Of a DNA stretch of 64,000 nt, positions 1-64,000 are shown in pieces. Made by a program: the position numbers and the translations under genes. The stretch is taken from contig NC_057746.1 of the NCBI RefSeq assembly GCF_004010195.1, positions 16,812,820-16,876,819 of the forward strand, in the 5' to 3' direction. The stretch is from Chiloscyllium plagiosum. Lineage: Eukaryota. How positions within the stretch are numbered: the first letter of the stretch is position 1; each line of letters opens with the position of its first letter. The notes under the pieces are model-generated. The model saw only the letters and a program-made list of their open reading frames with translations, did not search any database and was not told the origin of the DNA.

Positions 1-670
1 CATTCCATTTGCACCTGAATGTTGTAACTTTCAGAGAGCTCACTGTCAATGATTGACAGGCAGAGTTGTTCTATGAAAAGAGATAAAAAAAAGTTCTATT
101 CCTCATGTAAAACAATGAGAGATAATCACATTGGATGTTATATTTAATTTAAAAGGACTGGCATAGTTGCCTTCTAAAAAATGGTTCCACTGGCTGGCAG
201 AGTATCCGAGAGTTAATATCTGTGAAAATGAAAGGTAGGGGTGTGAGATTGTAACAATAATAGTAATATATATTGCAATTGTAATAGCTGGATGGATACT
301 GATTGGAAAGAAGGATTGTCTCTGGACTTCAAATGAACTGCTCAGATTGATTGTCTAGAGTTAGAAATTATATGTTTCTTGTTAACTTAGCTACGGTTGA
401 CAAGATATCATGATATTTTTAGAAATTGTCACTTTTATTCCCATCGTTGTAAATAATTCTTCTATGTTGCATTATGACTTCATGAGTGAAACCCCAGAGA
501 ATATTAGTACATCTGTGTTCAAATTCTTAAAACAAACAGCCTTAGAGATTGAACATCTTTGTATCACTTAGGAGTTCACTATAAATAAAATCCAAGTTTC
601 TTTTGCTCATCTGAGTACTTTCAGAGATCCATCACCTCGACCACTTTCAAAATTTGAAAACAAACTGAAA

Positions 671-2379
671 ATGGTTTTGAGATCAACTCAGCTTGTGTCC
701 ATATACTACCCGATCCTGGCAGTAGCTGGAGTGCCTGGTGAGTTATATTCCTGTGTGTGAATCACATTTTTAAATTGTGCACATATATCTATGCCTGTTG
801 CCTGCTAATCCCATTGCATTGATGTCTAACTTGCCATGCACTCACTGAGAAATGTCCTCCATTGACGGTGTCTTGTCTCCTCCAAAATGTAACCTTTCTC
901 CTAATATCTTCGCTCCAAGAATTTCATTAGTCTTTCCTTCCATTTCATTCCCACTTAGTCTCAAAGTTGTCTGTCCTTTTGTTCCGAGCACTTCTGACCT
1001 TGGCATTTGCCAACTGTCTTGTGATTGTGCATTGTGTTCTTTTATAAGTTTGCTGACTTTTACTCTTTATGTAGTCTCTCTTCTGATCTTTTTGCTGGGC
1101 ATTGTTATCTCTCTGACTGCCAGTTACATACATAGTTGTTTCCACAAGCACATTTTCTTCTTTCCTGGGCTATTATCTTCTTCTGTAAAAGCTGGCAATT
1201 TTGTATCATTTTCTTCTTTTGTTTGTTGTTTCCTCCTCGATTTCTAAAACTGATAACCTTTTTTGTTATCCAACTTAATCTTTAAATTCAGATGCCTAAA
1301 ACATTCATGCAGAAAAAGAAAATTAGAATGTGAATCAGAAGCTCATCAGCACAAACATCAGAATGAGATAAATTAATACAAGTGGTGAACATTAAATCTA
1401 ACATTAACACAGTTAATGCTTACCGTTGATACAAGTTATTCATTTACTGTTTTCATTTTGCGTGTTTTCCACAGCTAATTTGGTGGCAATCGTGGTTCTG
1501 TCTAAGGGAAAATGTGGCCTATCCAAAAGTGTAACTCAATACCTAGTGGCTATGGCAACAGCAGATCTCATGGTGATCATTTGTAATGTTGTACTACACA
1601 GGATAGTTGCTCTATATCGCTTCAAATTTTTCCTGATTTACACTTCTGTGTGCAGACTCATTCTATTCCTCTCTCCAACTGCTGTGGACATTTCTGTCTG
1701 GCTCACGGTTGCATTTACTTTCGAGCGTTTTGTAGCTATTTGTTGGCCAAAGCTGAAAACAAAATATTGCACTGAGAAAACTGCCACTCGAGTTATCATC
1801 ATATTGAATCTTTTCTTTTGCATAAAAAACATCCCATGGTCTATCTTTCATGTTTCACATTTCATAGTTGACAATATACCACGGGGTTGTATAGAATCAT
1901 CAGCAATTTACCTACAGTTTGCAGGGATAGCATTTTCTTATTTAGAACAGCTTTTAACACCAATTCTTCCGTTCCTTTTGATTTTAAGCTTTAACATTCT
2001 CACAGTCAGGTGCATTTTAGTGGCCAGTCATGCCCGCAGGAATCTTCGGATCCACAAGAACAATGAGGAAAAAGGCGAGGACCTCGAAATGAACAATCGG
2101 AGAAGGTCCATTGTTTTACTTTTTGCAATATCTGCCAATTTTCTCCTGCTGTGGATAACAACAGTGTCATGTTTCATTCTTTTTCGAATTAAAAGCTATT
2201 TTAATTACAGATCGATCTTCAGCCCCTTGGAAATTTTCAAAACGGTAGGCATCATGCTGCAGCTTCTGAGCTCCTGCACAAACACTATCATTTATGCAGT
2301 GACCCAGAATAGGTTTAGACAGGAGCTGTTCAATATACTGAAACGTCATTTTACTCTTATTGGAAAACGGAGTGACTAA
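671..2379 (+). CDS. Class A (rhodopsin-like) orphan 7TM GPCR, GPR139/GPR142-like family; 2 exons (671-737, 1475-2379), 323 aa
   Basis: Exon 1 encodes MVLRSTQLVSIYYPILAVAGVP, then G|gtgagt (phase-1 donor at 738). Acceptor ttccacag|CT at 1475 joins in frame to ANLVAIVVLSKGKCGLSK. Seven hydrophobic segments; TM2 LVAMATADL, TM3 VAFTFERFVAIC, TM5 PILPF, TM7 SSCTNTIIYA; stop TAA 2377-2379; AATAAA at 2517-2522. The ORF-track start at 1426 is intronic read-through. Confidence 0.88.
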
Positions 2380-2904
2380 GAAAATATTCTGCAGCAAAAA
2401 CTGAACTGTCTCCCTCAGTAGTTCAACAAAATTCCATTTAACAATTATTACATACTTTCACGAAAATGTCTCAGCTGTGAGATTAATAATGTTTAACTTA
2501 AATTTAATTGTTGCTGAATAAACATATCAACTTAGTGTCACCCACTGAAAGAAAATAGCTGTGCTAAACACAATAATATTCTCAAAACATGTTCTTTAAC
2601 ACCGATACTTTTGCCATCATGTTCTCAGAGAAAGTACGCTGATTCAAGCATGTGAAATAGAATCTGGATTTCCTTCACTACGGACTGGTGAAAAATTGAG
2701 TTCCGCTCCAGCATCTGTGGAGCTAATTCTCATTTGAAAATATTTCTGAGTCCACTAAAAATAATATTTTTCTTACCTGTTGATATTCTTTCATGAGCTC
2801 TCTTCTCTATTATATCTTATAATTTTTATTTTAAAATGTTCAAATGATTGCTGAAACAGTGAAATCTCACACTTCTTTAAATGCACCTGTCATGCTAAAC
2901 CTCT

Positions 2905-4459
2905 AAAATTTTGAAGTAAGGAAGGGAAACTGCCCAGTAGGAGGATGAAAGAGAAGCTAAATTCAGGGAGTAAAGTTGGTTTGGTTGAGCATATAATAGC
3001 AGAAGAGGGAATATCGGAGCAGCAGCAGAAGGTTGACCAATCTTTGCAGCATACTTGAATCTGGGTGAAGTCCTGGAGGACTAGAGATTTGTTCATGTTG
3101 TCTCCTTGTTTAAGAAGGGTAACAGGGATAATCCAGGTAATTACAGACCTGTAAGCCTGACATCAATGATAGGGAAACTGTCGGAGAAGAAATTGAGGGA
3201 GAAGATATATTCCCATTTGGAAGAAAATGAACTTATCAGTGATCAGTTACGTGGTTTTGTGCAGGGAACTCATGTCTGACAAACCTAATAGAATTCTTTG
3301 AGGAGGTAACAGAGTGGATTGATGAGGGGAGGGATATAAATGTAATATACATGGACTTTGGTAAGGTGTTTGGTAAGGTTCCCCATAGTAGGTTGATGGA
3401 GAAGGTGAAGTCAGACGGGATCCAGGGTGTTCTAGCTAGATGGGTAGACAGGATGGGCAACAGGAGACAGAGAGCAGTAGTGGAAGGGAGTTTTCCATAA
3501 TGGAGACCTGTGACCAGTGGTGTTTCAGAGGGATCCATGATGGGACCACTGTTGTTTGTGATATACAGATATGATCTGGAGAAAGGTGTAGGTTGCCTGA
3601 TTAGCAAGTTTGCAGATGACACTAAGATCGGTGGAGTAGCAGACAGTGAAGGGGACCGTCAGAGAATACAGCAGAGTACATATAGATTGGAGAGTTTGGC
3701 AGAAAAATGGTAGATGGAGTTCAATCTGGGCAAACGTGAGGTGATGCATTTTAGAAGATCCAATTCAGGTCCATTGCTCCCTGATGGTGGTAACGCAGGT
3801 CAGCAGTGTGGTCAAGAAGGCATACAGCATGCTTTCCTTCATCAGACGGGGTATTGAGTACAAGGGTTGGCAGGTCATGTTACAGTTATATAAGACTTTG
3901 ATTCAGCCCCAGTTGGAATACTGCATGCAGTACTGGTCGCCACATTACCAAAATAATGTGGATGCTTTGGAGAAGGTGCAGAGGAAGTTCACTAGGGTGT
4001 TGCCCAATATGGAAGACACTAGCTATGATGAGAGGTTGAGTAGATTAGAATTCTTTTTATTAGAAAGACAGAGGTTGAGCGGGGACATCACTGAGGTCTA
4101 CAAAATCATGAGAGGTATAGATAGCGTGGATAGCAAGAAGTTTTTTCCCAGAGTGGAGGATTCAATTACTAGGGGTCATGGGTTCAAAATGAGAGAGCAA
4201 AGGTTTAGTGGAGATATCTGTTGAAAGTTCTTCATGCTGAGGGTGGTGGGTGCCTGGAATGCATTGCCAGTGGAGGTGATGGAGTGGGAATGATAGCATC
4301 ATTTAAGATGTGTCTAGATAGATACATGAATGGGCAGAGAGCAAAGGGATACAGACCCTTAGAAAGTAGGTGGCAGATTTAGTTAGAAAACCTGGATCAG
4401 TACAGGCTTGGAGGGCCGAAGAGCCTGTTCCTATGTTGTAATGTTCTTTGTTCTTTGTT
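2905..4459 (+). mobile_element. 5'-truncated, internally deleted CR1-type LINE (RT region to 3' tail)
   Basis: RT motifs SGVSEGSMMGPLLF, ISKFADDTK, LYKTLIQPQLEYC, with stops and frameshifts; ends in a (tgttctt)n tail at about 4442-4459. Confidence 0.88.
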
Positions 4460-5039
4460 GTAATCCCTCACACCTAGTTGATTAAGGCTGGTCAGTTGCT
4501 CAATTTTACTACAGCCAATTTAGCAAACTTTCTCTGTTATTTGTAGGTGGCTGAAATTTAGCAAATTTGTAGGTGGTTGAAATGATCAATTGATTACCAT
4601 TATTTGTCACATCGAAACCTTTGTCATATTTTAGTGAGGAACCCTTTCACAGTTTCATCTCTGAAAGTTCTGACTGCAATTTATAGTTATAGAATCGCCA
4701 GCAAAAGGAACAGTTTTGCTCTCTCATTCTTCTCCATCTCACGAACACTTGGAGAAAGAAAAATCCAAAAGGACATCTGATGTAAGTTTCAAAATAATCA
4801 AGTGGCTGGAAAAAGGAGCTAGGTACCAACTATTCCCGCTTGTTAATGGGTCAAGGACAGGATGTTATTGGTTTCAAATGGTTTGCAAATGATGCATGTG
4901 GGATGTTAGAAAATACTTTTTAACAGTAGTCGTTCGGAACAGGAACATAATACCTGGAATTGTCGTAGAGGTACGTTCAACAGAGTCAGTAAAGAGGACG
5001 TTGGCTGGTTACCCAAACAATAACAATTTTGAGAGGCAA

Positions 5040-5900
5040 GAAGGAAGACACAAAAATGATGCCAGGTCATGATGCTCATTTGAGCCATGATGCTGCACAA
5101 TAGAATGGACTCCAGGAATTTTGTAGCCACATCCATGGCAGCCAACCAGTCCTTTTTTTTTGTTTGGTTTTAAGTAAGGCTCCTATGCTCTCAATTAAAA
5201 CTCTTGTAAAAGTTCCTCAATGGGTATTAAGGGTGCTGGGTTTATCATTGTTCTAAGGTTTTCCAATTACTGGACACATTTGACATGTCCAGCAAATTTC
5301 AACCACATCCTTATGCAGTCCTGGCCAACAAATTTTTTTTTTTGTATTTTGGCTTGAATGTTCCTTACTCCCAGACAAATGTATACTGTTAATTCATGAG
5401 CTAACTGCAATACCTATTTTCTATAACCCACCAGCAATAAAACTTCGTGGAATTCTGCCCATTTCTCATCCACCTGAATATGTGATCATTTCCATTTCCT
5501 TGTCGACATGTCATTTTTAAGATAGTAACATTTTGGGATATACTCAGATTATTCTTCTATGTATGCTTTTTGATACAACTACTTTAGTTTCTCATATTTC
5601 TGTTGTAAATCAGTTTATTTATCTGAACAAAAATATTAAATTTGTCCTGTACATTCTTGATTAATTCAAACCATTGTATCTAAACATGATCTCTAATAAA
5701 TTGAACATCAACTTTCTGATCTTTATTCTTTGACTTCTTCTCTTGCTTCAACCTGTGGCTTTGTGACCTGGTTCCCACACAGTCAGGAAAAATCCCAAGA
5801 TATACCTTCTGTAATATCTCAGTCATCTGAATTTTCATTGGCTTCTCAACCACAGTAGGTATCACTCCAAAAATGGAAGAGATCATGAAATGAGAGCCAT
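5040..5900 (-). mobile_element. Degenerate Gypsy/Ty3 LTR-retrotransposon pol relic (post-protease linker plus integrase), Gmr1-like order
   Basis: Minus-strand translations give FPDCVGTRSQS, CYYLKNDM..RKW, VLQLAHE, WPGLHKDVVEICWTCQMCPVIGKP (HHCC zinc finger), APLIPI and MDVATKFLESILL. These are typical Gypsy integrase motifs, broken by stops. Confidence 0.7.
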
Positions 5901-6744
5901 GTTCTTGTCAAAGATTGATGTGCAAAGCCAAGATTGTTTTACACTGAAATGTCCACACTTGCAGCCATTATCATGAATTCATGGACACATTCATTTCTCA
6001 CACATGACAAATCTTTGAGAACATCCACCAAATCGGGATTGATCTTTTTTCTGTTATGTACACTCCACCCTCATTTCATAATCTCTTGAATTTTTGGAGC
6101 TTGAAAACCCATTTGCTTTTCTTGTAGACATTTTGCAAAATTATCAAGAAAACAAAAGCTCTAAAATATGAATGAGCAATGTAACTTGCTATTTGTCACA
6201 TCTTAATTGCTTCTGGAATGGCCTTCTGCTTCCCGGGCATCATATCTTATCCTCCTGGGTACTGCTGAGAACATTGTAAACTCTGCTGGGCACCACCCCC
6301 CAACTCATTCTCCAACCCCCCCCCCCCCCCCCCCAACCTCCACCCCGCCCTGACCCCGACCCGAATATGTTCCTACAACTTTCACTTCAGGCCCTGTCCT
6401 GTGGAGCTGATGTGACCTGGCTTCATGGCCTATCTAAAGTCTGCTTTGATAATCCAAAGTTCTTAGAATTTATCTGGAGCTAGAAGCCATTGCATGGCCA
6501 TGCAGTGTGTTCAGCAAGTTACAGGGAAAATTTCTGGTGAGCTCTTCCTCCCCACCCCACCCCCCACCACCCATCCTCCTGCTTTAATTTTCCTAAGGCA
6601 TCTGCTTAAAACCAGGAGTGGATCCGGAAGCCAGGTGATGATTAGATGTGGTTTTGAGAGTGGTGGGCAAGTATCCCAGTCATTGGAAGCTTATGTTTCA
6701 ATTGAGAGGGATGACTGTCTTTGATGGGCAGTTTATAATATAAT

Positions 6745-6900
6745 CCCTGCAGTGTGGAAACTGGTCATTTGCCTGGAAGAAAGCCAAGCAGAAATGGGGT
6801 GAATGTGCAAAGATCACACAGACAGTTGCCCAAGGCTGGGATTGAACCCAGGTCCTAGCGCTGTGACGCAGCAGGGCTAACCACTAAGCCACCATTCTGC
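6745..6900 (-). mobile_element. Partial tRNA-derived SINE (HE1-like)
   Basis: Reverse complement of the SINE head (gtggcttagtggttagc...ctgggttcaatccc) shared with the other SINE copies in the window. Confidence 0.65.
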
Positions 6901-6904
6901 TCTT

Positions 6905-7855
6905 CATGTTTCTGATTGACAGGAATTACTGCTTCTGGTGGGTATTTTATGTTTCTGATTGACAGGGATCACTGCCTGTGATTGGCAGCTTGTGTTTCTC
7001 ATTATAAGAACATTCGGCCCATCGAACCCACTCCACCATTCAATCATGGCTGATGTGTATGTCAACGCCACTTACCCGCACTCTCCTCGTATCCCTTAAT
7101 TCCTTGTGAGATTAAGAATTTATCAATATCTGCCTTGAAGACATTTAATGTCCCACCTGCACTGCACTCCATGGCAATGAATTCCACCACTCTTTGGTTG
7201 AAGAAATGTCTCCTCACTTCCATTCTAAATTGACCCCCTCTAATTCTAAGGCTATGCCCACGAGTCTTAGTATTCTTGCCTGACGGAAACAATTTCCCAG
7301 AGCCCACCCTTTCTAAGCCATGCATTATCTTGTAAGTTTCTATTAGATCTCCCCTCAACCTTCTAAACTCTAATGAATACAATCCCAGGATCCTCAGCTG
7401 TTCATCGTATATTAGATCTACCATTTCAGGGATCATACATGTGAATCTCCACTGGACACACTCCAGTGCCAGTTTGTCCTTCCTGAGGTTATGGGGCCCA
7501 AACCTGGACACAGCATTCTAAATAGGGCCTAACCAAAGCTTTATAAAGTCTCAGTAGCACACCACTGTTTTTACATTCCAACCCTCTTGAGATAAATGAC
7601 AACATCACATTTGCTTTCCTAACCACGGACTCAATCTTCAAGTCAACCTTTAGAGAATCCTGTACTAGCACTCCCACACCCCTTTGTACTTTGACTTTAT
7701 GAGTTTTCTCACCGTTTATAAAATAGTCCCTGCCTGTGTTCTTTTTTCCAAAGTGCAAGACATTGACACAGATCATTGACTCTGGTTGGCAGCTTGTGCT
7801 TCTCATTGACAGGGCTGACTATCTCTGATTGGCAGCTTGTGTCTCTGATTGACAG
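6905..7855 (+). repeat. Degenerate ~40-bp tandem repeat of the MHC-I intron-2 3' splice region (tgtttctgattgacagg...tgattggcagcttg), split by a CR1 insertion
   Basis: The motif recurs at about 6907, 6950, 6993 (interrupted), 7797 and 7839. Two units are present in intron 2 of copies B and D. Confidence 0.7.
7004..7760 (-). mobile_element. 5'-truncated CR1 LINE 3' end
   Basis: Minus-strand ORFs LYKALVRPYLECCVQVW and LGLYSLEFRRLRGDLIETYKIM; possible short TSD catt. Confidence 0.88.
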
Positions 7856-9000
7856 GTATCATCACATACCAGATGGTCATTGGCTGTGACATGAGGGATG
7901 ATGGTTCTGAGAATGAGTTCACACAATATGAGTAGGACAGAAGGGATTTGATCAGCTTCGACAAGGCATGGCATGGCTGACTCCAGTCCCCTGGACAGAA
8001 ATCATCAAAAAGAGGTAGAACCAGTATGTGGTGGATAATCAACAATGGAAACATCTCCTGGAGTTGGGATATGTCAAATGTCTGAGGAAATACCTGGAGT
8101 ACAGACAGAGGGTGCTAGAGTCAGTGAGTGAGGTCCCTGACTCTCCATTTCGACATCCCTGAGCTGACTCCTCTTTCTTTCTCCCATCATGTGTTTTGTC
8201 CATTTGGCTAATCCTAACTAGCTGCCCTGCCTTGTCAACACAAGTAAGTCAACAAAAAAAAAAACACCAGGAATACTTTCTCTCTCTCTCTCTCTCTCTA
8301 ACAGTCCCATAGTCTCATTCCCAGATTCTTGTTACTGATGGAATTGTACTTGGAGCCCTTGGGATCTCACTATTGTGGCTGTCATCATTTACAAAAAGAC
8401 AGGCAGGAATATGTGAGGAAATGGCAGCTCCTCACAGGGAGTTCAGGAGTTAGAGAGCCTGAGGAGCGATTTCCCACTGTGAGGTTAAGAGCCCATGATA
8501 TGTGTTGCTGCAATGGGTGGGGGAGGAATCTCTATAGTTGTGTTCCATCTCAGAGTTAGAGGTGGCTCAGGCTATGGAGAGAGGGCCTCAGTTTGAGATG
8601 GAGGGTCTGAGATTGTGCCCTGGTCCTCAGGGTAAAGTGGAGGGTATCAGGGTTTGAGTCCCACATCGTGAGGCTAAAGTCAGATATTTCAGATTGTGGA
8701 CAGCTCTCAGTTCACTAAAGAACAACAGGCTGAGTCTCTTTGGGAGTGAGGGTCTCAGGTCGCAATGAGGGTGATGGTCTTGGGTGACTTTCAGGAGTGA
8801 GGGTATTAGTTGGGAGACCCAGTGGGAGTGAGGACCTCAAGGGATTAACATCCATCTCTCCATTTCTCTTGGAGTTCCCACCTCTCTGATGTGTGATTTT
8901 TTTTTGTCAGTTTCTTATCACTCATTGAATATTCCTGACAAATGGTAGCTCATAATTCAGATATCTCTGGCTCTCTGTGTTATCGTGAGGCTCACTGTTC
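7856..9000 (+). pseudogene. MHC class I pseudogene, copy A (alpha2 exon 7856-8123, alpha3 stub ~8181-8240, TM exon ~8305-8402)
   Basis: The alpha2 exon is homologous to copies B and D (ITYQMVIGCDMRDDG...KYLEY) and has an in-frame TAG at 7933-7935 plus indels. Only about 60 bp of alpha3 remain. The TM exon has a GC donor and a deletion, and the cytoplasmic exon is mostly deleted near 8935. No leader or alpha1 exon was found. Confidence 0.85.
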
Positions 9001-10469
9001 CCTCTGTACTGGGTACATGCAATGGCTTGTTTTTATCTTCCTCTGCATTTCTCTGTCTCTCTGTTTGCGTATCGGTGTGACACTCTCCATCACTCTGTTA
9101 ATTTCTCTTTCTCTTCTGTTTATGTTTTCTTCTCTGTCTGTGTATTTTCATGTCTTTGATTGTTTATCACATGGCTTTTTTCCATGTACATCTGTATCTT
9201 TCCTCTTCAATTTCGCCTCTCCTTCCTTTTCTCTTTCTCTCATTTTCTCTTTCTCTCATTCTCTTTCCCTAGCTTTGTATCTTGCTCTGGCTCAGGCTCT
9301 ATGATAATGAACAGTTTATCAGGTCAACACTGAGCTTTCAGACTGACCTCTGGAGGTGGCTGCTGCTGTGCAGGCCTGAGCTTTGAGATAATTTTGAGTC
9401 ATTTGGGCTTTAGAAGTAGCTGGAAACATCTTATCCTGGGATTATAGCCTCCTGTCAGCTGCTGAATTTCCAATATTCCAAGAATTTCCACTTCAGTTGG
9501 GTCCTAGAGATTAGCCTTGCTGTCCCAGGATTCGGAATTACTGGGTGTTTATGGAATGCTGTGTGGTGGATGGGGTTTGGATCTGATGAAGGACTCAGAG
9601 CATGAGGAGATTTATCATCTTGGGGCAGTGCAATGTAGATGGACCAGAATGAAATCCCGACTTCAAGGGTCAAATTACGTGGAGATATTAAACAAACTAG
9701 AGTTGTGTTCCCTGAAGTGCAGAAGGTTAAGGGCTGGTTTGATGGAGGTTTTCAATTTATTAAGAGATGTGGATATAATAGATAGGAACTATTTCTACTG
9801 GTTTGGCTAGCCTTGGACCAGGGAGGGTCAGTATAATTAAAGCCTAAACCCATTGATAGTGAAACTAGAAAACACTTCCTCATTCACATGACAGGAAATG
9901 GTTGGAACTCTCTTTCTCAAATAGCAGTTTGCAAAATCAACTGTTAAGAATTTTGGTGAACGGAAAACTATAAATTTCCAAATTAAGGAGCAGGTAGAAG
10001 ATGGATAAATGGAATGAGATGACAGACCGTGATGTCATTGAATAGGATTGAAGGGTTAACTGGTCTCATTATGTTTCTGTGTCACTGTGGGTTTTGCTGA
10101 TCTTCTGGCAGTTTGTCTGAGGGGTTTTACTGATGTTTGGGAAATGGGTTTTTTGTGTTTTGCTGCTGTTGCTTAGGTGAATTCTCCAGGATCTGCTGGG
10201 GTTTTCTGTGCTCTGGAACCATTTGTTTCTTTCCCTTCCCCAGTGGCCTCTTATATCCTCGCTGGAAATCCAGATTCCCATTACTCCGATTGACTGTTTA
10301 ATTCATTCTACCACAAGTTTGAAGCCATTCAAATCGATGATCCGGATTAGTGAACTGCTTACATTTCTTTCAGTTTTGGTTCTTGAAACCTTATCTGGCA
10401 CATTAACAATCAAGTCATATTAAAGAGAAGGTGGGTTTTTATTGGCAATGTCATTTCACCAATAATTGA

Positions 10470-10660
10470 AGACCTCAGGTTAATGTTCCAGGTCCATGGG
10501 TTCAAATCACACTGGGGCAGATAGTGAAATATAACCATTGTTAATTGTTATAAAATACACCCATTTGATTCACTAATGTTCTTTGGTGGAGGAAATCTGT
10601 CATCCTTACCTGGTCTGGTCTATGTTTAACTGTAGTTGTGGGTAACTCCTAACTGCTCTC
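10470..10660 (+). mobile_element. Old SINE-like interspersed repeat (second family)
   Basis: B-box-like tgggttcaaatc followed by a body (ttcactaatg...ggaaatctg..atccttacctggtctgg) that resembles reverse-strand copies at about 47330-47585 and 51860-52650. Confidence 0.5.
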
Positions 10661-10774
10661 TGGGGTGGCCACGTCCTGTAATTTATATATATATATAAGT
10701 GTCACAATAACATTATTATTCCTGGGTAGAAACTCCTCTCTCACCTGGTAACACCCAATGCCCTTGCCACACTG

Positions 10775-11545
10775 TTGTCGAGAGTGTGATGCTGGAAAAG
10801 CACAGCCAGTCAGACAGCATCCGAGGAGCAGGAGGATCGAAGTTTCGGGCAAAAGCCCTCGATGAGGAATGAGACTATTGTGTCTGTTAATTAGGCATGT
10901 GATCCATTTGCCAGACATTTATCAGTGTGGCCCAAGACCTCAGTTCGAATATCCCGAGCCCTAATTACTGAGTGAAGCCTTTTTTACTGCCCTAGTTACA
11001 CAGCAGTTTCCCTGGAGACTGATTGAAGCTAATCATTGCCTTACTGTGGTATAAACGGTCTAACTGTAATATACATCATGAATCCATCTCCCATCCATGT
11101 CATGCCACAGTCTCAGACTCTCTGACTTCAAAAATGTTTCCCATGTTAAGGCTGCTATCAATTTATAAACTTCTTTGGGCAAACCTTCATTAAAGCAGGT
11201 AAACCACAGTCTGCAGCTCTCCTGTCTAACCTCCATCCCCACCCCATTCAACTACTGTACTCCTTGCTACCTTCCCCCACCCTCCTCTCTTACCTATCAC
11301 CTCCATCCCCAACCCTATTCACCTATTGTACTCTTTGCTACCTTCTCCCCAGCCCCACCGCCCCCACCCCCATTTATCTCTCCATCCCCAGAGACTTCCT
11401 GCCTCTATTCCTGATGAAGAGTTTTTTTCCCGAAAAGTTGAGTTTCCTGCTCCTCGGAATCTGCCTGACCTGCTGTGCTTTTCCAGCACCCACTCTGATC
11501 TAAACTCTGGTTTCCAGCATCTGCAGTCCTCACTTTTGCCTGTCT
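10775..11545. mobile_element. Penelope-like element relic: inverted terminal copy (10775-10870) and forward 3' end/pseudo-LTR (11200-11545)
   Basis: Contains the family consensus gctggaaaagcacagc..gtcaggcagcatcc..gagcaggag and its reverse complement, plus CTGATGA...CGAAA at 11411-11435. Confidence 0.7.
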
Positions 11546-12544
11546 AAGTCCAACACTCCACTCTTTTCTGCCCCCCCCTCACCGGGCTTTCATAGTCAGC
11601 CCCAAATCCTGCTAAAGTTTGCACTTTATGACCATTTAGTACCTTTCAAAATTCCTGGGTCAAAAAGACCTTTGGTCAATGGAGACCCAAACCCCAGATT
11701 CCCTTCATCCTACCTCTCTGTTGCTTCCACACAGGGCTGATCACAAGGTTGAATAAAACGTAGAATTCAGAAGAAGATTCACATGAGCTTTTTTCATTTG
11801 GCAATCAGATAAAAATCTGATTCTAAAGTCCTTCAAGTCATTTCAAAAGTTCAAAGAAGGTGTGGTCAGATGCAATAAAATAAGAAAGGTTTACAGTCAC
11901 TCACAGTATTTGATTTAGTTCTTTCAAATTAGCAAGAAATTCCAACATAGGATTTTCCCAGGATTCTAACTGGTGAAGACTGTGCAACAATATGTCATTG
12001 CTGGAGATTGATATTAGTTTGTCTTTTTCAATGTGGAATGTGTTACAGCAATTTGACTTCCCTGAAACATCAGCAATAAAATAATTTATTTCACGATTTC
12101 ATTGTCTCTGTCCTTTGTTCAAGACACATCCTCTTGCTATAGAGAATATTTTGAGACTCTTACAGAGAGCTCAGATTTCAAAAGGGTAGAGATAGCTTTT
12201 CAAAACTGCTAGCATTCTTTGAGCAGGTGACTGGGAAATATAGTGAATGTAGAGCACATGGTCTTCAAAAAAACCTTGAACAAGTTACCACATAGATAAT
12301 TATCAGAGAAGTTAATATAAGAAATTTGCATTTGCTTTCAAACAAGAGAAACTTAACTGGAACATGATGTCCTTGGACATTCCAGCCCCTCATCATGAAT
12401 TCAGAACAAGAATGTAGATAGCTAATGGCAAGCAACCTTCAAGACTCTGTCCAGCTCTGCACCCCCCACACCACAAACCAGTGGCTGCCATCTTTGACAT
12501 TTCCAATACGTTCATGGAGAAGCAGGTCTCTCTGGTTACTTGGA

Positions 12545-13160
12545 CTGGGTGAATAGAAAAGTAGAAGATAGTAGCAGCCATAGGCCATTCGACCCTTCAG
12601 ACTTGTTCTGACATACAATCTGATCATGGCTAATCTTCGAGCTCAATACCCTAATCCTGCCTTCCCCTCATATCCCTTAATCACTTTAGCCTCTTTCTTG
12701 AAAACAAATAATGATTTGGCCTCAACCACTTTCTCTGGTAGTGAAGTCCAGAGGCTCATCACTCTGTAGCAAAAGAAATTTCTCTCAACTCAGTCCTCAG
12801 GAAAGGATAAGGCCCTTATCCTTAAACTATGCCCTCTTGTTCTGAAAACCCTACCATTGGGACATCCTTCCCACCCTTAATCTGACTAGTCCTGTTATAA
12901 TTTTGTAGGTTTCTATTGAATGCTCACTCATTGTTCGAAGCTCCAGTGAATAAAATCCTAACATACTCCTCATCTCTCCTCACACATCGGTCCTGCCATC
13001 CCAGGAGTCAATTAGGTGGGCCTTTGCTGCACTTCCTCTATAGAGAGAGTATTCTCCCTCAGATAAGGAGAATAAAACTGCATACAATGCTCTCAGTATG
13101 ATATCACCAAGGCACTGTACAATTGCAGCAGGACATCCCTGCCCCTGCACTCTTGTGGAC
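12545..13160 (-). mobile_element. CR1 LINE 3' fragment
   Basis: Reverse-complement CR1 3' region (gtagcagccataggccattcgaccctt...) with degraded RT C-terminal motifs. Confidence 0.75.
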
Positions 13161-13164
13161 ATAA

Positions 13165-14860
13165 ATAGTGATGTCTTCAAAAGAGTTCACTTTACAGAAG
13201 AGGAGGTGCTGAAAATCTTAAAATGCATTAAGGTAGATAATTCTCTGGGACCTGATTAATCACAAGACTTTGTGGGATTTTGGGGAAGAAATTATGGGAC
13301 CCCTAGCAGAAATATTTGTATCATTAAAATCCACGGATGAAGTGCCCAAAGATTGGAGGGTGACAAATGTTGTTCCATTATCTAAGAAAGGCTGCAAAGA
13401 AATGCCTGGGAACTACAGACTGGTGAGTTTAATGTCTGTGGTGGGTACATTGTTAGAGGGGATTCTGAGAGACAGAATCTAGAGGCATTTGGAGAGGCAA
13501 AGACTCATTTGGTATAATCATCATGACTTTGTACCTGGGAAATCATGACTCATGAACTTCATTGGCTTTTTTGAAGAGGTGACAAAGAAAGTAGATAGGA
13601 TAGTGCAGTAGATGTTGTCTACATGGACTTTAACAAGGCTTTTGACAAGTTGTCACATGGTAGTTTTTTAAGTAATGTAAATTCTCACAGGATCCAGGGA
13701 GAGCTAACCAGTTGCATATAAACCTGGATTGATGGTAGAAGACAGAATGGTGGTAGAGGATTGTTTTTCAGACTGGAGGCATGAGACCTAAAGTGTGCCA
13801 CAGGGATCAGTGCTGGATCCACTACTATTCATTATTTATATAAATGATTCGGATGAAAATTTAAGAGGTATAGTTAGTGAATTTGCAGATGACACTAAGA
13901 TGGTGGTATAGCAGACAGTAAAGAAGGTTGAGTTATGGAAGGTGAAGTTTAATTTAGATAATTGCAAGGTGTTGCATTTTTGGTAAGGCAAACTAGAGGA
14001 GGACTTACACCATCCATGGTAGGTCCCTGGGCAGTGTTTCAAAACACAGACAACCAGGGGTACAGGTTCATAGCTCCTTGAAAATGGAGCCAGGTAAACA
14101 GGGTGGTGAAGAAGGCTTTCAACACACTTGTATTCAGTGGTCAGAGCACCGAGTACAAGAGTTGGGCCACCTTGTTAGATCTGTACAAGATGTTGTTGAG
14201 GCCATATTTGGAGTGTTGAGTGCAGGTATGGTACCTACTATAGAAAGGATATTATTAAATTGGAAAGAATGCAGAAAAGATTTACTAGGAAGCTATCCGG
14301 ACTGGAGGGTTTGCGTTATAGAGAGATTAGATAGGCACTGAGGAGTGGTCTTACAGGGGTGTATAAAATCATGAGAGAAATAGAAAGGATAGATAGCCAA
14401 CAGCTTTTCTCTGGGGTTGGGGCATCCAAAACTAGTGGGCATGGATTTGAGGTGAGAGGGGAGAGATACAAAATAGTCCAGATGGGCAATTTCTTTCATA
14501 CAGGGGGTGAAGAGTGTTTGAAATGGGATGCCATAGGTCATGGTGGAAGCAAGTACAATTTTTATCATTTAAGAAACATTTAGACAGGTACATAGATGGG
14601 ATCTTAGCCTGCTGGACAAACTTTCCTCATTCCTGAAGAAGGGCTTATGCCCGAAACGTCGATTCTCCTGTTCCCTGGATGCTGCCTGACCTGCTGTGCT
14701 TTTCCAGCAACACATTTTCAACATAGATGGGATAGGTGTGGAGGGACATGGACCAAATACAGGCAAATGGGACTAGTTTAAACTGTGAAACCTGGGCAGC
14801 ATGAGCAAATTTGGCCAAAGGGACTCTTTCCATTCTGTAGACCTCTATGACTCGATAACA
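13165..14860 (+). mobile_element. Degraded CR1 LINE RT region to 3' end, carrying a Penelope-like insert
   Basis: VPKDWRVTNVVPL..KKG..PGNYR, gtgccacagggatcagtgctgg (VPQGSVL), FADDTK, YKIMREIERIDSQ; ctctatgact tail. Confidence 0.85.
14603..14720 (+). mobile_element. Short Penelope-like insert with minimal hammerhead core (14633-14660)
   Basis: 13-bp TSD acatagatgggat (14590-14602 / 14721-14733); core CTGAAGA-a-GGGC ttat GCCC-GAAA-CGTC. Confidence 0.75.
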
Positions 14861-16199
14861 CTTGAAATCTCTGGCATGAAGGCCAAGTGCCTTTTGTCTT
14901 CTTGTTGTACCTGCATGGTTATTTTCAGTGACTGGTGAATGATGACCCATACTTTATTATATAAATGTTGCCATCATAGTTTGGGGCACCAACAGAGGAG
15001 TCTAGCTTTTACAATTCTTCCACATCCAGTTGTGAATAGTGATGGATAATTAAATAATTAACAAGAGGAAAAAGCTCCATACACAGCCTCACTTTAAATG
15101 AAAGAAGAGTCAATCACTTCAGAGCAAAAGACAATGTTACATCCATCCTCAGCCAGAAGCTGTGTAGATGTTTTATCTTGACCTTATCTTGTGCCAGCCT
15201 TCAGCAACTCAATGTCAAGATATGGCTGTCAGCGTGAGGAAATGACTGAAGATCAGAGATAGAGTTGATGAGAAAAGACCCAGCACCCCACAGGAAATTG
15301 AATAATCAACTCAACTCAACTTGTAGTTCAGTGAAATATATCATATTGGTAATGATGCACAATCTGATGAAAGGAAATTGTAGATGAGGCTAATAGGTTG
15401 ATAGATTTACCTTGGACATATTTGGATACATGCCTATGAACTCTTATGAGAACTAAATGTGACAGTCTGGTCACCACCTCAGACACCAGCACCAAGAAGG
15501 AGAGGATAAGTAAAAATGAGACAGTGAACCACTTTGAACTTTTGCCAAGATTATTTGAAAGTTCAGAAAGTATAGTCTGATATTGAGTAATTGTGTAAAC
15601 ACATCAATGTTATCTGTGGAGTAACTAACATTCAGAAATATGCTGACGATTGGGTTCCAAACATGCACAGCAACCTGACAAAGAGCATGATATAAGACGT
15701 CTAATGTGATCTACACAACAGGAAAGCATTTATAAAACACCAAGTCACATGCTGAGCAGAGGAACTGGCATGAAGGCAATGACAATGGTAATGGTGAGAG
15801 AGAATAAAATAGACTGATGTTGGGGCACATGAAGGGAGAAATAATGCACAATAAGAATGAACCACATGATGAATACCTGTGAAGGGACAACTTGAAAATC
15901 ATTTCAGTTCCTGAATAATCTTGCTCTGATTCAGCATATTTCAATGTTGATAGCCTGGAAACTAATAACACAGTGGCAAGCAAAGAAGAAATGCTACAAA
16001 TATTATGAAATTATTGAATTATCTGCAGAGAGGCAGTGTGGGAAAGGTCAATAGTGAACAGTTAATTCTGGGAGATTTGCTAAGTGTTTGTGTTATGATT
16101 ATGAAATTAGGGAAATTCCTATTTTATAAATAACAAGTCACTAAAAATTGGTTTTGAGAAATTAGCAAGAATGTTTCCTTCACAAAGAAATATGAGAAA

Positions 16200-18420
16200 A
16201 GGTATTGAATATGTAATTAACTCAGTAGCAATGTAGGAATGCAGTTGCCTGAGAAAAAGAAAACAGAGTATAGTGGCCAATTGATTTTTTGAGAGGTAAA
16301 GGAAAGTTTCTTCTGGTGTTTCTCAAGGGTCTACACCAGAACATGAACTTTTCCTGATATATTTTAATGATCTAGATTATCGCCAGCAAGAAACAATTTC
16401 AAAGTTTGCAGATGACCCAAAACCTGGGAGAACTACAAATTGTGAGGAAGATAGTTTAGAATTTCAAATGGATGTGGATAATTTTGTGAAAGAGAAGCGT
16501 GGGTGGCAGATGAAATTCAGTGCAGAAAGTGATGATTGATGAGGGCAGAACAGTAGATGTGATCGAAATGGACTTCAGTAAGGCGTTCGACAAGGTTCCC
16601 CATGGGAGACTGATTAGCAAGGTTAAATCTCATGGAATACAGGGAGAACTAGCCATTTGGATACAGAACTGGCTCAAAGGTAGAAGACAGAGGGTGGTGG
16701 TGAGGGTAGTTTTTCAAACTGGAGGACTGTGACCAGTGGAATGCCACAAGGATCGGTGCTGGGTCCTCTACTTTTTGTCATTTACATAAATTATTTGGAT
16801 GCGAGCGTAAGAGGTACAGTTAGTAAGTTTGCAGATGACACCAAAATTGGAGGTGTAGTGGACAGCGAAGAGGGTTACCTCAGATTACAACAGGATCTGG
16901 ACCAGATGGGCCAATGGGCTGGTAAGTGGCAGATGGAGTTTAATTCAGATAAATGCGAGGTGCTGCATTTTGGGAAAGCAAATCTTAGCAGGACTTATAC
17001 ACTTAATGGTAAGGTCCTAGGGAGTGTTGCTGAACAAAGAGACCTTGGAGTGCAGGTTCATAGTTCCTTGAAAGTGGAGTCGCAGGTAGATAGGATAGTG
17101 AAGAAAGTGTTTGGTATGCTTTCCTTTATTGGTCAGAGTATTGAGTACAGGAGTTGGGAGGTCATGTTGTGGCTGTACAGGACATTAGTTAGATCACTGT
17201 TGGAATATTTACAAGGATGTTGCCAGGGTTGGAGGACCTGAGCTACAGGAAGAGGCTGAACAGGCTGGAACTGTTTTCCCTGGAGCGTCGGAGGCTGAGG
17301 GGTGACCTTATAGAGGTTTACAAAATTATGAGGGGCCTGGATAGGATAAACAGACAAAGTCTTTTCCCTGGGGTCGGGAATCCAGAACTAGAGGGCATAG
17401 GTTTAGGCTGAGAGGGGAAAGATATAAAAGAGACCTAAGGGGCAAATTTTTCACACAGAGGGTGGTACGTGTATGCAATGAGCTGCCAGAGCATGTGCTG
17501 GAGGTTGGTACAATCGCAACATTTAAGAGGCATTTTGATGGGTATATGAATAGGAAGAGTTTGGAGGGATATGGGCCGGGTGCTGGCAGGTGGGACTGGA
17601 TTTGGTTGGGATATCTGGTCGTCATGGACAGGTTGGACCGAAGGGTCTGTTTCCATGCTGTACATCTCTATGAATCTATGACTCTCAGTGATGAATGGAC
17701 TTAGAGTAGAAGATCAAAGATGGACAACATAAAATAGGGGATAGAATTTCAAATAAGATGCAAGGGCTGAATGACCTGGAATATGTGTTCACAGAGTATT
17801 GAAGGTAGGAGGACAGGTAGAGAGAACAGTTAATAAAATATAGATTTCCTATTGTGTTATTAATAGAAACATGGAGTGCAAGAACATGGAGGTGATGCTG
17901 AACATGTATAAGACACTTGTTACACGTCAGACAGAACATTGTGTACAATCATGGGCACCACACTATAGGAAGGATGTAAATGTGCTAGAGAATGCAAAAG
18001 ATGTTTACAAGAGTGGATCAAGAGATGAGAAACTTCAGCTGCGATAATAAATCTGAAGAAGTTGGGATTATTCTATTTGGAGTGAAGAAGGTTAGGAAGT
18101 GATCTTTTCAAAATAATGAGGAGTTGAAAAAAGCAAATAGGGAGAAAATATTTCCACAGATAAATGGATCAAAAATGACACAGATATAAAGTGATTTGCG
18201 AAGTATAACAAGTGATTCAGGTCTGGAATGCACAGCCTAGAGGTGTGGTAGAAGCACTTTCAACTGAGGTATCCAAGAGGCATTACATGAATAGATAGAA
18301 ACCACATGTCAAGGCACGTGGAAAAGACAGGAGAATGGCACGAAGTCATGATGCTTATTTAATGAGGCTGTGTACATACAATGGGCAGAATAGCCTCCTA
18401 TTTTAGCAGAACACTTCTAG
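16200..18420 (+). mobile_element. Old, highly degraded CR1 LINE hosting a younger CR1
   Basis: RT remnants (tctggtgtttctcaaggg, aagtttgcagatgac) before 16530 resume after 17695. Confidence 0.7.
16536..17686 (+). mobile_element. Younger 5'-truncated CR1 LINE (RT C-terminal half plus 3' UTR)
   Basis: Well-preserved MDFSKAFDKVPH, SGMPQGSVLGPLLF, SKFADDTK; 8-bp TSD agtgatga (16528-16535 / 17687-17694); ctatga tail. Confidence 0.9.
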
Positions 18421-19929
18421 GAATCAATGAATTGAGTGCTTTTAATAATTGATCGTTTTTAGAATAGTGTAGACGTCTTGAGGAATTAGCAGACATAGCA
18501 CTGAATCTCTCTCTCTCCCTGTAGAAAAACATAAACATTGCTGAGTATTTAGGGGAGTACAACAATGTTGAAGATAAAACTTGAATTCCCTGTACTGAGG
18601 TCACTAGCTTCTACAGATGTTCCTGAACTGATCACGCAGTGACCTCTGGCAACCTGTGTACCCTTTTTTATCAATGAACCACAATGTGAACTGACAAGTA
18701 ATCTTGACGTAAAGTAATAGACAGGGACTGAATGACTATCTTGACATCCCGGTTACCTGTGCATATGCATTGGGTAGAAATGCTCAGATGGTGGCAGGCA
18801 TAGGGCAAACTAACCTGCTGTTTGCATTTAAGTACATTAACTAGTGCTTACAGAAAGCAGATTTTCTTGTCAGTTGGACAGAAGGAAAATGTTCCGTGGG
18901 AAATGAAGTAAAGCTTAGGGAAGTGTTCCCTCACACAGTGACCAAGAAGCAGAATATCACCAACCTACAGAGATCATTGCACTTCAGTCCAGATGTTCAT
19001 TAATCTTTTGTGATATGTGAACCACTCTCCATTCTCATGGGCCATGTAGTTCATTGATCTATTTCACTAATTCATGCTACTTCGAAACACAAATTGTCTT
19101 AAAATTGCTTACAAATATTTGATGCCCTGTCTTAGGTACTAGTGGCTAGTGAAACCAATAAAGCAAACAGATTAGTGTCAGCAACAGGATCCACACAGTT
19201 CGAGATCTCATTGGCATCAAATTTGAGAAACAACAATTTCAGGATGTAGATGGGTAGAGTAGTTTCTTAAGTGAAACCAATGGCTGCTGTAGCATTGTCA
19301 AATGCAAAACAAGCATTCCATAGCAAGATTTACCTTGAGGAGTGTAGAAGTGTGTTTCGGAGATTACAAGGGAGTTTTGACAGCTTCTCTGAAGAAGCTC
19401 GAAAAGGCAACATTAAATTTGAAAATTGCTGGAATAAGTTGGCTTGTATACATACTTTACAGCTGAGTAAAAAGAACAAGGAATTAAGAGAATGGGTCAA
19501 TAAGCTGTAAAAAGAACGTTAACAAAAGCAGTGATTTTATACAGACCTGCCAGTAGATAGAGGCTGAACCATGCAGAGCCCAAGGGCAGAGAATGTTGAT
19601 TTTTCACACATCCTCATCAGCATCAAACAGGCCCCTGCTGAAATCCAAATGTGTTCACAAAGATACTCATGAGTATTATGCTAAGATGCAAGAGGAGGAG
19701 GGACACAAGGAGGACAACACCACTTTAATAAACTTTGAAATCCTAAATTTTAAAAGCATTCTCATGGTGGGAATAAACAGTCTCAAGGAATATGAGCCAA
19801 AGGCAGGTATATGGAGTTAGGTCACAGATCAGCCATGACCCCACTGAATGGAAGAACAGGCTCATGGGGCTGAATAGACTACTCATGCTCCTATATTCCA
19901 CTTGCTTTAAATCTCAAGATGGTGAAGTG

Positions 19930-20700
19930 AATGAAAAATATTGAGATTCTGTCTGATTGAAAAGAGGCATTGCCTGACATTTGTTTGGCATGAATGTCAC
20001 TCACTAACAGCCAATCCAAACATTGATACTGAACCAAGTTTGGTGCATGGATTGTTTCAATGTCTGAGGAGTCACGACTAGTGATAATAAATGCGCAGTT
20101 GTCAGTGACCGTCACCATTTCTGACCCAATGTTAGAAGGAAGGTAATGGTGAAGCTGCTGAGATGGTTGGACCCTGAGGAGTTCCTGCAGAGTATATCTG
20201 GAGCTCAGATGATTGACTTCCAACAACCGTAATCTTTTTGCTCACTCCACCTCAACTTGTTTCTTTATTGGCCTCCTTGATGCTGTTTGTTGTCAAGCAC
20301 CATCTTGGTGTCAAGGGCAATCACTCGACCTTCACTGCAAGTATTCAGATTTTGTGTACATAGTTAGACCATGGCTGTAAAGTGGTCAGGAGCTGAGAGG
20401 CCATGATGAAACCCGAGTTCCTGCAGAGTATATCTGGAGCTCAGATGATTGACTTCCAACAACCGCAATCTTTTTGCTCACTCCACCTCAACTTGTTTCT
20501 TTATTGGCCTCCTTGATGCTGCTTGTTGTCAAGCACCATCTTGGTGTCAAGGGCAATCACTCGACCTTCACTGCAAGTATTCAGATTTTGTGTACATAGT
20601 TAGACCATGGCTGTAAAGTGGTCAGGAGCTGAGAGGCCATGATGAAACCCAAGCTAAGCCTTGTAAATGTCACTAAATGGCTCTGCTAATTACACTTTCC
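19930..20700 (-). mobile_element. Ancient non-LTR retrotransposon RT relic; paralogous relics at about 46680-47090 and 51455-51810, related sequence at 23540-24460
   Basis: Minus-strand PQG/PT.F.CFINDL-type remnants; shared between the upstream regions of leaders B, C and D. Confidence 0.5.
20179..20650 (+). repeat. Perfectly adjacent 236-bp tandem duplication (2 mismatches)
   Basis: 20179-20414 versus 20415-20650, both running gagttcctgcagag...gatgaaaccc. Confidence 0.95.
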
Positions 20701-20809
20701 ATCATTTTCTGATAGCTGTGAGCAGACTGATCTGGTAGTGACTGGCTGCATAAGAATTGACCTGACTTTGAGGATAGGACATACTTGATTTTGAGTATTT
20801 AATTATGAT

Positions 20810-21180
20810 TTTATTTATTATTATTGCCATATGTACCAAGATACAATGAAAAATATTGCTTTGTTTGCAAACCAGACAAATCATATCTTACATAAGTAAA
20901 TCTAGGGTAAAAGAACAGATGGCAATTGACGCTAGATCATCTCTATAAATTGATGTTTTTAATGGAAAGATATCTGGTCTAAATGCACAATATAGCGTTA
21001 CAGCTACAGGCAAGATACAGAAAAGAAAATCAGTTCTAATACATGAGAGGTCCACTCAAAAGTCTGATAATAGCACGGTGGAATTTGTTGTTAAATCTGT
21101 TACTACATCTTTCAAACTTTTGTAACTTCTGCCAAATGGAAAATGGTGGAAGAGAGTATAATCTGGGTGAGAGCCATTCT
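20810..21180 (-). mobile_element. Rex1/Babar-like LINE 3' fragment
   Basis: Minus-strand SNRFNNKFHRAIIRLLSG resembles the Rex1-type C-terminus (NRxxNSFFPxxIRLLN); the tail resembles the insert ending at 58537. Confidence 0.5.
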
Positions 21181-21367
21181 TTTTTTCTATATTCCTTGGT
21201 AAATACAGTGTAATTGTAGGGGCACAGCAATTTCTGCAGCAAAAGTCTTCAACATTATTGCCAGTCTGTTGTCAGGGCCCATAGCTCTTGCTGCATATCC
21301 GTTGGCTTCAATTGTTTCTCCATATTACCCTGGAGTGAAACCAGAAACCAAAGCCAACGACAAATGA

Positions 21368-21567
21368 GGAGAAAGTGAGGACTGCAGATGCTGGAGATCA
21401 GAGCTGAAAATGTGTTGCTGGAAAAGGGCAGCAGGTCAGGCAGCATCCAAGGAGCAGGAGAATCGACGTTTCGGCTATTCCAGGAGAAGGGCTCATGCCC
21501 GAAACGTCGATTCTCCTGCTCCTTGGATGCTGCCTGACCTGCTGCGCTCTTCCAGCAACACATTTTC
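21368..21567. mobile_element. Palindromic Penelope-like insert (inverted pseudo-LTR pair), mutated hammerhead core
   Basis: Long inverted arms gctgaaaatgtgttgctggaaaag...aatcgacgtttcgg / ccgaaacgtcgatt...ttccagcaacacattttcagc; 16-bp TSD agcc(a/g)acgacaaatga at 21352-21367 / 21568-21583. Confidence 0.8.
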
Positions 21568-21906
21568 AGCCGACGACAAATGAATCAAGAAAAGCAGAGA
21601 AGATAGTTAATATTAGAGTGAGATTGTTAGTAGTTTGCAGAGAGTCCCAAAGCTCATTTCCACATTAAATGTAAGATACACTGATAAATAGTCTCCTCCA
21701 AATGTCGGTGAATCTTGGCCAATTGAAATTTTGGAGTCGAAGATTGTTTTATTAATTTTGACTTTTGAAGGAGATGAAACTGGAGTTAAGATCAGCATTG
21801 CCTCAAGGAATGATGTAGCAGCTTCTGGACGGCTGAATGGTCTCCCCTTTTCCCGTGGGTTTTTCAATCAAATGACTTGGAGTTCAATTCGATTTACAGA
21901 AAATAA

Positions 21907-22057
21907 GAGTGAAAGTGAAAGTGTTTATCTGATTGGCAAGCTCTCGAAACTTGGAAGGGTTTTTTAAACCTGTGTGAAGTCAATTCTACCGGAGCCTGAT
22001 GACTTTCGGAGTCTGTTTTATTCTGATTGGGTGAATGATATTTTTGCTTCCAATCAG
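21907..22057 (+). promoter_or_regulatory. MHC class I promoter, copy B: ISRE, X2/CRE-like site, Y boxes
   Basis: GAAAGTGAAAGT (ISRE) 21911-21922; CTGATTGG 21929-21936; ctgatgact about 21996-22004; CTGATTGG 22023-22030; CCAATCAG 22050-22057; 130-280 bp upstream of the leader ATG. Confidence 0.7.
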
Positions 22058-22184
22058 TGTTGAACGTGGCTGAGTGAACAGGAACAGAACACAAAAGTCC
22101 AGGACACAACGAACAGACTGAGATGGTCCCCTGGAAAATGGTTTCTCATTCATTTTTCCTCCCAGACTGTCAACTGAAGTCACG

Positions 22185-22233
22185 ATGATTGGACTAATAG
22201 TGCTGGGGCTTCTGTGGGGAGAGGTCTCTTCAG
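22185..22233 (+). CDS. MHC class I copy B exon 1 (signal peptide)
   Basis: ATG ATT GGA CTA ... TCT TCA G|gtgagt; hydrophobic core; paralogous to 48232 and 52972. Confidence 0.85.
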
Positions 22234-24718
22234 GTGAGTAGTGCGGGGAATGAGGGAGGCGGTACCGGGCGGATTGGACACTGGGGCATTAGTCCTCAGG
22301 CAATGTGTAATGGGAGTAGGGGGCAATGATCGGCTAGGTACTGAGCCTTAACCTTGGAACCTGTTACTGTTGGAATGGTTTACTTGGTATCTGACTTCAT
22401 CTTTTAACACATTTTTGATTGTAAAAAGAGTACAATTGTGAACTTGCAATCTAAAGAGACTTTGAAGGAGCTGGAATCTGTGTTGAAAACAACAAATACT
22501 GGAGATCACAGGAGGTCAGGCAGTATCCATGGAGTGAAAGTCATCTCTACTCGAAATGTTAGTTTGCCTTTTCTTTTGCTAGCGCTAGATAATATGTTTG
22601 AAAATGTCTCCTCAAACTTCCATTTCTACCATTACATCATTTTTCTTATGCTATAGATTGTTTTATCTATAGTAGACAAAGGTTTGAGTGGTTTCTATCC
22701 TGGAAGACAGAAGATGAGCTAAAACATGTGCTAAATGCTGGCTTTTACTCCTAATAAGATCAAGTGTGCCTGTCGGGTGTGCTTGAATAATTAAGTGTTA
22801 GTCTTTTTGTCTTTTACGTTAGTAAATGTTAATAACAAATACAAGGCCCATATGCTTTAAATAAGTTAGAAATTGTACCTGTATTTAGTAAAAGAATAGA
22901 GGATATTAAACTGATTACTGCAGCTGGGTTGTGAGATTTGTTTACTATACTTACTGAGTTTTGTTTATTCATGTAATTTCATGGAAGCACAATTTTTTTT
23001 TCTCAGTTAAGGTATGGTGGCTCTGATGAAAAGTATTCAACAAGTACATACTAATTGGGGAAAATGTTTAGTGTTCTGCAATCTGTTCAGGTCTGAGAGA
23101 CAGTTGGTCAGGGCTGATTAATTTTATAATCTTTCCATAGTTTCAGGTATGGCAAGGATGATATTGTTCTGAGTAGTAGTCTTTGATATTTATTCTGAGT
23201 TAAATAAGTCTAAACACTACATGTAACAAATGCTGATAAGAATTGAAGGTGTGAAGAAACAGGAATGGTTGAAAGGGCTGTTCTAATTAGAAAGGGTTGT
23301 TTTAATTTGGTTGATCTTGTTAAAATATACTATAAAACTGTGGTTTTATGAATGAATGAAATCATGTTATAGTAAATAATGGGTGAATAAAGCATTATGA
23401 ATGAATGAACAAGAACCTGGTATTAATGAACATTGCAAGTTGGTGAGTGACTTAATAAAGATGACCTATAATACAATATTTCACAAGGTTATAGTTGTTG
23501 GTGAATATGCAGTCTAAATATTATTTGCCACTTATCTGCCCAAACCTGAATGTTACATATGCAGTCTATATACAAATGCAGCAAGACCTCAGTATCTGGG
23601 GAGTTGTGAATAGGGTTGATCATTGTACAATCATCAGACAACATCCCCACAACTGGCCTTATGATGGACGAAAGGCCAGTTATTGAAGCAGCTGAAGATG
23701 GCTAGGTCTGGAAAATGAGGAACCACTGCAGTAATGTCCTGGAACTGAGGCAACTAACCTCCAGTAACTACTGCCACCTTCTTTTTGAATGAAGTATGAC
23801 CCCAACCAGTGAAGAGATTTTCCCTGAGTCCCATTGTCTCTAATATTGCCTAGGCTCCTTGATGCCACACTCAGTTAAACGTAGCCTTGACATCAACAGC
23901 CATCAGTCTCACTTCACCTCTGGAATTCTGATTTTGTGTCTATATTTGAACTAAAGCTGTAATGAAATGAGGAGCTGAGTGGTACTGGCAAAATACAAAC
24001 TGACATTTTTGTGCACAGAACTTATCTGAGCAATTTTTCACATTGCTTGGTAGGTGCAAGTGTTGTTGTTGTATGAGGACAAATTGGTATGGATGCAACT
24101 CATTCAGGAGCACAGGTCTTTAGTACAAATGCTGGAATGTTGTCAGAGTCCATAGCCTTTTCAGCATCCAGTGTTTTCAGCCATTTGTTTATATCACATG
24201 GAATGGATGGAATTGGCTGAAGATTCGAATCTGTAATGTTGGGGACCATAGCAACAGGCTGTGATAGATCATTTGCTTGACCATTCTGGCTGAAAGAAAT
24301 TGCACACGCTCAAGATTTGTCTTTGTGCTAGCCGTTTCCATCAATGACCATGGAGGTATTAATGCAGCCTCATCCTCTTGATTCCTGTTTAATTGTCAAC
24401 TGCCACTCACAACTGGATGAAACCAGGTTTACAGAGCTTCAATCTGATCTATTTGTTGTGGGTTTGATTGATTCTCTTCTCTCGCGCGAGCACGCTCTCT
24501 CTCGAGCTCTCTCATTAAACCATTGTTGTGATCCTAAATGAATGTACTACTGACATGTCAAATCTCAGAATGAAATTTGACATGATAGCTCATTGTCTCC
24601 CGTTCTTGTGCAGTTAATGCGTTGATTATCACTGAGACGAATTCACAGAGGCTATGACTCTTCTTTAACAAAACAATAGCACTTCACTACACAATAAGAA
24701 ATAAAATATTTCTTATTG

Positions 24719-24832
24719 GGCGTGGGCGGCACGGTGGCACAGTGGTGAGCACTGCTGCCTTGCAGCGCCTGAGACCCGGGTTCAATTCCTGCCTCAGGCG
24801 ACTGACTGTGTGGAGTTTGCACGTTCTCCCCG
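24719..24832 (+). mobile_element. 3'-truncated HE1-like SINE head flanked by a 65-bp direct duplication
   Basis: A box tggcacagtgg and B box ggttcaattcc; identical flanks at 24644-24708 and 24833-24897. Confidence 0.85.
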
Positions 24833-24994
24833 CACAGAGGCTATGACTCTTCTTTAACAAAACAATAGCACTTCACTACACAATAAGAAATAAAATAAGA
24901 AATAATATCTAAAGATAGAAGACAAATAGATCTCTAAACACACAGTAAACAAATCTTTTCAAATTGTTTCCTGACACCGTCCATCGTAAAAACT

Positions 24995-25225
24995 GTGAGG
25001 GGCAGTTTTTTTACACAGAGAGTGGTAGGTGTCTGGAATGCACTAACATGGGTGATGGTGGAAGCAGATATAATAGGGGCATTTAAGAGACTTTTAGGTA
25101 ACCATGTAAATATGCAAGAATATCAACCAATGGCAGGCAGAAGAAATTAGTTTAATTTGGCATTGGGTTTGGTCCAACATTGTGGGCCGAAGGACCCGTT
25201 CCTGTACTGTATACTTCTATGTTCC
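24995..25225 (+). mobile_element. CR1 3'-terminal fragment
   Basis: ttttttacacagagagtggtaggtgtctggaatgcact...gggccgaaggacccgttcctgtactgta..ttctatgttc tail. Confidence 0.75.
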
Positions 25226-25654
25226 ATCTTGTTGCCTTCTGTCCAACATGGAAGGAACTTTTCAAATTCATGAATCTAATGGCTTGGCCTCTGACCTTCA
25301 GGTGAGCTGAAAGAGCACACACAGAAATGTTGGTAGAAAAGGCCAGTAAGGAGATGATGGAGTTTGGAAACATGCAGAGGTATATATTTTGGCAGAAAGC
25401 ACGAGGGAAAAAATAAATGATGTCTAAACCCCATGCAGGAGTAGACATTGGGATCGGAAACATCATTGCAGGTTGGGGAGTGAGGGCAAGTTCAGAGAGT
25501 GCTTAAAGTGGCAGATGGGATCCTGGGCTTTACAAACACAGATGTTGAGTGTTAGAAGAAGTCAACCTAAGTGTTCAATTGGAGGTTTGTAATTGGTGTT
25601 TAGGGATTCATGTCCTGATGTTTTTTTTTCTCTCACTCTCTGTCTCTCTTTCAG

Positions 25655-25915
25655 ACATTCACTCTCTCCGGTATGTTATCACTGGTTTGACTCCGATAAC
25701 CGGTTTCCCAGAGTTTTTGATTGTTGGTTATGTTGATGGCATCCAGTTTGTTATGTACAACAGCGATCAGAAGAAGTTGATCCCCTGGGAACAGTGGATG
25801 GTGGAGAGTGAGGGACCTGAGGCCTGGAAGCGGAAACTATTCCTTGCTCGGGAGCAGGAGCTGTCCTTCAAAAATGATATTCATAACTTAAAAGTAAAGA
25901 CCAACCAAACAGACG
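25655..25915 (+). CDS. MHC class I copy B alpha1 exon
   Basis: (D)IHSLRYVITG...GFPEFLIVGYVDGIQFVMYNSD...EQWM..EGPEAW...TNQT; 261 nt, phase 1-1. Confidence 0.9.
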
Positions 25916-26125
25916 GTGAGTTTTCCCTCTCCACCTGCTCAACATCTTCCTGTGTGATCAGGAAATGTCAGTGGAAATCTGAAGAAACCAGGAGTGGATC
26001 AGGATCTGTCACCAGCCCTGATTAGCTCTGGTTGGTGACCTCCCACTGACACTTTATGGTACCTTATGCTTCTGATTGACAAGGATGATCGTTTCTGACT
26101 GGCAGCTTGTGTTTCTGATTGACAG

Positions 26126-26399
26126 GAGTCCACACACACCAGATGATGACTGGCTGTGACCTGAGGGATGATGGGACTGCGAGTGGGTTCAACCAATATG
26201 GGATGGGATGGACGAGATTATATCAGCTTCGATAAGGATCTTATGGTGTGGGTGACTCCGGTACCCTGGGCAGAAAGCATCAAAAACAGTTGGGATCAGG
26301 ATGTAGTGGACAAGCAGCGGTGGAAGCATTACCTGGAAGTGGAGTGTATTGAATGGCTGAGGAAATACCTAGAGTATGGACAGAGAGAACTGACAACGG
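26126..26399 (+). CDS. MHC class I copy B alpha2 exon (frameshifted)
   Basis: GVHTHQMMTGCDL...NQY, frameshift, then GWDGRDYISFDK...W...YLEVECIEWLRKYLEYG. Confidence 0.85.
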
Positions 26400-26529
26400 G
26401 TGAGTGTGGAGGAAGCCTATGCAGTGGGGGTTGGTGTGTGAGAAGGGAGTGAGAATTGGTGGAAGGAGTGGTGCCTGGGACTTTGTACATTGTGGTTCCT
26501 GCACTGATTCCTCTTCCCTTTTCTCGCAG

Positions 26530-26793
26530 TTGCTCCCATCGTGTCCTTTATCCGTCTGGGTGATTCCAACCGGCTGTCCTGTCTCGTCACTGGGTTTTAC
26601 CCACAAGCCATCGAGGTGATTCTGCGGAGGGATGGAGTGTTGATCGATGAGACCCTGTCCACTGGGATCTTACCTAATCACAACAGGACCTACCAGATCC
26701 GGAAATGGGTGGAGTTTGATCCAGAAGATCACGTCGAGTATTCTTGTCAGGTAGAGCACAGCGGGCTGGAAGAAACGCTGGTGGTGATTTATG
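26530..26793 (+). CDS. MHC class I copy B alpha3 exon (C1-set Ig)
   Basis: LSCLVTGFYP...ILPN..TYQIRKW...YSCQVEHSGL; 264 nt. Confidence 0.9.
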
Positions 26794-27209
26794 GTAAGAC
26801 TATTTCTCACTGTCAGAGAGAAATCAGACTCAGACCAGGATCTTAGAAGAGAGGGTGAGTGCTGAGCGTTTTCACCAGAACAGCCCAGGTTAGAAACAGG
26901 AACAATATATAGAAAGGGGCTCACATCATTTATAGGAAACAGTAATCAAGGCAGTTGCTCCTGGGAAGTACGATATAACATATATCAGTGTATCATGGTA
27001 TATTAGAGTTCAAAAGCATTGGGTATATGCTGAGATATAACAGAATGACAAGATCTGATGTGCTGCAGTTAAGTGTCACTCACTGTATCTGGTGATACAC
27101 AGTGTCATGGCACCCAATGTATCCTGAAACAAAATGCCCATTCAAATACCTGGCATATCCAGGAATATTACCGTATTAAAGTATACGGTACATTGTAAGT
27201 CACTTTTGA

Positions 27210-27525
27210 GTGACACAGTCACAAAGTGGTTAGCACCACTGACTCACGGTGCCAAGAACCCGTGTTTGATTCCACCCTCGGGTGACTGTTTGTGGAGCTC
27301 AGAAACCCATGTCTGCATGGGTTTCTGCATGGTGCTCCACTTTCCTCACACAGTCCAATGATGTGCAAATTAGATGGATTGACCATGCTAAATTGCCATC
27401 TCGTGTCCACAAATATGCAAGCTAGTTGGATTATCCATGGTTAATATGGGGTTGCGGCACTATGGGGTTAGGATAGGATAGGATGCACTTCAGAGGATCA
27501 GTGTAGACGTGATGGGCCAAGATGA
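27210..27525 (+). mobile_element. Old HE1-like SINE in intron 4 of copy B; paralogous copy at 59563-59900 in copy D
   Basis: SINE head agtggttagcac...gggtgactgtttgtggag; same flanking context in both paralogs. Confidence 0.75.
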
Positions 27526-28104
27526 TTATGATGTGACAGAACCTGTTGTATCCTCTCTTCGCCACAATCATCAAAGCTCCTTGGACAGACCCTTCCAAAC
27601 CTGTAACCACTTCCACCTAGAAGAGAGAAGGGATTCCCTGTAAATTCTCTTCCAAGCTGTTCACCATCCTGCCTTGCAAATATATCGTCATTCATTCAGT
27701 GTCGCTGGGTCAAAAAAACTCCCTTTGCGAGAAAGTTATAGGTCGACCTGCAGTAGTTCCAGAAGGTAGATCACCACCACCTTCTCAGTGGCAACTGGGC
27801 ATGAGCAATAAATGCTGACCCAGCCAGTAATGCCCACACCACATGAATGAATTATAAAAAAAAGAAAAATATCCTAAGATATTTTGTTAGAGACAGTGCA
27901 GTGAATCCTGGGATATTCATGTCCAACAGGACCCCATGTATCCTGACATATTACTGTATGGCTACGTCCAATGTATCATGGAATGATAGCCCAGTCTATT
28001 TAATATTGTTTCAAAATGTTTTTCTTTTTCTGATTTCAATGTGCAATAAGGAATATTCAGGATAGATTTTGAGAGGGATTATCTTGGTTGACCAACTTCA
28101 TTGA

Positions 28105-28308
28105 AGGAGGGGGTGATTCTCCACTACCATCCCCCCAACCTCACCACCCTTTCGCATTTATCTCTTAGCCACGCCTCCCCTCCCCTGCCCCCGTCCCAGC
28201 CCTGGACCACAAGCCTCATTCCTAATGAAGGGCTTATGCCCGCAACTTGGATTCTTCTGATCCTCGGATGCTGCCAGACCTGCTGTGCTCTTTCCAGCAC
28301 CACACTCT
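28105..28308 (+). mobile_element. Penelope-like 3' end insert (mutated hammerhead core)
   Basis: 12-bp TSD caacttcattga (28093-28104 / 28309-28320); empty paralogous site at about 60620-60640. Confidence 0.75.
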
Positions 28309-28364
28309 CAACTTCATTGAGTACATAATGAAGTACCAGAGCTCACTGTGGCAGTATTGTAGAT

Positions 28365-28635
28365 ATAGAACATAAGAACTAAGAGCAGGAGTAGGCCATC
28401 TGGCTCTGCTGCGCCATTCGATATGATCATTGCTGATTTTTCTGTGGCCTCAGCTCCACTTACCCACCCTCTCAACATAACCCTTCAATCCTTTACTGTT
28501 CAAAATATTATCTATTTTAGCTTTAAAAGTTTTACTGAGGAAGCTGAACTACCAGGGAATTCCATAGATTCACAACCCTTTAGGTAAAGAAGTTCTTCTT
28601 CAATTCAATCCTAAATCTGATCACCCTAATTTTGA
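28365..28635 (-). mobile_element. CR1 3'-terminal fragment
   Basis: Starts with the agaacataagaactaagagcaggagtaggccat tail (reverse orientation). Confidence 0.7.
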
Positions 28636-29349
28636 TATAATTTATCTTTAATAGAATGTAATATATTCAGGAATTGTGCTCTGTTTGCCAAAATCACTGA
28701 CTGATTAGACTACTCCACTGCAGCACACTTAACCAGACAGTTTGATGTCTGTGCCTCCTTTGAGATTTTTCCATCAGCCATTATTAATATATCTTAATTT
28801 AATTTATCCAGGTCATGAAGGAATTATGAAGTTTAGAGAATGTGGAGAGAGGGGAAATATAGTAAAATTGATTTGTTAGGTTGCTTCAAGTTAAGAAGCA
28901 GAATAGGGAATAAAGGATAGCTGGATGTCAAAATGCAGGAATTAATGTCTAGAAGGACTCGTGATAGACACACTGCTGGTCACAAATTACAAGAATGATG
29001 TGGACTTTCGAATCATGAAATGCCATGATGGTTATGGTGCAGAGGAGGTTCTTTAGCCCACTGTGTCTTCACTGGCTCTCTGAAAGAACACTAATAACTC
29101 ACTGTCATTCTACTGACTTTTCCCAATCAGCTTGAATATTTTTTCTTTGGAAATGGAGTTTAGAATTAAACTTCCTTTTTTATTGTAAACAGCAACACCA
29201 GGCAGTGTCAAGAAGTCAAGACAGGAAGTTTCAGATATTCTAAGACAGCCCTTGGGTAGAGGAGACAGGAGATTGAAAAATCTCAGAGGAGGCACATACA
29301 CTAGACAGTCTGGTCAAGTGTGCATAGTGAAATAATCTAATCAGTCAGT

Positions 29350-29528
29350 GAGGAGAAAGTGAGGACTGCAGATGCTGGAGATCAGAGCTGAAAAATGTGT
29401 TGCTGGAAAAGCGCAGCAGGTCAGGCAGCATCCAAGGAGCGGGAGAATCGACGTTTCGGGCATGAGACCTTCTTCAGGAATCTGGCACAGACATCATTCC
29501 TGAAGAAGGGCTTATGCCCGAAACGTTG
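29350..29528. mobile_element. Penelope-like insert with two divergently oriented hammerhead cores
   Basis: Minus-strand core at about 29449-29481 and plus-strand CTGAAGA-a-GGGCttatGCCC-GAAACGTT at 29500-29527; empty paralogous site at about 61221-61250. Confidence 0.75.
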
Positions 29529-30368
29529 ATTCTGGTGAGCAAAACACAATTCCTAAATATGCAGATGACACCAAAATGGGAGCTGGACAAAGCTCAGAAT
29601 AACTGCAACAAGGTTACCAGAAAATATTAATAAATATTAAAATGAACTAGTTCCTTGCAAATAAACTGGAGGAACAAAGGGATCTTGAAGTGCAAACACA
29701 CTAATTACTAAATGCTTTTGCACAGTTTAGCAAGGCCACAGATCAAAACAAGCGGTTAACTTGTCTATTAGGGAGAGAATTAAAGATTTGGTATGTGACG
29801 CTAAATCTCTTGAAATGTGATGAGACCTCAGTTAAGGTCATGATGTGATACAGTGCTTATTGTGGCACTGGAAAGGATGCAAAGGGGATTTACAATGACA
29901 ATATCAAAAATGAGTATGTATCAGGAAAGCATCATCAGGTTGAGTCTCTTCTCTCTTCAGCAATGGAGCCTGAGGGGTAAACTTCTAGAGACCCAGGTAA
30001 ATATGCAATATTTTGAAAGAGTGAAAAGAAACAGGATGATTTGTCTAGTATGGAAGATCATAACTAGAAGCCATCAGTATGAAACAGTCACTGGAGAATC
30101 GAATAGTAAATTTCAAAGAAACTTATTTGGATGAAGAGCGATGAATATGTAACTCACAGGCCACAGGCCATGGTAGATGTGTTTTTAGAGGACAGTCACA
30201 GGAAATAGTTGGCGACAATGAGAGATTTTTAGATAAGAAAGGCTGGGAGGAGTTTTAAATGGAGAATAAACACAAATACAATCTGCTTTCAACTGTGCTC
30301 TCTCTCTCTCTCTTACTCTCCCGCTATCTGGCTCACGCTCTATCTCATTCTCTCGATCTCTCTGACAG

Positions 30369-30473
30369 TCCCAAAGTCTCACTTCCAGGTTCTTGCTACT
30401 GCCGGGATTGTATTCGGAGTCCTCGGGATCATCTCTCTCACTGTTGTGGCTGTCGTCTTTCACAAGAAGAAAG
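30369..30473 (+). CDS. MHC class I copy B transmembrane exon
   Basis: (V)PKSHFQVLATAGIVFGVLGIISLTVVAVVFHKKK; ag|...|gtagg; 105 nt. Confidence 0.88.
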
Positions 30474-30631
30474 GTAGGAGTTTGTGAGAAAATGGCAGCT
30501 CCTCACTAGCGGTTCAGGGAGTTGGAGAATCTGAGGAGCGGTTCCCATGGTGGGGTTCAGGGCCCAGGATGTATGGAGGTTCTGCGGGTGAGGGAGTAAT
30601 CTTCATCTTTGGGATTCGGTCTCAGGGTTAG

Positions 30632-31290
30632 TGTGGGATATAGGTAAAGTAGTGTTATTTCTGCTATCATAATTATTATGCAAGGTAAATGAACTCACAC
30701 CAGTGTATAATTGTTTCAACCAAGAGCTAAGTCAACAAGAATGAAAACTATGTGAAGGAAATATATAATTGTTTTTGTATTAGCTAAGATGTGCATACAA
30801 GAATGAAACGTGCCTGCTAACAATGGTAGATGTTACAGACAAATAGATAAGGTGGTGTGAGGATGTAGGTTAAGCCAGATACAAACAGTAGTTATAAGCA
30901 TCTGTTTCCCACTTCTGCAAAAACAAAAAACAAACCCCAATTAAAAGGTCATAAGGTTGAATATGGTTGAGGAATGGGAGGAAATGTCACAAGTAGGGGA
31001 AATAGATGGTAGTGAAGGAGGATATACCTAACAATGGACCACAGCAGGATATGGTGAAATGGCCAAGTAAAACTTGTACTTTGTTATGCACAAAGCCGGA
31101 TAAGGCAGGAGATAAACAGTAGTAATGGGCACCGGGTTTGGAGTAGTGAATCCTATATAAGATATGTACTTGCTAAACTCTGCGTGTCTATTTTAGGCAC
31201 CACACTTGCAAGCATATAATAAACATACTGATTGCTTCAGTTCTTGTCTCGGACTGAAATTATTGAAGTGAATGAACTTCATTTCTCACA
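30632..31290 (+). mobile_element. Solo LTR (659 bp) in the TM-cytoplasmic intron of copy B
   Basis: TGTGGGA...TCTCACA termini; 5-bp TSD gttag (30627-30631 / 31291-31295); TATATAA 31154-31160; AATAAA 31218-31223; absent at the paralogous sites in copies A (about 8555) and D (about 62175). Confidence 0.85.
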
Positions 31291-32202
31291 GTTAGCAACG
31301 GCTCAGGCTGTGGGAGAAGGCCTCAGTTTGTGCAGGAGGGTCTGAGGTGGTGCCTATTCCTCAGGGTAGGATGAAGGGTCTCCGGGTTCAGGTTCTGATG
31401 TTTTGAGTGCAAAGTCAGACAGTTCAGACAGGGGCTGGATCTCAGTTCAGCGTTGGGCATCAGCAGCTCAGGGCAACTTGAGAATGATGGGCCAAGTCTG
31501 TATGGGAGTGGGGGTCTTGAAATGTGTGGGAGTGAGGATTGCGGATCATTGTCAGAAGTGTGGGCCTCAAGTGGGTTCATGTCAATCTCTCCCTTTCTTT
31601 TGTTGTTCCCACCTCAACTCTGACTCAGTTTCTTGTCAATCACTGAAAACATTCCTTGTTTTACAGGGAATGAAGAATGACTAGAGTCCCACAAACTGTA
31701 AGCTGATAATTCAGACATCTCTGGATCTCTGTAGTACTGTGACTCTGAGTCTTCTTTCCGGGTCGGATACATGCAATAGTTTGTTTCTCTCCTCTTTTAT
31801 GTCTCTCCCTGTCTCTGATGTTCTCATTGAATTTCTCCTTTCTCCTCTGTTATCTGTTGTCTCTAATGTTTACATGTGTTTTTCCATCTTTGTCTCTTTT
31901 TCTCTCCCTGTCCGTCTCTTTCTCTAGCTTTGTGCTCCCTCGCTCTCTCTTTCCACTTGAACAGTTTAAATGCTTCTCTTTCCATTAACAGCTTCTGATG
32001 GAAAAATGTCCTCAGCCAGGTCTGCTGGAATCTGATTTCTGAATACTATTGACCATTAGTGGGAACAGATCATTCAAGCTGGAATACTGGAACTGGTGTT
32101 AACTGTACAAATCTGAAGGGTGGACTGTGAGCTCAGTGCCTCTGTGTGAGTTCATTGGATATCGGCTCACACTGTTCAACACTAAGCTTTCGGACTGACC
32201 TT

Positions 32203-32648
32203 AATGGTGGAAGAATCACTCAATATTCTGTTTAAAAAAAAAAATTACAAGGAGATGCAGAAAATCCTTCACAAAATTAAACTTTAATCTTGCAACATCA
32301 AAGCTGCGAGAGCCAGAAAACGTCTTCCCTGCCTGCCCATGAGACCTTTGTTTCTCTACAGTTTATACAGTCTTAGGTCCCCTCGCTTATCTGATAGTAT
32401 TAGCATACCCAATCATACTGGCTTGCTTTGTCTTCCTAACCTAATCATCTTCTGCCTCATAGGTTAAGTGTAATGTAGTGAACCAATCATATTACATCAC
32501 CATCCTCTTCTGTAATAGCTCATCCATCAGCGACTTAACTAGCTTATCACAGTGCAACAGCATTATCTTTTATTGGAGCTCTGTAATATGATCCTGTGCA
32601 TGCATTACAATACTAAATTAGCTACATAACTGCCAAATTAACTTCCAT
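32203..32648. mobile_element. ~446-bp insertion in the copy B 3' UTR, possibly an antisense solo LTR
   Basis: 5-bp TSD acctt (32198-32202 / 32649-32653); near-terminal tggaag...cttcca inverted motif; absent in paralogs A (about 9345) and D (about 63135). Confidence 0.55.
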
Positions 32649-33164
32649 ACCTTCAGGGGATGGCTGCCTCTGTACGGGTCTGAATCTTGAGATACCTTCA
32701 AGCATTGAGATTTGAGCTATAGAAACATCCAGAAACATCTCATCCTGGCTGTGGCCTCTTGTCCTCAAGGGAGTTGAAATTCCAAGAGTTCTCACTGATA
32801 TTGGATTTTAGCGTTGCTCTCCTGGGTTTCTGATTTACTGGGTATATGTGAAATGCTGTGTAGTGAGTGCGGTCTGATTCTGACAGAGAACTCCAAGCAG
32901 TTCAGAAGACCAGATTGTGAGTGGATTTATCACCTTGGAGGGAATGCAGTGTAGACAGACTTAAATGAAACCTGGACTTTGAAAGTCAAATTATGAGGAG
33001 AGATTAAATAAACTAAAACTGTCTTCTGTGAAATGTAAAAGTTTAAGGACTGATATGATGGGGAATTGCAATATATTAAGAGAAATGGATATGGTAAGTG
33101 GATAGAAACTTTTCCACTAGTTGAGAGTCTCGGACTAATCTGTGTAATTAAAGCCAGGCCAATT

Positions 33165-33530
33165 GAGACCCACAGTTGTACAGTATGGAAACAGACCCTT
33201 TGAACTAACTCGTCCATGTTGACCAGATATCCTAACCTAATCTAGTCCCATTTGCCAGCAATTGGCCCATATCCCTCTAAACCCTTCCTATTCATGTACC
33301 TATCCAGATGCTCTAATTTTAAATGTTGTAATAGTACCAGCCACCACCACTTCACAACATTCTTCCTAAGAGGAAGACCATAATTGTATACAATTTTCCA
33401 AAAGTGGCCTAATCAATGCCCTGTACAGCTGTAGTACAACCTCCCAACTCCTATACTCAATGATCTGACAAATAAAGGATAGCAAACTAAAAGTCTTTTT
33501 CACTATCCTATCTACCTGCGACTCCACTTT
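33165..33530 (-). mobile_element. CR1 3' fragment with internal deletion
   Basis: Reverse complement of the CR1 3' UTR seen at 17450-17680. Confidence 0.75.
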
Positions 33531-34137
33531 ATCCAGTTAAATTAATTTTTATTCAAAATTCCAATGAAGGGATTGTCTAGGATTTGAACAGATGAAAATT
33601 GAGGAATAATGTTTTATTGTAGATGGATATTTGTTTGTTTCTTTACAAATAAAGATCTGTTCCAGTAATTTTGTCTTCCCTGTCAATTCAACAACAAATT
33701 AATTTATTTTATTTCCTGTCTTTGTCTTCAGTCCTTAGTTCAAGGCTAATCATATTGTGGGGAACATGTTGAGTGTCTTAAGGGTGAAAGGATTAAGATG
33801 ATTTAATATGAATAAATCAGCAGCTAGCATGGATTTCAAAAGGGATAACACTGCTTGCCAAAGAGTGAACAGATAAGTTGACGAGGAAATATGGTAGAAA
33901 TTGAGCACTTAGATGTTAGGAAAACCTTTTGTCAAGTCAACATATAGATGATTATTGATAAGATAAGTTTAAAATTTGCATCTCTATTCAAACGAAAAAG
34001 CCTTAACTGGAGGACGATATCCTGTAGCATTTCAGCCCCTCATTCCAGATTAGGACATGGAATGCAGAGCGTTAATGAAAAGTGACCTTCATGAGCCTTT
34101 CCAGTTCCACCTCCTTAAGTATTTCCAATCTATCTCA

Positions 34138-37100
34138 AGACCATAAGACATAGGAGTGGAAGTAAGATCATTCGGCTCATTGAGTCCACTCTGCCATTCA
34201 ATCATGGCAGATGGGCAGTTCACTGCCACTAACCCACACTCTCCCCATATCCTTAAATTCTTGATCTCACAAAAGATTATCAATCTCTGCCTTGAAGACA
34301 TTTAACGTCTCGGCCTCCACTGCACTCCGTGGAAATGAATTCCACAGGCCCACCATTCTTTGGCTGAAGAAATGTCTCCTCATTTCCATTTTAAATTGAC
34401 CCCCTCTAATCCTAAGGCTATGCCCAAGAGTCCTAGCATCCCTGCCTGACGGAAACAAATTCCCACCATCCACCATGCATTATCTTGTCAGTTTCTATTA
34501 GATCTCCCCTCAACCTTCAAAACTCTCATGAATACAATCCCAGGATCCTCAGCCATTCATCGTATGTTAAGCCTACCATTCCAGGGATCATACATGTGAA
34601 TCTCTGATGGACATGCTCCAGTGCCAGGATGTCCTTCCTGAGGTGTGGGACCCAAAACTGGACACAGTATTCTAAATGGGGCCTAACCAGAGCTTTACAT
34701 AGTCTCAGTAGCACATTGCTGCTTTTACATTTCAACCCTCTTGAGATAAATGACAACATTAAATTTGCTTTCTTAACCACAGACTCAACCTTTAGATTAG
34801 ATTCCCTACAGTATGAAAACAGGCCCTTCAGCCCAACCAGTCCACACTGACCCTCTGAAGAGTAAGCCACCCAGACCCATTTCCCTCTGACTAATGCACC
34901 TAACACTAAGGCAATTTGGCATGGCCAATTCACCTGACCTGCATGTTTTTGGACTGTGAGAAGAAACCAGTGCACCCGGAGGAAACTCACGCAGACACGG
35001 GGAGAATCTGCAAACTCCACACAGACCATGGCCGGAATCAAACCTGTGACCCTGGTGCTGTGAGGCAGCAGTGCTAACCACTGAGCCACCATGCCACCCC
35101 TTTAGAGAATCCTGGACTAGCACTCCCAGATCCCTTTGTACTTTGGCTTTAGGAATTTTCTCACCGTTTAGAAAATAGTTCCTGTATTCTTTTTTCCAAA
35201 GTGCAAGACCTCTAAGTTGCTCACATTGAATTTAATCAGCCATTTCTTGGACCACTCTCTTAAACTGTCTAAATCTTTCTGCAGCCTCCCCACCTCCTCA
35301 GAACTACCTCCCTTCCGCCTAACTTCATATCATCAGCAAACTTCGCCAGAATGCCCCCAAATTTTCCAATCATTTGGGACTTTTTCTGACTCCAGTGATT
35401 TTTGAAAGATTACAACCAATGCCTCCACTATTTCTTCAGCCACTCCCTCAGAACTCTAGGATGTAGCTCATCGGGGCCAGGAGCTTTATCAATTTTTAGA
35501 ACTTTTAGATTTTCTAGCACTTTCTCTTTTGTAATGGCTACCATACTCAACTCTGCTGCTTGACTCTCCTTAATTGTTGGGATATTACTCATGTCTTCCA
35601 CTGTGAAGACTGATACAAAGTATTTATTAAGTTCTATCTCCAATCACAAGCCTTCCTGTGTCAATTTGGAGCAGCCCAATTTCTACTTTTGCCCTCTTGT
35701 TTGTTTCTTATGTATTGAAAGAAACTTTTACTATCATTTCTAATATTACTGGCTACCTTACCTTCACATTTGATCCTCTTCTTCCTTATTTCTCACTTTG
35801 TTATCCTCTGTTTGTTTTTGTAGTCTTCCTAATCTTCTGATTTCTCAGTGCTCTTAGTAACTTTATAGGCTCTCTCTTTTTCAATGATACATTTCCTGAC
35901 TTCCATGGCTGTCTGATTCCCCCACCCCAGATAATTTTTCTTTTCTTTGGGATGGAACTCTGTACTGTGTCCTCAATTACACCCAGAAACTCCTGCCATT
36001 GTTGCTCTACTGTCTTCCCCACTAGGCTCTGCTTCCAGTTGATTTTCATCAGTTCCTCTCTCATGCCCTGGTAATTACCTTTATTTAACTGTAACACCAT
36101 TACATCCGAGTTTGCCTGCTCTCTTTCAAACTGCAGAGTGAACACTACCATATTATGATCACTGCTTCCTCAATGTTCCCTTACTTTAAGATCTTTTATA
36201 AAGTCTAACTCATTACATAGCACTAAGTCCAGAATAGCCTGCTCCCTTATGGGCTCCATCACAAACTGTTCCAAAAAGCCGTCCTGTAAGCTTTCCACGA
36301 ATTCCCTTCTTTTGGATCGACCGGCAACATTATTCACCCAGTCAATTTGCATACCATGATCACCGTGACCTTGCCTTTCTGACATGCCCTATCTATTTCC
36401 TGGTCCATCTTGCGCTCCTGGTCCTGACCACTGCTGGGAGGACTGTGCATAACTCCCATTTTTTATTGCCTTTGTGGTTCTCCACTCCACCTACACAGAC
36501 TCCACATCATCTGACCCTATGTCATTCAGTGCCATAAATTTAATTTCATTGTTAACTAACAAGGCAACCCCTCCCCCTATGCCCACCTCCCTGTCTTTTC
36601 GATAAGTTGTAAATCCTTGGATGTTTAACTGCCAGTGCTGAACCTGCTGCACCACGTCTCTGTGATGCCTACCACCTCATAATCATTCATGATGATTTGT
36701 GCTGTTAATTCATCTACTTTGTTACGAATACTATGAGCATTCAGGTAAAGCACCTTAATGCTAATTGTCTTATCTTTATGATTTCCATCACCTCTAGTAA
36801 TATATCCTAAGTTATCCTTCCTTTTTGCATCATTCCTAGTCTGCCTCGAAATTAAAACCTGCACACATGCTAACCTGCTGCTTATCTTTCTACTTGACTC
36901 CATACTCCCTGTTGCTTTCCTTTTCCCTTTTTCCCCAACTCACAAGTTTGAAGTCCTAGTGACCACCAAATTTATCGTTTTCACCAGAACACTGGTTCCA
37001 GATCGGTTCAGGTGGAGACTGTCCCATCGATACAAGTCTCCCCGGTTCCAAAACTGATGCCAATGTCCCATAAAATGGAATCCCTCTTTCCCACACCAGT

Positions 37101-38095
37101 CTCTTAGTCACGTGTTCACTTCCCTAACTTTCTTATCCCCCTGCCAATTAGCACACGGCTCGGGCAGTAATCTAGAGATTGTGACTCTCAAGGACCTGTT
37201 CTTCAATTTCCTTCCTAATGCTTGATACCTCTCAAACTGGTCCTCCTTCTGAGCCTTGCCTACATTGTTTGTGCCAATGTAGACCACAACAACTGAATCC
37301 TCTCCCTCCTGCTCTAATATCCTTTCGAGCCGGTCGGAGATGTCCTGTATCCTGGCACCGGGCAAGCAACACACCATGCGAGCCATACGATCTGGCTCGC
37401 AAAGGATACTATCCCCCAACACAACTATTGGCTTTTTGCTCCCCCCTCTTAAATGGCCTTCTGCACCATGGTGTCGTGGTTAGCTGGCGCATCCTATCCA
37501 CAGCCCTTTTCCTCATCCATACAGGGAGCAAATATCTCATATCTGTTGGACAAGGTTAAGGGCTGAGGTTTGTCCACTCCTGAAGTCAGGATCCCCCTAC
37601 CTGCCTCACTTACAGTCACAGCCTGTTGTTCCTGATCACTAACTGAATTTGAATTACTTCATCTACTTGGTGTGACTGCCTCCTGAAACAAAGCGTCCAA
37701 GTAGCTCTTCCCCTTTCCGAATGTGCTGCAGTTTGAAGATCAGATTCCAGATCATCAATTCTGATCCGGAGTTCTTTCAGCAACCAACACTTACTGCAGA
37801 TGTGGTCACTGTCATTTACAATTGGATCAGCCAGCTCCCATATCATACAGCTAAAGCACATCACCTGTTCAGTCACCTCTACTTATTTAATTAGTTTATA
37901 GAAATTTATGAGTTAAATAATTTCTATACTTCTCTATCACCTTATTCAATTAGCCAACTGATAATATACTTTTATTCAATCACATGATACACAATAAATA
38001 TCACTTGAAACACCTTATCTTAGCAACACACAAGAGTCCTTTGTTTTGGTTAGAAGAGGACGGAAGGTAGGAGACACGTGTAGTGTCTTGGGATT
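34138..38095 (-). mobile_element. Near-full-length but decayed CR1 LINE: ORF1 (zinc finger/coiled coil plus SGNH esterase) and ORF2 (APE endonuclease plus RT, internally deleted)
   Basis: ORF1 CFSCMIWE...HICSKC..LRIRIDDLE (37616-37876) and LGDSI...VCCLPGARIQD...VVVYIGTNN (37108-37422); EN YLNAHSIRNK..VGITETW and AILDLVLCN; RT C-terminus LVRPHLEYCVQFW. Confidence 0.9.
34797..35098 (-). mobile_element. Full-length HE1-like tRNA-derived SINE nested in CR1
   Basis: A and B boxes on the minus strand, (tctaa) tail, 8-bp TSD cctttaga (34789-34796 / 35099-35106). Confidence 0.9.
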
Positions 38096-38696
38096 CAGCT
38101 GCTGTCAAAATATATACTTGAAACTCCCGGAAACAATCTGAAACTATCCATGGAGAGGCGAGTCAATCTGTTCACTTGGAGCAGTTGGGATAACAGAAAT
38201 CCTGCCATTTTAGAGTGGGACATGATCAGAAACCTATGTATACAATCCTGTGACGTCCAGTTGTGAATGCTGGTGGCCACCTGAACAACTAATAGGAAGA
38301 GGAGGCTCCACAAATGTTCCTAACCTCAATGATGCAGGAGCTCAGTATATTAAAGCAAACCAGCACTTGCAATCAATCATCTTCAGCCAGCGGTACTGAG
38401 TGGATGAACCATCCTGCCTTCTATCTGCAAATCCCAGCATTACAGATGTCAGTCTTCAGCAATTTGAAATCAAGAAATGGCTCTGAATATGAGGAAGTGA
38501 TTAACAGAAAAAGATAGGGTTTTAGAGAAAAGCACAGTCAGATGGAAATTAGAATTATTCCATTCTGATGTAGTTCGATGCAAAATATCAAGTTGGCATT
38601 GATGTCTGTTCTGGTGAAAGACAACTACAGGTGAGACTAGCAGATTGATTAGGTTTATTTTGTAGGTATTTATGCCCTTGCTTATGAATATTGAAG

Positions 38697-38880
38697 GAGA
38701 AAGTGAGGTCTGCAGATGCTGGAGATCAGAGCTGAAAATGTGTTGCTGGAAAAGCGCAGCAGGTCAGGCAGGCATAAGAAGGGCTTATGCCCTGAAGAAG
38801 GGCTTATGCCCGAAACGTCGATTCTCCTGTTCCCTGGATGCTGCCTGACCTGCTGCGCTTTTCCAGCAACACATTTTCAG
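38697..38880. mobile_element. Palindromic Penelope-like insert with intact minimal hammerhead core (38792-38819)
   Basis: Perfect 15-bp TSD ttatgaatattgaag (38682-38696 / 38881-38895); inverted arms; CTGAAGA-a-GGGCttatGCCC-GAAA-CGTC. Confidence 0.85.
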
Positions 38881-38998
38881 TTATGAATATTGAAGCAAAC
38901 TCAATGTGATTGTCTAGCCGATATTTGAGACATCAGCATCTCACAATGGAGGATAAATGAAAATCTTCAAACATTAATCCACGTTTAACTTTTGATGA

Positions 38999-39078
38999 GA
39001 TTAGATTCCCTACAGTGTGGAAACAGGCCCTCCGGCCCAACAAGTCCACACCGACCCTCTGAAGAGTAACCCACTCAG
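38999..39078 (-). mobile_element. HE1-like SINE 3' tail fragment
   Basis: gattagattccctacagtgtggaaacaggccc...accctctgaagagtaacccac. Confidence 0.8.
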
Positions 39079-40789
39079 ACTCACTATTTTAAAGTGAGTG
39101 TGTGTGATATTTGAGTGTTGTGTGTGTGTTGATGTCAAATGTGCAGAAAGCACTAAAGAATTGATTCCAGACATGCACAGCTGTTTGAAAAACAGCATGA
39201 CAAAAAATTCTAAAATAACAGAAAAAATATTTATAAAATGCCATATCACATTCTACAGGGGGATTCATATGAAGGCAATGAAGATGATAATGGTGAGACA
39301 GACTGAAATAATGTAAAATGGACTGATGTTGTGACATTTGAAGAGAGAAATAATATGCACTAGCAATGAACCACAAGGTGGATCAATACGAATGAATATT
39401 TATTACCAAACTTACATCAATGGAATGACACCAGGAATCACAGGATTGTGGAATGTAACAGGACAAAGACACATCTCCATATCGCATAAGTACAAGTTGA
39501 TTGGAGTCATTTCCCTGTAATGCAGAAATATGAAATGATTAGAGTCATTTACCTGCAACCTGAAAGTATTTTGTTTGTCAAAAAATAAAGTTTGAAAGAA
39601 CTCACAAAGCTGAGTTGAAGCAAAACCACTTCAGTAATCTGAGAAAGAGCTCCAAATAAAAACACTCACTGTGCATTTTTAAAGGTACAAACCATTCCGA
39701 AAAGCACAAGAAGATAGAAAATTTTTCATGATCATATCATGTCACCTCATAAAATGCCAGCCTCTAAATGAGGGAACTATTTGACCAGCATGACCGTAGA
39801 TCAGTGATTTCCCGGTTCTCAATTATTGCATTGAACAATTACAACTTTTATAAAAGGAGCTCTTTTCACTTAAGATGGAAAATTGAACAGGAGTGGTCTT
39901 ATAATTACCAAAATAAAATCTAACTAGTTAATAAAATCATAATCATTATCTGTGGAGAGAAATCAAAGTTAACATTTCAGGACAAGTGACCTTTCCTGGA
40001 CCCGGAACATTAATTCTGATCTCACTCCACAGATGCTTCCAGATCTGTTGAGCTTTTCTAGCAATTTCTGTTTCTGCTTCTTATTTCTAGCATCTATGGT
40101 TCTTTTTTATTTAAATAAAGAAGTAATCTTGTCTTTAAATTTATAATCGAAGAGGACTTGTTGCATAGAATATAAATTCATGTATACGAACTTTGTAATA
40201 TTTGTCTGTTTATAACTCATAAAGTGTGGATATCACCATTTTGAATATCCTGGGAGTAACCACTGACCAGAAGCTGATCTGAGCGAGCCATATAAATTCC
40301 ATGGCTACAAGAATAGGTGAGAGGCTAGGAATTCTATGGAAACAAAACTCACCTTTTGCCTCCCTGAGGCTTGTTCACAGTTTCCAAGGTTCAAGTGAGA
40401 TGGAATACTTGCTTGGATGAACGCAGTTTCTATAATATTCATCACTCAAGAATGTTGACACCATCCAGGAGTAAGCAGACAACTTAACTAGCACCCAATT
40501 CACAATCTTCAACGTTCACTCCTTTCACCACTGGTACCCAGTGGAAACTGTATCATATACAAGATGCATTGCCATAATTCCTCAAGGGAAACCTGCCCCT
40601 CAGTCTTAAAATCACAGGCAACAGTTTTAATCAGTAAAGATGGTAAAGAGAATGCAAAACATTTATTAAGCTGTAATAGACAGCATAACTCAACCATAGA
40701 CAAAGAAGCTGCAAATTCTCCATTTGACAATAGAAAATGTGAATCCTCCATTTTCACCACAGGAGCACGGGGAAATCATCGGTAAGCAG

Positions 40790-43700
40790 TACAATGCATT
40801 GCTATACTGTGAAACGGCAATCCCAGTTAGGAACAGGATCCCTGGAAGGTATGTTGCTTCTCCGGTGCCAGGATCTGGGATGCTGCCGATGGGGTTTACA
40901 GGATTCTGAAGGGGGAGGGGGAGCAGCCAGAAATAGTGGTACAGTGTATTGGCAACAATGATATAGCCAGGAAAGGGTTTGAAGATCTGAAAAGCGACTA
41001 CAGAGAGCTAGGTTGGAAGCTGAACAGCAGGACGAATAAAGTAGTGATCTCAGGTTTGCTACTGGTGCCACGAGACAGTGAGGTGAGGAACAGTCAGCGA
41101 ATTCAGCTTAACATGTGGCTGCGAGTCTGGTGCAGGCGGGAGGGGTTCAGGTATTTAGATCTTTGCCTTCTGGGGAAGGTGGGACCTGTTCAAGAAGGAC
41201 AGGTTGCACCTGAACAGGAGGGGCACAAATATCCAGGGTGGGAGATTTGTTCGAGTGGTTTGGGATGGTTTAAACTAGTTTGGGAAGGGTGTGGGAACCA
41301 GAGCTACATATCTGAGAGGGGGATAGTTGTTGATAGGACAGTGACAGGATGTAGTGAATCTGTCAGGAAGGTTTTTCACATGATGAAACAAAGGGATCAG
41401 TTAAAGTGTGTCTGCTTTAACACAAGGAGTGTCAGAAATAAGAGTGGTGAACTTAGAGAATGGATCAGTACTTGGGACTATGATGTTGTGGCGATAATGG
41501 AGATGTGGATTTCACAGGGGTAGAAATGATTGCTAGATGTTCCAGGGTTTAGAACGTTTAAAAAGAACAGGAGGGGTGCAGCATTGCTAATCAGAGAGTG
41601 CATCATAGCTACGGAAATGCAGGTTATTGAGGAAGGTTTGTCTACTGAGTCAGTATAGGTGGAAGTTAGGAATAGCAAGGGTGCAGCCAACTCATTGGAT
41701 ATTTTCTACAGACCCCCCTAATAGCAGTAGAGAGAATTCATAGGCAAGCAGAGTTTAGAAAAATGCAGAGGTGGCAGGGTTGTTGCTATGGGTGACTTCA
41801 ACTTTCCCAATATCGACTGGAACCTCCTTCGTGCAGATGGTTTGGATGGAGACGTTTTTGTCAGGTGTGTTCAGGAGGGTTTCCATACTCAATATGTAGA
41901 CAGGCCGACAAGGGGAGAGGCCATTTTGGATTTGGTGCTCGGCAATGAGCCAGGACAGGTGTCAGATCTCATGGTGGGAGAACACTTTGGTGACAGTGAC
42001 CACAACTGCCTCACATTTACCACAGCCTTGGAGAGGGAAAGGAGCAGTTACCAGGGGAATATATTTAACTGGGGAAAAGGAAATTATGACGCTACCAGAC
42101 AGGAGTTGGAAAGTACAGATTGGGTGCAATTGTTCCACAGAAAAGGTACAACAGACATGTGCAGACTGTTTAAGGAGTGGTTGTTGTGAGTGATGCACAA
42201 ATTTATTTTCTGAGACAGGCAAGAAAGGGTAAGGTTAAGGACCCTTGGATGACGAGAACAGAAGAGCTTCTCGTCAAAAGGAAGAAGGCAGCTTACATAA
42301 AGTGGAGGAAGAAAGGATCAAGCACAGCTTTAGAGGATTACAGTCTTATAAGAAAGCTCAGAAATGGATTGAGGAAAGCTAAGAGGGTGCACGAAAAAGG
42401 CTTGGCAGGAAGGATTAGGAACAGCCCAAAGGCATTTTACTCATACGTGAGGAATAAGAGAGTGATCAGGGAGAAGGAAGGGCTGGTCAGGGATAGCGTA
42501 GGGAACTTATGCGTGGGGTCTGAGCAGATAGGGGAAGCCCTGAGTGAGTTTTTTGCTTTGGTTTCACTAAGGAAAGGGACCTTGTTGTGAATGAGAACTT
42601 TGAGGAGCTGGGAAACACGTTTGAACAGATCAAGATTGATGAAGTTGATGTGCTGGAAATTTTGGTCAACGTTAAGATTGATAGGCCAGACCGAGGTTGC
42701 TCCAGGAAGCAAGAAAGGAGGTTGCTATGCCACTTTACTTCCTCACTCTCCATGGGAGTCATACCAGAGGATTAGAGGGAGGTGAATGTTGTTCCTCTTT
42801 TCAAGCAGGGGAATGGGAAAGTCCCTGGCAATTACAGACCCGTCAGTCTTACGTCTGTGGTCAGCAAGGTTCTGGAAAGAATTCTGAGGGATAGGATTTA
42901 TGACTATTTGGAAATGCATGGTGTTATTAAAGGCAGTCAGCATAGCTTAGTAAGGGGCAGGTCATGCCTCACAAATCTTATTGAATTCTTTGATGAGATG
43001 AAGAGAAAGGTCGATGAAGGTTGAGCAGTGGATGTGGTGAATATGGATTTCAGCAAGGCGTTTGAAAAGATTCCCCATGGTAGGTTCATTCATAAAGTCA
43101 GGAGGAATGGGATACAGGGAGATTTGGCTGTCTGAATTCAAAATTGTTGGCTGACAGAGGGCAGAGAGTGGTTGTAGATGGAAAGTATTCAGCCTGGAGG
43201 TCAATGGTGAGTGGTATCCTGCACAGCTCTGTTCTTGGGCCTCTGCTCTTTGTAGTTTTTATAAAAGACTTGGATGAAGAGGTTGATCATTTTCCAATGA
43301 TACAAAGATTGGAGTTGCCTTGATTGTATCGAGAGCTATTGCAGACTGCAGTGCGACACAGACAAGATGCAGAGCTGGGCTGAGAAATGGCAGATGGAGT
43401 TCAACCTGGATAAATGCAAAGTGATGCATTTTGGAAAGTTGCACTTGAATGCTGAATATAGGATTAAAGACAGGATTCTTGGCAGTGTGGAGGAACAGAG
43501 GGATCTGGATGTGTAAGTACATCGTTACCACCTCAAAGTTACCACCCAAGTGGATAGGGTTGCTCAGAAAGCATATGGTGTTTTGGCTTTCATTAACAGG
43601 GGGATTGAGTTTAAGAGCCGCGAGAGTTTGCTGCAGTTCTACAAGACCCGGTGAGACTACACTTGGCATACTCTGTCCAGTTCTGGTCACCCTATTATAG

Positions 43701-44204
43701 GAAAGATACGGAGGCTTTGGTGAGGGTGCAAGGAAGGTTTACCAGGATGCTGCCTGGACTGGACGGCTTGTCTTACGGAGGGAGGTTGACTAAGCTCAGA
43801 CTTTTCTCTCTGAGAGAAGGAGGAAGAGCAGTGACCTGATCAAGGTATACAAGTAATGAGAGGCATGGATAGAGTCAATTGCCAGAGACTTTCCCCAGGG
43901 CAGGATTGACTGGTACGGGGGCTTATAGTTTTAAGATATTAGGAGGATGGTATAGAGGAGATGTCAGAGATAGGCTCTTTATGCAGAGAGTTGTGAATGC
44001 ATGGAATGCGTTGCCAGCGGTGGCGGTGGGAGCAGAGTCATTAGGTATATTTAAGCGACTGTTGGACATGCATATGGACAGCAGTAAATTGAGGGGTGCG
44101 TAGGTTTGGTTATTTTTATTTTAGATTAGGAATAATTCTTGGCACAACATCATGGGCTGCTGGGCCTGTTCTGTGCTGTACATTTCTATGTTCTATGTTC
44201 TATG
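40790..44204 (+). mobile_element. Long decayed CR1 LINE (partial ORF1 esterase, ORF2 EN-RT, 3' tail)
   Basis: IGNNDI..KVVISGLL (ORF1); CFNTRSVRNK, MGDFNFPNIDW, RPTRGEAILDLVL, SDHN, PGNYRPVSLTSVV, SCLTNLIEFF; (ttctatg)n tail at about 44184-44204. Confidence 0.92.
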
Positions 44205-44342
44205 AAATTAAATCCAGGTAATGTGGAGTATTTCATCACTTATCTGACTTGTGCACTATGATGTATAAGGTGTTTGGATCTAAAAGTGTTATTGCTGAGC
44301 AGTGTATTCAGCTTGACTCAATGTGGTGATGTCATTCGAAGC

Positions 44343-44680
44343 CATAGAAACATAGAAAACAGGAGCGGGAATTGTCATCTAATCCTTCAAGCCTACTCTA
44401 TTAACCAGTGTGATCATGGCTTGTCATCCAACTCTGTTGTTCCTGCTTTCACCCCTTACACTTTGATTACTCTAACCTTAAGAAATATATCTAGCTCCTT
44501 GTTGAAAACATTCAATGTTTGGACCTCAACCTCTTTTTGTGGCAGAGAATTCCATAGGCTCACCACTCACTGAGTGAAGAAACGTCTCCTCCTCCCAGTT
44601 GTAAATGACCTATCCTGTATCCTTAGAACATGAGGTTTCGGATACCTCAGTCTTTGGAAATATCCTTCCTGCATCAGTCC
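44343..44680 (-). mobile_element. CR1 3'-terminal fragment
   Basis: Starts with the catagaaacatagaaaacaggag tail in reverse orientation. Confidence 0.7.
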
Positions 44681-45412
44681 AATGAACTTTTGTTGTTCTC
44701 CCTTGTCATGGTTTAAAGACGTTTAATAACTGTGCATAGATTGAAAGAGGCAGCAACAATTCTGTCCAGAATAAAGTATTAAGGGACAAGGATAAATAGT
44801 TATGTGGGAATTGACAGCAAAATTAGCCATGACTGGGAAAAGGAGTCAAAGATATATGAACAAAACTGTTTTAACAACTGCTTGATAAATGGCTGCCTTA
44901 TGCCACAAGGACAACTTACTGCCCTGCAGAAGAACTTAAGGAGTTAACTTTGGGAAAGCTGTGTCTTCAAACACAGTGTTGGAGAAATTAGCCCAATAAA
45001 GCAGAGACCACACAAACAAGATGGGGTGAAATTGACAAGCTGTTTATGACAAGCCATATGGCTAGAAGAGAAATTGACTGACACAGAATAGGCTGACACA
45101 GAGCTGACAGTCTGTGCGGGTAGATCAAGGGTTCTCTTCTCCAGCTGAGGAAGAAACCAGATTTTATAATAATCTTGTACTATAAGGTTAATTAGAAATG
45201 GGGAAAGATACAATGCATCTGAGAATGGAGTGATCTAGTTACAATTATGCTAATTGGAAAACAGTTATCGGATGAATGTCTTGATTCTCAATACAATACA
45301 AGATCCTGACAGTATTAATGGGTCAGGAGATTCCAGTCTTCTAGGTGAGTAAGGTGCTTCCATTGTTCCTGTCCTTCGAGCAGGATCCTTTGGTGCCTCG
45401 CTGTCTGACCTT

Positions 45413-45494
45413 GAATTCTTTGAAAAGGTGACGAAGGAGGTTGATGAGGGGAAAGCGGTAGATGTGGTATATATGGATTTTAGTAAGGCGTTTG
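45413..45494 (+). mobile_element. 82-bp internal CR1 RT fragment flanked by a perfect 45-bp direct duplication
   Basis: Encodes EFFEKVTKEVDEGKAVDVVYMDFSKAF; flanks 45368-45412 and 45495-45539 are identical. Confidence 0.88.
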
Positions 45495-47754
45495 CCTGTC
45501 CTTCGAGCAGGATCCTTTGGTGCCTCGCTGTCTGACCTTTCTTTTGTGTAGCTTTGGTATTGCTGTGTTATGAGACTGCCCTCAGGGATTTGGGACAGCT
45601 GTGGTTGATCTGGTATTGTTAGTGGGTTTTAGGAAGTCTATTCCCTTGTCTGCGAGTGCTGTCTGGTTTCACTTGACAGCCTGTTTGATCCCTGCTGAGG
45701 CATTCTGGGTGTTTTTGGTATAGTTTGGCCAAGTTTGCTTTCCTATGTTCTGTGTGGGCCTATCATAGGTAGGCAGGTTGACACACAGTCAATGCCAAAT
45801 GTAGCAAAGGAACAGGGAAGCAACTTTTGAGAAGAAGGCAGTCTGCAGACATGCAATATTGGGAATAAAAGAATCAAAGGATCATCAAAAATGTCACACC
45901 ACAAAATTAATGGATGGAAAATTATATAAGAATTCAATTGCAGAATTCCTTGGTAGCAGAATTCTGGAGAATAACATGCACTAGGATTGAACCCTGGACA
46001 CATTGAGAGATAGAAACTGTTGGTTGGAATCATAGCTAAATTCCACCATTAATTAGTTAACAGTGAACTTGTGTTGTGAGATGTAACTTGCTTACTTGCG
46101 GCGTCTTATTTTGGTTGCTACAGTCAATAAAATTTAAATAATCGTTTCAGTATTGTGAGATTTCTCAATAAGTAGCAGCATTAAATGTAGCTTGTGGTAA
46201 TTTACACAACACCCTCCAGAGCCAGAACATCCTTCTGCAGATCAGGAGACCTTCACTGCACACAATACTGCAGGTGTAGTCTCACCAAGGCCCGACACAA
46301 TTGCAACAATCCCTGCTCCTGTACTCAAATCCTGTTACTGTGGAGATCAGCTTGCCACTTGTCTTCTTCACCAGCTGCCAGGAGGTCAGTGAGATGATTC
46401 ATAGTCACGACAGTCAACAGACTTGTAGATCCTGACTGAAAAGGAGGATTGAGGCAGCAAATCCAGATTCTACTGACCAAGAGTCCATTGACCTCATAGA
46501 ACATGGTGAGCAGTGACAAAGTTCCATCATACAATATCTTGTTGATGATGAACAGACCTTGGTGAGCCAGGAGGTGAGTTACTCACTGCAGAATTCCCAC
46601 CCTCTGAACTACTCTTAAAGCAACAGTGGCTGGTCTTGTTTAGTTTCTCCATCAATACTGGCAGTGGATAATTCAGAAATGGCAATTCCTGTGAATGTAA
46701 GATGGTGAGGTGAATGAAATATGTTGAGATTCTGCCTTGTTGAAGATGGGCTTTGTCTGGTACATGTTTGACATGAATGTAACTTCCCACCTGCCAGCCC
46801 AGAGCTTCATGCAGTACCATCTCTAGCTGTCTAAATGCATGGACTATTTTAAAGTTTGAGGTCTGAAGATCCATCAACAAGTACCCCTAGTTTGGACTTT
46901 ATGATGAGGGGAATGCCCTTGATTAAGCAGCTGGAAATGCTGGGACATACAACACTACTCTGAGGAACTTCAGCAGTTCAGTACTGTGGCTGGAATAGTA
47001 GTACTGATCAGCTTGATGAGGAACACCACAATGTCTGGAGCCCAAGACTTCAGCATTACTACCAGGATGTTGTCGGGGCTCATTCTTCTGCTGTCAAAAA
47101 GTGTGGTGCTGGAAAACACAGCCCGTCAGGTAGCATCCAAGGTGCAGAAGAGTTGATGTTCCAAGCATTAATTCTTCATCAGGAAGCATCAGCTCTTCAC
47201 TTTCTCCCTTATTCCTTTCCTGTGCATTCCTTTGCCTCAATGGATCCTGAAACCATGCTTGGCAGGAAGCACATTTCCACTCAGAATACTTAATTTTATT
47301 GATGGAGAGTAGATATCATTGACTTGGTCAACATCTATTGTCCATCAGACAATTACTGTGCATCTGAAGTCATATGTAGACCCAGACCAGGAAAGACTGG
47401 AAGGTTTCATCAGTGAGTGAGATTGAAACTAACCATGTTGATATCGTCAGCAATAGTCCGACTTTTAATTCCAGTCTTTTACTGAATTCACACTTCACTA
47501 TCTGCCACAAGGGAATGTGAACCCATGTCCCAAATCATTACCGTGGGATGTCAAGCACAGTGACATCACCATTAAGTCACTATTTTCCTTTACATGACAT
47601 GTTCACTGAATAATGTTTCCTCTCAAGGTCTGTGATTGTTAAGACAGTTGGATTGATCTTTTATTTTTGAAGAATATGAAACAGGAGTTAAGATCAGCAT
47701 TGATCTCATTGGATGAGTAGCAGCTTCGAGAGACTGATTCCTGGAATCATAGAA

Positions 47755-48005
47755 TAAAATCATGGAATCCCTAGAGTGTGAAAACATGCAATCCCTACAG
47801 GCATTCTGCCCATCCATTCTGAAGACCATCCCATCCAAACACACCCCCATACTCTATTTACCCAACCTGCACATCTTTGAACTGTTAGAGGAAATGGGAG
47901 TACCCAGAGTAAACCCATGCAAATTTGGGGAAAATATGCAAACTCCACAGAGACAGTTGCCCAAGGGTGGAATCAAGCCCGGATTCCTGATGCTGTAAGA
48001 CAGTC
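47755..48005 (-). mobile_element. HE1-like SINE inserted in the promoter region of orphan leader C
   Basis: Reverse-complement SINE body (aactccacagagacagttgcccaagggtggaatcaagccc). Confidence 0.75.
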
Positions 48006-48049
48006 ATTCAAAATATTTGGGTATGTTTTTTGAGTGTATTTTTCTGGAC

Positions 48050-48280
48050 ACTGATGACTCTTAAAATCTTTTTATTTTGTCAATGATATTTTGGGATCAA
48101 TCAGTATGAAAGTAACTGAGTGAACAGAAACATAGTTCATATCAGTCCAGGACACAGCACAGAGACTGAGACAATCTGGTGGGAAATAATTTCTCACCAA
48201 TTTCTCCCCACAGGCTGTCAACTGAAGTCAAATGATTGGACCGATAGTGCTGGGATTTCTGTGGGAAGAGCTCTCTGCAG
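48050..48280 (+). pseudogene. Orphan MHC class I promoter and leader exon (copy C; exon 48232-48280, MIGPIVLGFLWEELSA) with no downstream alpha1-alpha3 of its own
   Basis: 5' UTR, leader and intron start are homologous to copy B (22060-22400); intact G|gtgagt donor; X2 site ctgatgactc kept, Y box lost. Confidence 0.8.
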
Positions 48281-50038
48281 GTGAGTAATGGAGGTGATAG
48301 GGGGTGGGACAGTGCCAGGCCGGTACTGGGGTATCCAAACTGAGTCAATGGGTAATAAGGTGTGAAGGGCAATGACAGGCTAGGTAATGGGACTTTTACA
48401 CATGTCATGTTACTATTGTAATGGTTTATATGGTACAGTTTATCTGACTTCATGTTTTAACCTTCACTGAACCCACAAAAATAAAAGATTTATGTTCATT
48501 TGAAATGAAACATAAGGCAAGAGCAAACATCTTAGTTGATAAATTTAAATATTGACTGAACAGTAAAAGTCACAGAAGTTTAAAATGATAGAAGATTAAT
48601 TTTTAAGTAGAAGTAAAAAGAGAAAAGTCACTAGTTTTAGAATGAGACAGACATTGATGACTTCAGTTGTTGGGGCTGAAGTGAATTGTGAAATTCTCTT
48701 CTTTCCCCAAGGCTATATAATAGGTTAAGAAAGTGTCTTCTCTAAAGTTCAACTTCATATCTTTAACTTTTTTTTAAGTTATCTCTAATCAGCCTAACTA
48801 TCAAGCACTCATTGATTAACTTAACTGTCAGTTTATTTATGATTGATTTCTAACACTTTCCCAAATTCGTGAACACTTTCTCCTACGTAATGTCTCAGAA
48901 CGTATCAGAATGTTTCTCTATCTGATTGTTGTCTAATATTGCCTGGACTAATGTTGTACATTTCTGAACAAACTGGTTAAAATAACCAAAAGATCAGTTA
49001 CGAAGGTTTCATTTTCTCAACATTGCTTATCTCTGTATTTGAAAAATCACCATTTTATGCAGCAAAATGTAACAATATACACTTAAAATGTTATAATCTT
49101 ATAAAACATCACAGACATGCTGTTGTAGGTTATGCATTCAATCTTCATCAATATCTATTAATTAATTCCTTATTCTCTAATTACCTCACAGTTTAGGCTC
49201 AAAATCATTCCTGGCTGGTTTCCAACCTTGTAGAAACTGATTTCAAAAGTCTCCTGTGTTAGTCTCATACTGGCTTCTTCTTACCATGTTAACTTACTAT
49301 AACAAACAAACTGTAGAAATCATAAAATAATACTTAAAGTATTAGTGTTTTCGAATTACTAGCAATATTCGGACCATAGAAATGAATTCACAGCTAACAT
49401 GACAGATTGTACAGAGAAAACAGTCATTGCCCTCAAGGATGCAGTTTATAGACTGAAAGGGACAGTGTCAGTAAAGGACACAGAGGGAGAGTGTCAGTAC
49501 AGGACGCAGCTCACAGACTGAAACAGACAGTATAGCAACATGACACAGTTCACAGACTGAGAGGGACAGTGAGAATTCAGGACACAGGTCACAGACTGAG
49601 AGGGTCAATGTCAGCACAGGACACAGCTCACAGACTGAAAGAGATAGTCTCAGTACATGATACAGCTAACAGACTGAAAGGGAGAGTGATAATACAGGAC
49701 ACAGTTCACAGACTGAGAGGGATGTTGTCAGTACAAGGATACAGCTCAAAGACTGAGAGAGACAGTATTGGTAAAGGACACAACTCACAGACTGAAAGGG
49801 ACAGTGTCAATACTGGACACAGCTCACAGACTTGAGAGGAATAGTATCAGTAAAGGACACAGCTCAGACTGAAATGGACAGTGTCAGTGTAGGACAGCAC
49901 ACAAACTATGAAGGATAGTGGCAGTACAATAGACAGTTCATAGACTGAGGAGAGAGAGCATTGGTACAGGTTGCAGCTCACAGACTGTGATAGACAGTGT
50001 CAGTACAGGACACAGCTCACAGACTGAGAGAGACAGAG

Positions 50039-50350
50039 GGGCAGCATGGTGGCTTAGTGGTTATCACTGCTGCCTCACAGTGCCAGGGACCCGGGTTCAA
50101 TTTCAGCCTTGGGTAACTATCTGTGTAGAGTTTGCACATTCTATCCCTTGTGTTTGCATTGGTTTCTTCTCACAATCCAAACAAGTGCAGGTTAGGTGAA
50201 TTGCCCACAGTGTTTAGGGATGTGTAGGTCAGGTGCATTCATCAGGGGTAATGTAGAGTAATGTGGAATGGGTTTGGGTGTGATACTCTTCAGAGTGTTG
50301 GTGTGGACTTGCTGGGCTGAAGGGCCTGTTTCCACACTGCAGGGATTCCA
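50039..50350 (+). mobile_element. HE1-like SINE
   Basis: gggcagcatggtggcttagtggtt...cccgggttcaatt...gggcctgtttccacactgcagggatt. Confidence 0.88.
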
Positions 50351-50411
50351 TGGGAAATTCTATGGTACAGGACACAGCTCATAGACTTGAGAGGGAGGGT
50401 GTCAGTACACG

Positions 50412-51300
50412 GTACTTGGAAGAGGGAGTCAAAGCGTGGGTCAGTAAATTTGGAGTTGTGGATAGTGAGGAGAGCTGTTGTCGGCTGCAAAGGGACTTAG
50501 ATATGATGCAGAGCTGGGCTGAGGAGTGGCAGATGGAGTGGCAGATGGAGTTCAACCCTGTCAAGTGCGAGGTTGTCCATTTTGGAAGGACAAATAAGAA
50601 TGCAGAATACAGGGTTAACGGTAGGGTTCTTAGTAAGGTGGAGGAGCAGAGGGATCTTGGGGTCTATGTTCATAGCTCTTTGAAAGTTGCCACTCAGGTG
50701 GATAGAGCCTGTGGTGTATTAGCGTTCATTAGCAAAGAGATTGAATTCAAGAGTTGTGAGGTGATGTTGCAGCTGTACAGGACTTTGGTAAGGCCACATT
50801 TGGAGTACTGTGTGCAGTTCTGGTTGCCTCACTTTAGGAAAGATGTGGAAGCTTTGGAGAGGGTGCAGAGGAGATTTACCAGGATGTTGCCTGGAATGGA
50901 GAATAGGTTGTATGAGGATAGGTTGAGAGTGCTAGGCTTTTTCTCATTGGAACGGCGAAGGATGAGGAGTGACTTGATAGAGGTTTATAAGATGATCGGG
51001 GGAATAGATAGAGTAGACAGTCAGAGACGTTTTCCCCGGGTACAACAGTGTTACAAAGGGACATAAATTTAAGGTGAAGGGTGGAAGGTATAGGGGGGAT
51101 GTCAGGGGTAGGTTCTTTACCCAGAGAGTGGTGGGGGCATGGAATGTGCTGCCTGCGGGAGTGGCAGAGTCAGAATCATTGGTGGCCTTTAAGCAGCAAT
51201 TAGATAGGTACATTGATAGGTGCTTAAGCCAGGACAAATGTTCGACACAGCATCGTGGGCCGAAGGGCCTGTTCTGTGCCGTATTGTTCTATGTTCTATG
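50412..51300 (+). mobile_element. 5'-truncated CR1 LINE
   Basis: WQMEFNPVKCEVVHFG, LYRTLVRPHLEYCVQFW, RSDLIEVYKMI; (ttctatg)n tail. Confidence 0.92.
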
Positions 51301-52038
51301 ATACAGCTTACAGACTGACAGAGACGGTATTGTACAAGACACAGTGCACAGACTGAGAGGGACAGTGTCAGTACAGGACACCGCTCCCTCACTGAGAGGG
51401 ACAGTGTCAATATAGGATACAGGTCAGACTGAGAGAGACTTGCTTCACATGAATCTAACTTGCCACCTGCCAGCCCAAACTTTCATGTCGTACCTGTTTC
51501 TTGATATACAAATACATGGACTGTTTCAGTGTCTGGGGTGTAACAATTGGTACTAAAAATGTCCCTACTTCTGACATTAAGTTGGAGAGAAGGTCATTGA
51601 TGAAGCAGTTTAAAATGTTTGTGTTGAGGACAGTTATCTGAGGAACTCCTGCAGTGGTGTTAGTGGCTGAGATAGCTGTGTTCATACAGTTTGATGACAG
51701 ACATGACGAGTTTTGAAGCAAAAGTCTTCAACATTAGTGCCAGTATATTGTCAGAATCCACAGCCTTTGCTGTGTATTCTGTAGCTTCATCTGTTGCCTA
51801 ATATCACATGTGGCAGGGGTTTGGAAGCTTCCTTGGACACAGAATCTTTTCATTCATTTAAGTCATGTGGTCATTTTGGGCTAGGTCAGCAATTCTTGTC
51901 CAGCAATTGCTGTGGGTCTGGATTTATATGTCGGCTCAGACCAGGAAAGTTTGGAACATTCATCCCTTAAAAGTAATTAGTGGTTTAGTTGTTTTTGTAT
52001 CATAACAACTGAGAATGACCCTACTAAACCCCCTACGA

Positions 52039-52355
52039 AGGGCAGCACAGTGGCACAGTGGTTAGCACCGCTGCCTCACAGTGCCAGAGACCAAGGTTCA
52101 ATTCCAGCCTCGGGCAACTGTCTGTGTGGAGTTTGTACATTCTCCCAGTGTCTGTGTGGGTTTCCTTCAGGTGCTCCAGTTTCCTCCCACAGTCCAAAGA
52201 TATGCAGGTCAGGTGAATTGGCTGTGCTAAATTGCCCATAGTTTTAGGCGAAGGGGTAAATGTAGGGGAATGGGTCTGAGTAGGTTGCTCTTTGGAGGGT
52301 CGGTGTGGACTTGTTGGGCCGAAGGGCCTGTTTCCATACTGTAAGTAATCTAATT
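52039..52355 (+). mobile_element. Full-length HE1-like SINE
   Basis: A box tggcacagtgg, B box ggttcaattcc, CR1-like tail gggcctgtttccatactgtaagtaatctaat. Confidence 0.9.
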
Positions 52356-52444
52356 TAAACTCGGTTTGAATTCCAGATTTATTTTGAATTCAATTTGCTG
52401 TCATTAGGGAGTGCAAACCCATGTCTGCAGATCATTAAAAACTG

Positions 52445-52600
52445 AAAGAATTGTAGATGCTGTAAATCTGAAACAAAACAGAAGTTCCTGGAAAAGCTCA
52501 GTACGTCTGGCAGCATCTGTGAACTGAAACGTTAACTCTGATTTCTCTGCCCAGATGCTGCCAGAGCTGTTGGGCTTTTCCAGCAACTTCTATTTTGTCC
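52445..52600. mobile_element. Degenerate palindromic Penelope-like insert (older subfamily; similar copies at about 22490-22580, 39950-40100, 47095-47185, 53428-53512, 63250-63385)
   Basis: Inverted arms gcagatgctg...ctggaaaagctcag / ctgccagagctgttgggcttttccagcaacttc. Confidence 0.6.
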
Positions 52601-52774
52601 CGCATCATTCGCCTGCCATGAGAAACTCTGTGACATCACCACTAAGTCACCATCTCTAATGGAAGATTACACTTAAAAATGTCTGCTCTAACAGTCTGTG
52701 AATATTGGCATAATTGGAGCTTTGGGGTGTAAGATTGTGATTTTTAACTTTCAACATCAGTGGGCGTCTGTTCC

Positions 52775-52842
52775 ACCGAAGTCTGATGACTCACTGAGTA
52801 TTTTCATTCTGATTGGTCCCAAAATATCATTGACCCAATCAG
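52775..52842 (+). promoter_or_regulatory. MHC class I promoter, copy D: X/X2 (CTGATGACTCA), Y box and inverted CCAAT
   Basis: ctgatgactca 52783-52793; CTGATTGG 52809-52816; CCAATCAG 52835-52842; spacing conserved with copy B. Confidence 0.7.
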
Positions 52843-52971
52843 TATGAAGGCGCCTGAGTGCACAGATACAGGGTTTAATATCAGTCTCGGACACCGTTTC
52901 ATAGACTGAGAAAGTCCGCTAGAATATGATTTCTCACCAATTTCTCCTCCTCAACTGCAACTGAAATCGCA

Positions 52972-53020
52972 ATGATTGGACTGTTAGTGCTGGGTCTTCT
53001 GTGTGGAAACCTTTGTGCCG
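52972..53020 (+). CDS. MHC class I copy D exon 1 (signal peptide)
   Basis: ATG ATT GGA CTG ... TGT GCC G|gtaagc. Confidence 0.85.
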
Positions 53021-56000
53021 GTAAGCAATGTGATATGGGGGTTGGTGGTGGTGTCAAGCTGGGTACGGACCTTGACTACTTCCGCAGATGAAGCTGAAAG
53101 CGAAACGTGAAATTTCTCCTTCCCCTGAAAATAGGTTAACAAAATGCCTTCGAGAAAGCTTCTCTTTATATCATGATCTCATGTTTTAAAAATTTCCATT
53201 CAGCCTAACTGGTACTAAAACTCATCGAATAGCCCGGTTTATACTGGATAGGCCTTTATGAATGGTGATCCTTTTGTGATAAAGGAAGCTGTTATTCATG
53301 TTTGCGAGCGCACTTCCCCATCTCTAATAAATCAGAACTCAACAGATTATTTCCAAAGTTGATTGTCGTAGAATACTTCAGCAATGCCCCATTCTTTACC
53401 CTATTTACCAAGTTTATACATTACAAAGGGAAAGTGAGGACTGCAGATCAGAGTCAAAACCTGTAGTGCTGGAAAAGTACAGCAGGTCAGGCAGCATCCA
53501 AGGAGCAGGAAATGTAGAGTACAGAACGGACACAGACCCTTCGGCCCACTTGACCGTGCTGACCAGGTTTCCTGAACTGAGCTCCTCCCACTTGCCTATG
53601 GTTGGCCCAGACCTCTCTAAACCTTTCCTAACAATGTACTTGCCCAAATGTTTCTTTTAATGTAGTAATTGTAATGACCTCCCACTTAGGTTACGTAGAT
53701 TGGCCCTTAAGTGTCCAGAGATGTGCAGGCTAAATGTATAGGCATGGAAAATGTGGGATTGTGGGAATATCGTGATGGATGGGTCTGGGTGGATTGCTAT
53801 TTGGAGGGTCAGTGCAGACTTCATGGGCCAAATGGCCTCTTCCTGCAGTGTAGCGACTCTGATTCTATCAAATGTGCAGAAAGTGATTTCTGGAATGTCT
53901 CCTGTGTTAATCGCAAACTGGATTCTTCTTGTCATCTTCACTTATGAAAACAACCAGACTGCTAATGTAAAATAAAATAACTTAACCTATGCACCCCTCA
54001 ATTCCCTGCTATCCATGTGCAACTCCAGCAGTCGCTTAAATGTCCCTTATGGCTCTGCTTCCACCACCACTGCTGGCATTCCTTTTTGTGTAAAGAACCT
54101 TCCTCTGATGTCTCCTCTAAACCTTTCTCCTAATATCTTAAAACTATGACCCCTCATGCTAGTCAATCCTGCCCTGGGAAAAGTCTCTGGCTATTGACTC
54201 TATCCATTCCTCTCATTATCTTATATACCTTGATCAGGTCACCTCTCTTCCTCTTTCTCTCCAGAGAGAAAAGTCCGAGCTTCATCATCCTCTCTTCATA
54301 AAACAAGCCCTCCAGTCCAGGCAGCATCCTGGTAGACCTTTGCACCCTTTCCAAAGCTTCTGTATCTTTCCTAACATCTACCTGGTCTATGACAATGGAT
54401 TAAATCACTATTCCAGAAGACTTGCTGACCTTTCATTTCCAAAGCCCTCAAGTTAACAACACCCATGTACCTCTATTTTGAAATCTGAACTCAAAACTGT
54501 TATGAATACAATATATACAAACTGTACCTTTCATCATACCAGGGTTGACCCTTAGATTGGTAATTGGTAAAGTAGTTGATATGATAAGCCATGAGGTTTA
54601 TAGATGTTCCAGCTTATAGTTTTAAGTACTTGGAGTCAAACAAAATGGAAACCGACCCTTCAATCCAACTCAAAAATGCCAATCAGGTTTTCCAAACTAA
54701 AGTACTGCCAATTGCTTGCATTTGGCCCATATCCCTCTAACCTTTTCTATTCATGTCCCTGTCCAAATGTCTTTTAAATGTTGTAACTATACCTGATTTT
54801 TCTTCTTTATCTGGCAGTTCATTCCACATGTGAATCACCCTGTGTGGAAAAAGTAGCCCCTCCAGTCCCTTTCAAATCTTTCTTGTCTCAGCTTAAAATT
54901 GTCCTTGAGTTTTGAATTCCCCTACCAGAGGGAAAAGACATTTGCTCTTCGCATCATGATTTTATAAACCTCTCTAAGGTCATCCCTGAACCTCCTCTGG
55001 TCCAGACAAGAGTTCCAGCCTTTCCTTAGACCTCTAGACCCTCTAGTCCCAGTAACATCCTTTGTAAATCATTTTTGCACACTCTCTCCAATTAGTTTAT
55101 ATCCTTCCTCTAGTAGGGCAACCAGAACTGCATACAGTGTGCCAAAAGTGGCCTAACCAAAATCCTGTATCGCCATAACATGATGCCCAACTCCCATACT
55201 CAATCCTTAGACAATGTCTTCTTCACTACCCTGTCTATCTGTGATGCTACTTTCAATGAACTATGTAACTGCATTCCTAGGTCACTCTACTCAAGAACAC
55301 TCCCAGGATTCACTATTAATGGTGTAAATCCTGCCCTTGTTTGCCTTACCAAAATATCTTGCCTCACATCTATCTGGCTTAAACTCCATCTGCTAAACTT
55401 CAGCCCACTGGCCTAGGTGATCAAAATCCCATTGTACTGTTAGATAACCTTCTTCACTATTCATTAAACCATCAATTTTGGTGTCATCTGCAAACTGAGT
55501 AACCATGCTTCCTGTGTTCTCATCCCCAATTCCTGAAGATCACTGTTCTGCTGCTGATGGCATACAGTGCCTCGTTGGATATCTTGTTTTCCTCTTTGCT
55601 GACTGGCTTAGATTTCAAACAAAGTGGTCATATCACAACAGAGTGGTGGGTGTTCTTAATGTGAAGATAGAAATTCAAGGTTTTAAAGGTTTTGTTTCAC
55701 TCTCCAACTCCAAATTTCCAGTATAAGAATATGTATATATAAGAAATATATGCCACTGTTTCATGGTACAGAATTGAAGTACTGTTTGTAAAAAATAAAA
55801 CAAAAAAAGTTCAATTCAACAGAACTTGCTCATACATTTCTTTGGTCAAGGCATAGATCATTGGCCTATGAGAATTAACCTGGCTTGATTAATAACTTAA
55901 AGCTTTGATGTGAATTGTCAATCTGTATTACTGGATGCATTCTCCATAGTCATAGCCTTATCTACCTCTAATATCTGACATCATCTGCCTGTTATCCATA

Positions 56001-59000
56001 AATTTTGATGTCCATGCAGATCAAAAACTCAGCTTGAAATGTTATCATGTCCCTGGACCATTACCAAGTGCAAACATGGTACACCCCCTTCTGTTCAAAA
56101 AGATGACTTTGCTCCATGTTAAAATATTTGTCACAAATTGCATGACTTATAAGATGGCCAAGTTGGGGAATCTTCACAGTGGATTGCAGAGGGAATTGAG
56201 GGAGACAGTTTCTCATCTTCATTGTATGGAAATATGGAAAAAAAACCTCAAAACAAGAAGAGCTCAGACCCTGGTCTCTGAATCTGACTCAGCAACAAAA
56301 CCGACATATTGGAATGTGTTGTGATGACAAAGGTGCTAAAACTATCAATCAGCAAAGACTTGTTCCATGGATTTGACTGAGGATATATAACCTCCTTTGT
56401 GATTGTGAACAGTTTGTTTTGGACCATCCTTTGTTCTGTTGATGGGAGAAAGTGAGGGCTGGAGATCAGACATAAGAGTGTGGTGTTGGAAAAGCACAGC
56501 CGGTCAGGCAGCATCCGAGGAGCAGGAGAATCGACGTTTCGGACATAAGCCCCTCATTCCTGATGAAGTGTTTATGCCCGAAACATCAATTCTCCTGCTC
56601 CTTAGATGTTCCCTGACCGGCTGTGCTTTTCCAGCACCATGTTCTCAACCCTTTGTCCTGTTGTTGGCCAGTTTCATTTGACAGAAATTCCTCTTTGATT
56701 TTTGGAGACCTTTAATAACACATTCTGAACTTCTGAATCAGTCTGTTCCCACTGGCCAAGAAAAATAACAAACTGTCTGGGTTAACAACTAGAACTGCCT
56801 GAAAGTTAGAGCCTCAACCTTTTTCTTCTGAAGAATCTAGAATTAATTTGAAAAACAAACTGTTCCTCTACTTACAAAATTGTGAGAAACTGCCATTTTC
56901 ATCCTGCTGCCTCCTCACTAACCTGGAAGGAATTCTTAGAATTCTTGACTTAAGTTGTTTGGTCTCTGACCTTCAGGTGAACTGATAGAAAACACACACA
57001 CACACACAATGTTAGTGGAAATGGCCATTAAGTGGCTGATGAATGTGAGTATTGAGAAGTGCAGAGTTATACATTTTAGCAGGAAGAAGGAAGAAAAACA
57101 AAATAAACCATTAATTTTTCAATCCTGTGCAGGAACAGACCAGGAGTTGTAAAAGTCATTGGAAGATTCGGGACTGGGGGACAAGTTCAGAAGGTGGTTA
57201 ATGTCACCAGTGGGAACCTGTGCTTAATAAACACAGGTGCAGAGTGTACACAGAAGTTTCCCTCCATGTTTAGTTGGAGTTTTTGTGATTGGTGTTTAGG
57301 GATTCATGTCCTGACATCTCACTCTCTCTCTCTCTCTCCATTTCAGACACTCACTCTCTCCGGTATTTCTTCACTGCTATGACTCCAGTTCCTGCTTTCC
57401 CGCAGTTTGTGATTGTTGGTTATGTGGATGGAGTCCAGTTTGTTACGTACAACAGTGATCAGAAGAATTTGATCCCCCGGGAACAGTGGATGGTGGAGAG
57501 CGAGGGGCCTGAGGCCTGGAAAAGGAAACTATCCCTTGCTCGGGAGCAGGAAAGGAATTTCAAAAACGCTGTCCTGAGCTTGAAGTCACGAAACAACCAA
57601 ACAGATGGTGAGTCCTCCCTCTTCAAAAGCTTGACAGTTTCCTGTGTGATCAGGTTTCGGTGAGAATAGAAAGAAACCAAGAGTGGATCAGAATCTCTAA
57701 CCAGAGCCTGATTTTCTGTGGTTGGCACCTCCCACTGACAGTGTCTGGTAGCTTTTGTTTCTGATTGACAGGGATGACTGTCTCTGATTTTCTACAGAAA
57801 ATGGCTGAGTAGGATACTTCAGGCAGATTTCCTCTGTTCTGTCTTTTCCTTCTCTTCAGTGTTTTTTATTAAACATTTGCTCAGAGGGGAATGACAGAGA
57901 CAAGTCCCGGACAGGAGGCTGGTGTGAGGAGGAGATGTCCTTGCAGACTGGCAGTGAGGCCTTGAGTTTTGAAGCTTGGTGCTGTTTGGAGACTTTGCCC
58001 TAAGCAGCCTGGAGGCTCGGTGTTGGCAAAGACTGAGGTGAAAGGATTGTAAATAGTGTTTTTAATCTTAGATTTTTTTTAGATTACTTACAGTGTGGAA
58101 ACAGGCCCTTCGGCCCAACAAGACCACACTGACCCTCTGAAAAGCAACCCACCCAGACCCATTCCCCTATATTTATCCCTTCACCTAACACTACTGGCAA
58201 TTTAGCATGGCCAATTCACCTAACCTGCACAATTTTGGAATGTGGGAGGAAACCAGAGCACACGGAGGAAACCCACGCAGACACAGGGAGAACGTGTAAA
58301 CTCCACACAGACAGTTGCCTGAGGCAGGAATTGAACCCGGGTCTCTGGCACTGTGAGGCAGCAGTGCTATCCACTGTGCCGCCCACCTGGATTTTTATTA
58401 TTGTTTCATTTTTGTACCCAAATATTAAGTATCTATAGATATTTTGTACCTAACGTAGTGCCAGAAGTGGTGACATTGCAAACTTTTCACTGCATTTATT
58501 CGAATGCATGTGACAAGAAAGCTAATTCAATTCAATTTGATTGGCAACTTGTGTTTCTGATTGACAGGGATCCATACGTATCAAATGATGACTGGCTGTG
58601 ACCTGAGTGATGAAGGGATGACAAGTGGATTCAACCAATATGGATGGAATGGACAAGACATCCTCAGCTTGGATAAAAATCATATGGTGTGGGTGACCCC
58701 AGTCTCCTGGGGAGAAAGTATCAAGAACAGGTGGGACCAGGATGTGGTGGACAATCAGCGGTGGAAGCATTACCTAGATGTGGAATGTGTTGATTGGCTG
58801 AAGAGATACTTGGAGTATGGACAGCGACAACTGAAAGTCGGTGAGTGTGGGGGGAGCCAGTAGGCAGTGAGGAGGGAGTGAGAGTCTTTGAAGGGTATGG
58901 TGCCCTGGCAGTGTATCTTATCATTCCTGCAGTGATGCCTGTTTCTGTCTCCCTTAGTTCCCCCTGATGTGTCCTTTACCCGTCTGGGTGATTCTAACTG

Positions 59001-62000
59001 GCTATCCTGTCTCGTCACGGCGTTTTACCCACAAGCCATCGAGGTGACTCTGTGGAGGGACGGAGTGTTGATCGATGAGACCCTGTCCACTGGGATCTTA
59101 CCCAATCACGACATGACCTACCAGATCCGGAAATGGATAGAGTTTGATCCGGAGGATCAGGCTGAGTATTCCTGTCAGGTGGAGCACAGTGGACTGGAGG
59201 AGACGCTGGTGATAATTTATGGTAAGACCATTTCTCACTGTCAGAGAGGAGCCAAACATAAACCAGGATTACAGGAGAGGGGATCAGTGCCGACCTGCTT
59301 CATCAGGACAGGGGCTCACATCATTTCTTTTTAGAAAACCGTAATTGAGGCCGTTTTCTGATACCCAGGTGCTCTTAACCTGCTGTTATATTCTGGGATA
59401 TAACAGAATGATAGGACCTGTTATATTACAGTGTATTATCATTGTGTACCAGGGATACTGCAGTACAATGGCATTAGTGTATCCTGATGTATAATGCCAT
59501 CCAACACCTAACATATCAGGAATATTACAGAATTAAAGTCCAGGGTGCACTGTGTGATTATTGGGTGGCATGGGACCACAGTGGTTAGTAGTGCTGCCTC
59601 ACATTGCCAGGGACCTGGGTTCATTTCCAGCCTTGGATGTCTATCTGTGCGCAGTGTGCTTGTTCTCCCTATGTCTGCATGGGTTTCCGCGTAGTGTTCT
59701 GGTTTCTTCCCATAAGCCAAAGATGTGCAGGTTAAGTGGATTGGCTGTGCTAAGTTGTTCCTTTTAGAATGTGTAAGCTAGGTGGGTTAGACATTGGTAT
59801 GTGGAGTTACAGGGATGGGTAATGGGATGGATGCTCTATGTCGAGTTGATGTAGACTCAATGGGTCAAACGGCCTCTATCTGCACTGCAGGAATTCTGTA
59901 ATTCTGTGATTATGGTATGATGTTGTAGCCTCTCCGTTTGCCAAATTCATCCAAGCCCTTTGGACAGCTTCCAAGCTCTCATCCACTTCACCAAGAAGGA
60001 TATGGGCAGTACTTACAGGGGAACAGTACTTCCTGTGAATTCTCTTCCAAGCTATTCGCCATCCTGCTTTGTAAATATATTACCATTCATTTAGTGTTGC
60101 TGGGTCAAAATCTTGAACTCCTTTCGTAACAAATTTGTAATTCTACCTTTAGCAGTTCAAAACAGCAGCTCACTGCCATCTTCTCAGTGGCAACTGTGAA
60201 CGGGCAATAAATACTGGCCCAGCTACTGATGCCCATGTTTTGTGTGTTATGTTTTCACAGCCCAAAGGTGTGCAGATGAGGCAAATTATGCTAAATTACC
60301 CAGAGTAACCAAGGATGGGTCTGGGTGGGATGCTGTTTGGAGGGTTGGTGTGGACCTGATGGACCAAATGGTCACTGCCCACATTGTAGAGATTCTATAT
60401 TTTGTTACATGACAGTCCAATGTATCCTGGGATATTCATGTCCAACAAGATGTAGTATATCCTGAGAGATTATGGTGTGGTAGCATCCAGTGCATTCTGG
60501 AATTATAGCTCCATCTATATAACATGGTTTTAAAATATTTTTGTGATGCTAAGAAATCTTCTATTTTTGATTTAAATGAAATCAAACAAAGTCAGCATAG
60601 ACTGAGAGGAAATATTATGGTTGACCAACTTCACTGAAGTTTTTCATGTGGGATCAGACTCGTAGCAGTAATTTTATGTATGTATTTTGTGCAGGTTTTT
60701 AAAAAACATATTAAATACTTCCATAACAGAAGAATAAATTCATTCAGAGAATGTGGAAAGAGTGGAAATGTCGTGAAATTAATTGTTGGGTGGTTTCAAG
60801 ACAAGAAACAGATCTGGAAATAATGGATTGTTAGAGCTTCAAGATGCAGGAATTAATGTTCCACAAGGACGAGTGATAGAAACATTGCTGATCACAATTT
60901 CCAAGAATGACCTGGACTTTGGAATCATGAAATCCCAGATTGCCCCCTGTGTCTTCACTGGATTTCTGAAATGATTCTGAAATTAATGATTCAGCATCAT
61001 TTACTGTCTTTTTCCAATAGAATTTAAAATCTTCTTTATAAATGTAAATTTAGAATTAACTTTCCATTTTCATTTACAGATAGCAACAACATGCAATCTC
61101 AAGAAGTCAAGTTTCATGTATTCTAACACAATCCTTGGGAATAGGAGACAGCAGAACCAAAATCTCACAGGAGGCACATGCACACTTGGCCAGACTGCTG
61201 AGTGTTACACTGGAATAATCTAATCAGTCAGTCATTCTGCTGATCAAAATACAATTCCTAAATTTGCAGATGACACCACATTGGGGGATAGACCAAACTC
61301 GTGAGATCTGTAACAAGTTACAAGAAAAAGTACTAAATGTTAAAATGAACAAGTTATTGGCAAATGAACTGGAGGAACAAAGAGATCCTGAACAAAAATA
61401 TACACCAGTTACGAAATGTTTTTCCACAGGTTAGCAAGGTCGCAAATCAAAGCATGCAATATAATTATCTAGAGAGGGAACTAGTTGGTAGGTGATGCTA
61501 AATTAATCTTGAAGTGTGATTGACTCCACATATGGAGTACTGCAGATAGTTGTGATCACCATATAGAAAAGATATTGAGACATAAGAGAAGATGCAGAGA
61601 AGATTGACAATGATGATATCAGAAATGTGAGAGTATACATATCAGGAAAGAATTGACATGCTGGATCTCTTCTCTCTTGAATAATGGAGACTGAAGAGTG
61701 ACCTAACAGAGACTGTAACAGTAGGCAATAGCAAATTGAGAAGAAGCTTCTTTGGGTAAAGAGTGGTGGGAATGTGGAACTTGAAGGCACAGGAAGTGAA
61801 AAAGGAAAGTAGAAGGAAATAGAGGGAAACAAAGAGAGATTTAGTTGAGGAATACTGGGAGGAACCTCCTAATGGTCGGTCTCTCTCTCTCTCTCAGTCC
61901 CGACATCTCGTTCCCAGGTTCCCATGACTGTCGGGATTCTACTTGGGGTCCTTGGGATCGTTGCTCTTGCTGTTGCGGCTTTCTTCATCTACAAGAAGAA

Positions 62001-62975
62001 AGGTAGGAGTTTATGAAAAAGTGGCAGCTCCTCCCTGGGAATTCAGGGGGTGGAGAGCCTGAAGAGGGGTTTCCCACAGTAGGGTTCAGGGCCCAAGGTG
62101 TGTGCGCACGCGTGTGTGTGCATGTGCGCGACAGATGGGGGAAGACCCTCTGTGTTTGGAGGTTGGTCTCAAGGCTTTACAGGAGCTCAGGCTGTGGGGA
62201 GAAGGCCTCAGTTTGTGAAGCAAGATAGGAGATGGAACCCTGTTCCTTAGGGTAGGTAGGAGTACATGTAGGTTCTCTGGGTACATATGAGTGTAAAGTC
62301 ATTTCAGATTGTGGATGACTGTCAGTTTGGTGTTGGATATTAGCGGCTCAGGGCAAATTTAATAATGAAGGACTGAGCCTGGATGTGAGCGTGGATCTTG
62401 GGTACCGGTCAGGGTGAGAGCCTTGGGTAGGTGTCTCATTGGGAATAGTGGTCTCAAGAGGCTTCATGTCCATCGCTCCCTTTCTTTTGGAGTTTCCACC
62501 TCTCTCTGTTCTGTGATTCAATGGCTCTTTTTTTGGGTCAATCACCTAAATATTCCTTGTTTTTGCAGAGAAAGTGAAGAATGGCTACGATCCCACAAAC
62601 AGTAAGCTGATAATTTGGACATTTCTGGATCTCTATTATTGTGAAACTAACTCTTCTTTTTGTGTTAGATGGATATAATGGCTTGTTTCTATGTCTGTGT
62701 GTTATACACTGTCTCCCTATATCTTTCTTTCTTTTCTGTCTGTTTTGATCTCTGTACCTGCTTCCATTGTGTCTCTGGTCTGGGTATATTTATCCACCTC
62801 TCTGTGAGTATTTATCACACTTCTTTTTCCCCTCTGTCTGTTTCCCCTTCACACACTCCTTCTCTTTGTCTTGTGTTCTGTCACAGTATCTCTGATAATG
62901 AACAGTTTTTTAATGCCTCTTTTTCCATTAACAGCTGATGATAGGACACCCTCAGACGGTTCTACCAATACCTAA
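52972..62975 (+). CDS. Non-classical MHC class I heavy chain, copy D; intact 7-exon gene, 341 aa
   Basis: Exons 52972-53020 (MIGLLVLGLLCGNLCA), 57347-57607 (alpha1), 58568-58840 (alpha2), 58958-59221 (alpha3), 61898-62002 (TM), 62569-62601 (EKVKNGYDPTN), 62935-62975 (TDDRTPSDGSTNT*). All introns are phase-1 GT-AG, total 1026 nt, open frame. Both disulfide Cys pairs and the N86 glycan site (NQT) are conserved. Confidence 0.92.
53096..53106 (+). promoter_or_regulatory. ISRE-like element in intron 1 of copy D
   Basis: GAAAGCGAAAC matches GAAANNGAAAC. Confidence 0.4.
53510..55520 (-). mobile_element. Cluster of minus-strand CR1 3' fragments (about 53510-53690, 53985-54375, 54640-55520) with a SINE fragment (about 53700-53860, +)
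   Basis: ORF 54163-54354 MLPGLEGLFYEERMMKLGLFSLE..RGDLIKVYKIM; reverse-complement CR1 3' UTRs. Confidence 0.75.
56446..56649. mobile_element. Palindromic Penelope-like insert with CTGATGA hammerhead core (56560 onward)
   Basis: Inverted arms; 18-bp TSD with 2 mismatches (56428-56445 / 56650-56667). Confidence 0.78.
57347..57607 (+). CDS. MHC class I copy D alpha1 exon
   Basis: (D)THSLRYFFTAMTPVPAFPQFVIVGYVDGVQFVTYNSD...EGPEAWKRKL...RNNQTD. Confidence 0.92.
57790..58537 (+). mobile_element. Retroelement insertion in intron 2 of copy D, with a nested minus-strand HE1-like SINE (about 58070-58386)
   Basis: 5-bp TSD tgatt (57785-57789 / 58538-58542); (attca)n tail; absent from intron 2 of copy B. 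Confidence 0.7.
58568..58840 (+). CDS. MHC class I copy D alpha2 exon
   Basis: GIHTYQMMTGCDL...QYGWNGQD...IKNRWD...HYLDVECVDWLKRYLEYG; 273 nt. Confidence 0.92.
58958..59221 (+). CDS. MHC class I copy D alpha3 exon
   Basis: (V)PPDVSF...LSCLVTAFYPQAIEVTLWRDG...YSCQVEHSGL; 264 nt. Confidence 0.92.
61898..62002 (+). CDS. MHC class I copy D transmembrane exon
   Basis: (V)PTSRSQVPMTVGILLGVLGIVALAVAAFFIYKKK. Confidence 0.9.
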
Positions 62976-63394
62976 GATACGAGTAGTGTTGGTCAAAAGT
63001 GAGAAGAATGTTGTAACTGGGAAATTGGAGCTGGTGTTAACTGCAATCCGAAGGGTGAACGCTGAGCTCTGTGACTGTCTCCCTGCTGTCAAAAAAGACC
63101 AGCTCATATGGTTCAACACTGAACTTTAAGACTTACCTTCTGGAAATAGTTGCTACAGTATGGGCCTGAGCGTTAAGATATATTGGAGGTGGGGTTTGGC
63201 ATAGAGAAATATCTCAAAACTACTTATTGTGGATAAGATAAAATAAAAAAAACTGCAGATGCTGGAAATCTTGAATCAAAAGGAAGCAGAAATTGCTGGT
63301 AAAACTCCACAGGTCAGGTAGCAAGTGTGGAAAGAGAGCAGATTTAACGTTTTGGGTTCAGTGACCCTTCTTGGGAACTGAAGGTTTTTAAAAA

Positions 63395-63850
63395 TTCACT
63401 CATGATATGGTCATGCTGCTGGGCCAGCATTTCTTGCTGTCCTAGTTACCCTTGAAGGTGGCAGCAATTTACCTTCTTGAATTGTTGCAATCCATCTACT
63501 ATAGCTAAACCCCACAATGACCTTAGAAAAAGAGTTCCAGAACTCTGTTCCAGCATCACTGAAGGAACGGTAAAATATTTCCAAGGGTGATGAGTGGCTT
63601 GGAAGGAAACTTGCAGGTGGTGGTGTTCCCATGTATATGCTGCCCTTGTTCTTCCAGATGGAGATGGTCAGATGTTGGAAAGATATTGTCAAAAAATGGT
63701 TGGCAAATCTGTGCAGGTCACCTTGCATAAATAGTACACTGCTACTGTGCATCTGGTGGTGGAAGGAGTGAAAGTTTGTGGATGCAGTGCCAATCACAAG
63801 TAGCTTGGAAAAGATGTTGTATGTGCTGCATGCAGGGATAGGAGTGATGG
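63395..63850 (-). mobile_element. Ancient retroelement 3' fragment (related copies at about 27560-27850 and 59940-60240)
   Basis: Reverse-complement similarity to gcaataaat(g/a)ctg.cccagc / ccttctcagtggcaactg in the intron 4 copies. Confidence 0.5.
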
Positions 63851-64000
63851 ATGGAGATGCAGAGAGAATGACCATTAGATTGACCGAGAAATGGATGATA
63901 ACATGTAAGAGAGAAAGAAAAATTGCTGGTTATGGGGAACATAAGTAGGTGAAAATGGGTTAGCTGTGCTGAAAGCAGACCATGCTGTGACAGGCTGGAT

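Follow-up and report, generated by a model that had tools for sequence, protein, structure and literature searches.

The window, a 64,000-nucleotide stretch of Chiloscyllium plagiosum DNA, holds two MHC class I genes and 19 arms of a short repeat, distributed over 14 loci from 10775 to 63385. The arms were recovered by nhmmer with a profile built from 12 window arms (E 8e-34 to 3e-5), while the same profile gave a best E of 0.69 in five shuffles and no match in the reversed window. An initial annotation had described about 13 copies of one repeat bearing hammerhead motifs; the number agrees with our 14 loci, and the motifs are present where that annotation had placed them. The copies are indeed related, but the profile search divides the arms into two families instead of one. 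Family 2 (39973, 52452 and 63240, probably joined by the short 22495 fragment) is older than family 1, and its helix II and helix I, readable at 63375 only, both differ from those of family 1. In the list below, arm coordinates such as +87 and +123 are counted from the first core base, and fold-backs, having arms on both strands, carry no single strand.

22185..30473, plus strand: MHC class I gene A, with leader, alpha1, alpha2, alpha3 and TM exons (Pfam MHC_I and C1-set)
52972..62002, plus strand: MHC class I gene B, whose frame stays open across all exons, leader to TM (Pfam, exon map)
10775..10878, minus strand: family 1, one arm with the short 3' end; its core at 10865 is decayed, with G5 and G16.2 lost (nhmmer E 9e-29)
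11230..11538, plus strand: family 1, longest copy; its core at 11411 is decayed, and its tailed long end reaches +118 of the unit
14603..14720, plus strand: family 1, a short-ended single arm whose minimal hammerhead core, at 14633, is intact (descriptor match)
21368..21567, no single strand: fold-back whose inverted arm (+19..+123) bears the tail and whose direct arm (-10..+87) has the mutated core 21481 (arm alignment), about 600 nt upstream of the leader exon of gene A
22495..22534, minus strand: old coreless fragment, probably family 2, antisense in intron 1 of gene A (nhmmer E 2.6e-5; exon map)
28105..28308, plus strand: family 1, a short-ended single arm in gene A's alpha3-TM intron, with the dead core 28222
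29350..29533, no single strand: fold-back in the alpha3-TM intron of gene A (hairpin z-score -13.6); inverted arm -3..+123 with tail and a core at 29477 with a helix II mismatch; direct arm ending at about +34 with intact core 29500
38697..38880, no single strand: fold-back in which inverted arm +47..+123 carries the tail and direct arm 0..+87 the intact core 38792 (arm alignment)
39973..40095, plus strand: family 2, old decayed copy (nhmmer E 3e-8)
47092..47207, no single strand: family 1, decayed minus-strand arm with short end; inverted arm is the tail alone, +98..+122
52439..52606, no single strand: family 2 fold-back without a CUGANGA box
53427..53513, minus strand: family 1 coreless arm +30..+123 with tail, antisense in intron 1 of gene B
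56442..56649, no single strand: fold-back in intron 1 of gene B (exon map); the tail is on inverted arm +3..+122, and direct arm -7..+89 holds the broken core 56560
63245..63385, minus strand: family 2 arm with the long end; its decayed core 63375 has a distinct helix II and may form a helix I of 4 bp (nhmmer E 6e-6)

The window copies stop at two discrete 3' ends, +86 to +89 and +118 to +123, which lie about 37 nt apart and define the tail. Two matching piles of loose ends, at 29350-53 and 29392, were seen when 78,583 DNA contigs and 2,168 RNA reads were aligned to the unit, and the flanks beyond these piles are unrelated and AT-rich (agreement of 0.33-0.50 in five of six tail-end rows, runs X21 and X1). 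The 5' side behaves differently, as arm comparison found no boundary common to the window copies. Most copies begin within 30 nt of the core, all 14 are shorter than about 310 nt, the length of the longest, and no ORF sequence is left in any of them. Single-arm copies extend 30 to 180 nt further upstream, the longest carrying about 180 nt of C-rich sequence (11230..11538) and 28105..28308 about 117 nt; these two upstream parts align weakly, with 1.3% of shuffles scoring equally. Upstream of the 29477 arm, 153 reads run on with common sequence (agreement 0.68), which corresponds to the 5' portion of the 14615 copy.

The roughly 200-bp, ORF-less inverted-repeat hairpins of the initial annotation are found at six of the 14 loci (21367, 29350, 38695, 47092, 52452 and 56446), the other eight being single-armed; the copy at 28105 is not among the fold-backs, and the hairpins are asymmetric. 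The tail is confined to the inverted arm, which bears the long end in all six fold-backs, and neither arm is contained in the other. The inverted arms break at +19, -3, +47, +3, +98 and +46, giving six fold-backs with six centres. Since each fold-back has its own centre, there is no fixed palindromic non-autonomous element of the kind that the initial annotation had envisaged, and the different centres, the non-nested arms and the longer single arms are as expected of 5'-truncated insertions. Features of a fixed SINE- or MITE-like structure, namely a constant 5' boundary, centre and duplication length and symmetric ends, are all lacking in these copies.

Target duplications of 9 to 16 bp flank six of the 14 loci. 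They measure 9 bp at 11230..11538 (11221-11229 and 11539-11547; 5% of random spans score equally), 13 bp at 14603..14720 (14590-14602 and 14721-14733), 16 bp with one mismatch at 21368..21567, 12 bp at 28105..28308, 15 bp at 38697..38880 and 14 bp with one mismatch at 56442..56649. Five score at least 11, a score that 1 of 150 random spans attained, and at the remaining eight loci, 10775..10878 among them, no target duplication exceeded chance. At 29350..29533 the duplication is absent or at most 3 bp, and the right junction shows a 6-nt microhomology spanning the predicted cleavage site. The arms of two fold-backs with target duplications remain very similar, being identical at 70 of 72 positions in 21368..21567 (GAAACGUC, predicted to be fully paired) and across 38 nt in 38697..38880, where the filler between the arms is duplicated helix-II sequence.

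To characterize the core we used a minimal-hammerhead descriptor (CUGANGA, optional bulge, helix II, GAAA, pairing 15.2-16.2, UH). It matches exactly three window sites, 14633, 29500 and 38792, and none in 100 shuffles, in keeping with the minimal hammerhead proposed initially. A helix I of about 2 bp, also proposed, holds at 14633 and 29500, where the 2 bp are followed by a U-U mismatch and one A-U pair, but 38792 has 1 bp. Family 1 falls short of the 4-5-bp helix I of typical minimal hammerheads, while family 2 may have 4 bp. The sites listed as variants (11411, 21481, 28222, 56560) are present but have lost catalytic or helix positions: core 28222 carries G5>A, A13>C, G16.2>U and a G at position 17, and core 56560 has a broken helix II (predicted probability 0) and G16.2>A. 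The common DNA variants of the core are of the CpG-decay type. Core 14633 is the only intact one that combines a 2-bp helix I with the absence of an inverted arm, and its helix II is predicted with a pair probability of 0.94-0.99, against 0.18 for core 38792. The segment 38780-38840, suggested initially as a cleavage construct, thus has the 1-bp helix I and is predicted to misfold via the duplicated helix-II segment.

Two of the checks proposed with the initial annotation turned out negative. Helix covariation among 11 window arms was 0.105 against 0.102 in shuffles (191 of 500 shuffles as high), in a test of low power with neutral decay and only one alignable family-2 core. Rfam covariance models returned no hammerhead at gathering score in the window and none at E up to 10 around 14633, where five chance matches of other kinds appeared. 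Unconstrained co-folding of two 14633 motifs did not yield a dimeric hammerhead fold, a result that says little because energy models do not score hammerhead cores.

The proteins of a putative parent element were sought in the window and beyond it. None of the 120 ORFs lying upstream of arms on the element strand, from 617 window ORFs of at least 45 aa, matched any Pfam family, RT and GIY-YIG included. The ATG of a frame that runs open through the tail lies about 20 nt beyond the cleavage site; for the putative N-terminal peptide (21354-21473, minus strand), three candidates were returned, none reaching E 0.1, and atlas matches were all below 0.9. One phmmer match of this peptide (E 4e-4), to a 308-aa protein that is repetitive internally and shows neither an RT nor a GIY-YIG family, was taken as chance. 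Scans with the motif gave no match in each of the non-eukaryotic genome, viral and metagenome contig collections, and within the literature on Penelope in shark genomes and on A-to-I editing, a scope that leaves Repbase and Dfam outside, we found no published description of these families. As the RT/GIY-YIG partner was not found, membership among Penelope-like elements (PLEs) rests on the anatomy.

That anatomy is closely matched by known systems. Insertions of endonuclease-bearing PLEs are described with 5' truncation, an adjacent inverted copy, a 30-40-bp tail at one end (bioRxiv 2021.04.23.441226; PMC3846280; PMC8969392) and duplication-free microhomology junctions (PMC3846280; bioRxiv 2021.04.23.441226). 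The window copies show the same variable 5' truncation with fixed 3' ends, a head-to-head inverted truncated copy at six of 14 loci, a tail of that size and short target duplications of variable length; they differ in duplications of up to 16 bp, against about 8-10 bp in those sources, and in having no ORF sequence left. The minimal hammerheads of metazoan PLE pseudo-LTRs share with ours the conserved boxes, the one bulged base before helix II (9/10.1), G10.1-C11.1 and the loopless palindromic 15.2-16.2, and they too occur mostly as dispersed single motifs from truncated elements, with several families per genome (PMC4209133). Our helix II has 4 bp and our helix I 2 bp followed by U-U, whereas schistosome motifs have 7-8 and 4-5 bp; for Drosophila virilis, too, a helix I of 2 bp has been reported (PMC4209133). 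Hosts named in the text consulted include fish, coelacanth, frog and reptiles, with cartilaginous fish not among them. Poseidon PAc of the green anole is alike in its hammerhead near the pseudo-LTR 3' end, two RT start sites, AT-rich targets and RNA-seq reads that, in the account given there, do not end at the cleavage site, but its ORF begins in hammerhead stem II and not downstream of the cleavage site as our open frame does (PMC11167929).

We consider it likely that the 14 repeats are dead, heavily 5'-truncated pseudo-LTR stubs of two Penelope-like families and not a self-standing mobile element. Of the non-autonomous, ribozyme-bearing Penelope derivative proposed initially, the Penelope-type origin and the inverted pseudo-LTR are retained on anatomical grounds, while the separate non-autonomous family is not. 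On this reading a GIY-YIG endonuclease would nick both target strands 9-16 bp apart, and RT would start on pseudo-LTR RNA at either internal site, about +87 or +123, and stop after 25-300 nt. Where both nicks prime, two short cDNAs would be joined head to head, often with filler, giving a fold-back with a one-arm tail. The two-nick priming is inferred from in vitro data on another species: in the anole, both strands are cut and extended by the Poseidon protein, and two internal start sites define the tail (PMC11167929). The hammerhead would be inherited from the parent's pseudo-LTR and decay once inserted.

Other origins were weighed against this one. One is a dedicated non-autonomous donor, either a solo pseudo-LTR or a short RNA resembling a retrozyme, which would have its own transcription and rely on PLE proteins for insertion in trans, fold-backs still arising at that step. 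It would explain why every copy is so short and most start so close to the core, as well as the extreme abundance of the unit (78,583 contigs in one run). In a rotifer, pseudo-LTR sequence alone can drive trans insertion (PMC3846280), and non-LTR retrozymes, reported also in one cartilaginous fish, have been proposed as PLE derivatives (bioRxiv 2026.07.22.740005). With the longest copy at only about 310 nt, a truncated full-length RNA is indistinguishable from a trans-mobilised short pseudo-LTR RNA. Such an RNA should nevertheless leave a shared 5' boundary, which the window copies lack, and no position was found in reads or contigs where many molecules start or stop; two copies, moreover, reach 117 and 180 nt upstream. 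Animal retrozymes resemble our copies in being non-coding, in their type I hammerhead and in their kinship with PLE pseudo-LTRs, but they are head-to-tail tandem units with a ribozyme each, whereas the copies here stand alone or head to head, between target duplications (bioRxiv 2026.07.22.740005). None of the 14 tandem-repeat rows in the window holds a head-to-tail array of the unit, and we regard this origin as unlikely. Chance resemblance to a hammerhead in the end of another retroelement (a LINE 3' UTR or a SINE) is very improbable. LINEs also show variable target duplications and 5' truncation, and our searches found no PLE protein, but the target-bounded copies lack a poly(A) or simple-repeat 3' end, and a pair of fixed 3' ends separated by 37 nt, of which the inverted arm has the longer, is described as a PLE signature.

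The palindromes of about 200 bp without an ORF might instead recall a MITE-type DNA transposon with long terminal inverted repeats, the origin that the initial annotation had itself set against its reading. The probability of this is negligible, contradicted as it already is by ends that differ by a 37-nt tail, duplications varying from 9 to 16 bp, a centre that differs in every copy and one-armed structure at eight of 14 loci. A regulatory role of the intronic copies, in which they would tune expression by cleaving MHC class I pre-mRNA as ribozymes, is barely credible in our view and draws on three sense-strand intronic cores. The copies noted at 28105, 29350 and 56446 do lie in MHC-I introns with the core on the sense strand (Pfam and exon map), and core 29500 is intact in sequence. 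The self-cleavage suggested initially is nonetheless countered by the cores themselves: 28222 and 56560 are broken at catalytic positions, and 29500 is predicted to pair completely with the inverted arm of its locus, with an unpaired probability of 0.00 over both boxes and no second free core nearby to form a dimer. Two of the three copies (28105 and 29350) sit in gene A, in which a +1 frameshift in alpha2 (exon of 274 nt versus 273 in gene B) stops the spliced frame, and both are missing from the paralogue, which holds a single target copy without element near 60624 and an empty site at 61231/61232. Metazoan PLE hammerheads, furthermore, do not cleave as monomers (PMC4209133), and the anole hammerhead requires the element's protein (PMC11167929). 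The MHC-I intronic copies are thus predicted not to cut their RNA.

As it stands, the truncated-stub reading matters little, adding a further vertebrate genome in which PLE stubs bearing minimal hammerheads abound, a kind described in 2014. Tens of thousands of short, target-bounded insertions are nevertheless good material for the origin of PLE inverted arms and tails and for hammerhead cutting in vivo. At the cleavage site (29450/29449), poly(A) single-cell reads pooled family-wide, from libraries that seldom keep such ends, showed no end pile-up and no depth step. It is rather improbable that the minimal hammerhead cuts element RNA in vivo, that the 29500 direct arm ends at the cleavage site because self-cleaved RNA was its template, and that host ADAR edits A14 and A15.1 in the dsRNA of very many fold-back stubs; were this true, the long-open function of PLE hammerheads could be read from insertion ends alone.

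From run X22, of the same sample as X21, none of 8,328,510 reads aligned, and this run carries no weight as a test. Family-wide RNA reads from one run, pooled across the whole family without matched DNA, displayed a strand-biased A-to-G excess that includes core A14 and A15.1 and is suggestive of ADAR editing. Palindromic 200-bp repeats (Harbinger) are ADAR substrates in frog, and Penelope is named among massively edited repeats in lizard (PMC5625713); the palindromic form is the likeness, while our signal comes from that single pooled run. The capacity of fold-backs to form dsRNA, as initially suggested, is supported by these arms. Because the fold-back hammerhead is predicted to be locked in a long hairpin, host RNA is likely to be affected by dsRNA and A-to-I editing rather than by self-cleavage, and the fold-backs are a probable large intronic source of edited dsRNA.

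A DNA profile built from 12 arms (copies of the repeat unit) was used to search the window and returned 19 arms at 14 loci; the best E value in five shuffles was 0.69 and the reversed window gave no match. A minimal type I hammerhead descriptor matched the cores at 14633, 29500 and 38792, against none in 100 shuffles, and motifs are present where the initial annotation had put them; Rfam models did not detect the motif in the window. Ten of the 14 loci form family 1, while an older family 2 occupies 39973, 52452 and 63240 and probably includes a 40-nt fragment at 22495. The families have a downstream stretch in common and differ in their ribozyme helices where these are readable.

Counted from the first core base, arm 3' ends fall into two classes, +86 to +89 or +118 to +123, about 37 nt apart (the tail). 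Six of the 14 loci are head-to-head fold-backs, and the long end sits on the inverted arm in all six. The inverted arms break at +19, -3, +47, +3, +98 and +46; therefore, all six centres differ. Each fold-back arm carries sequence absent from the other, and the centre of the locus starting at 38695 is filled with duplicated helix-II sequence. Single-arm copies extend upstream of the core by 30 nt (14615), 117 nt (28105) and 180 nt (11229), and the last two have a C-rich stretch in common in a weak alignment (1.3% of 300 shuffles equally good). Direct repeats of 9, 13, 16, 12, 15 and 14 bp border six of the 14 loci and were not found at the other eight. Five of the six score at least 11, which random spans reach in 1 of 150, and the 9-bp repeat is borderline (8 of 150 as good). 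In the paralogous MHC gene, the empty site for 28105 has the target once and that for 29350 is a clean gap at 61231/61232.

The arm at 29351-29481 (core to tail) and its flanks were compared with four public runs at 90% likeness. The DNA run X1 yielded 78,583 matching contigs, a contig count and not a copy number. One X1 contig spans the left junction of the 29350 copy with zero differences, indicating that the organism behind X1 has the insertion too. Among the best 18 of 482 loose-end entries, ends accumulate at 29350-53 (tail end) and 29392 (short end), with mostly unrelated, AT-rich sequence beyond; these piles are both 3' ends at very many loci. RNA reads past 29481 have a common sequence (153 reads, agreement 0.68) that corresponds to the 5' portion of the copy at 14615; the element therefore extends beyond this arm.

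By their anatomy, the repeats are most likely insertions of a Penelope-like element (PLE). In the excerpts cited, PLE insertions have 5' truncation, a neighbouring inverted shortened copy and a 30-40-bp tail at one end, and the window copies are alike in 5' truncation, inverted truncated neighbour and one-ended tail (bioRxiv 2021.04.23.441226, PMC3846280, PMC8969392). The Penelope superfamily assignment of the initial annotation was most likely correct; membership is argued from insertion anatomy, because the searches that follow linked no RT or GIY-YIG sequence to the repeat. Pfam families matched 0 of 120 ORFs neighbouring arms, the motif had no match in three non-eukaryotic contig collections (genome, viral, metagenome), and no credible protein match came from a 40-residue frame that crosses the tail. 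In the 21367 arm (21354-21447, minus strand), a frame that begins with an ATG some 20 nt beyond the cleavage site is open through the tail. Families 1 and 2 resemble each other in its first ten codons, where several differences fall at third positions. This frame may mark where the parent ORF begins, since pseudo-LTRs of other PLEs include first codons. In both long copies (11350-11392, 28150-28197), a pyrimidine tract that ends in CAG lies some 20-25 nt before the core and resembles a 3' splice site; in D. virilis Penelope, an intron is described as ending beside the hammerhead (PMC4209133).

In the portion of PMC11167929 on the anole Poseidon protein, both target strands are cut and extended, AT-rich DNA is preferred, and reverse transcription begins at two internal sites, with the tail equal to the distance between them. 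From such published PLE biology we infer that both nicks would prime reverse transcription, each start site would yield one cDNA, and the two cDNAs would be joined at their truncated ends into a head-to-head fold-back. Alternatively, a self-priming fold-back, proposed in a section of PMC3846280, would make the junction, although alone it leaves the sequence unique to each arm unexplained. Short pseudo-LTR RNAs may also be mobilised in trans. The separate non-autonomous ribozyme element previously proposed was an overstatement, since neither arm lies within the other and all fold-back centres differ; the latter likewise leaves a fixed palindromic master element unsupported. A retrozyme array (tandem arrays of the window examined) and a MITE are also unsupported. 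The 29350 arms (29350-29533) differ at loop base 29464, which is about evenly split across the family in DNA contigs; two RNA templates for one insertion would fit, and a single chance mutation also fits.

The window cores have the bulge, G10.1-C11.1 and palindromic 15.2-16.2 of minimal hammerheads, of which thousands are dispersed in fish, coelacanth and frog; one schistosome example failed to cleave as a monomer and cleaved weakly as a dimer (PMC4209133, in part). The anole Poseidon hammerhead cleaves only with protein, is dispensable for insertion in vitro and leaves no ends in RNA-seq (PMC11167929, in the excerpt cited). In family 1, helix I has two pairs followed by a U-U mismatch and a third pair. 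Helix covariation, which the initial annotation had looked to, did not emerge from 11 arms (191 of 500 shuffles had pair counts as high), and the copies seem to differ by decay. CpG transitions account for several of the core-region variants that are common in DNA contigs. Only 14633 combines an intact core, a 2-bp helix I and no inverted arm, with helix II predicted at a pair probability of 0.94-0.99; the segment suggested earlier for cleavage assays, 38780-38840, is a poor substrate (helix I 1 bp, predicted helix II probability 0.18). The 29350 direct arm ends at about +34, and at its junction 6 nt of microhomology with the target begin at the predicted cleavage site. A self-cleaved RNA template would yield this end, which is one case; microhomology priming or repair would equally give it, and no loose-end pile marks this stop among the best 18 of 482 entries.

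The two MHC class I genes have the following exons, with AG-GT borders:
Gene A, plus strand, exons at 22185, 25655, 26126, 26530 and 30369
Gene B, plus strand, exons at 52972, 57347, 58568, 58958 and 61898

As originally described, three copies are intronic with sense-strand cores: 28105 and 29350 in the gene A alpha3-TM intron and 56446 in gene B intron 1. The proposal of self-cleaving MHC pre-mRNA went too far. The 28222 core carries G5>A, A13>C, G16.2>U and G17, helix II is broken in the 56560 core, which also has G16.2>A, and the 29500 core is predicted to pair along its whole length with the inverted arm (unpaired probability 0.00; hairpin z -13.6). The gene A alpha2 exon (26126-26399) is 274 nt versus 273 in gene B, so that the spliced frame shifts and meets stops; gene A is either a pseudogene or an assembly error. 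With two cores mutated, one predicted to be buried and the gene A frame broken, self-cleavage is unlikely. The dsRNA formation also envisaged is predicted for 29350 and 56446. A degraded third MHC-I copy at 7774-8560 retains remnants of alpha2 and TM and lacks alpha3, and an orphan exon resembling a leader (48232-48280) precedes the nearer leader exon of gene B by 4.7 kb.

In the poly(A) single-cell RNA run X21, of which about 2% was sampled, 2,168 of 12,955,460 reads match the 29351-29481 arm in both orientations, and 97% continue into dissimilar sequence, the pattern that read-through of dispersed copies should give; X22, from the same sample, had no matching reads. Depth declines smoothly across the predicted cleavage site (29450/29449) with no end pile-up, a weak test in such libraries. 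Among 40 of 45 variant entries, 11 variants exceed their X1 contig frequency at least 5-fold in reads of one orientation. Eight of these are plus-strand T>C changes, which under the usual strand convention would be A>G on the ribozyme-sense RNA. With T making up 23 of the 131 bases, the binomial p is 9e-5 (generous null, non-independent sites). The T>C sites include A14 (26/404 versus 2/287 reads; DNA 0.015%) and A15.1 (34/415 versus 1/297; DNA 0.04%), in a comparison where RNA and DNA are different samples, contigs lose rare variants, and reads are pooled over the whole family and not by fold-back or MHC locus. Enrichment also extends to three non-T>C places; private alleles of expressed loci therefore contribute. 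The A>G excess is suggestive of ADAR editing, already known for palindromic repeats in frog and Penelope in lizard (PMC5625713, in part).

The window also contains LINE-type RT and endonuclease fragments and a 7TM gene, the latter an intronless 320-aa rhodopsin-family GPCR frame at 1417-2379 (Pfam 7tm_1). LINE fragments at 37108-37479 (minus) and 40831-42189 (plus), which we take to be CR1-type, carry a GDSL/OSK-like esterase ORF1 domain and an exonuclease-endonuclease-phosphatase domain. A 236-nt unit occurs twice head-to-tail at 20179-20650 (identity 99%), either a recent duplication or an assembly artefact, and a decayed 39-nt minisatellite forms two blocks (49458-50036 and 51310-51467) with a LINE fragment between.

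Follow-up and report, generated by a model that had tools for sequence, protein, structure and literature searches.

The window analysed here, 64,000 nucleotides of Chiloscyllium plagiosum DNA, carries class I sequences within 55 kb of its + strand, to which all coordinates below refer: two full copies (B and D), one relic (A) and one orphan leader exon (C). No match to class I lineages other than UBA was found within the window, and a GPCR open reading frame was the sole further gene seen in it. Copy A (7855..8411) consists of alpha2 and transmembrane (TM) exons bearing stops and frameshifts, with the alpha3 exon absent between them and no alpha1 exon found, and copy C (48232..48280) is a leader exon with a GT donor, for which no downstream exons of its own were found in the window. 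Copy B (22185..32035) is a UBA paralogue with leader (22185-22233), alpha1 (25655-25915), alpha2 (26126-26399), alpha3 (26530-26793), TM (30369-30473) and last (31992-32035) exons. Its alpha2 exon measures 274 nt as compared with 273, with one extra base near 26200 that had been overlooked in the earlier note on this DNA, and a decayed cytoplasmic exon lies near 31667-31697. The orthologues of copy B in C. punctatum and Hemiscyllium, the gene models of which skip this cytoplasmic exon, are intact, and omega between B and D is low in all domains; the view of copy B as a pseudogene was therefore rejected. Since these orthologues are intact, the extra base, which is the sole lesion, may be either a recent allele or lesion or a mistake of the assembly. 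Missing alpha3 exons were likewise rejected for B and D, and hold for relic A only.

Copy D is an intact, spliced class I gene of this bamboo shark, composed of seven exons: leader (52972..53020), alpha1 (57347..57607), alpha2 (58568..58840), alpha3 of the Ig C1 type (58958..59221), TM (61898..62002), first cytoplasmic (62569..62601) and last coding exon with the stop (62935..62975), followed by the 3' UTR. All the boundaries are AG/GT, and the coding sequence of 1026 nt has a single stop at its end. Copy D corresponds to the second half of the public C. plagiosum model XP_043533792.1, which wrongly joins B and D. All five junctions within the 6-kb stretch checked for splicing (the leader junction lies outside it) were seen in the contigs of all three contig runs, the alpha1-alpha2 splice included; these runs represent three samples from three studies, none of them recorded as RNA. 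Two of the five were also seen in single reads of one raw RNA run. The contig pieces covering alpha1 and alpha2 showed no other letters in any of the three runs, one of whose samples is perhaps the source animal. Compared with its orthologues, copy D differs at 7 of 178 positions from each of two other species, at none of the tabulated groove positions. Since copy D is intact and spliced and has changed very little between two genera, it is a good candidate gene for study.

The 17 codons covering the alpha1 3-10 turn and the start of the alpha1 helix (57481..57531 in D, 25789..25839 in B) translate into the same residues in both copies, as the earlier note had claimed; the four codons that distinguish them (AGC/AGT, GGG/GGA, AAA/AAG and AGG/CGG, D/B) are synonymous without exception. 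In HLA numbering they include A59 (57514-57516 in D), W60, K61 (57520-57522), R62 (57523-57525) and K63 (57526-57528). The numbering, set by eye, holds when compared with nurse shark UAA (PDB 6LUP), with human and mouse chains, and with HLA-A2 as given in a published alignment. Also correct were the calls of Y7, W147, Y159, W167 and Y171 as retained, of I143, of R146 (D) or S146 (B), and of R84 (D) or K84 (B), while I at position 123 of copy D had been overlooked. The alpha1 exon of D also carries L45 (57469-57471) and L66 (57535-57537), both near-fixed in UBA, and its alpha2 exon carries I143 (58720-58722), R146 (58729-58731) and E163 (58783-58785), together with W147, W156, Y159, W167 and Y171.

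The run of synonymous-only differences had been taken as a sign of preservation. The probability that four out of four differences are synonymous under neutrality is 0.001, and a 17-codon window without replacement at the alpha1+2 rate has P=0.004 if preset, but this window was chosen post hoc. In shuffles, also post hoc, an identical run of at least 17 codons arises with P=0.05 within alpha1 only, 0.14 within alpha1+2 and 0.46 within alpha1-3, and in alpha3 itself B and D are identical over stretches of 18 and 16 codons. The omega values, estimated from the B and D pair alone, are 0.29 for alpha1, 0.22 for alpha2 and 0.23 for alpha3. Synonymous divergence in the segment (0.44) is about that of the gene (0.36), and the segment is hence no conversion tract. 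Conservation of most of this stretch extends to classical class I; of the 57 UBA rows, 4 have the exact 17-mer and 13 have AWKRK, and both orthologues of D have one residue of the 17-mer changed. Ordinary purifying selection explains the run of synonymous-only differences, which adds little to the gene-wide level (omega 0.22-0.29). The distal helix does diverge between B and D, but at both kinds of site alike (dN 0.26, dS 1.04, omega 0.25), and that of D is identical in two other hemiscylliid species.

Copies D and B belong to the nonclassical elasmobranch UBA lineage, in agreement with the class Ib family proposed earlier. According to PMC12562908, this lineage was first reported by Bartl et al. 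1997 and is a class Ib family that derives from UAA and has expanded; PMC10751288 describes it as a multicopy tandem cluster of its own in the MHC, and states that the functions of the shark class Ib lineages are unknown. The elasmobranch UBA cluster is flanked by c4 and rxrb in the MHC. A first homologue search gave 27 proteins, those with a named species being exclusively from sharks, including the UBA sequences of nurse shark (AAC60347) and horn shark (AAC60348). For the second search the best 120 of 167 matches were used. A total of 143 proteins yielded 137 ectodomain rows, and removal of 11 duplicates and 3 rows of less than 85% coverage left 123 rows, isoforms and possibly dead copies among them: 57 of the UBA clade, as delimited by a quick tree, 39 from other cartilaginous-fish sequences and 27 from bony vertebrates. 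In the quick tree the UBA clade of 57 rows has an SH-aLRT of 93 and the inner 56 rows one of 97. In a careful tree of 45 rows, which sets D and B apart from UAA, 23 UBA rows including D, B, AAC60347, AAC60348 and ray sequences fall on one side of a branch supported at 100/100, and a tree of alpha1 only recovers the grouping at 100/89. The orthologues of B and those of D cluster tightly, in both cases across two genera. These trees were built without UCA, UDA, UEA, UFA and UGA; in the labelled alpha1 and alpha3 alignments of the PMC10751288 supplement, inspected by eye, K63 with a UBA-type alpha1 occurs among the cartilaginous-fish rows in two UBA rows only, that alpha1 file having no UEA-labelled row, and the labelled nurse shark UBA there is AAC60347. 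An identity of the copies with UEA or UCA was rejected, as the trees and the labelled alignments point to UBA.

Residue conservation was counted in the 57 UBA rows against the 39 other cartilaginous-fish rows, which are related and not independent. Y59 is found in none of the UBA rows as opposed to 35 of the others, position 59 being A in 35, S in 12 and F in 5 UBA rows, with four other residues and one gap. K63 is present in 53 UBA rows and in one of the others, where position 63 is E (18), Q (10) or N (6). Also more frequent in UBA are L45 (54/57 vs 4/39), L66 (52/57 vs 1/39), acidic 163 (E or D, 52/57 vs 15/39) and W156 (46/57 vs 8/39). W167 is present in all 57 UBA rows and in 37 of 39 others. 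K63 and acidic 163 occur together in 50 UBA rows, one other cartilaginous-fish row and none of the 27 bony-vertebrate rows; in the single UBA row where position 63 is L, E163 is missing too (n=1). T143, present in all 39 other rows, is kept in 3 UBA rows, with I143 in 49, and losses are also seen at K146 (7/57 vs 35/39) and W147 (37/57 vs 38/39). After filtering at 88% identity (43 UBA vs 33 other rows), K63 is found in 39, K61 in 11 and Y59 in none of the UBA rows. For these non-redundant rows the overall alpha1+2 pair identity is alike (0.62 in UBA vs 0.61 in others), while the mean pair identity at positions 45, 63, 66, 67 and 163, five positions picked post hoc, is 0.74 vs 0.22; for the whole B pocket it is 0.57 vs 0.35 and for the A pocket 0.67 vs 0.64. 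In gain of conservation, L45 ranks first, K63 third and L66 fourth among 178 columns, several non-groove positions also gained conservation, and helix-top position 65 turned variable. Central and F-pocket positions differ between UBA paralogues, as they do in peptide binders.

At ten classical anchor positions copy D keeps six, having lost Y59, T143, K146 and Y/F123. No fully scored UBA row (n=37) keeps more than eight and nine keep just one to four, whereas 26 of 33 other rows keep nine or ten. Three marks of classical UAA are thus replaced in D by A59, I143 and R146. UAA keeps Y59, T143 and K146 and varies at 45, 63, 66, 67 and 163, while UBA is fixed at those five. The UBA pattern is that classically variable positions (45, 63, 66, 67 and 163) have become fixed and that classically fixed terminal anchors are lost or relaxed at both ends of the groove.

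Set against these counts, several claims of the earlier note stand, and others need to be narrowed. The loss of Y59 and the presence of K63 extend to further paralogues and species, and the conserved end of the groove is indeed the N-terminal end. The basic 'KRK patch' is in effect the single change E63K, since K61 is rare (18/57 UBA vs 2/39 others) and R62 is common in other lineages too (48/57 vs 24/39). The pocket is nearly invariant at K63, and not at position 59. Variability alone does not describe the C-terminal end: with I143 fixed, the C-terminal anchor is altered lineage-wide, and the distal helix of D is conserved in its orthologues. R84 was rightly called in D, but is no departure, being the usual non-mammalian classical residue (32 of the 39 other rows). 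The odd groove motif is a family-wide signature of the already described UBA, and the gene family is not new; the reference UBA sequence already has K63 and lacks Y59. What emerges is a sharper lineage-wide signature, with L45, K63, L66, acidic 163 and W167 fixed and Y59 and T143 lost.

The properties of the pockets were estimated as crude sums over customary pocket lists and scales of volume and hydropathy. The side-chain volume of the A pocket is about 110 cubic angstrom lower in UBA than in other shark class I, which agrees with the enlarged pocket proposed earlier; F59, found in 5 UBA rows with the reference nurse shark UBA among them, gives no enlargement. The positive charge that had been claimed is not clearly present: acidic 163 is fixed opposite K63 so that the charges of the A pocket cancel, with a net value of 0.0 (others -0.6), or +0.8 (others -0.1) if rim residue 62 is included. 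The B pocket has a charge of +1.2 vs -0.5 and a hydropathy sum of 17.5 vs 2.1, and the groove as a whole exceeds that of other shark class I in basic charge (+2.9 vs +1.5) as well as in hydrophobicity. By general class I geometry, residue 63 would line the A/B wall, 62 would lie on the rim and 61 would face outward, and the conservation pattern agrees with this arrangement. An AlphaFold model (pLDDT 92.4), used for confidence and secondary structure only, is helical over residues 55-82. Fold searches confirmed the class I fold, the top rows being tied (Z 25.3-26.0, rmsd 6.7-8.5) because alpha3 was mis-docked without beta2m; the many MR1 matches are no evidence of an MR1-like function, as MR1 ties with classical class I. 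A search of solved structures turned up no UBA chain, and the nearest solved structure by both sequence and fold is the classical shark UAA (PDB 6LUP), with 52% identity and unchanged alpha1 length.

With UBA of nurse and horn shark, D and B share K63, L45, L66, I143, W156, E163 and the loss of Y59. They differ in being hemiscylliid-specific paralogues with polar distal helices, in having A59 and Y159 where nurse shark UBA has F59 and F159, and, for D, at 63 of the 178 alpha1+2 positions of the nurse shark protein. Among better-known molecules, MR1 also has the equivalents of 59 and 63 replaced and E at the equivalent of 163. Its groove-floor lysine K43, the lysine that forms the Schiff base with the ligand, aligns to L45 of UBA (54/57 rows), however, and an MR1 tyrosine aligns to K63. 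H2-M3, the mouse presenter of N-formyl peptides, is, like UBA, a class Ib molecule with a remodelled N-terminal end. It shrinks pocket A by W167L and Y171F and uses H9 (PMC2193201), but D has W167, Y171 and F9 (H9 occurs in 2 of 57 UBA rows), with the change on the alpha1 side and no orthology implied, so that the earlier comparison with H2-M3 does not extend to its defining residues. Mamu-B*098, a rhesus presenter of N-myristoylated lipopeptides, resembles D in that residue 63 is bulky, residue 99 is small, pocket B is hydrophobic, and a basic side chain of alpha1 is in a position to bridge E163. It is an allomorph of a classical locus, and its bridge is R66-E163 instead of K63-E163, D having L66. 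Of the residues small in Mamu-B*098 (9, 70, 97 and 99), D has F9, Q70, M97 and T99, only the last being small; as the first three are larger than S9, A70 and T97, a long acyl chain is unlikely in D. UBA carries the full set of defining residues of none of these three kinds, and may work somewhat like H2-M3 or Mamu-B*098.

The reading that we favour, with a rough probability of 0.35, is that the amino-terminus pocket is gated by a bridge between K63 and E163, and that peptides with a blocked or extended N-terminus anchor in pocket B. By homology, K63 and E163 would be opposed across the groove at the A/B boundary, and the salt bridge between them would gate the pocket that normally takes the free amino end of the peptide; with the amino-terminus site gated, Y59 would become dispensable. 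The ligands would be peptides whose first anchor is hydrophobic and whose N-terminus is either extended or blocked by a short acyl group (formyl or acetyl, for instance); K63 could donate a hydrogen bond to the acyl or a backbone carbonyl, and the hydrophobic B pocket would anchor the ligand in place of the amine site. Paralogues may diversify the centre and the C-terminal end, each with its own groove, as B and D do across two genera. Under this reading the likeness to H2-M3 would consist in an unused pocket A, an anchor in a hydrophobic pocket B and an acyl oxygen met by a basic side chain.

We infer the gate from the fixed K63 and acidic 163 together with ion pairs known at the A/B boundary, namely R62-E163 in H-2Dd and E63-R167 in M10.5 (PMC1174912). 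In classical class I the peptide amine is contacted directly by Y7 and Y171 and through water by Y59 (PMC2193201), and E63 touches P1 and P2 (PMC5961055). In Mamu-B*098, the bulky Q63 and the R66-E163 bridge narrow the A-B channel, nothing fills pocket A, and the acyl chain occupies the hydrophobic pocket B (PMC4735555); H2-M3 has a reduced pocket A, with P1 shifted to pocket B (PMC2193201); in HLA-F, the N-terminus protrudes out of an altered pocket A (PMC7590165). In favour of the gate, the amine-binding tyrosines are relaxed in UBA, Y159 being kept in 39 and Y171 in 43 of 57 rows besides the complete loss of Y59. Several observations speak against it. Copy D keeps Y7, Y159, Y171 and W167, which are direct amine or carbonyl contacts (PMC5961055), as well as R84 and W147. 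E163 itself is also present in 14 of the 39 other shark and ray rows, and the grooves of D and B are less hydrophobic than the UBA mean (overall hydropathy 6.5 and -0.5 vs 19.4). In addition, peptides in H-2Dd run beneath the R62-E163 bridge (PMC1174912), indicating that a bridge need not close the pocket.

Nearly as likely as the K63-E163 gate, although unlikely when taken by itself, is that UBA-D binds ordinary peptides with a free amine and a narrow fixed motif, as do Qa-1 and HLA-E, with R62 and K63 favouring an acidic P1, and with a preference of the B pocket, lined by leucines, for a hydrophobic residue at the second position. The six classical anchors kept in D (Y7, Y159, Y171, W167, R84 and W147) fit such binding. 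Y59 contacts the amine only via water (PMC2193201), and the amine hydrogen bonds persist in H-2Kb E63A (PMC5961055). In bat Ptal-N*01:01 an arginine equivalent to R62 anchors P1-Asp (PMC6752855), and position 63 varies among the classical genes counted above. Against ordinary binding speak the lineage-wide loss of Y59, T143 and K146 and anchor scores of at most eight in UBA as opposed to nine or ten in most other rows, and a free amine with its charge should be unfavourable next to a lysine at this site. Such binders apart, the earlier note had suggested an enlarged, positively charged N-terminal pocket for N-modified or anionic ligands. In the form considered here, a net-positive cavity would bind a phosphate, a carboxylate, a metabolite or the head of a lipid, and the ligand might be a non-peptide amphiphile. 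The lower side-chain volume of the A pocket, the positive B pocket, the more basic and hydrophobic groove and the near-invariance of K63 in sharks and rays are in line with this suggestion, which we nevertheless consider improbable: acidic 163 cancels the charge of K63 in the A-pocket sum, K61 is not conserved, F59 rows show no enlargement, the position of the Schiff-base lysine of MR1 is L45 in UBA, and central and F-pocket positions differ between paralogues in the manner of peptide binders.

A further explanation, to which we give still less credence, is that the fixed residues serve folding or the contact of a receptor or chaperone at the left end of the groove, the ligand being minor or absent in many paralogues. 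The 17-codon stretch is mostly structural and shared with classical class I, non-groove positions also gained conservation, and some paralogues have lost most of their anchors, nine rows being reduced to one to four. Against such a role, L45, K63 and L66, which are among the four columns with the largest gain, all face the groove by homology, helix-top position 65 became variable, and the groove positions of D are unchanged in two other species. Returning to the K63-E163 gate, a more specific version of it is a long shot: UBA would comprise old shark and ray presenters of N-acylated peptides, for example bacterial N-formyl peptides, with a function like that of H2-M3 reached independently. In this version the K63-E163 bridge would gate pocket A in lieu of L167 and F171 of M3, the paralogues would cover differing C-terminal sequences, and a sevengill shark gene that combines K63 and E163 with Y59 would represent an intermediate step.

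The UBA signature points to two residues for mutation and to a ligand class, and thereby offers a testable clue to the ligands. Should UBA indeed bind N-blocked peptides, innate-like sensing of them would reach back to cartilaginous fish. The pairing of K63 with E163 was not found in the literature searched, the primary shark class I papers (Bartl 1997; Almeida 2020, 2021) aside, and may be known already; the available portions of PMC6523485 and PMC1513397 contain nothing on the UBA groove. As to the order of the changes, the alpha1 domain of the sevengill shark gene is sister to UBA (99/94, over 88 columns only) and has L45, K63, L66 and E163 while still keeping Y59, T143 and K146, which is consistent with K63 and E163 having arisen before the loss of Y59. 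The alpha3 domain of this gene is identical to that of its UAA-like neighbour, indicating that conversion may be involved.

The public gene model XP_043533792.1 (window 22185-62975) joins copies B and D into one merged protein of 671 residues, but, contrary to this fused model, copies B and D are two separate genes. In the alpha2 exon of copy B, the reading frame is shifted by one additional G within a short ATGGG repeat (window 26195-26205), and the alpha2 frame is unbroken in the copy B orthologues of C. punctatum and Hemiscyllium; the extra G is either an assembly error or a recent null allele. The first cytoplasmic exon of copy B (window 31667-31697) is decayed, being 2 bases short and containing TAG. 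In the orthologue models the TM exon is spliced straight to the last exon, resulting in a short tail, from which the tyrosine motif present in the D tail is absent.

In relic copy A (window 7855-8411), the alpha3 exon was lost by deletion: the TM exon follows within about 180 bases past alpha2. In the intron upstream of alpha2, the acceptor region is repeated several times, and an element has been inserted. The orphan leader exon of copy C (window 48232-48280), located 4.7 kb upstream of the D leader with its donor intact, may be a leftover of a lost copy or may serve D as an alternative first exon.

Within UBA, the proteins P0064 and P0069 (Stegostoma, Hemiscyllium) form a divergent sublineage with F59, S63, T143 and W146, that is, without K63 and with T143 retained. 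Positions 64 and 65 (copy D codons, window 57529-57534) vary in UBA, and position 65, on the receptor-facing side, is hydrophobic in most cases; in classical shark genes T64 and Q65 are each found in 31 of 33 rows and are thus almost invariant. P0077, a Heptranchias perlo protein, has an alpha1 domain that branches as the sister of the whole set of UBA alpha1 domains. This protein carries the UBA-type L45, K63, L66 and E163 together with retained Y59, T143 and K146, and its alpha3 is 100% identical to that of the UAA-like protein P0080. P0077 is possibly a UAA-to-UBA intermediate or a recombinant.

The UBA cluster is adjoined by an intact, single-exon ORF for a rhodopsin-family GPCR (window 1417-2376; Pfam 7tm_1).
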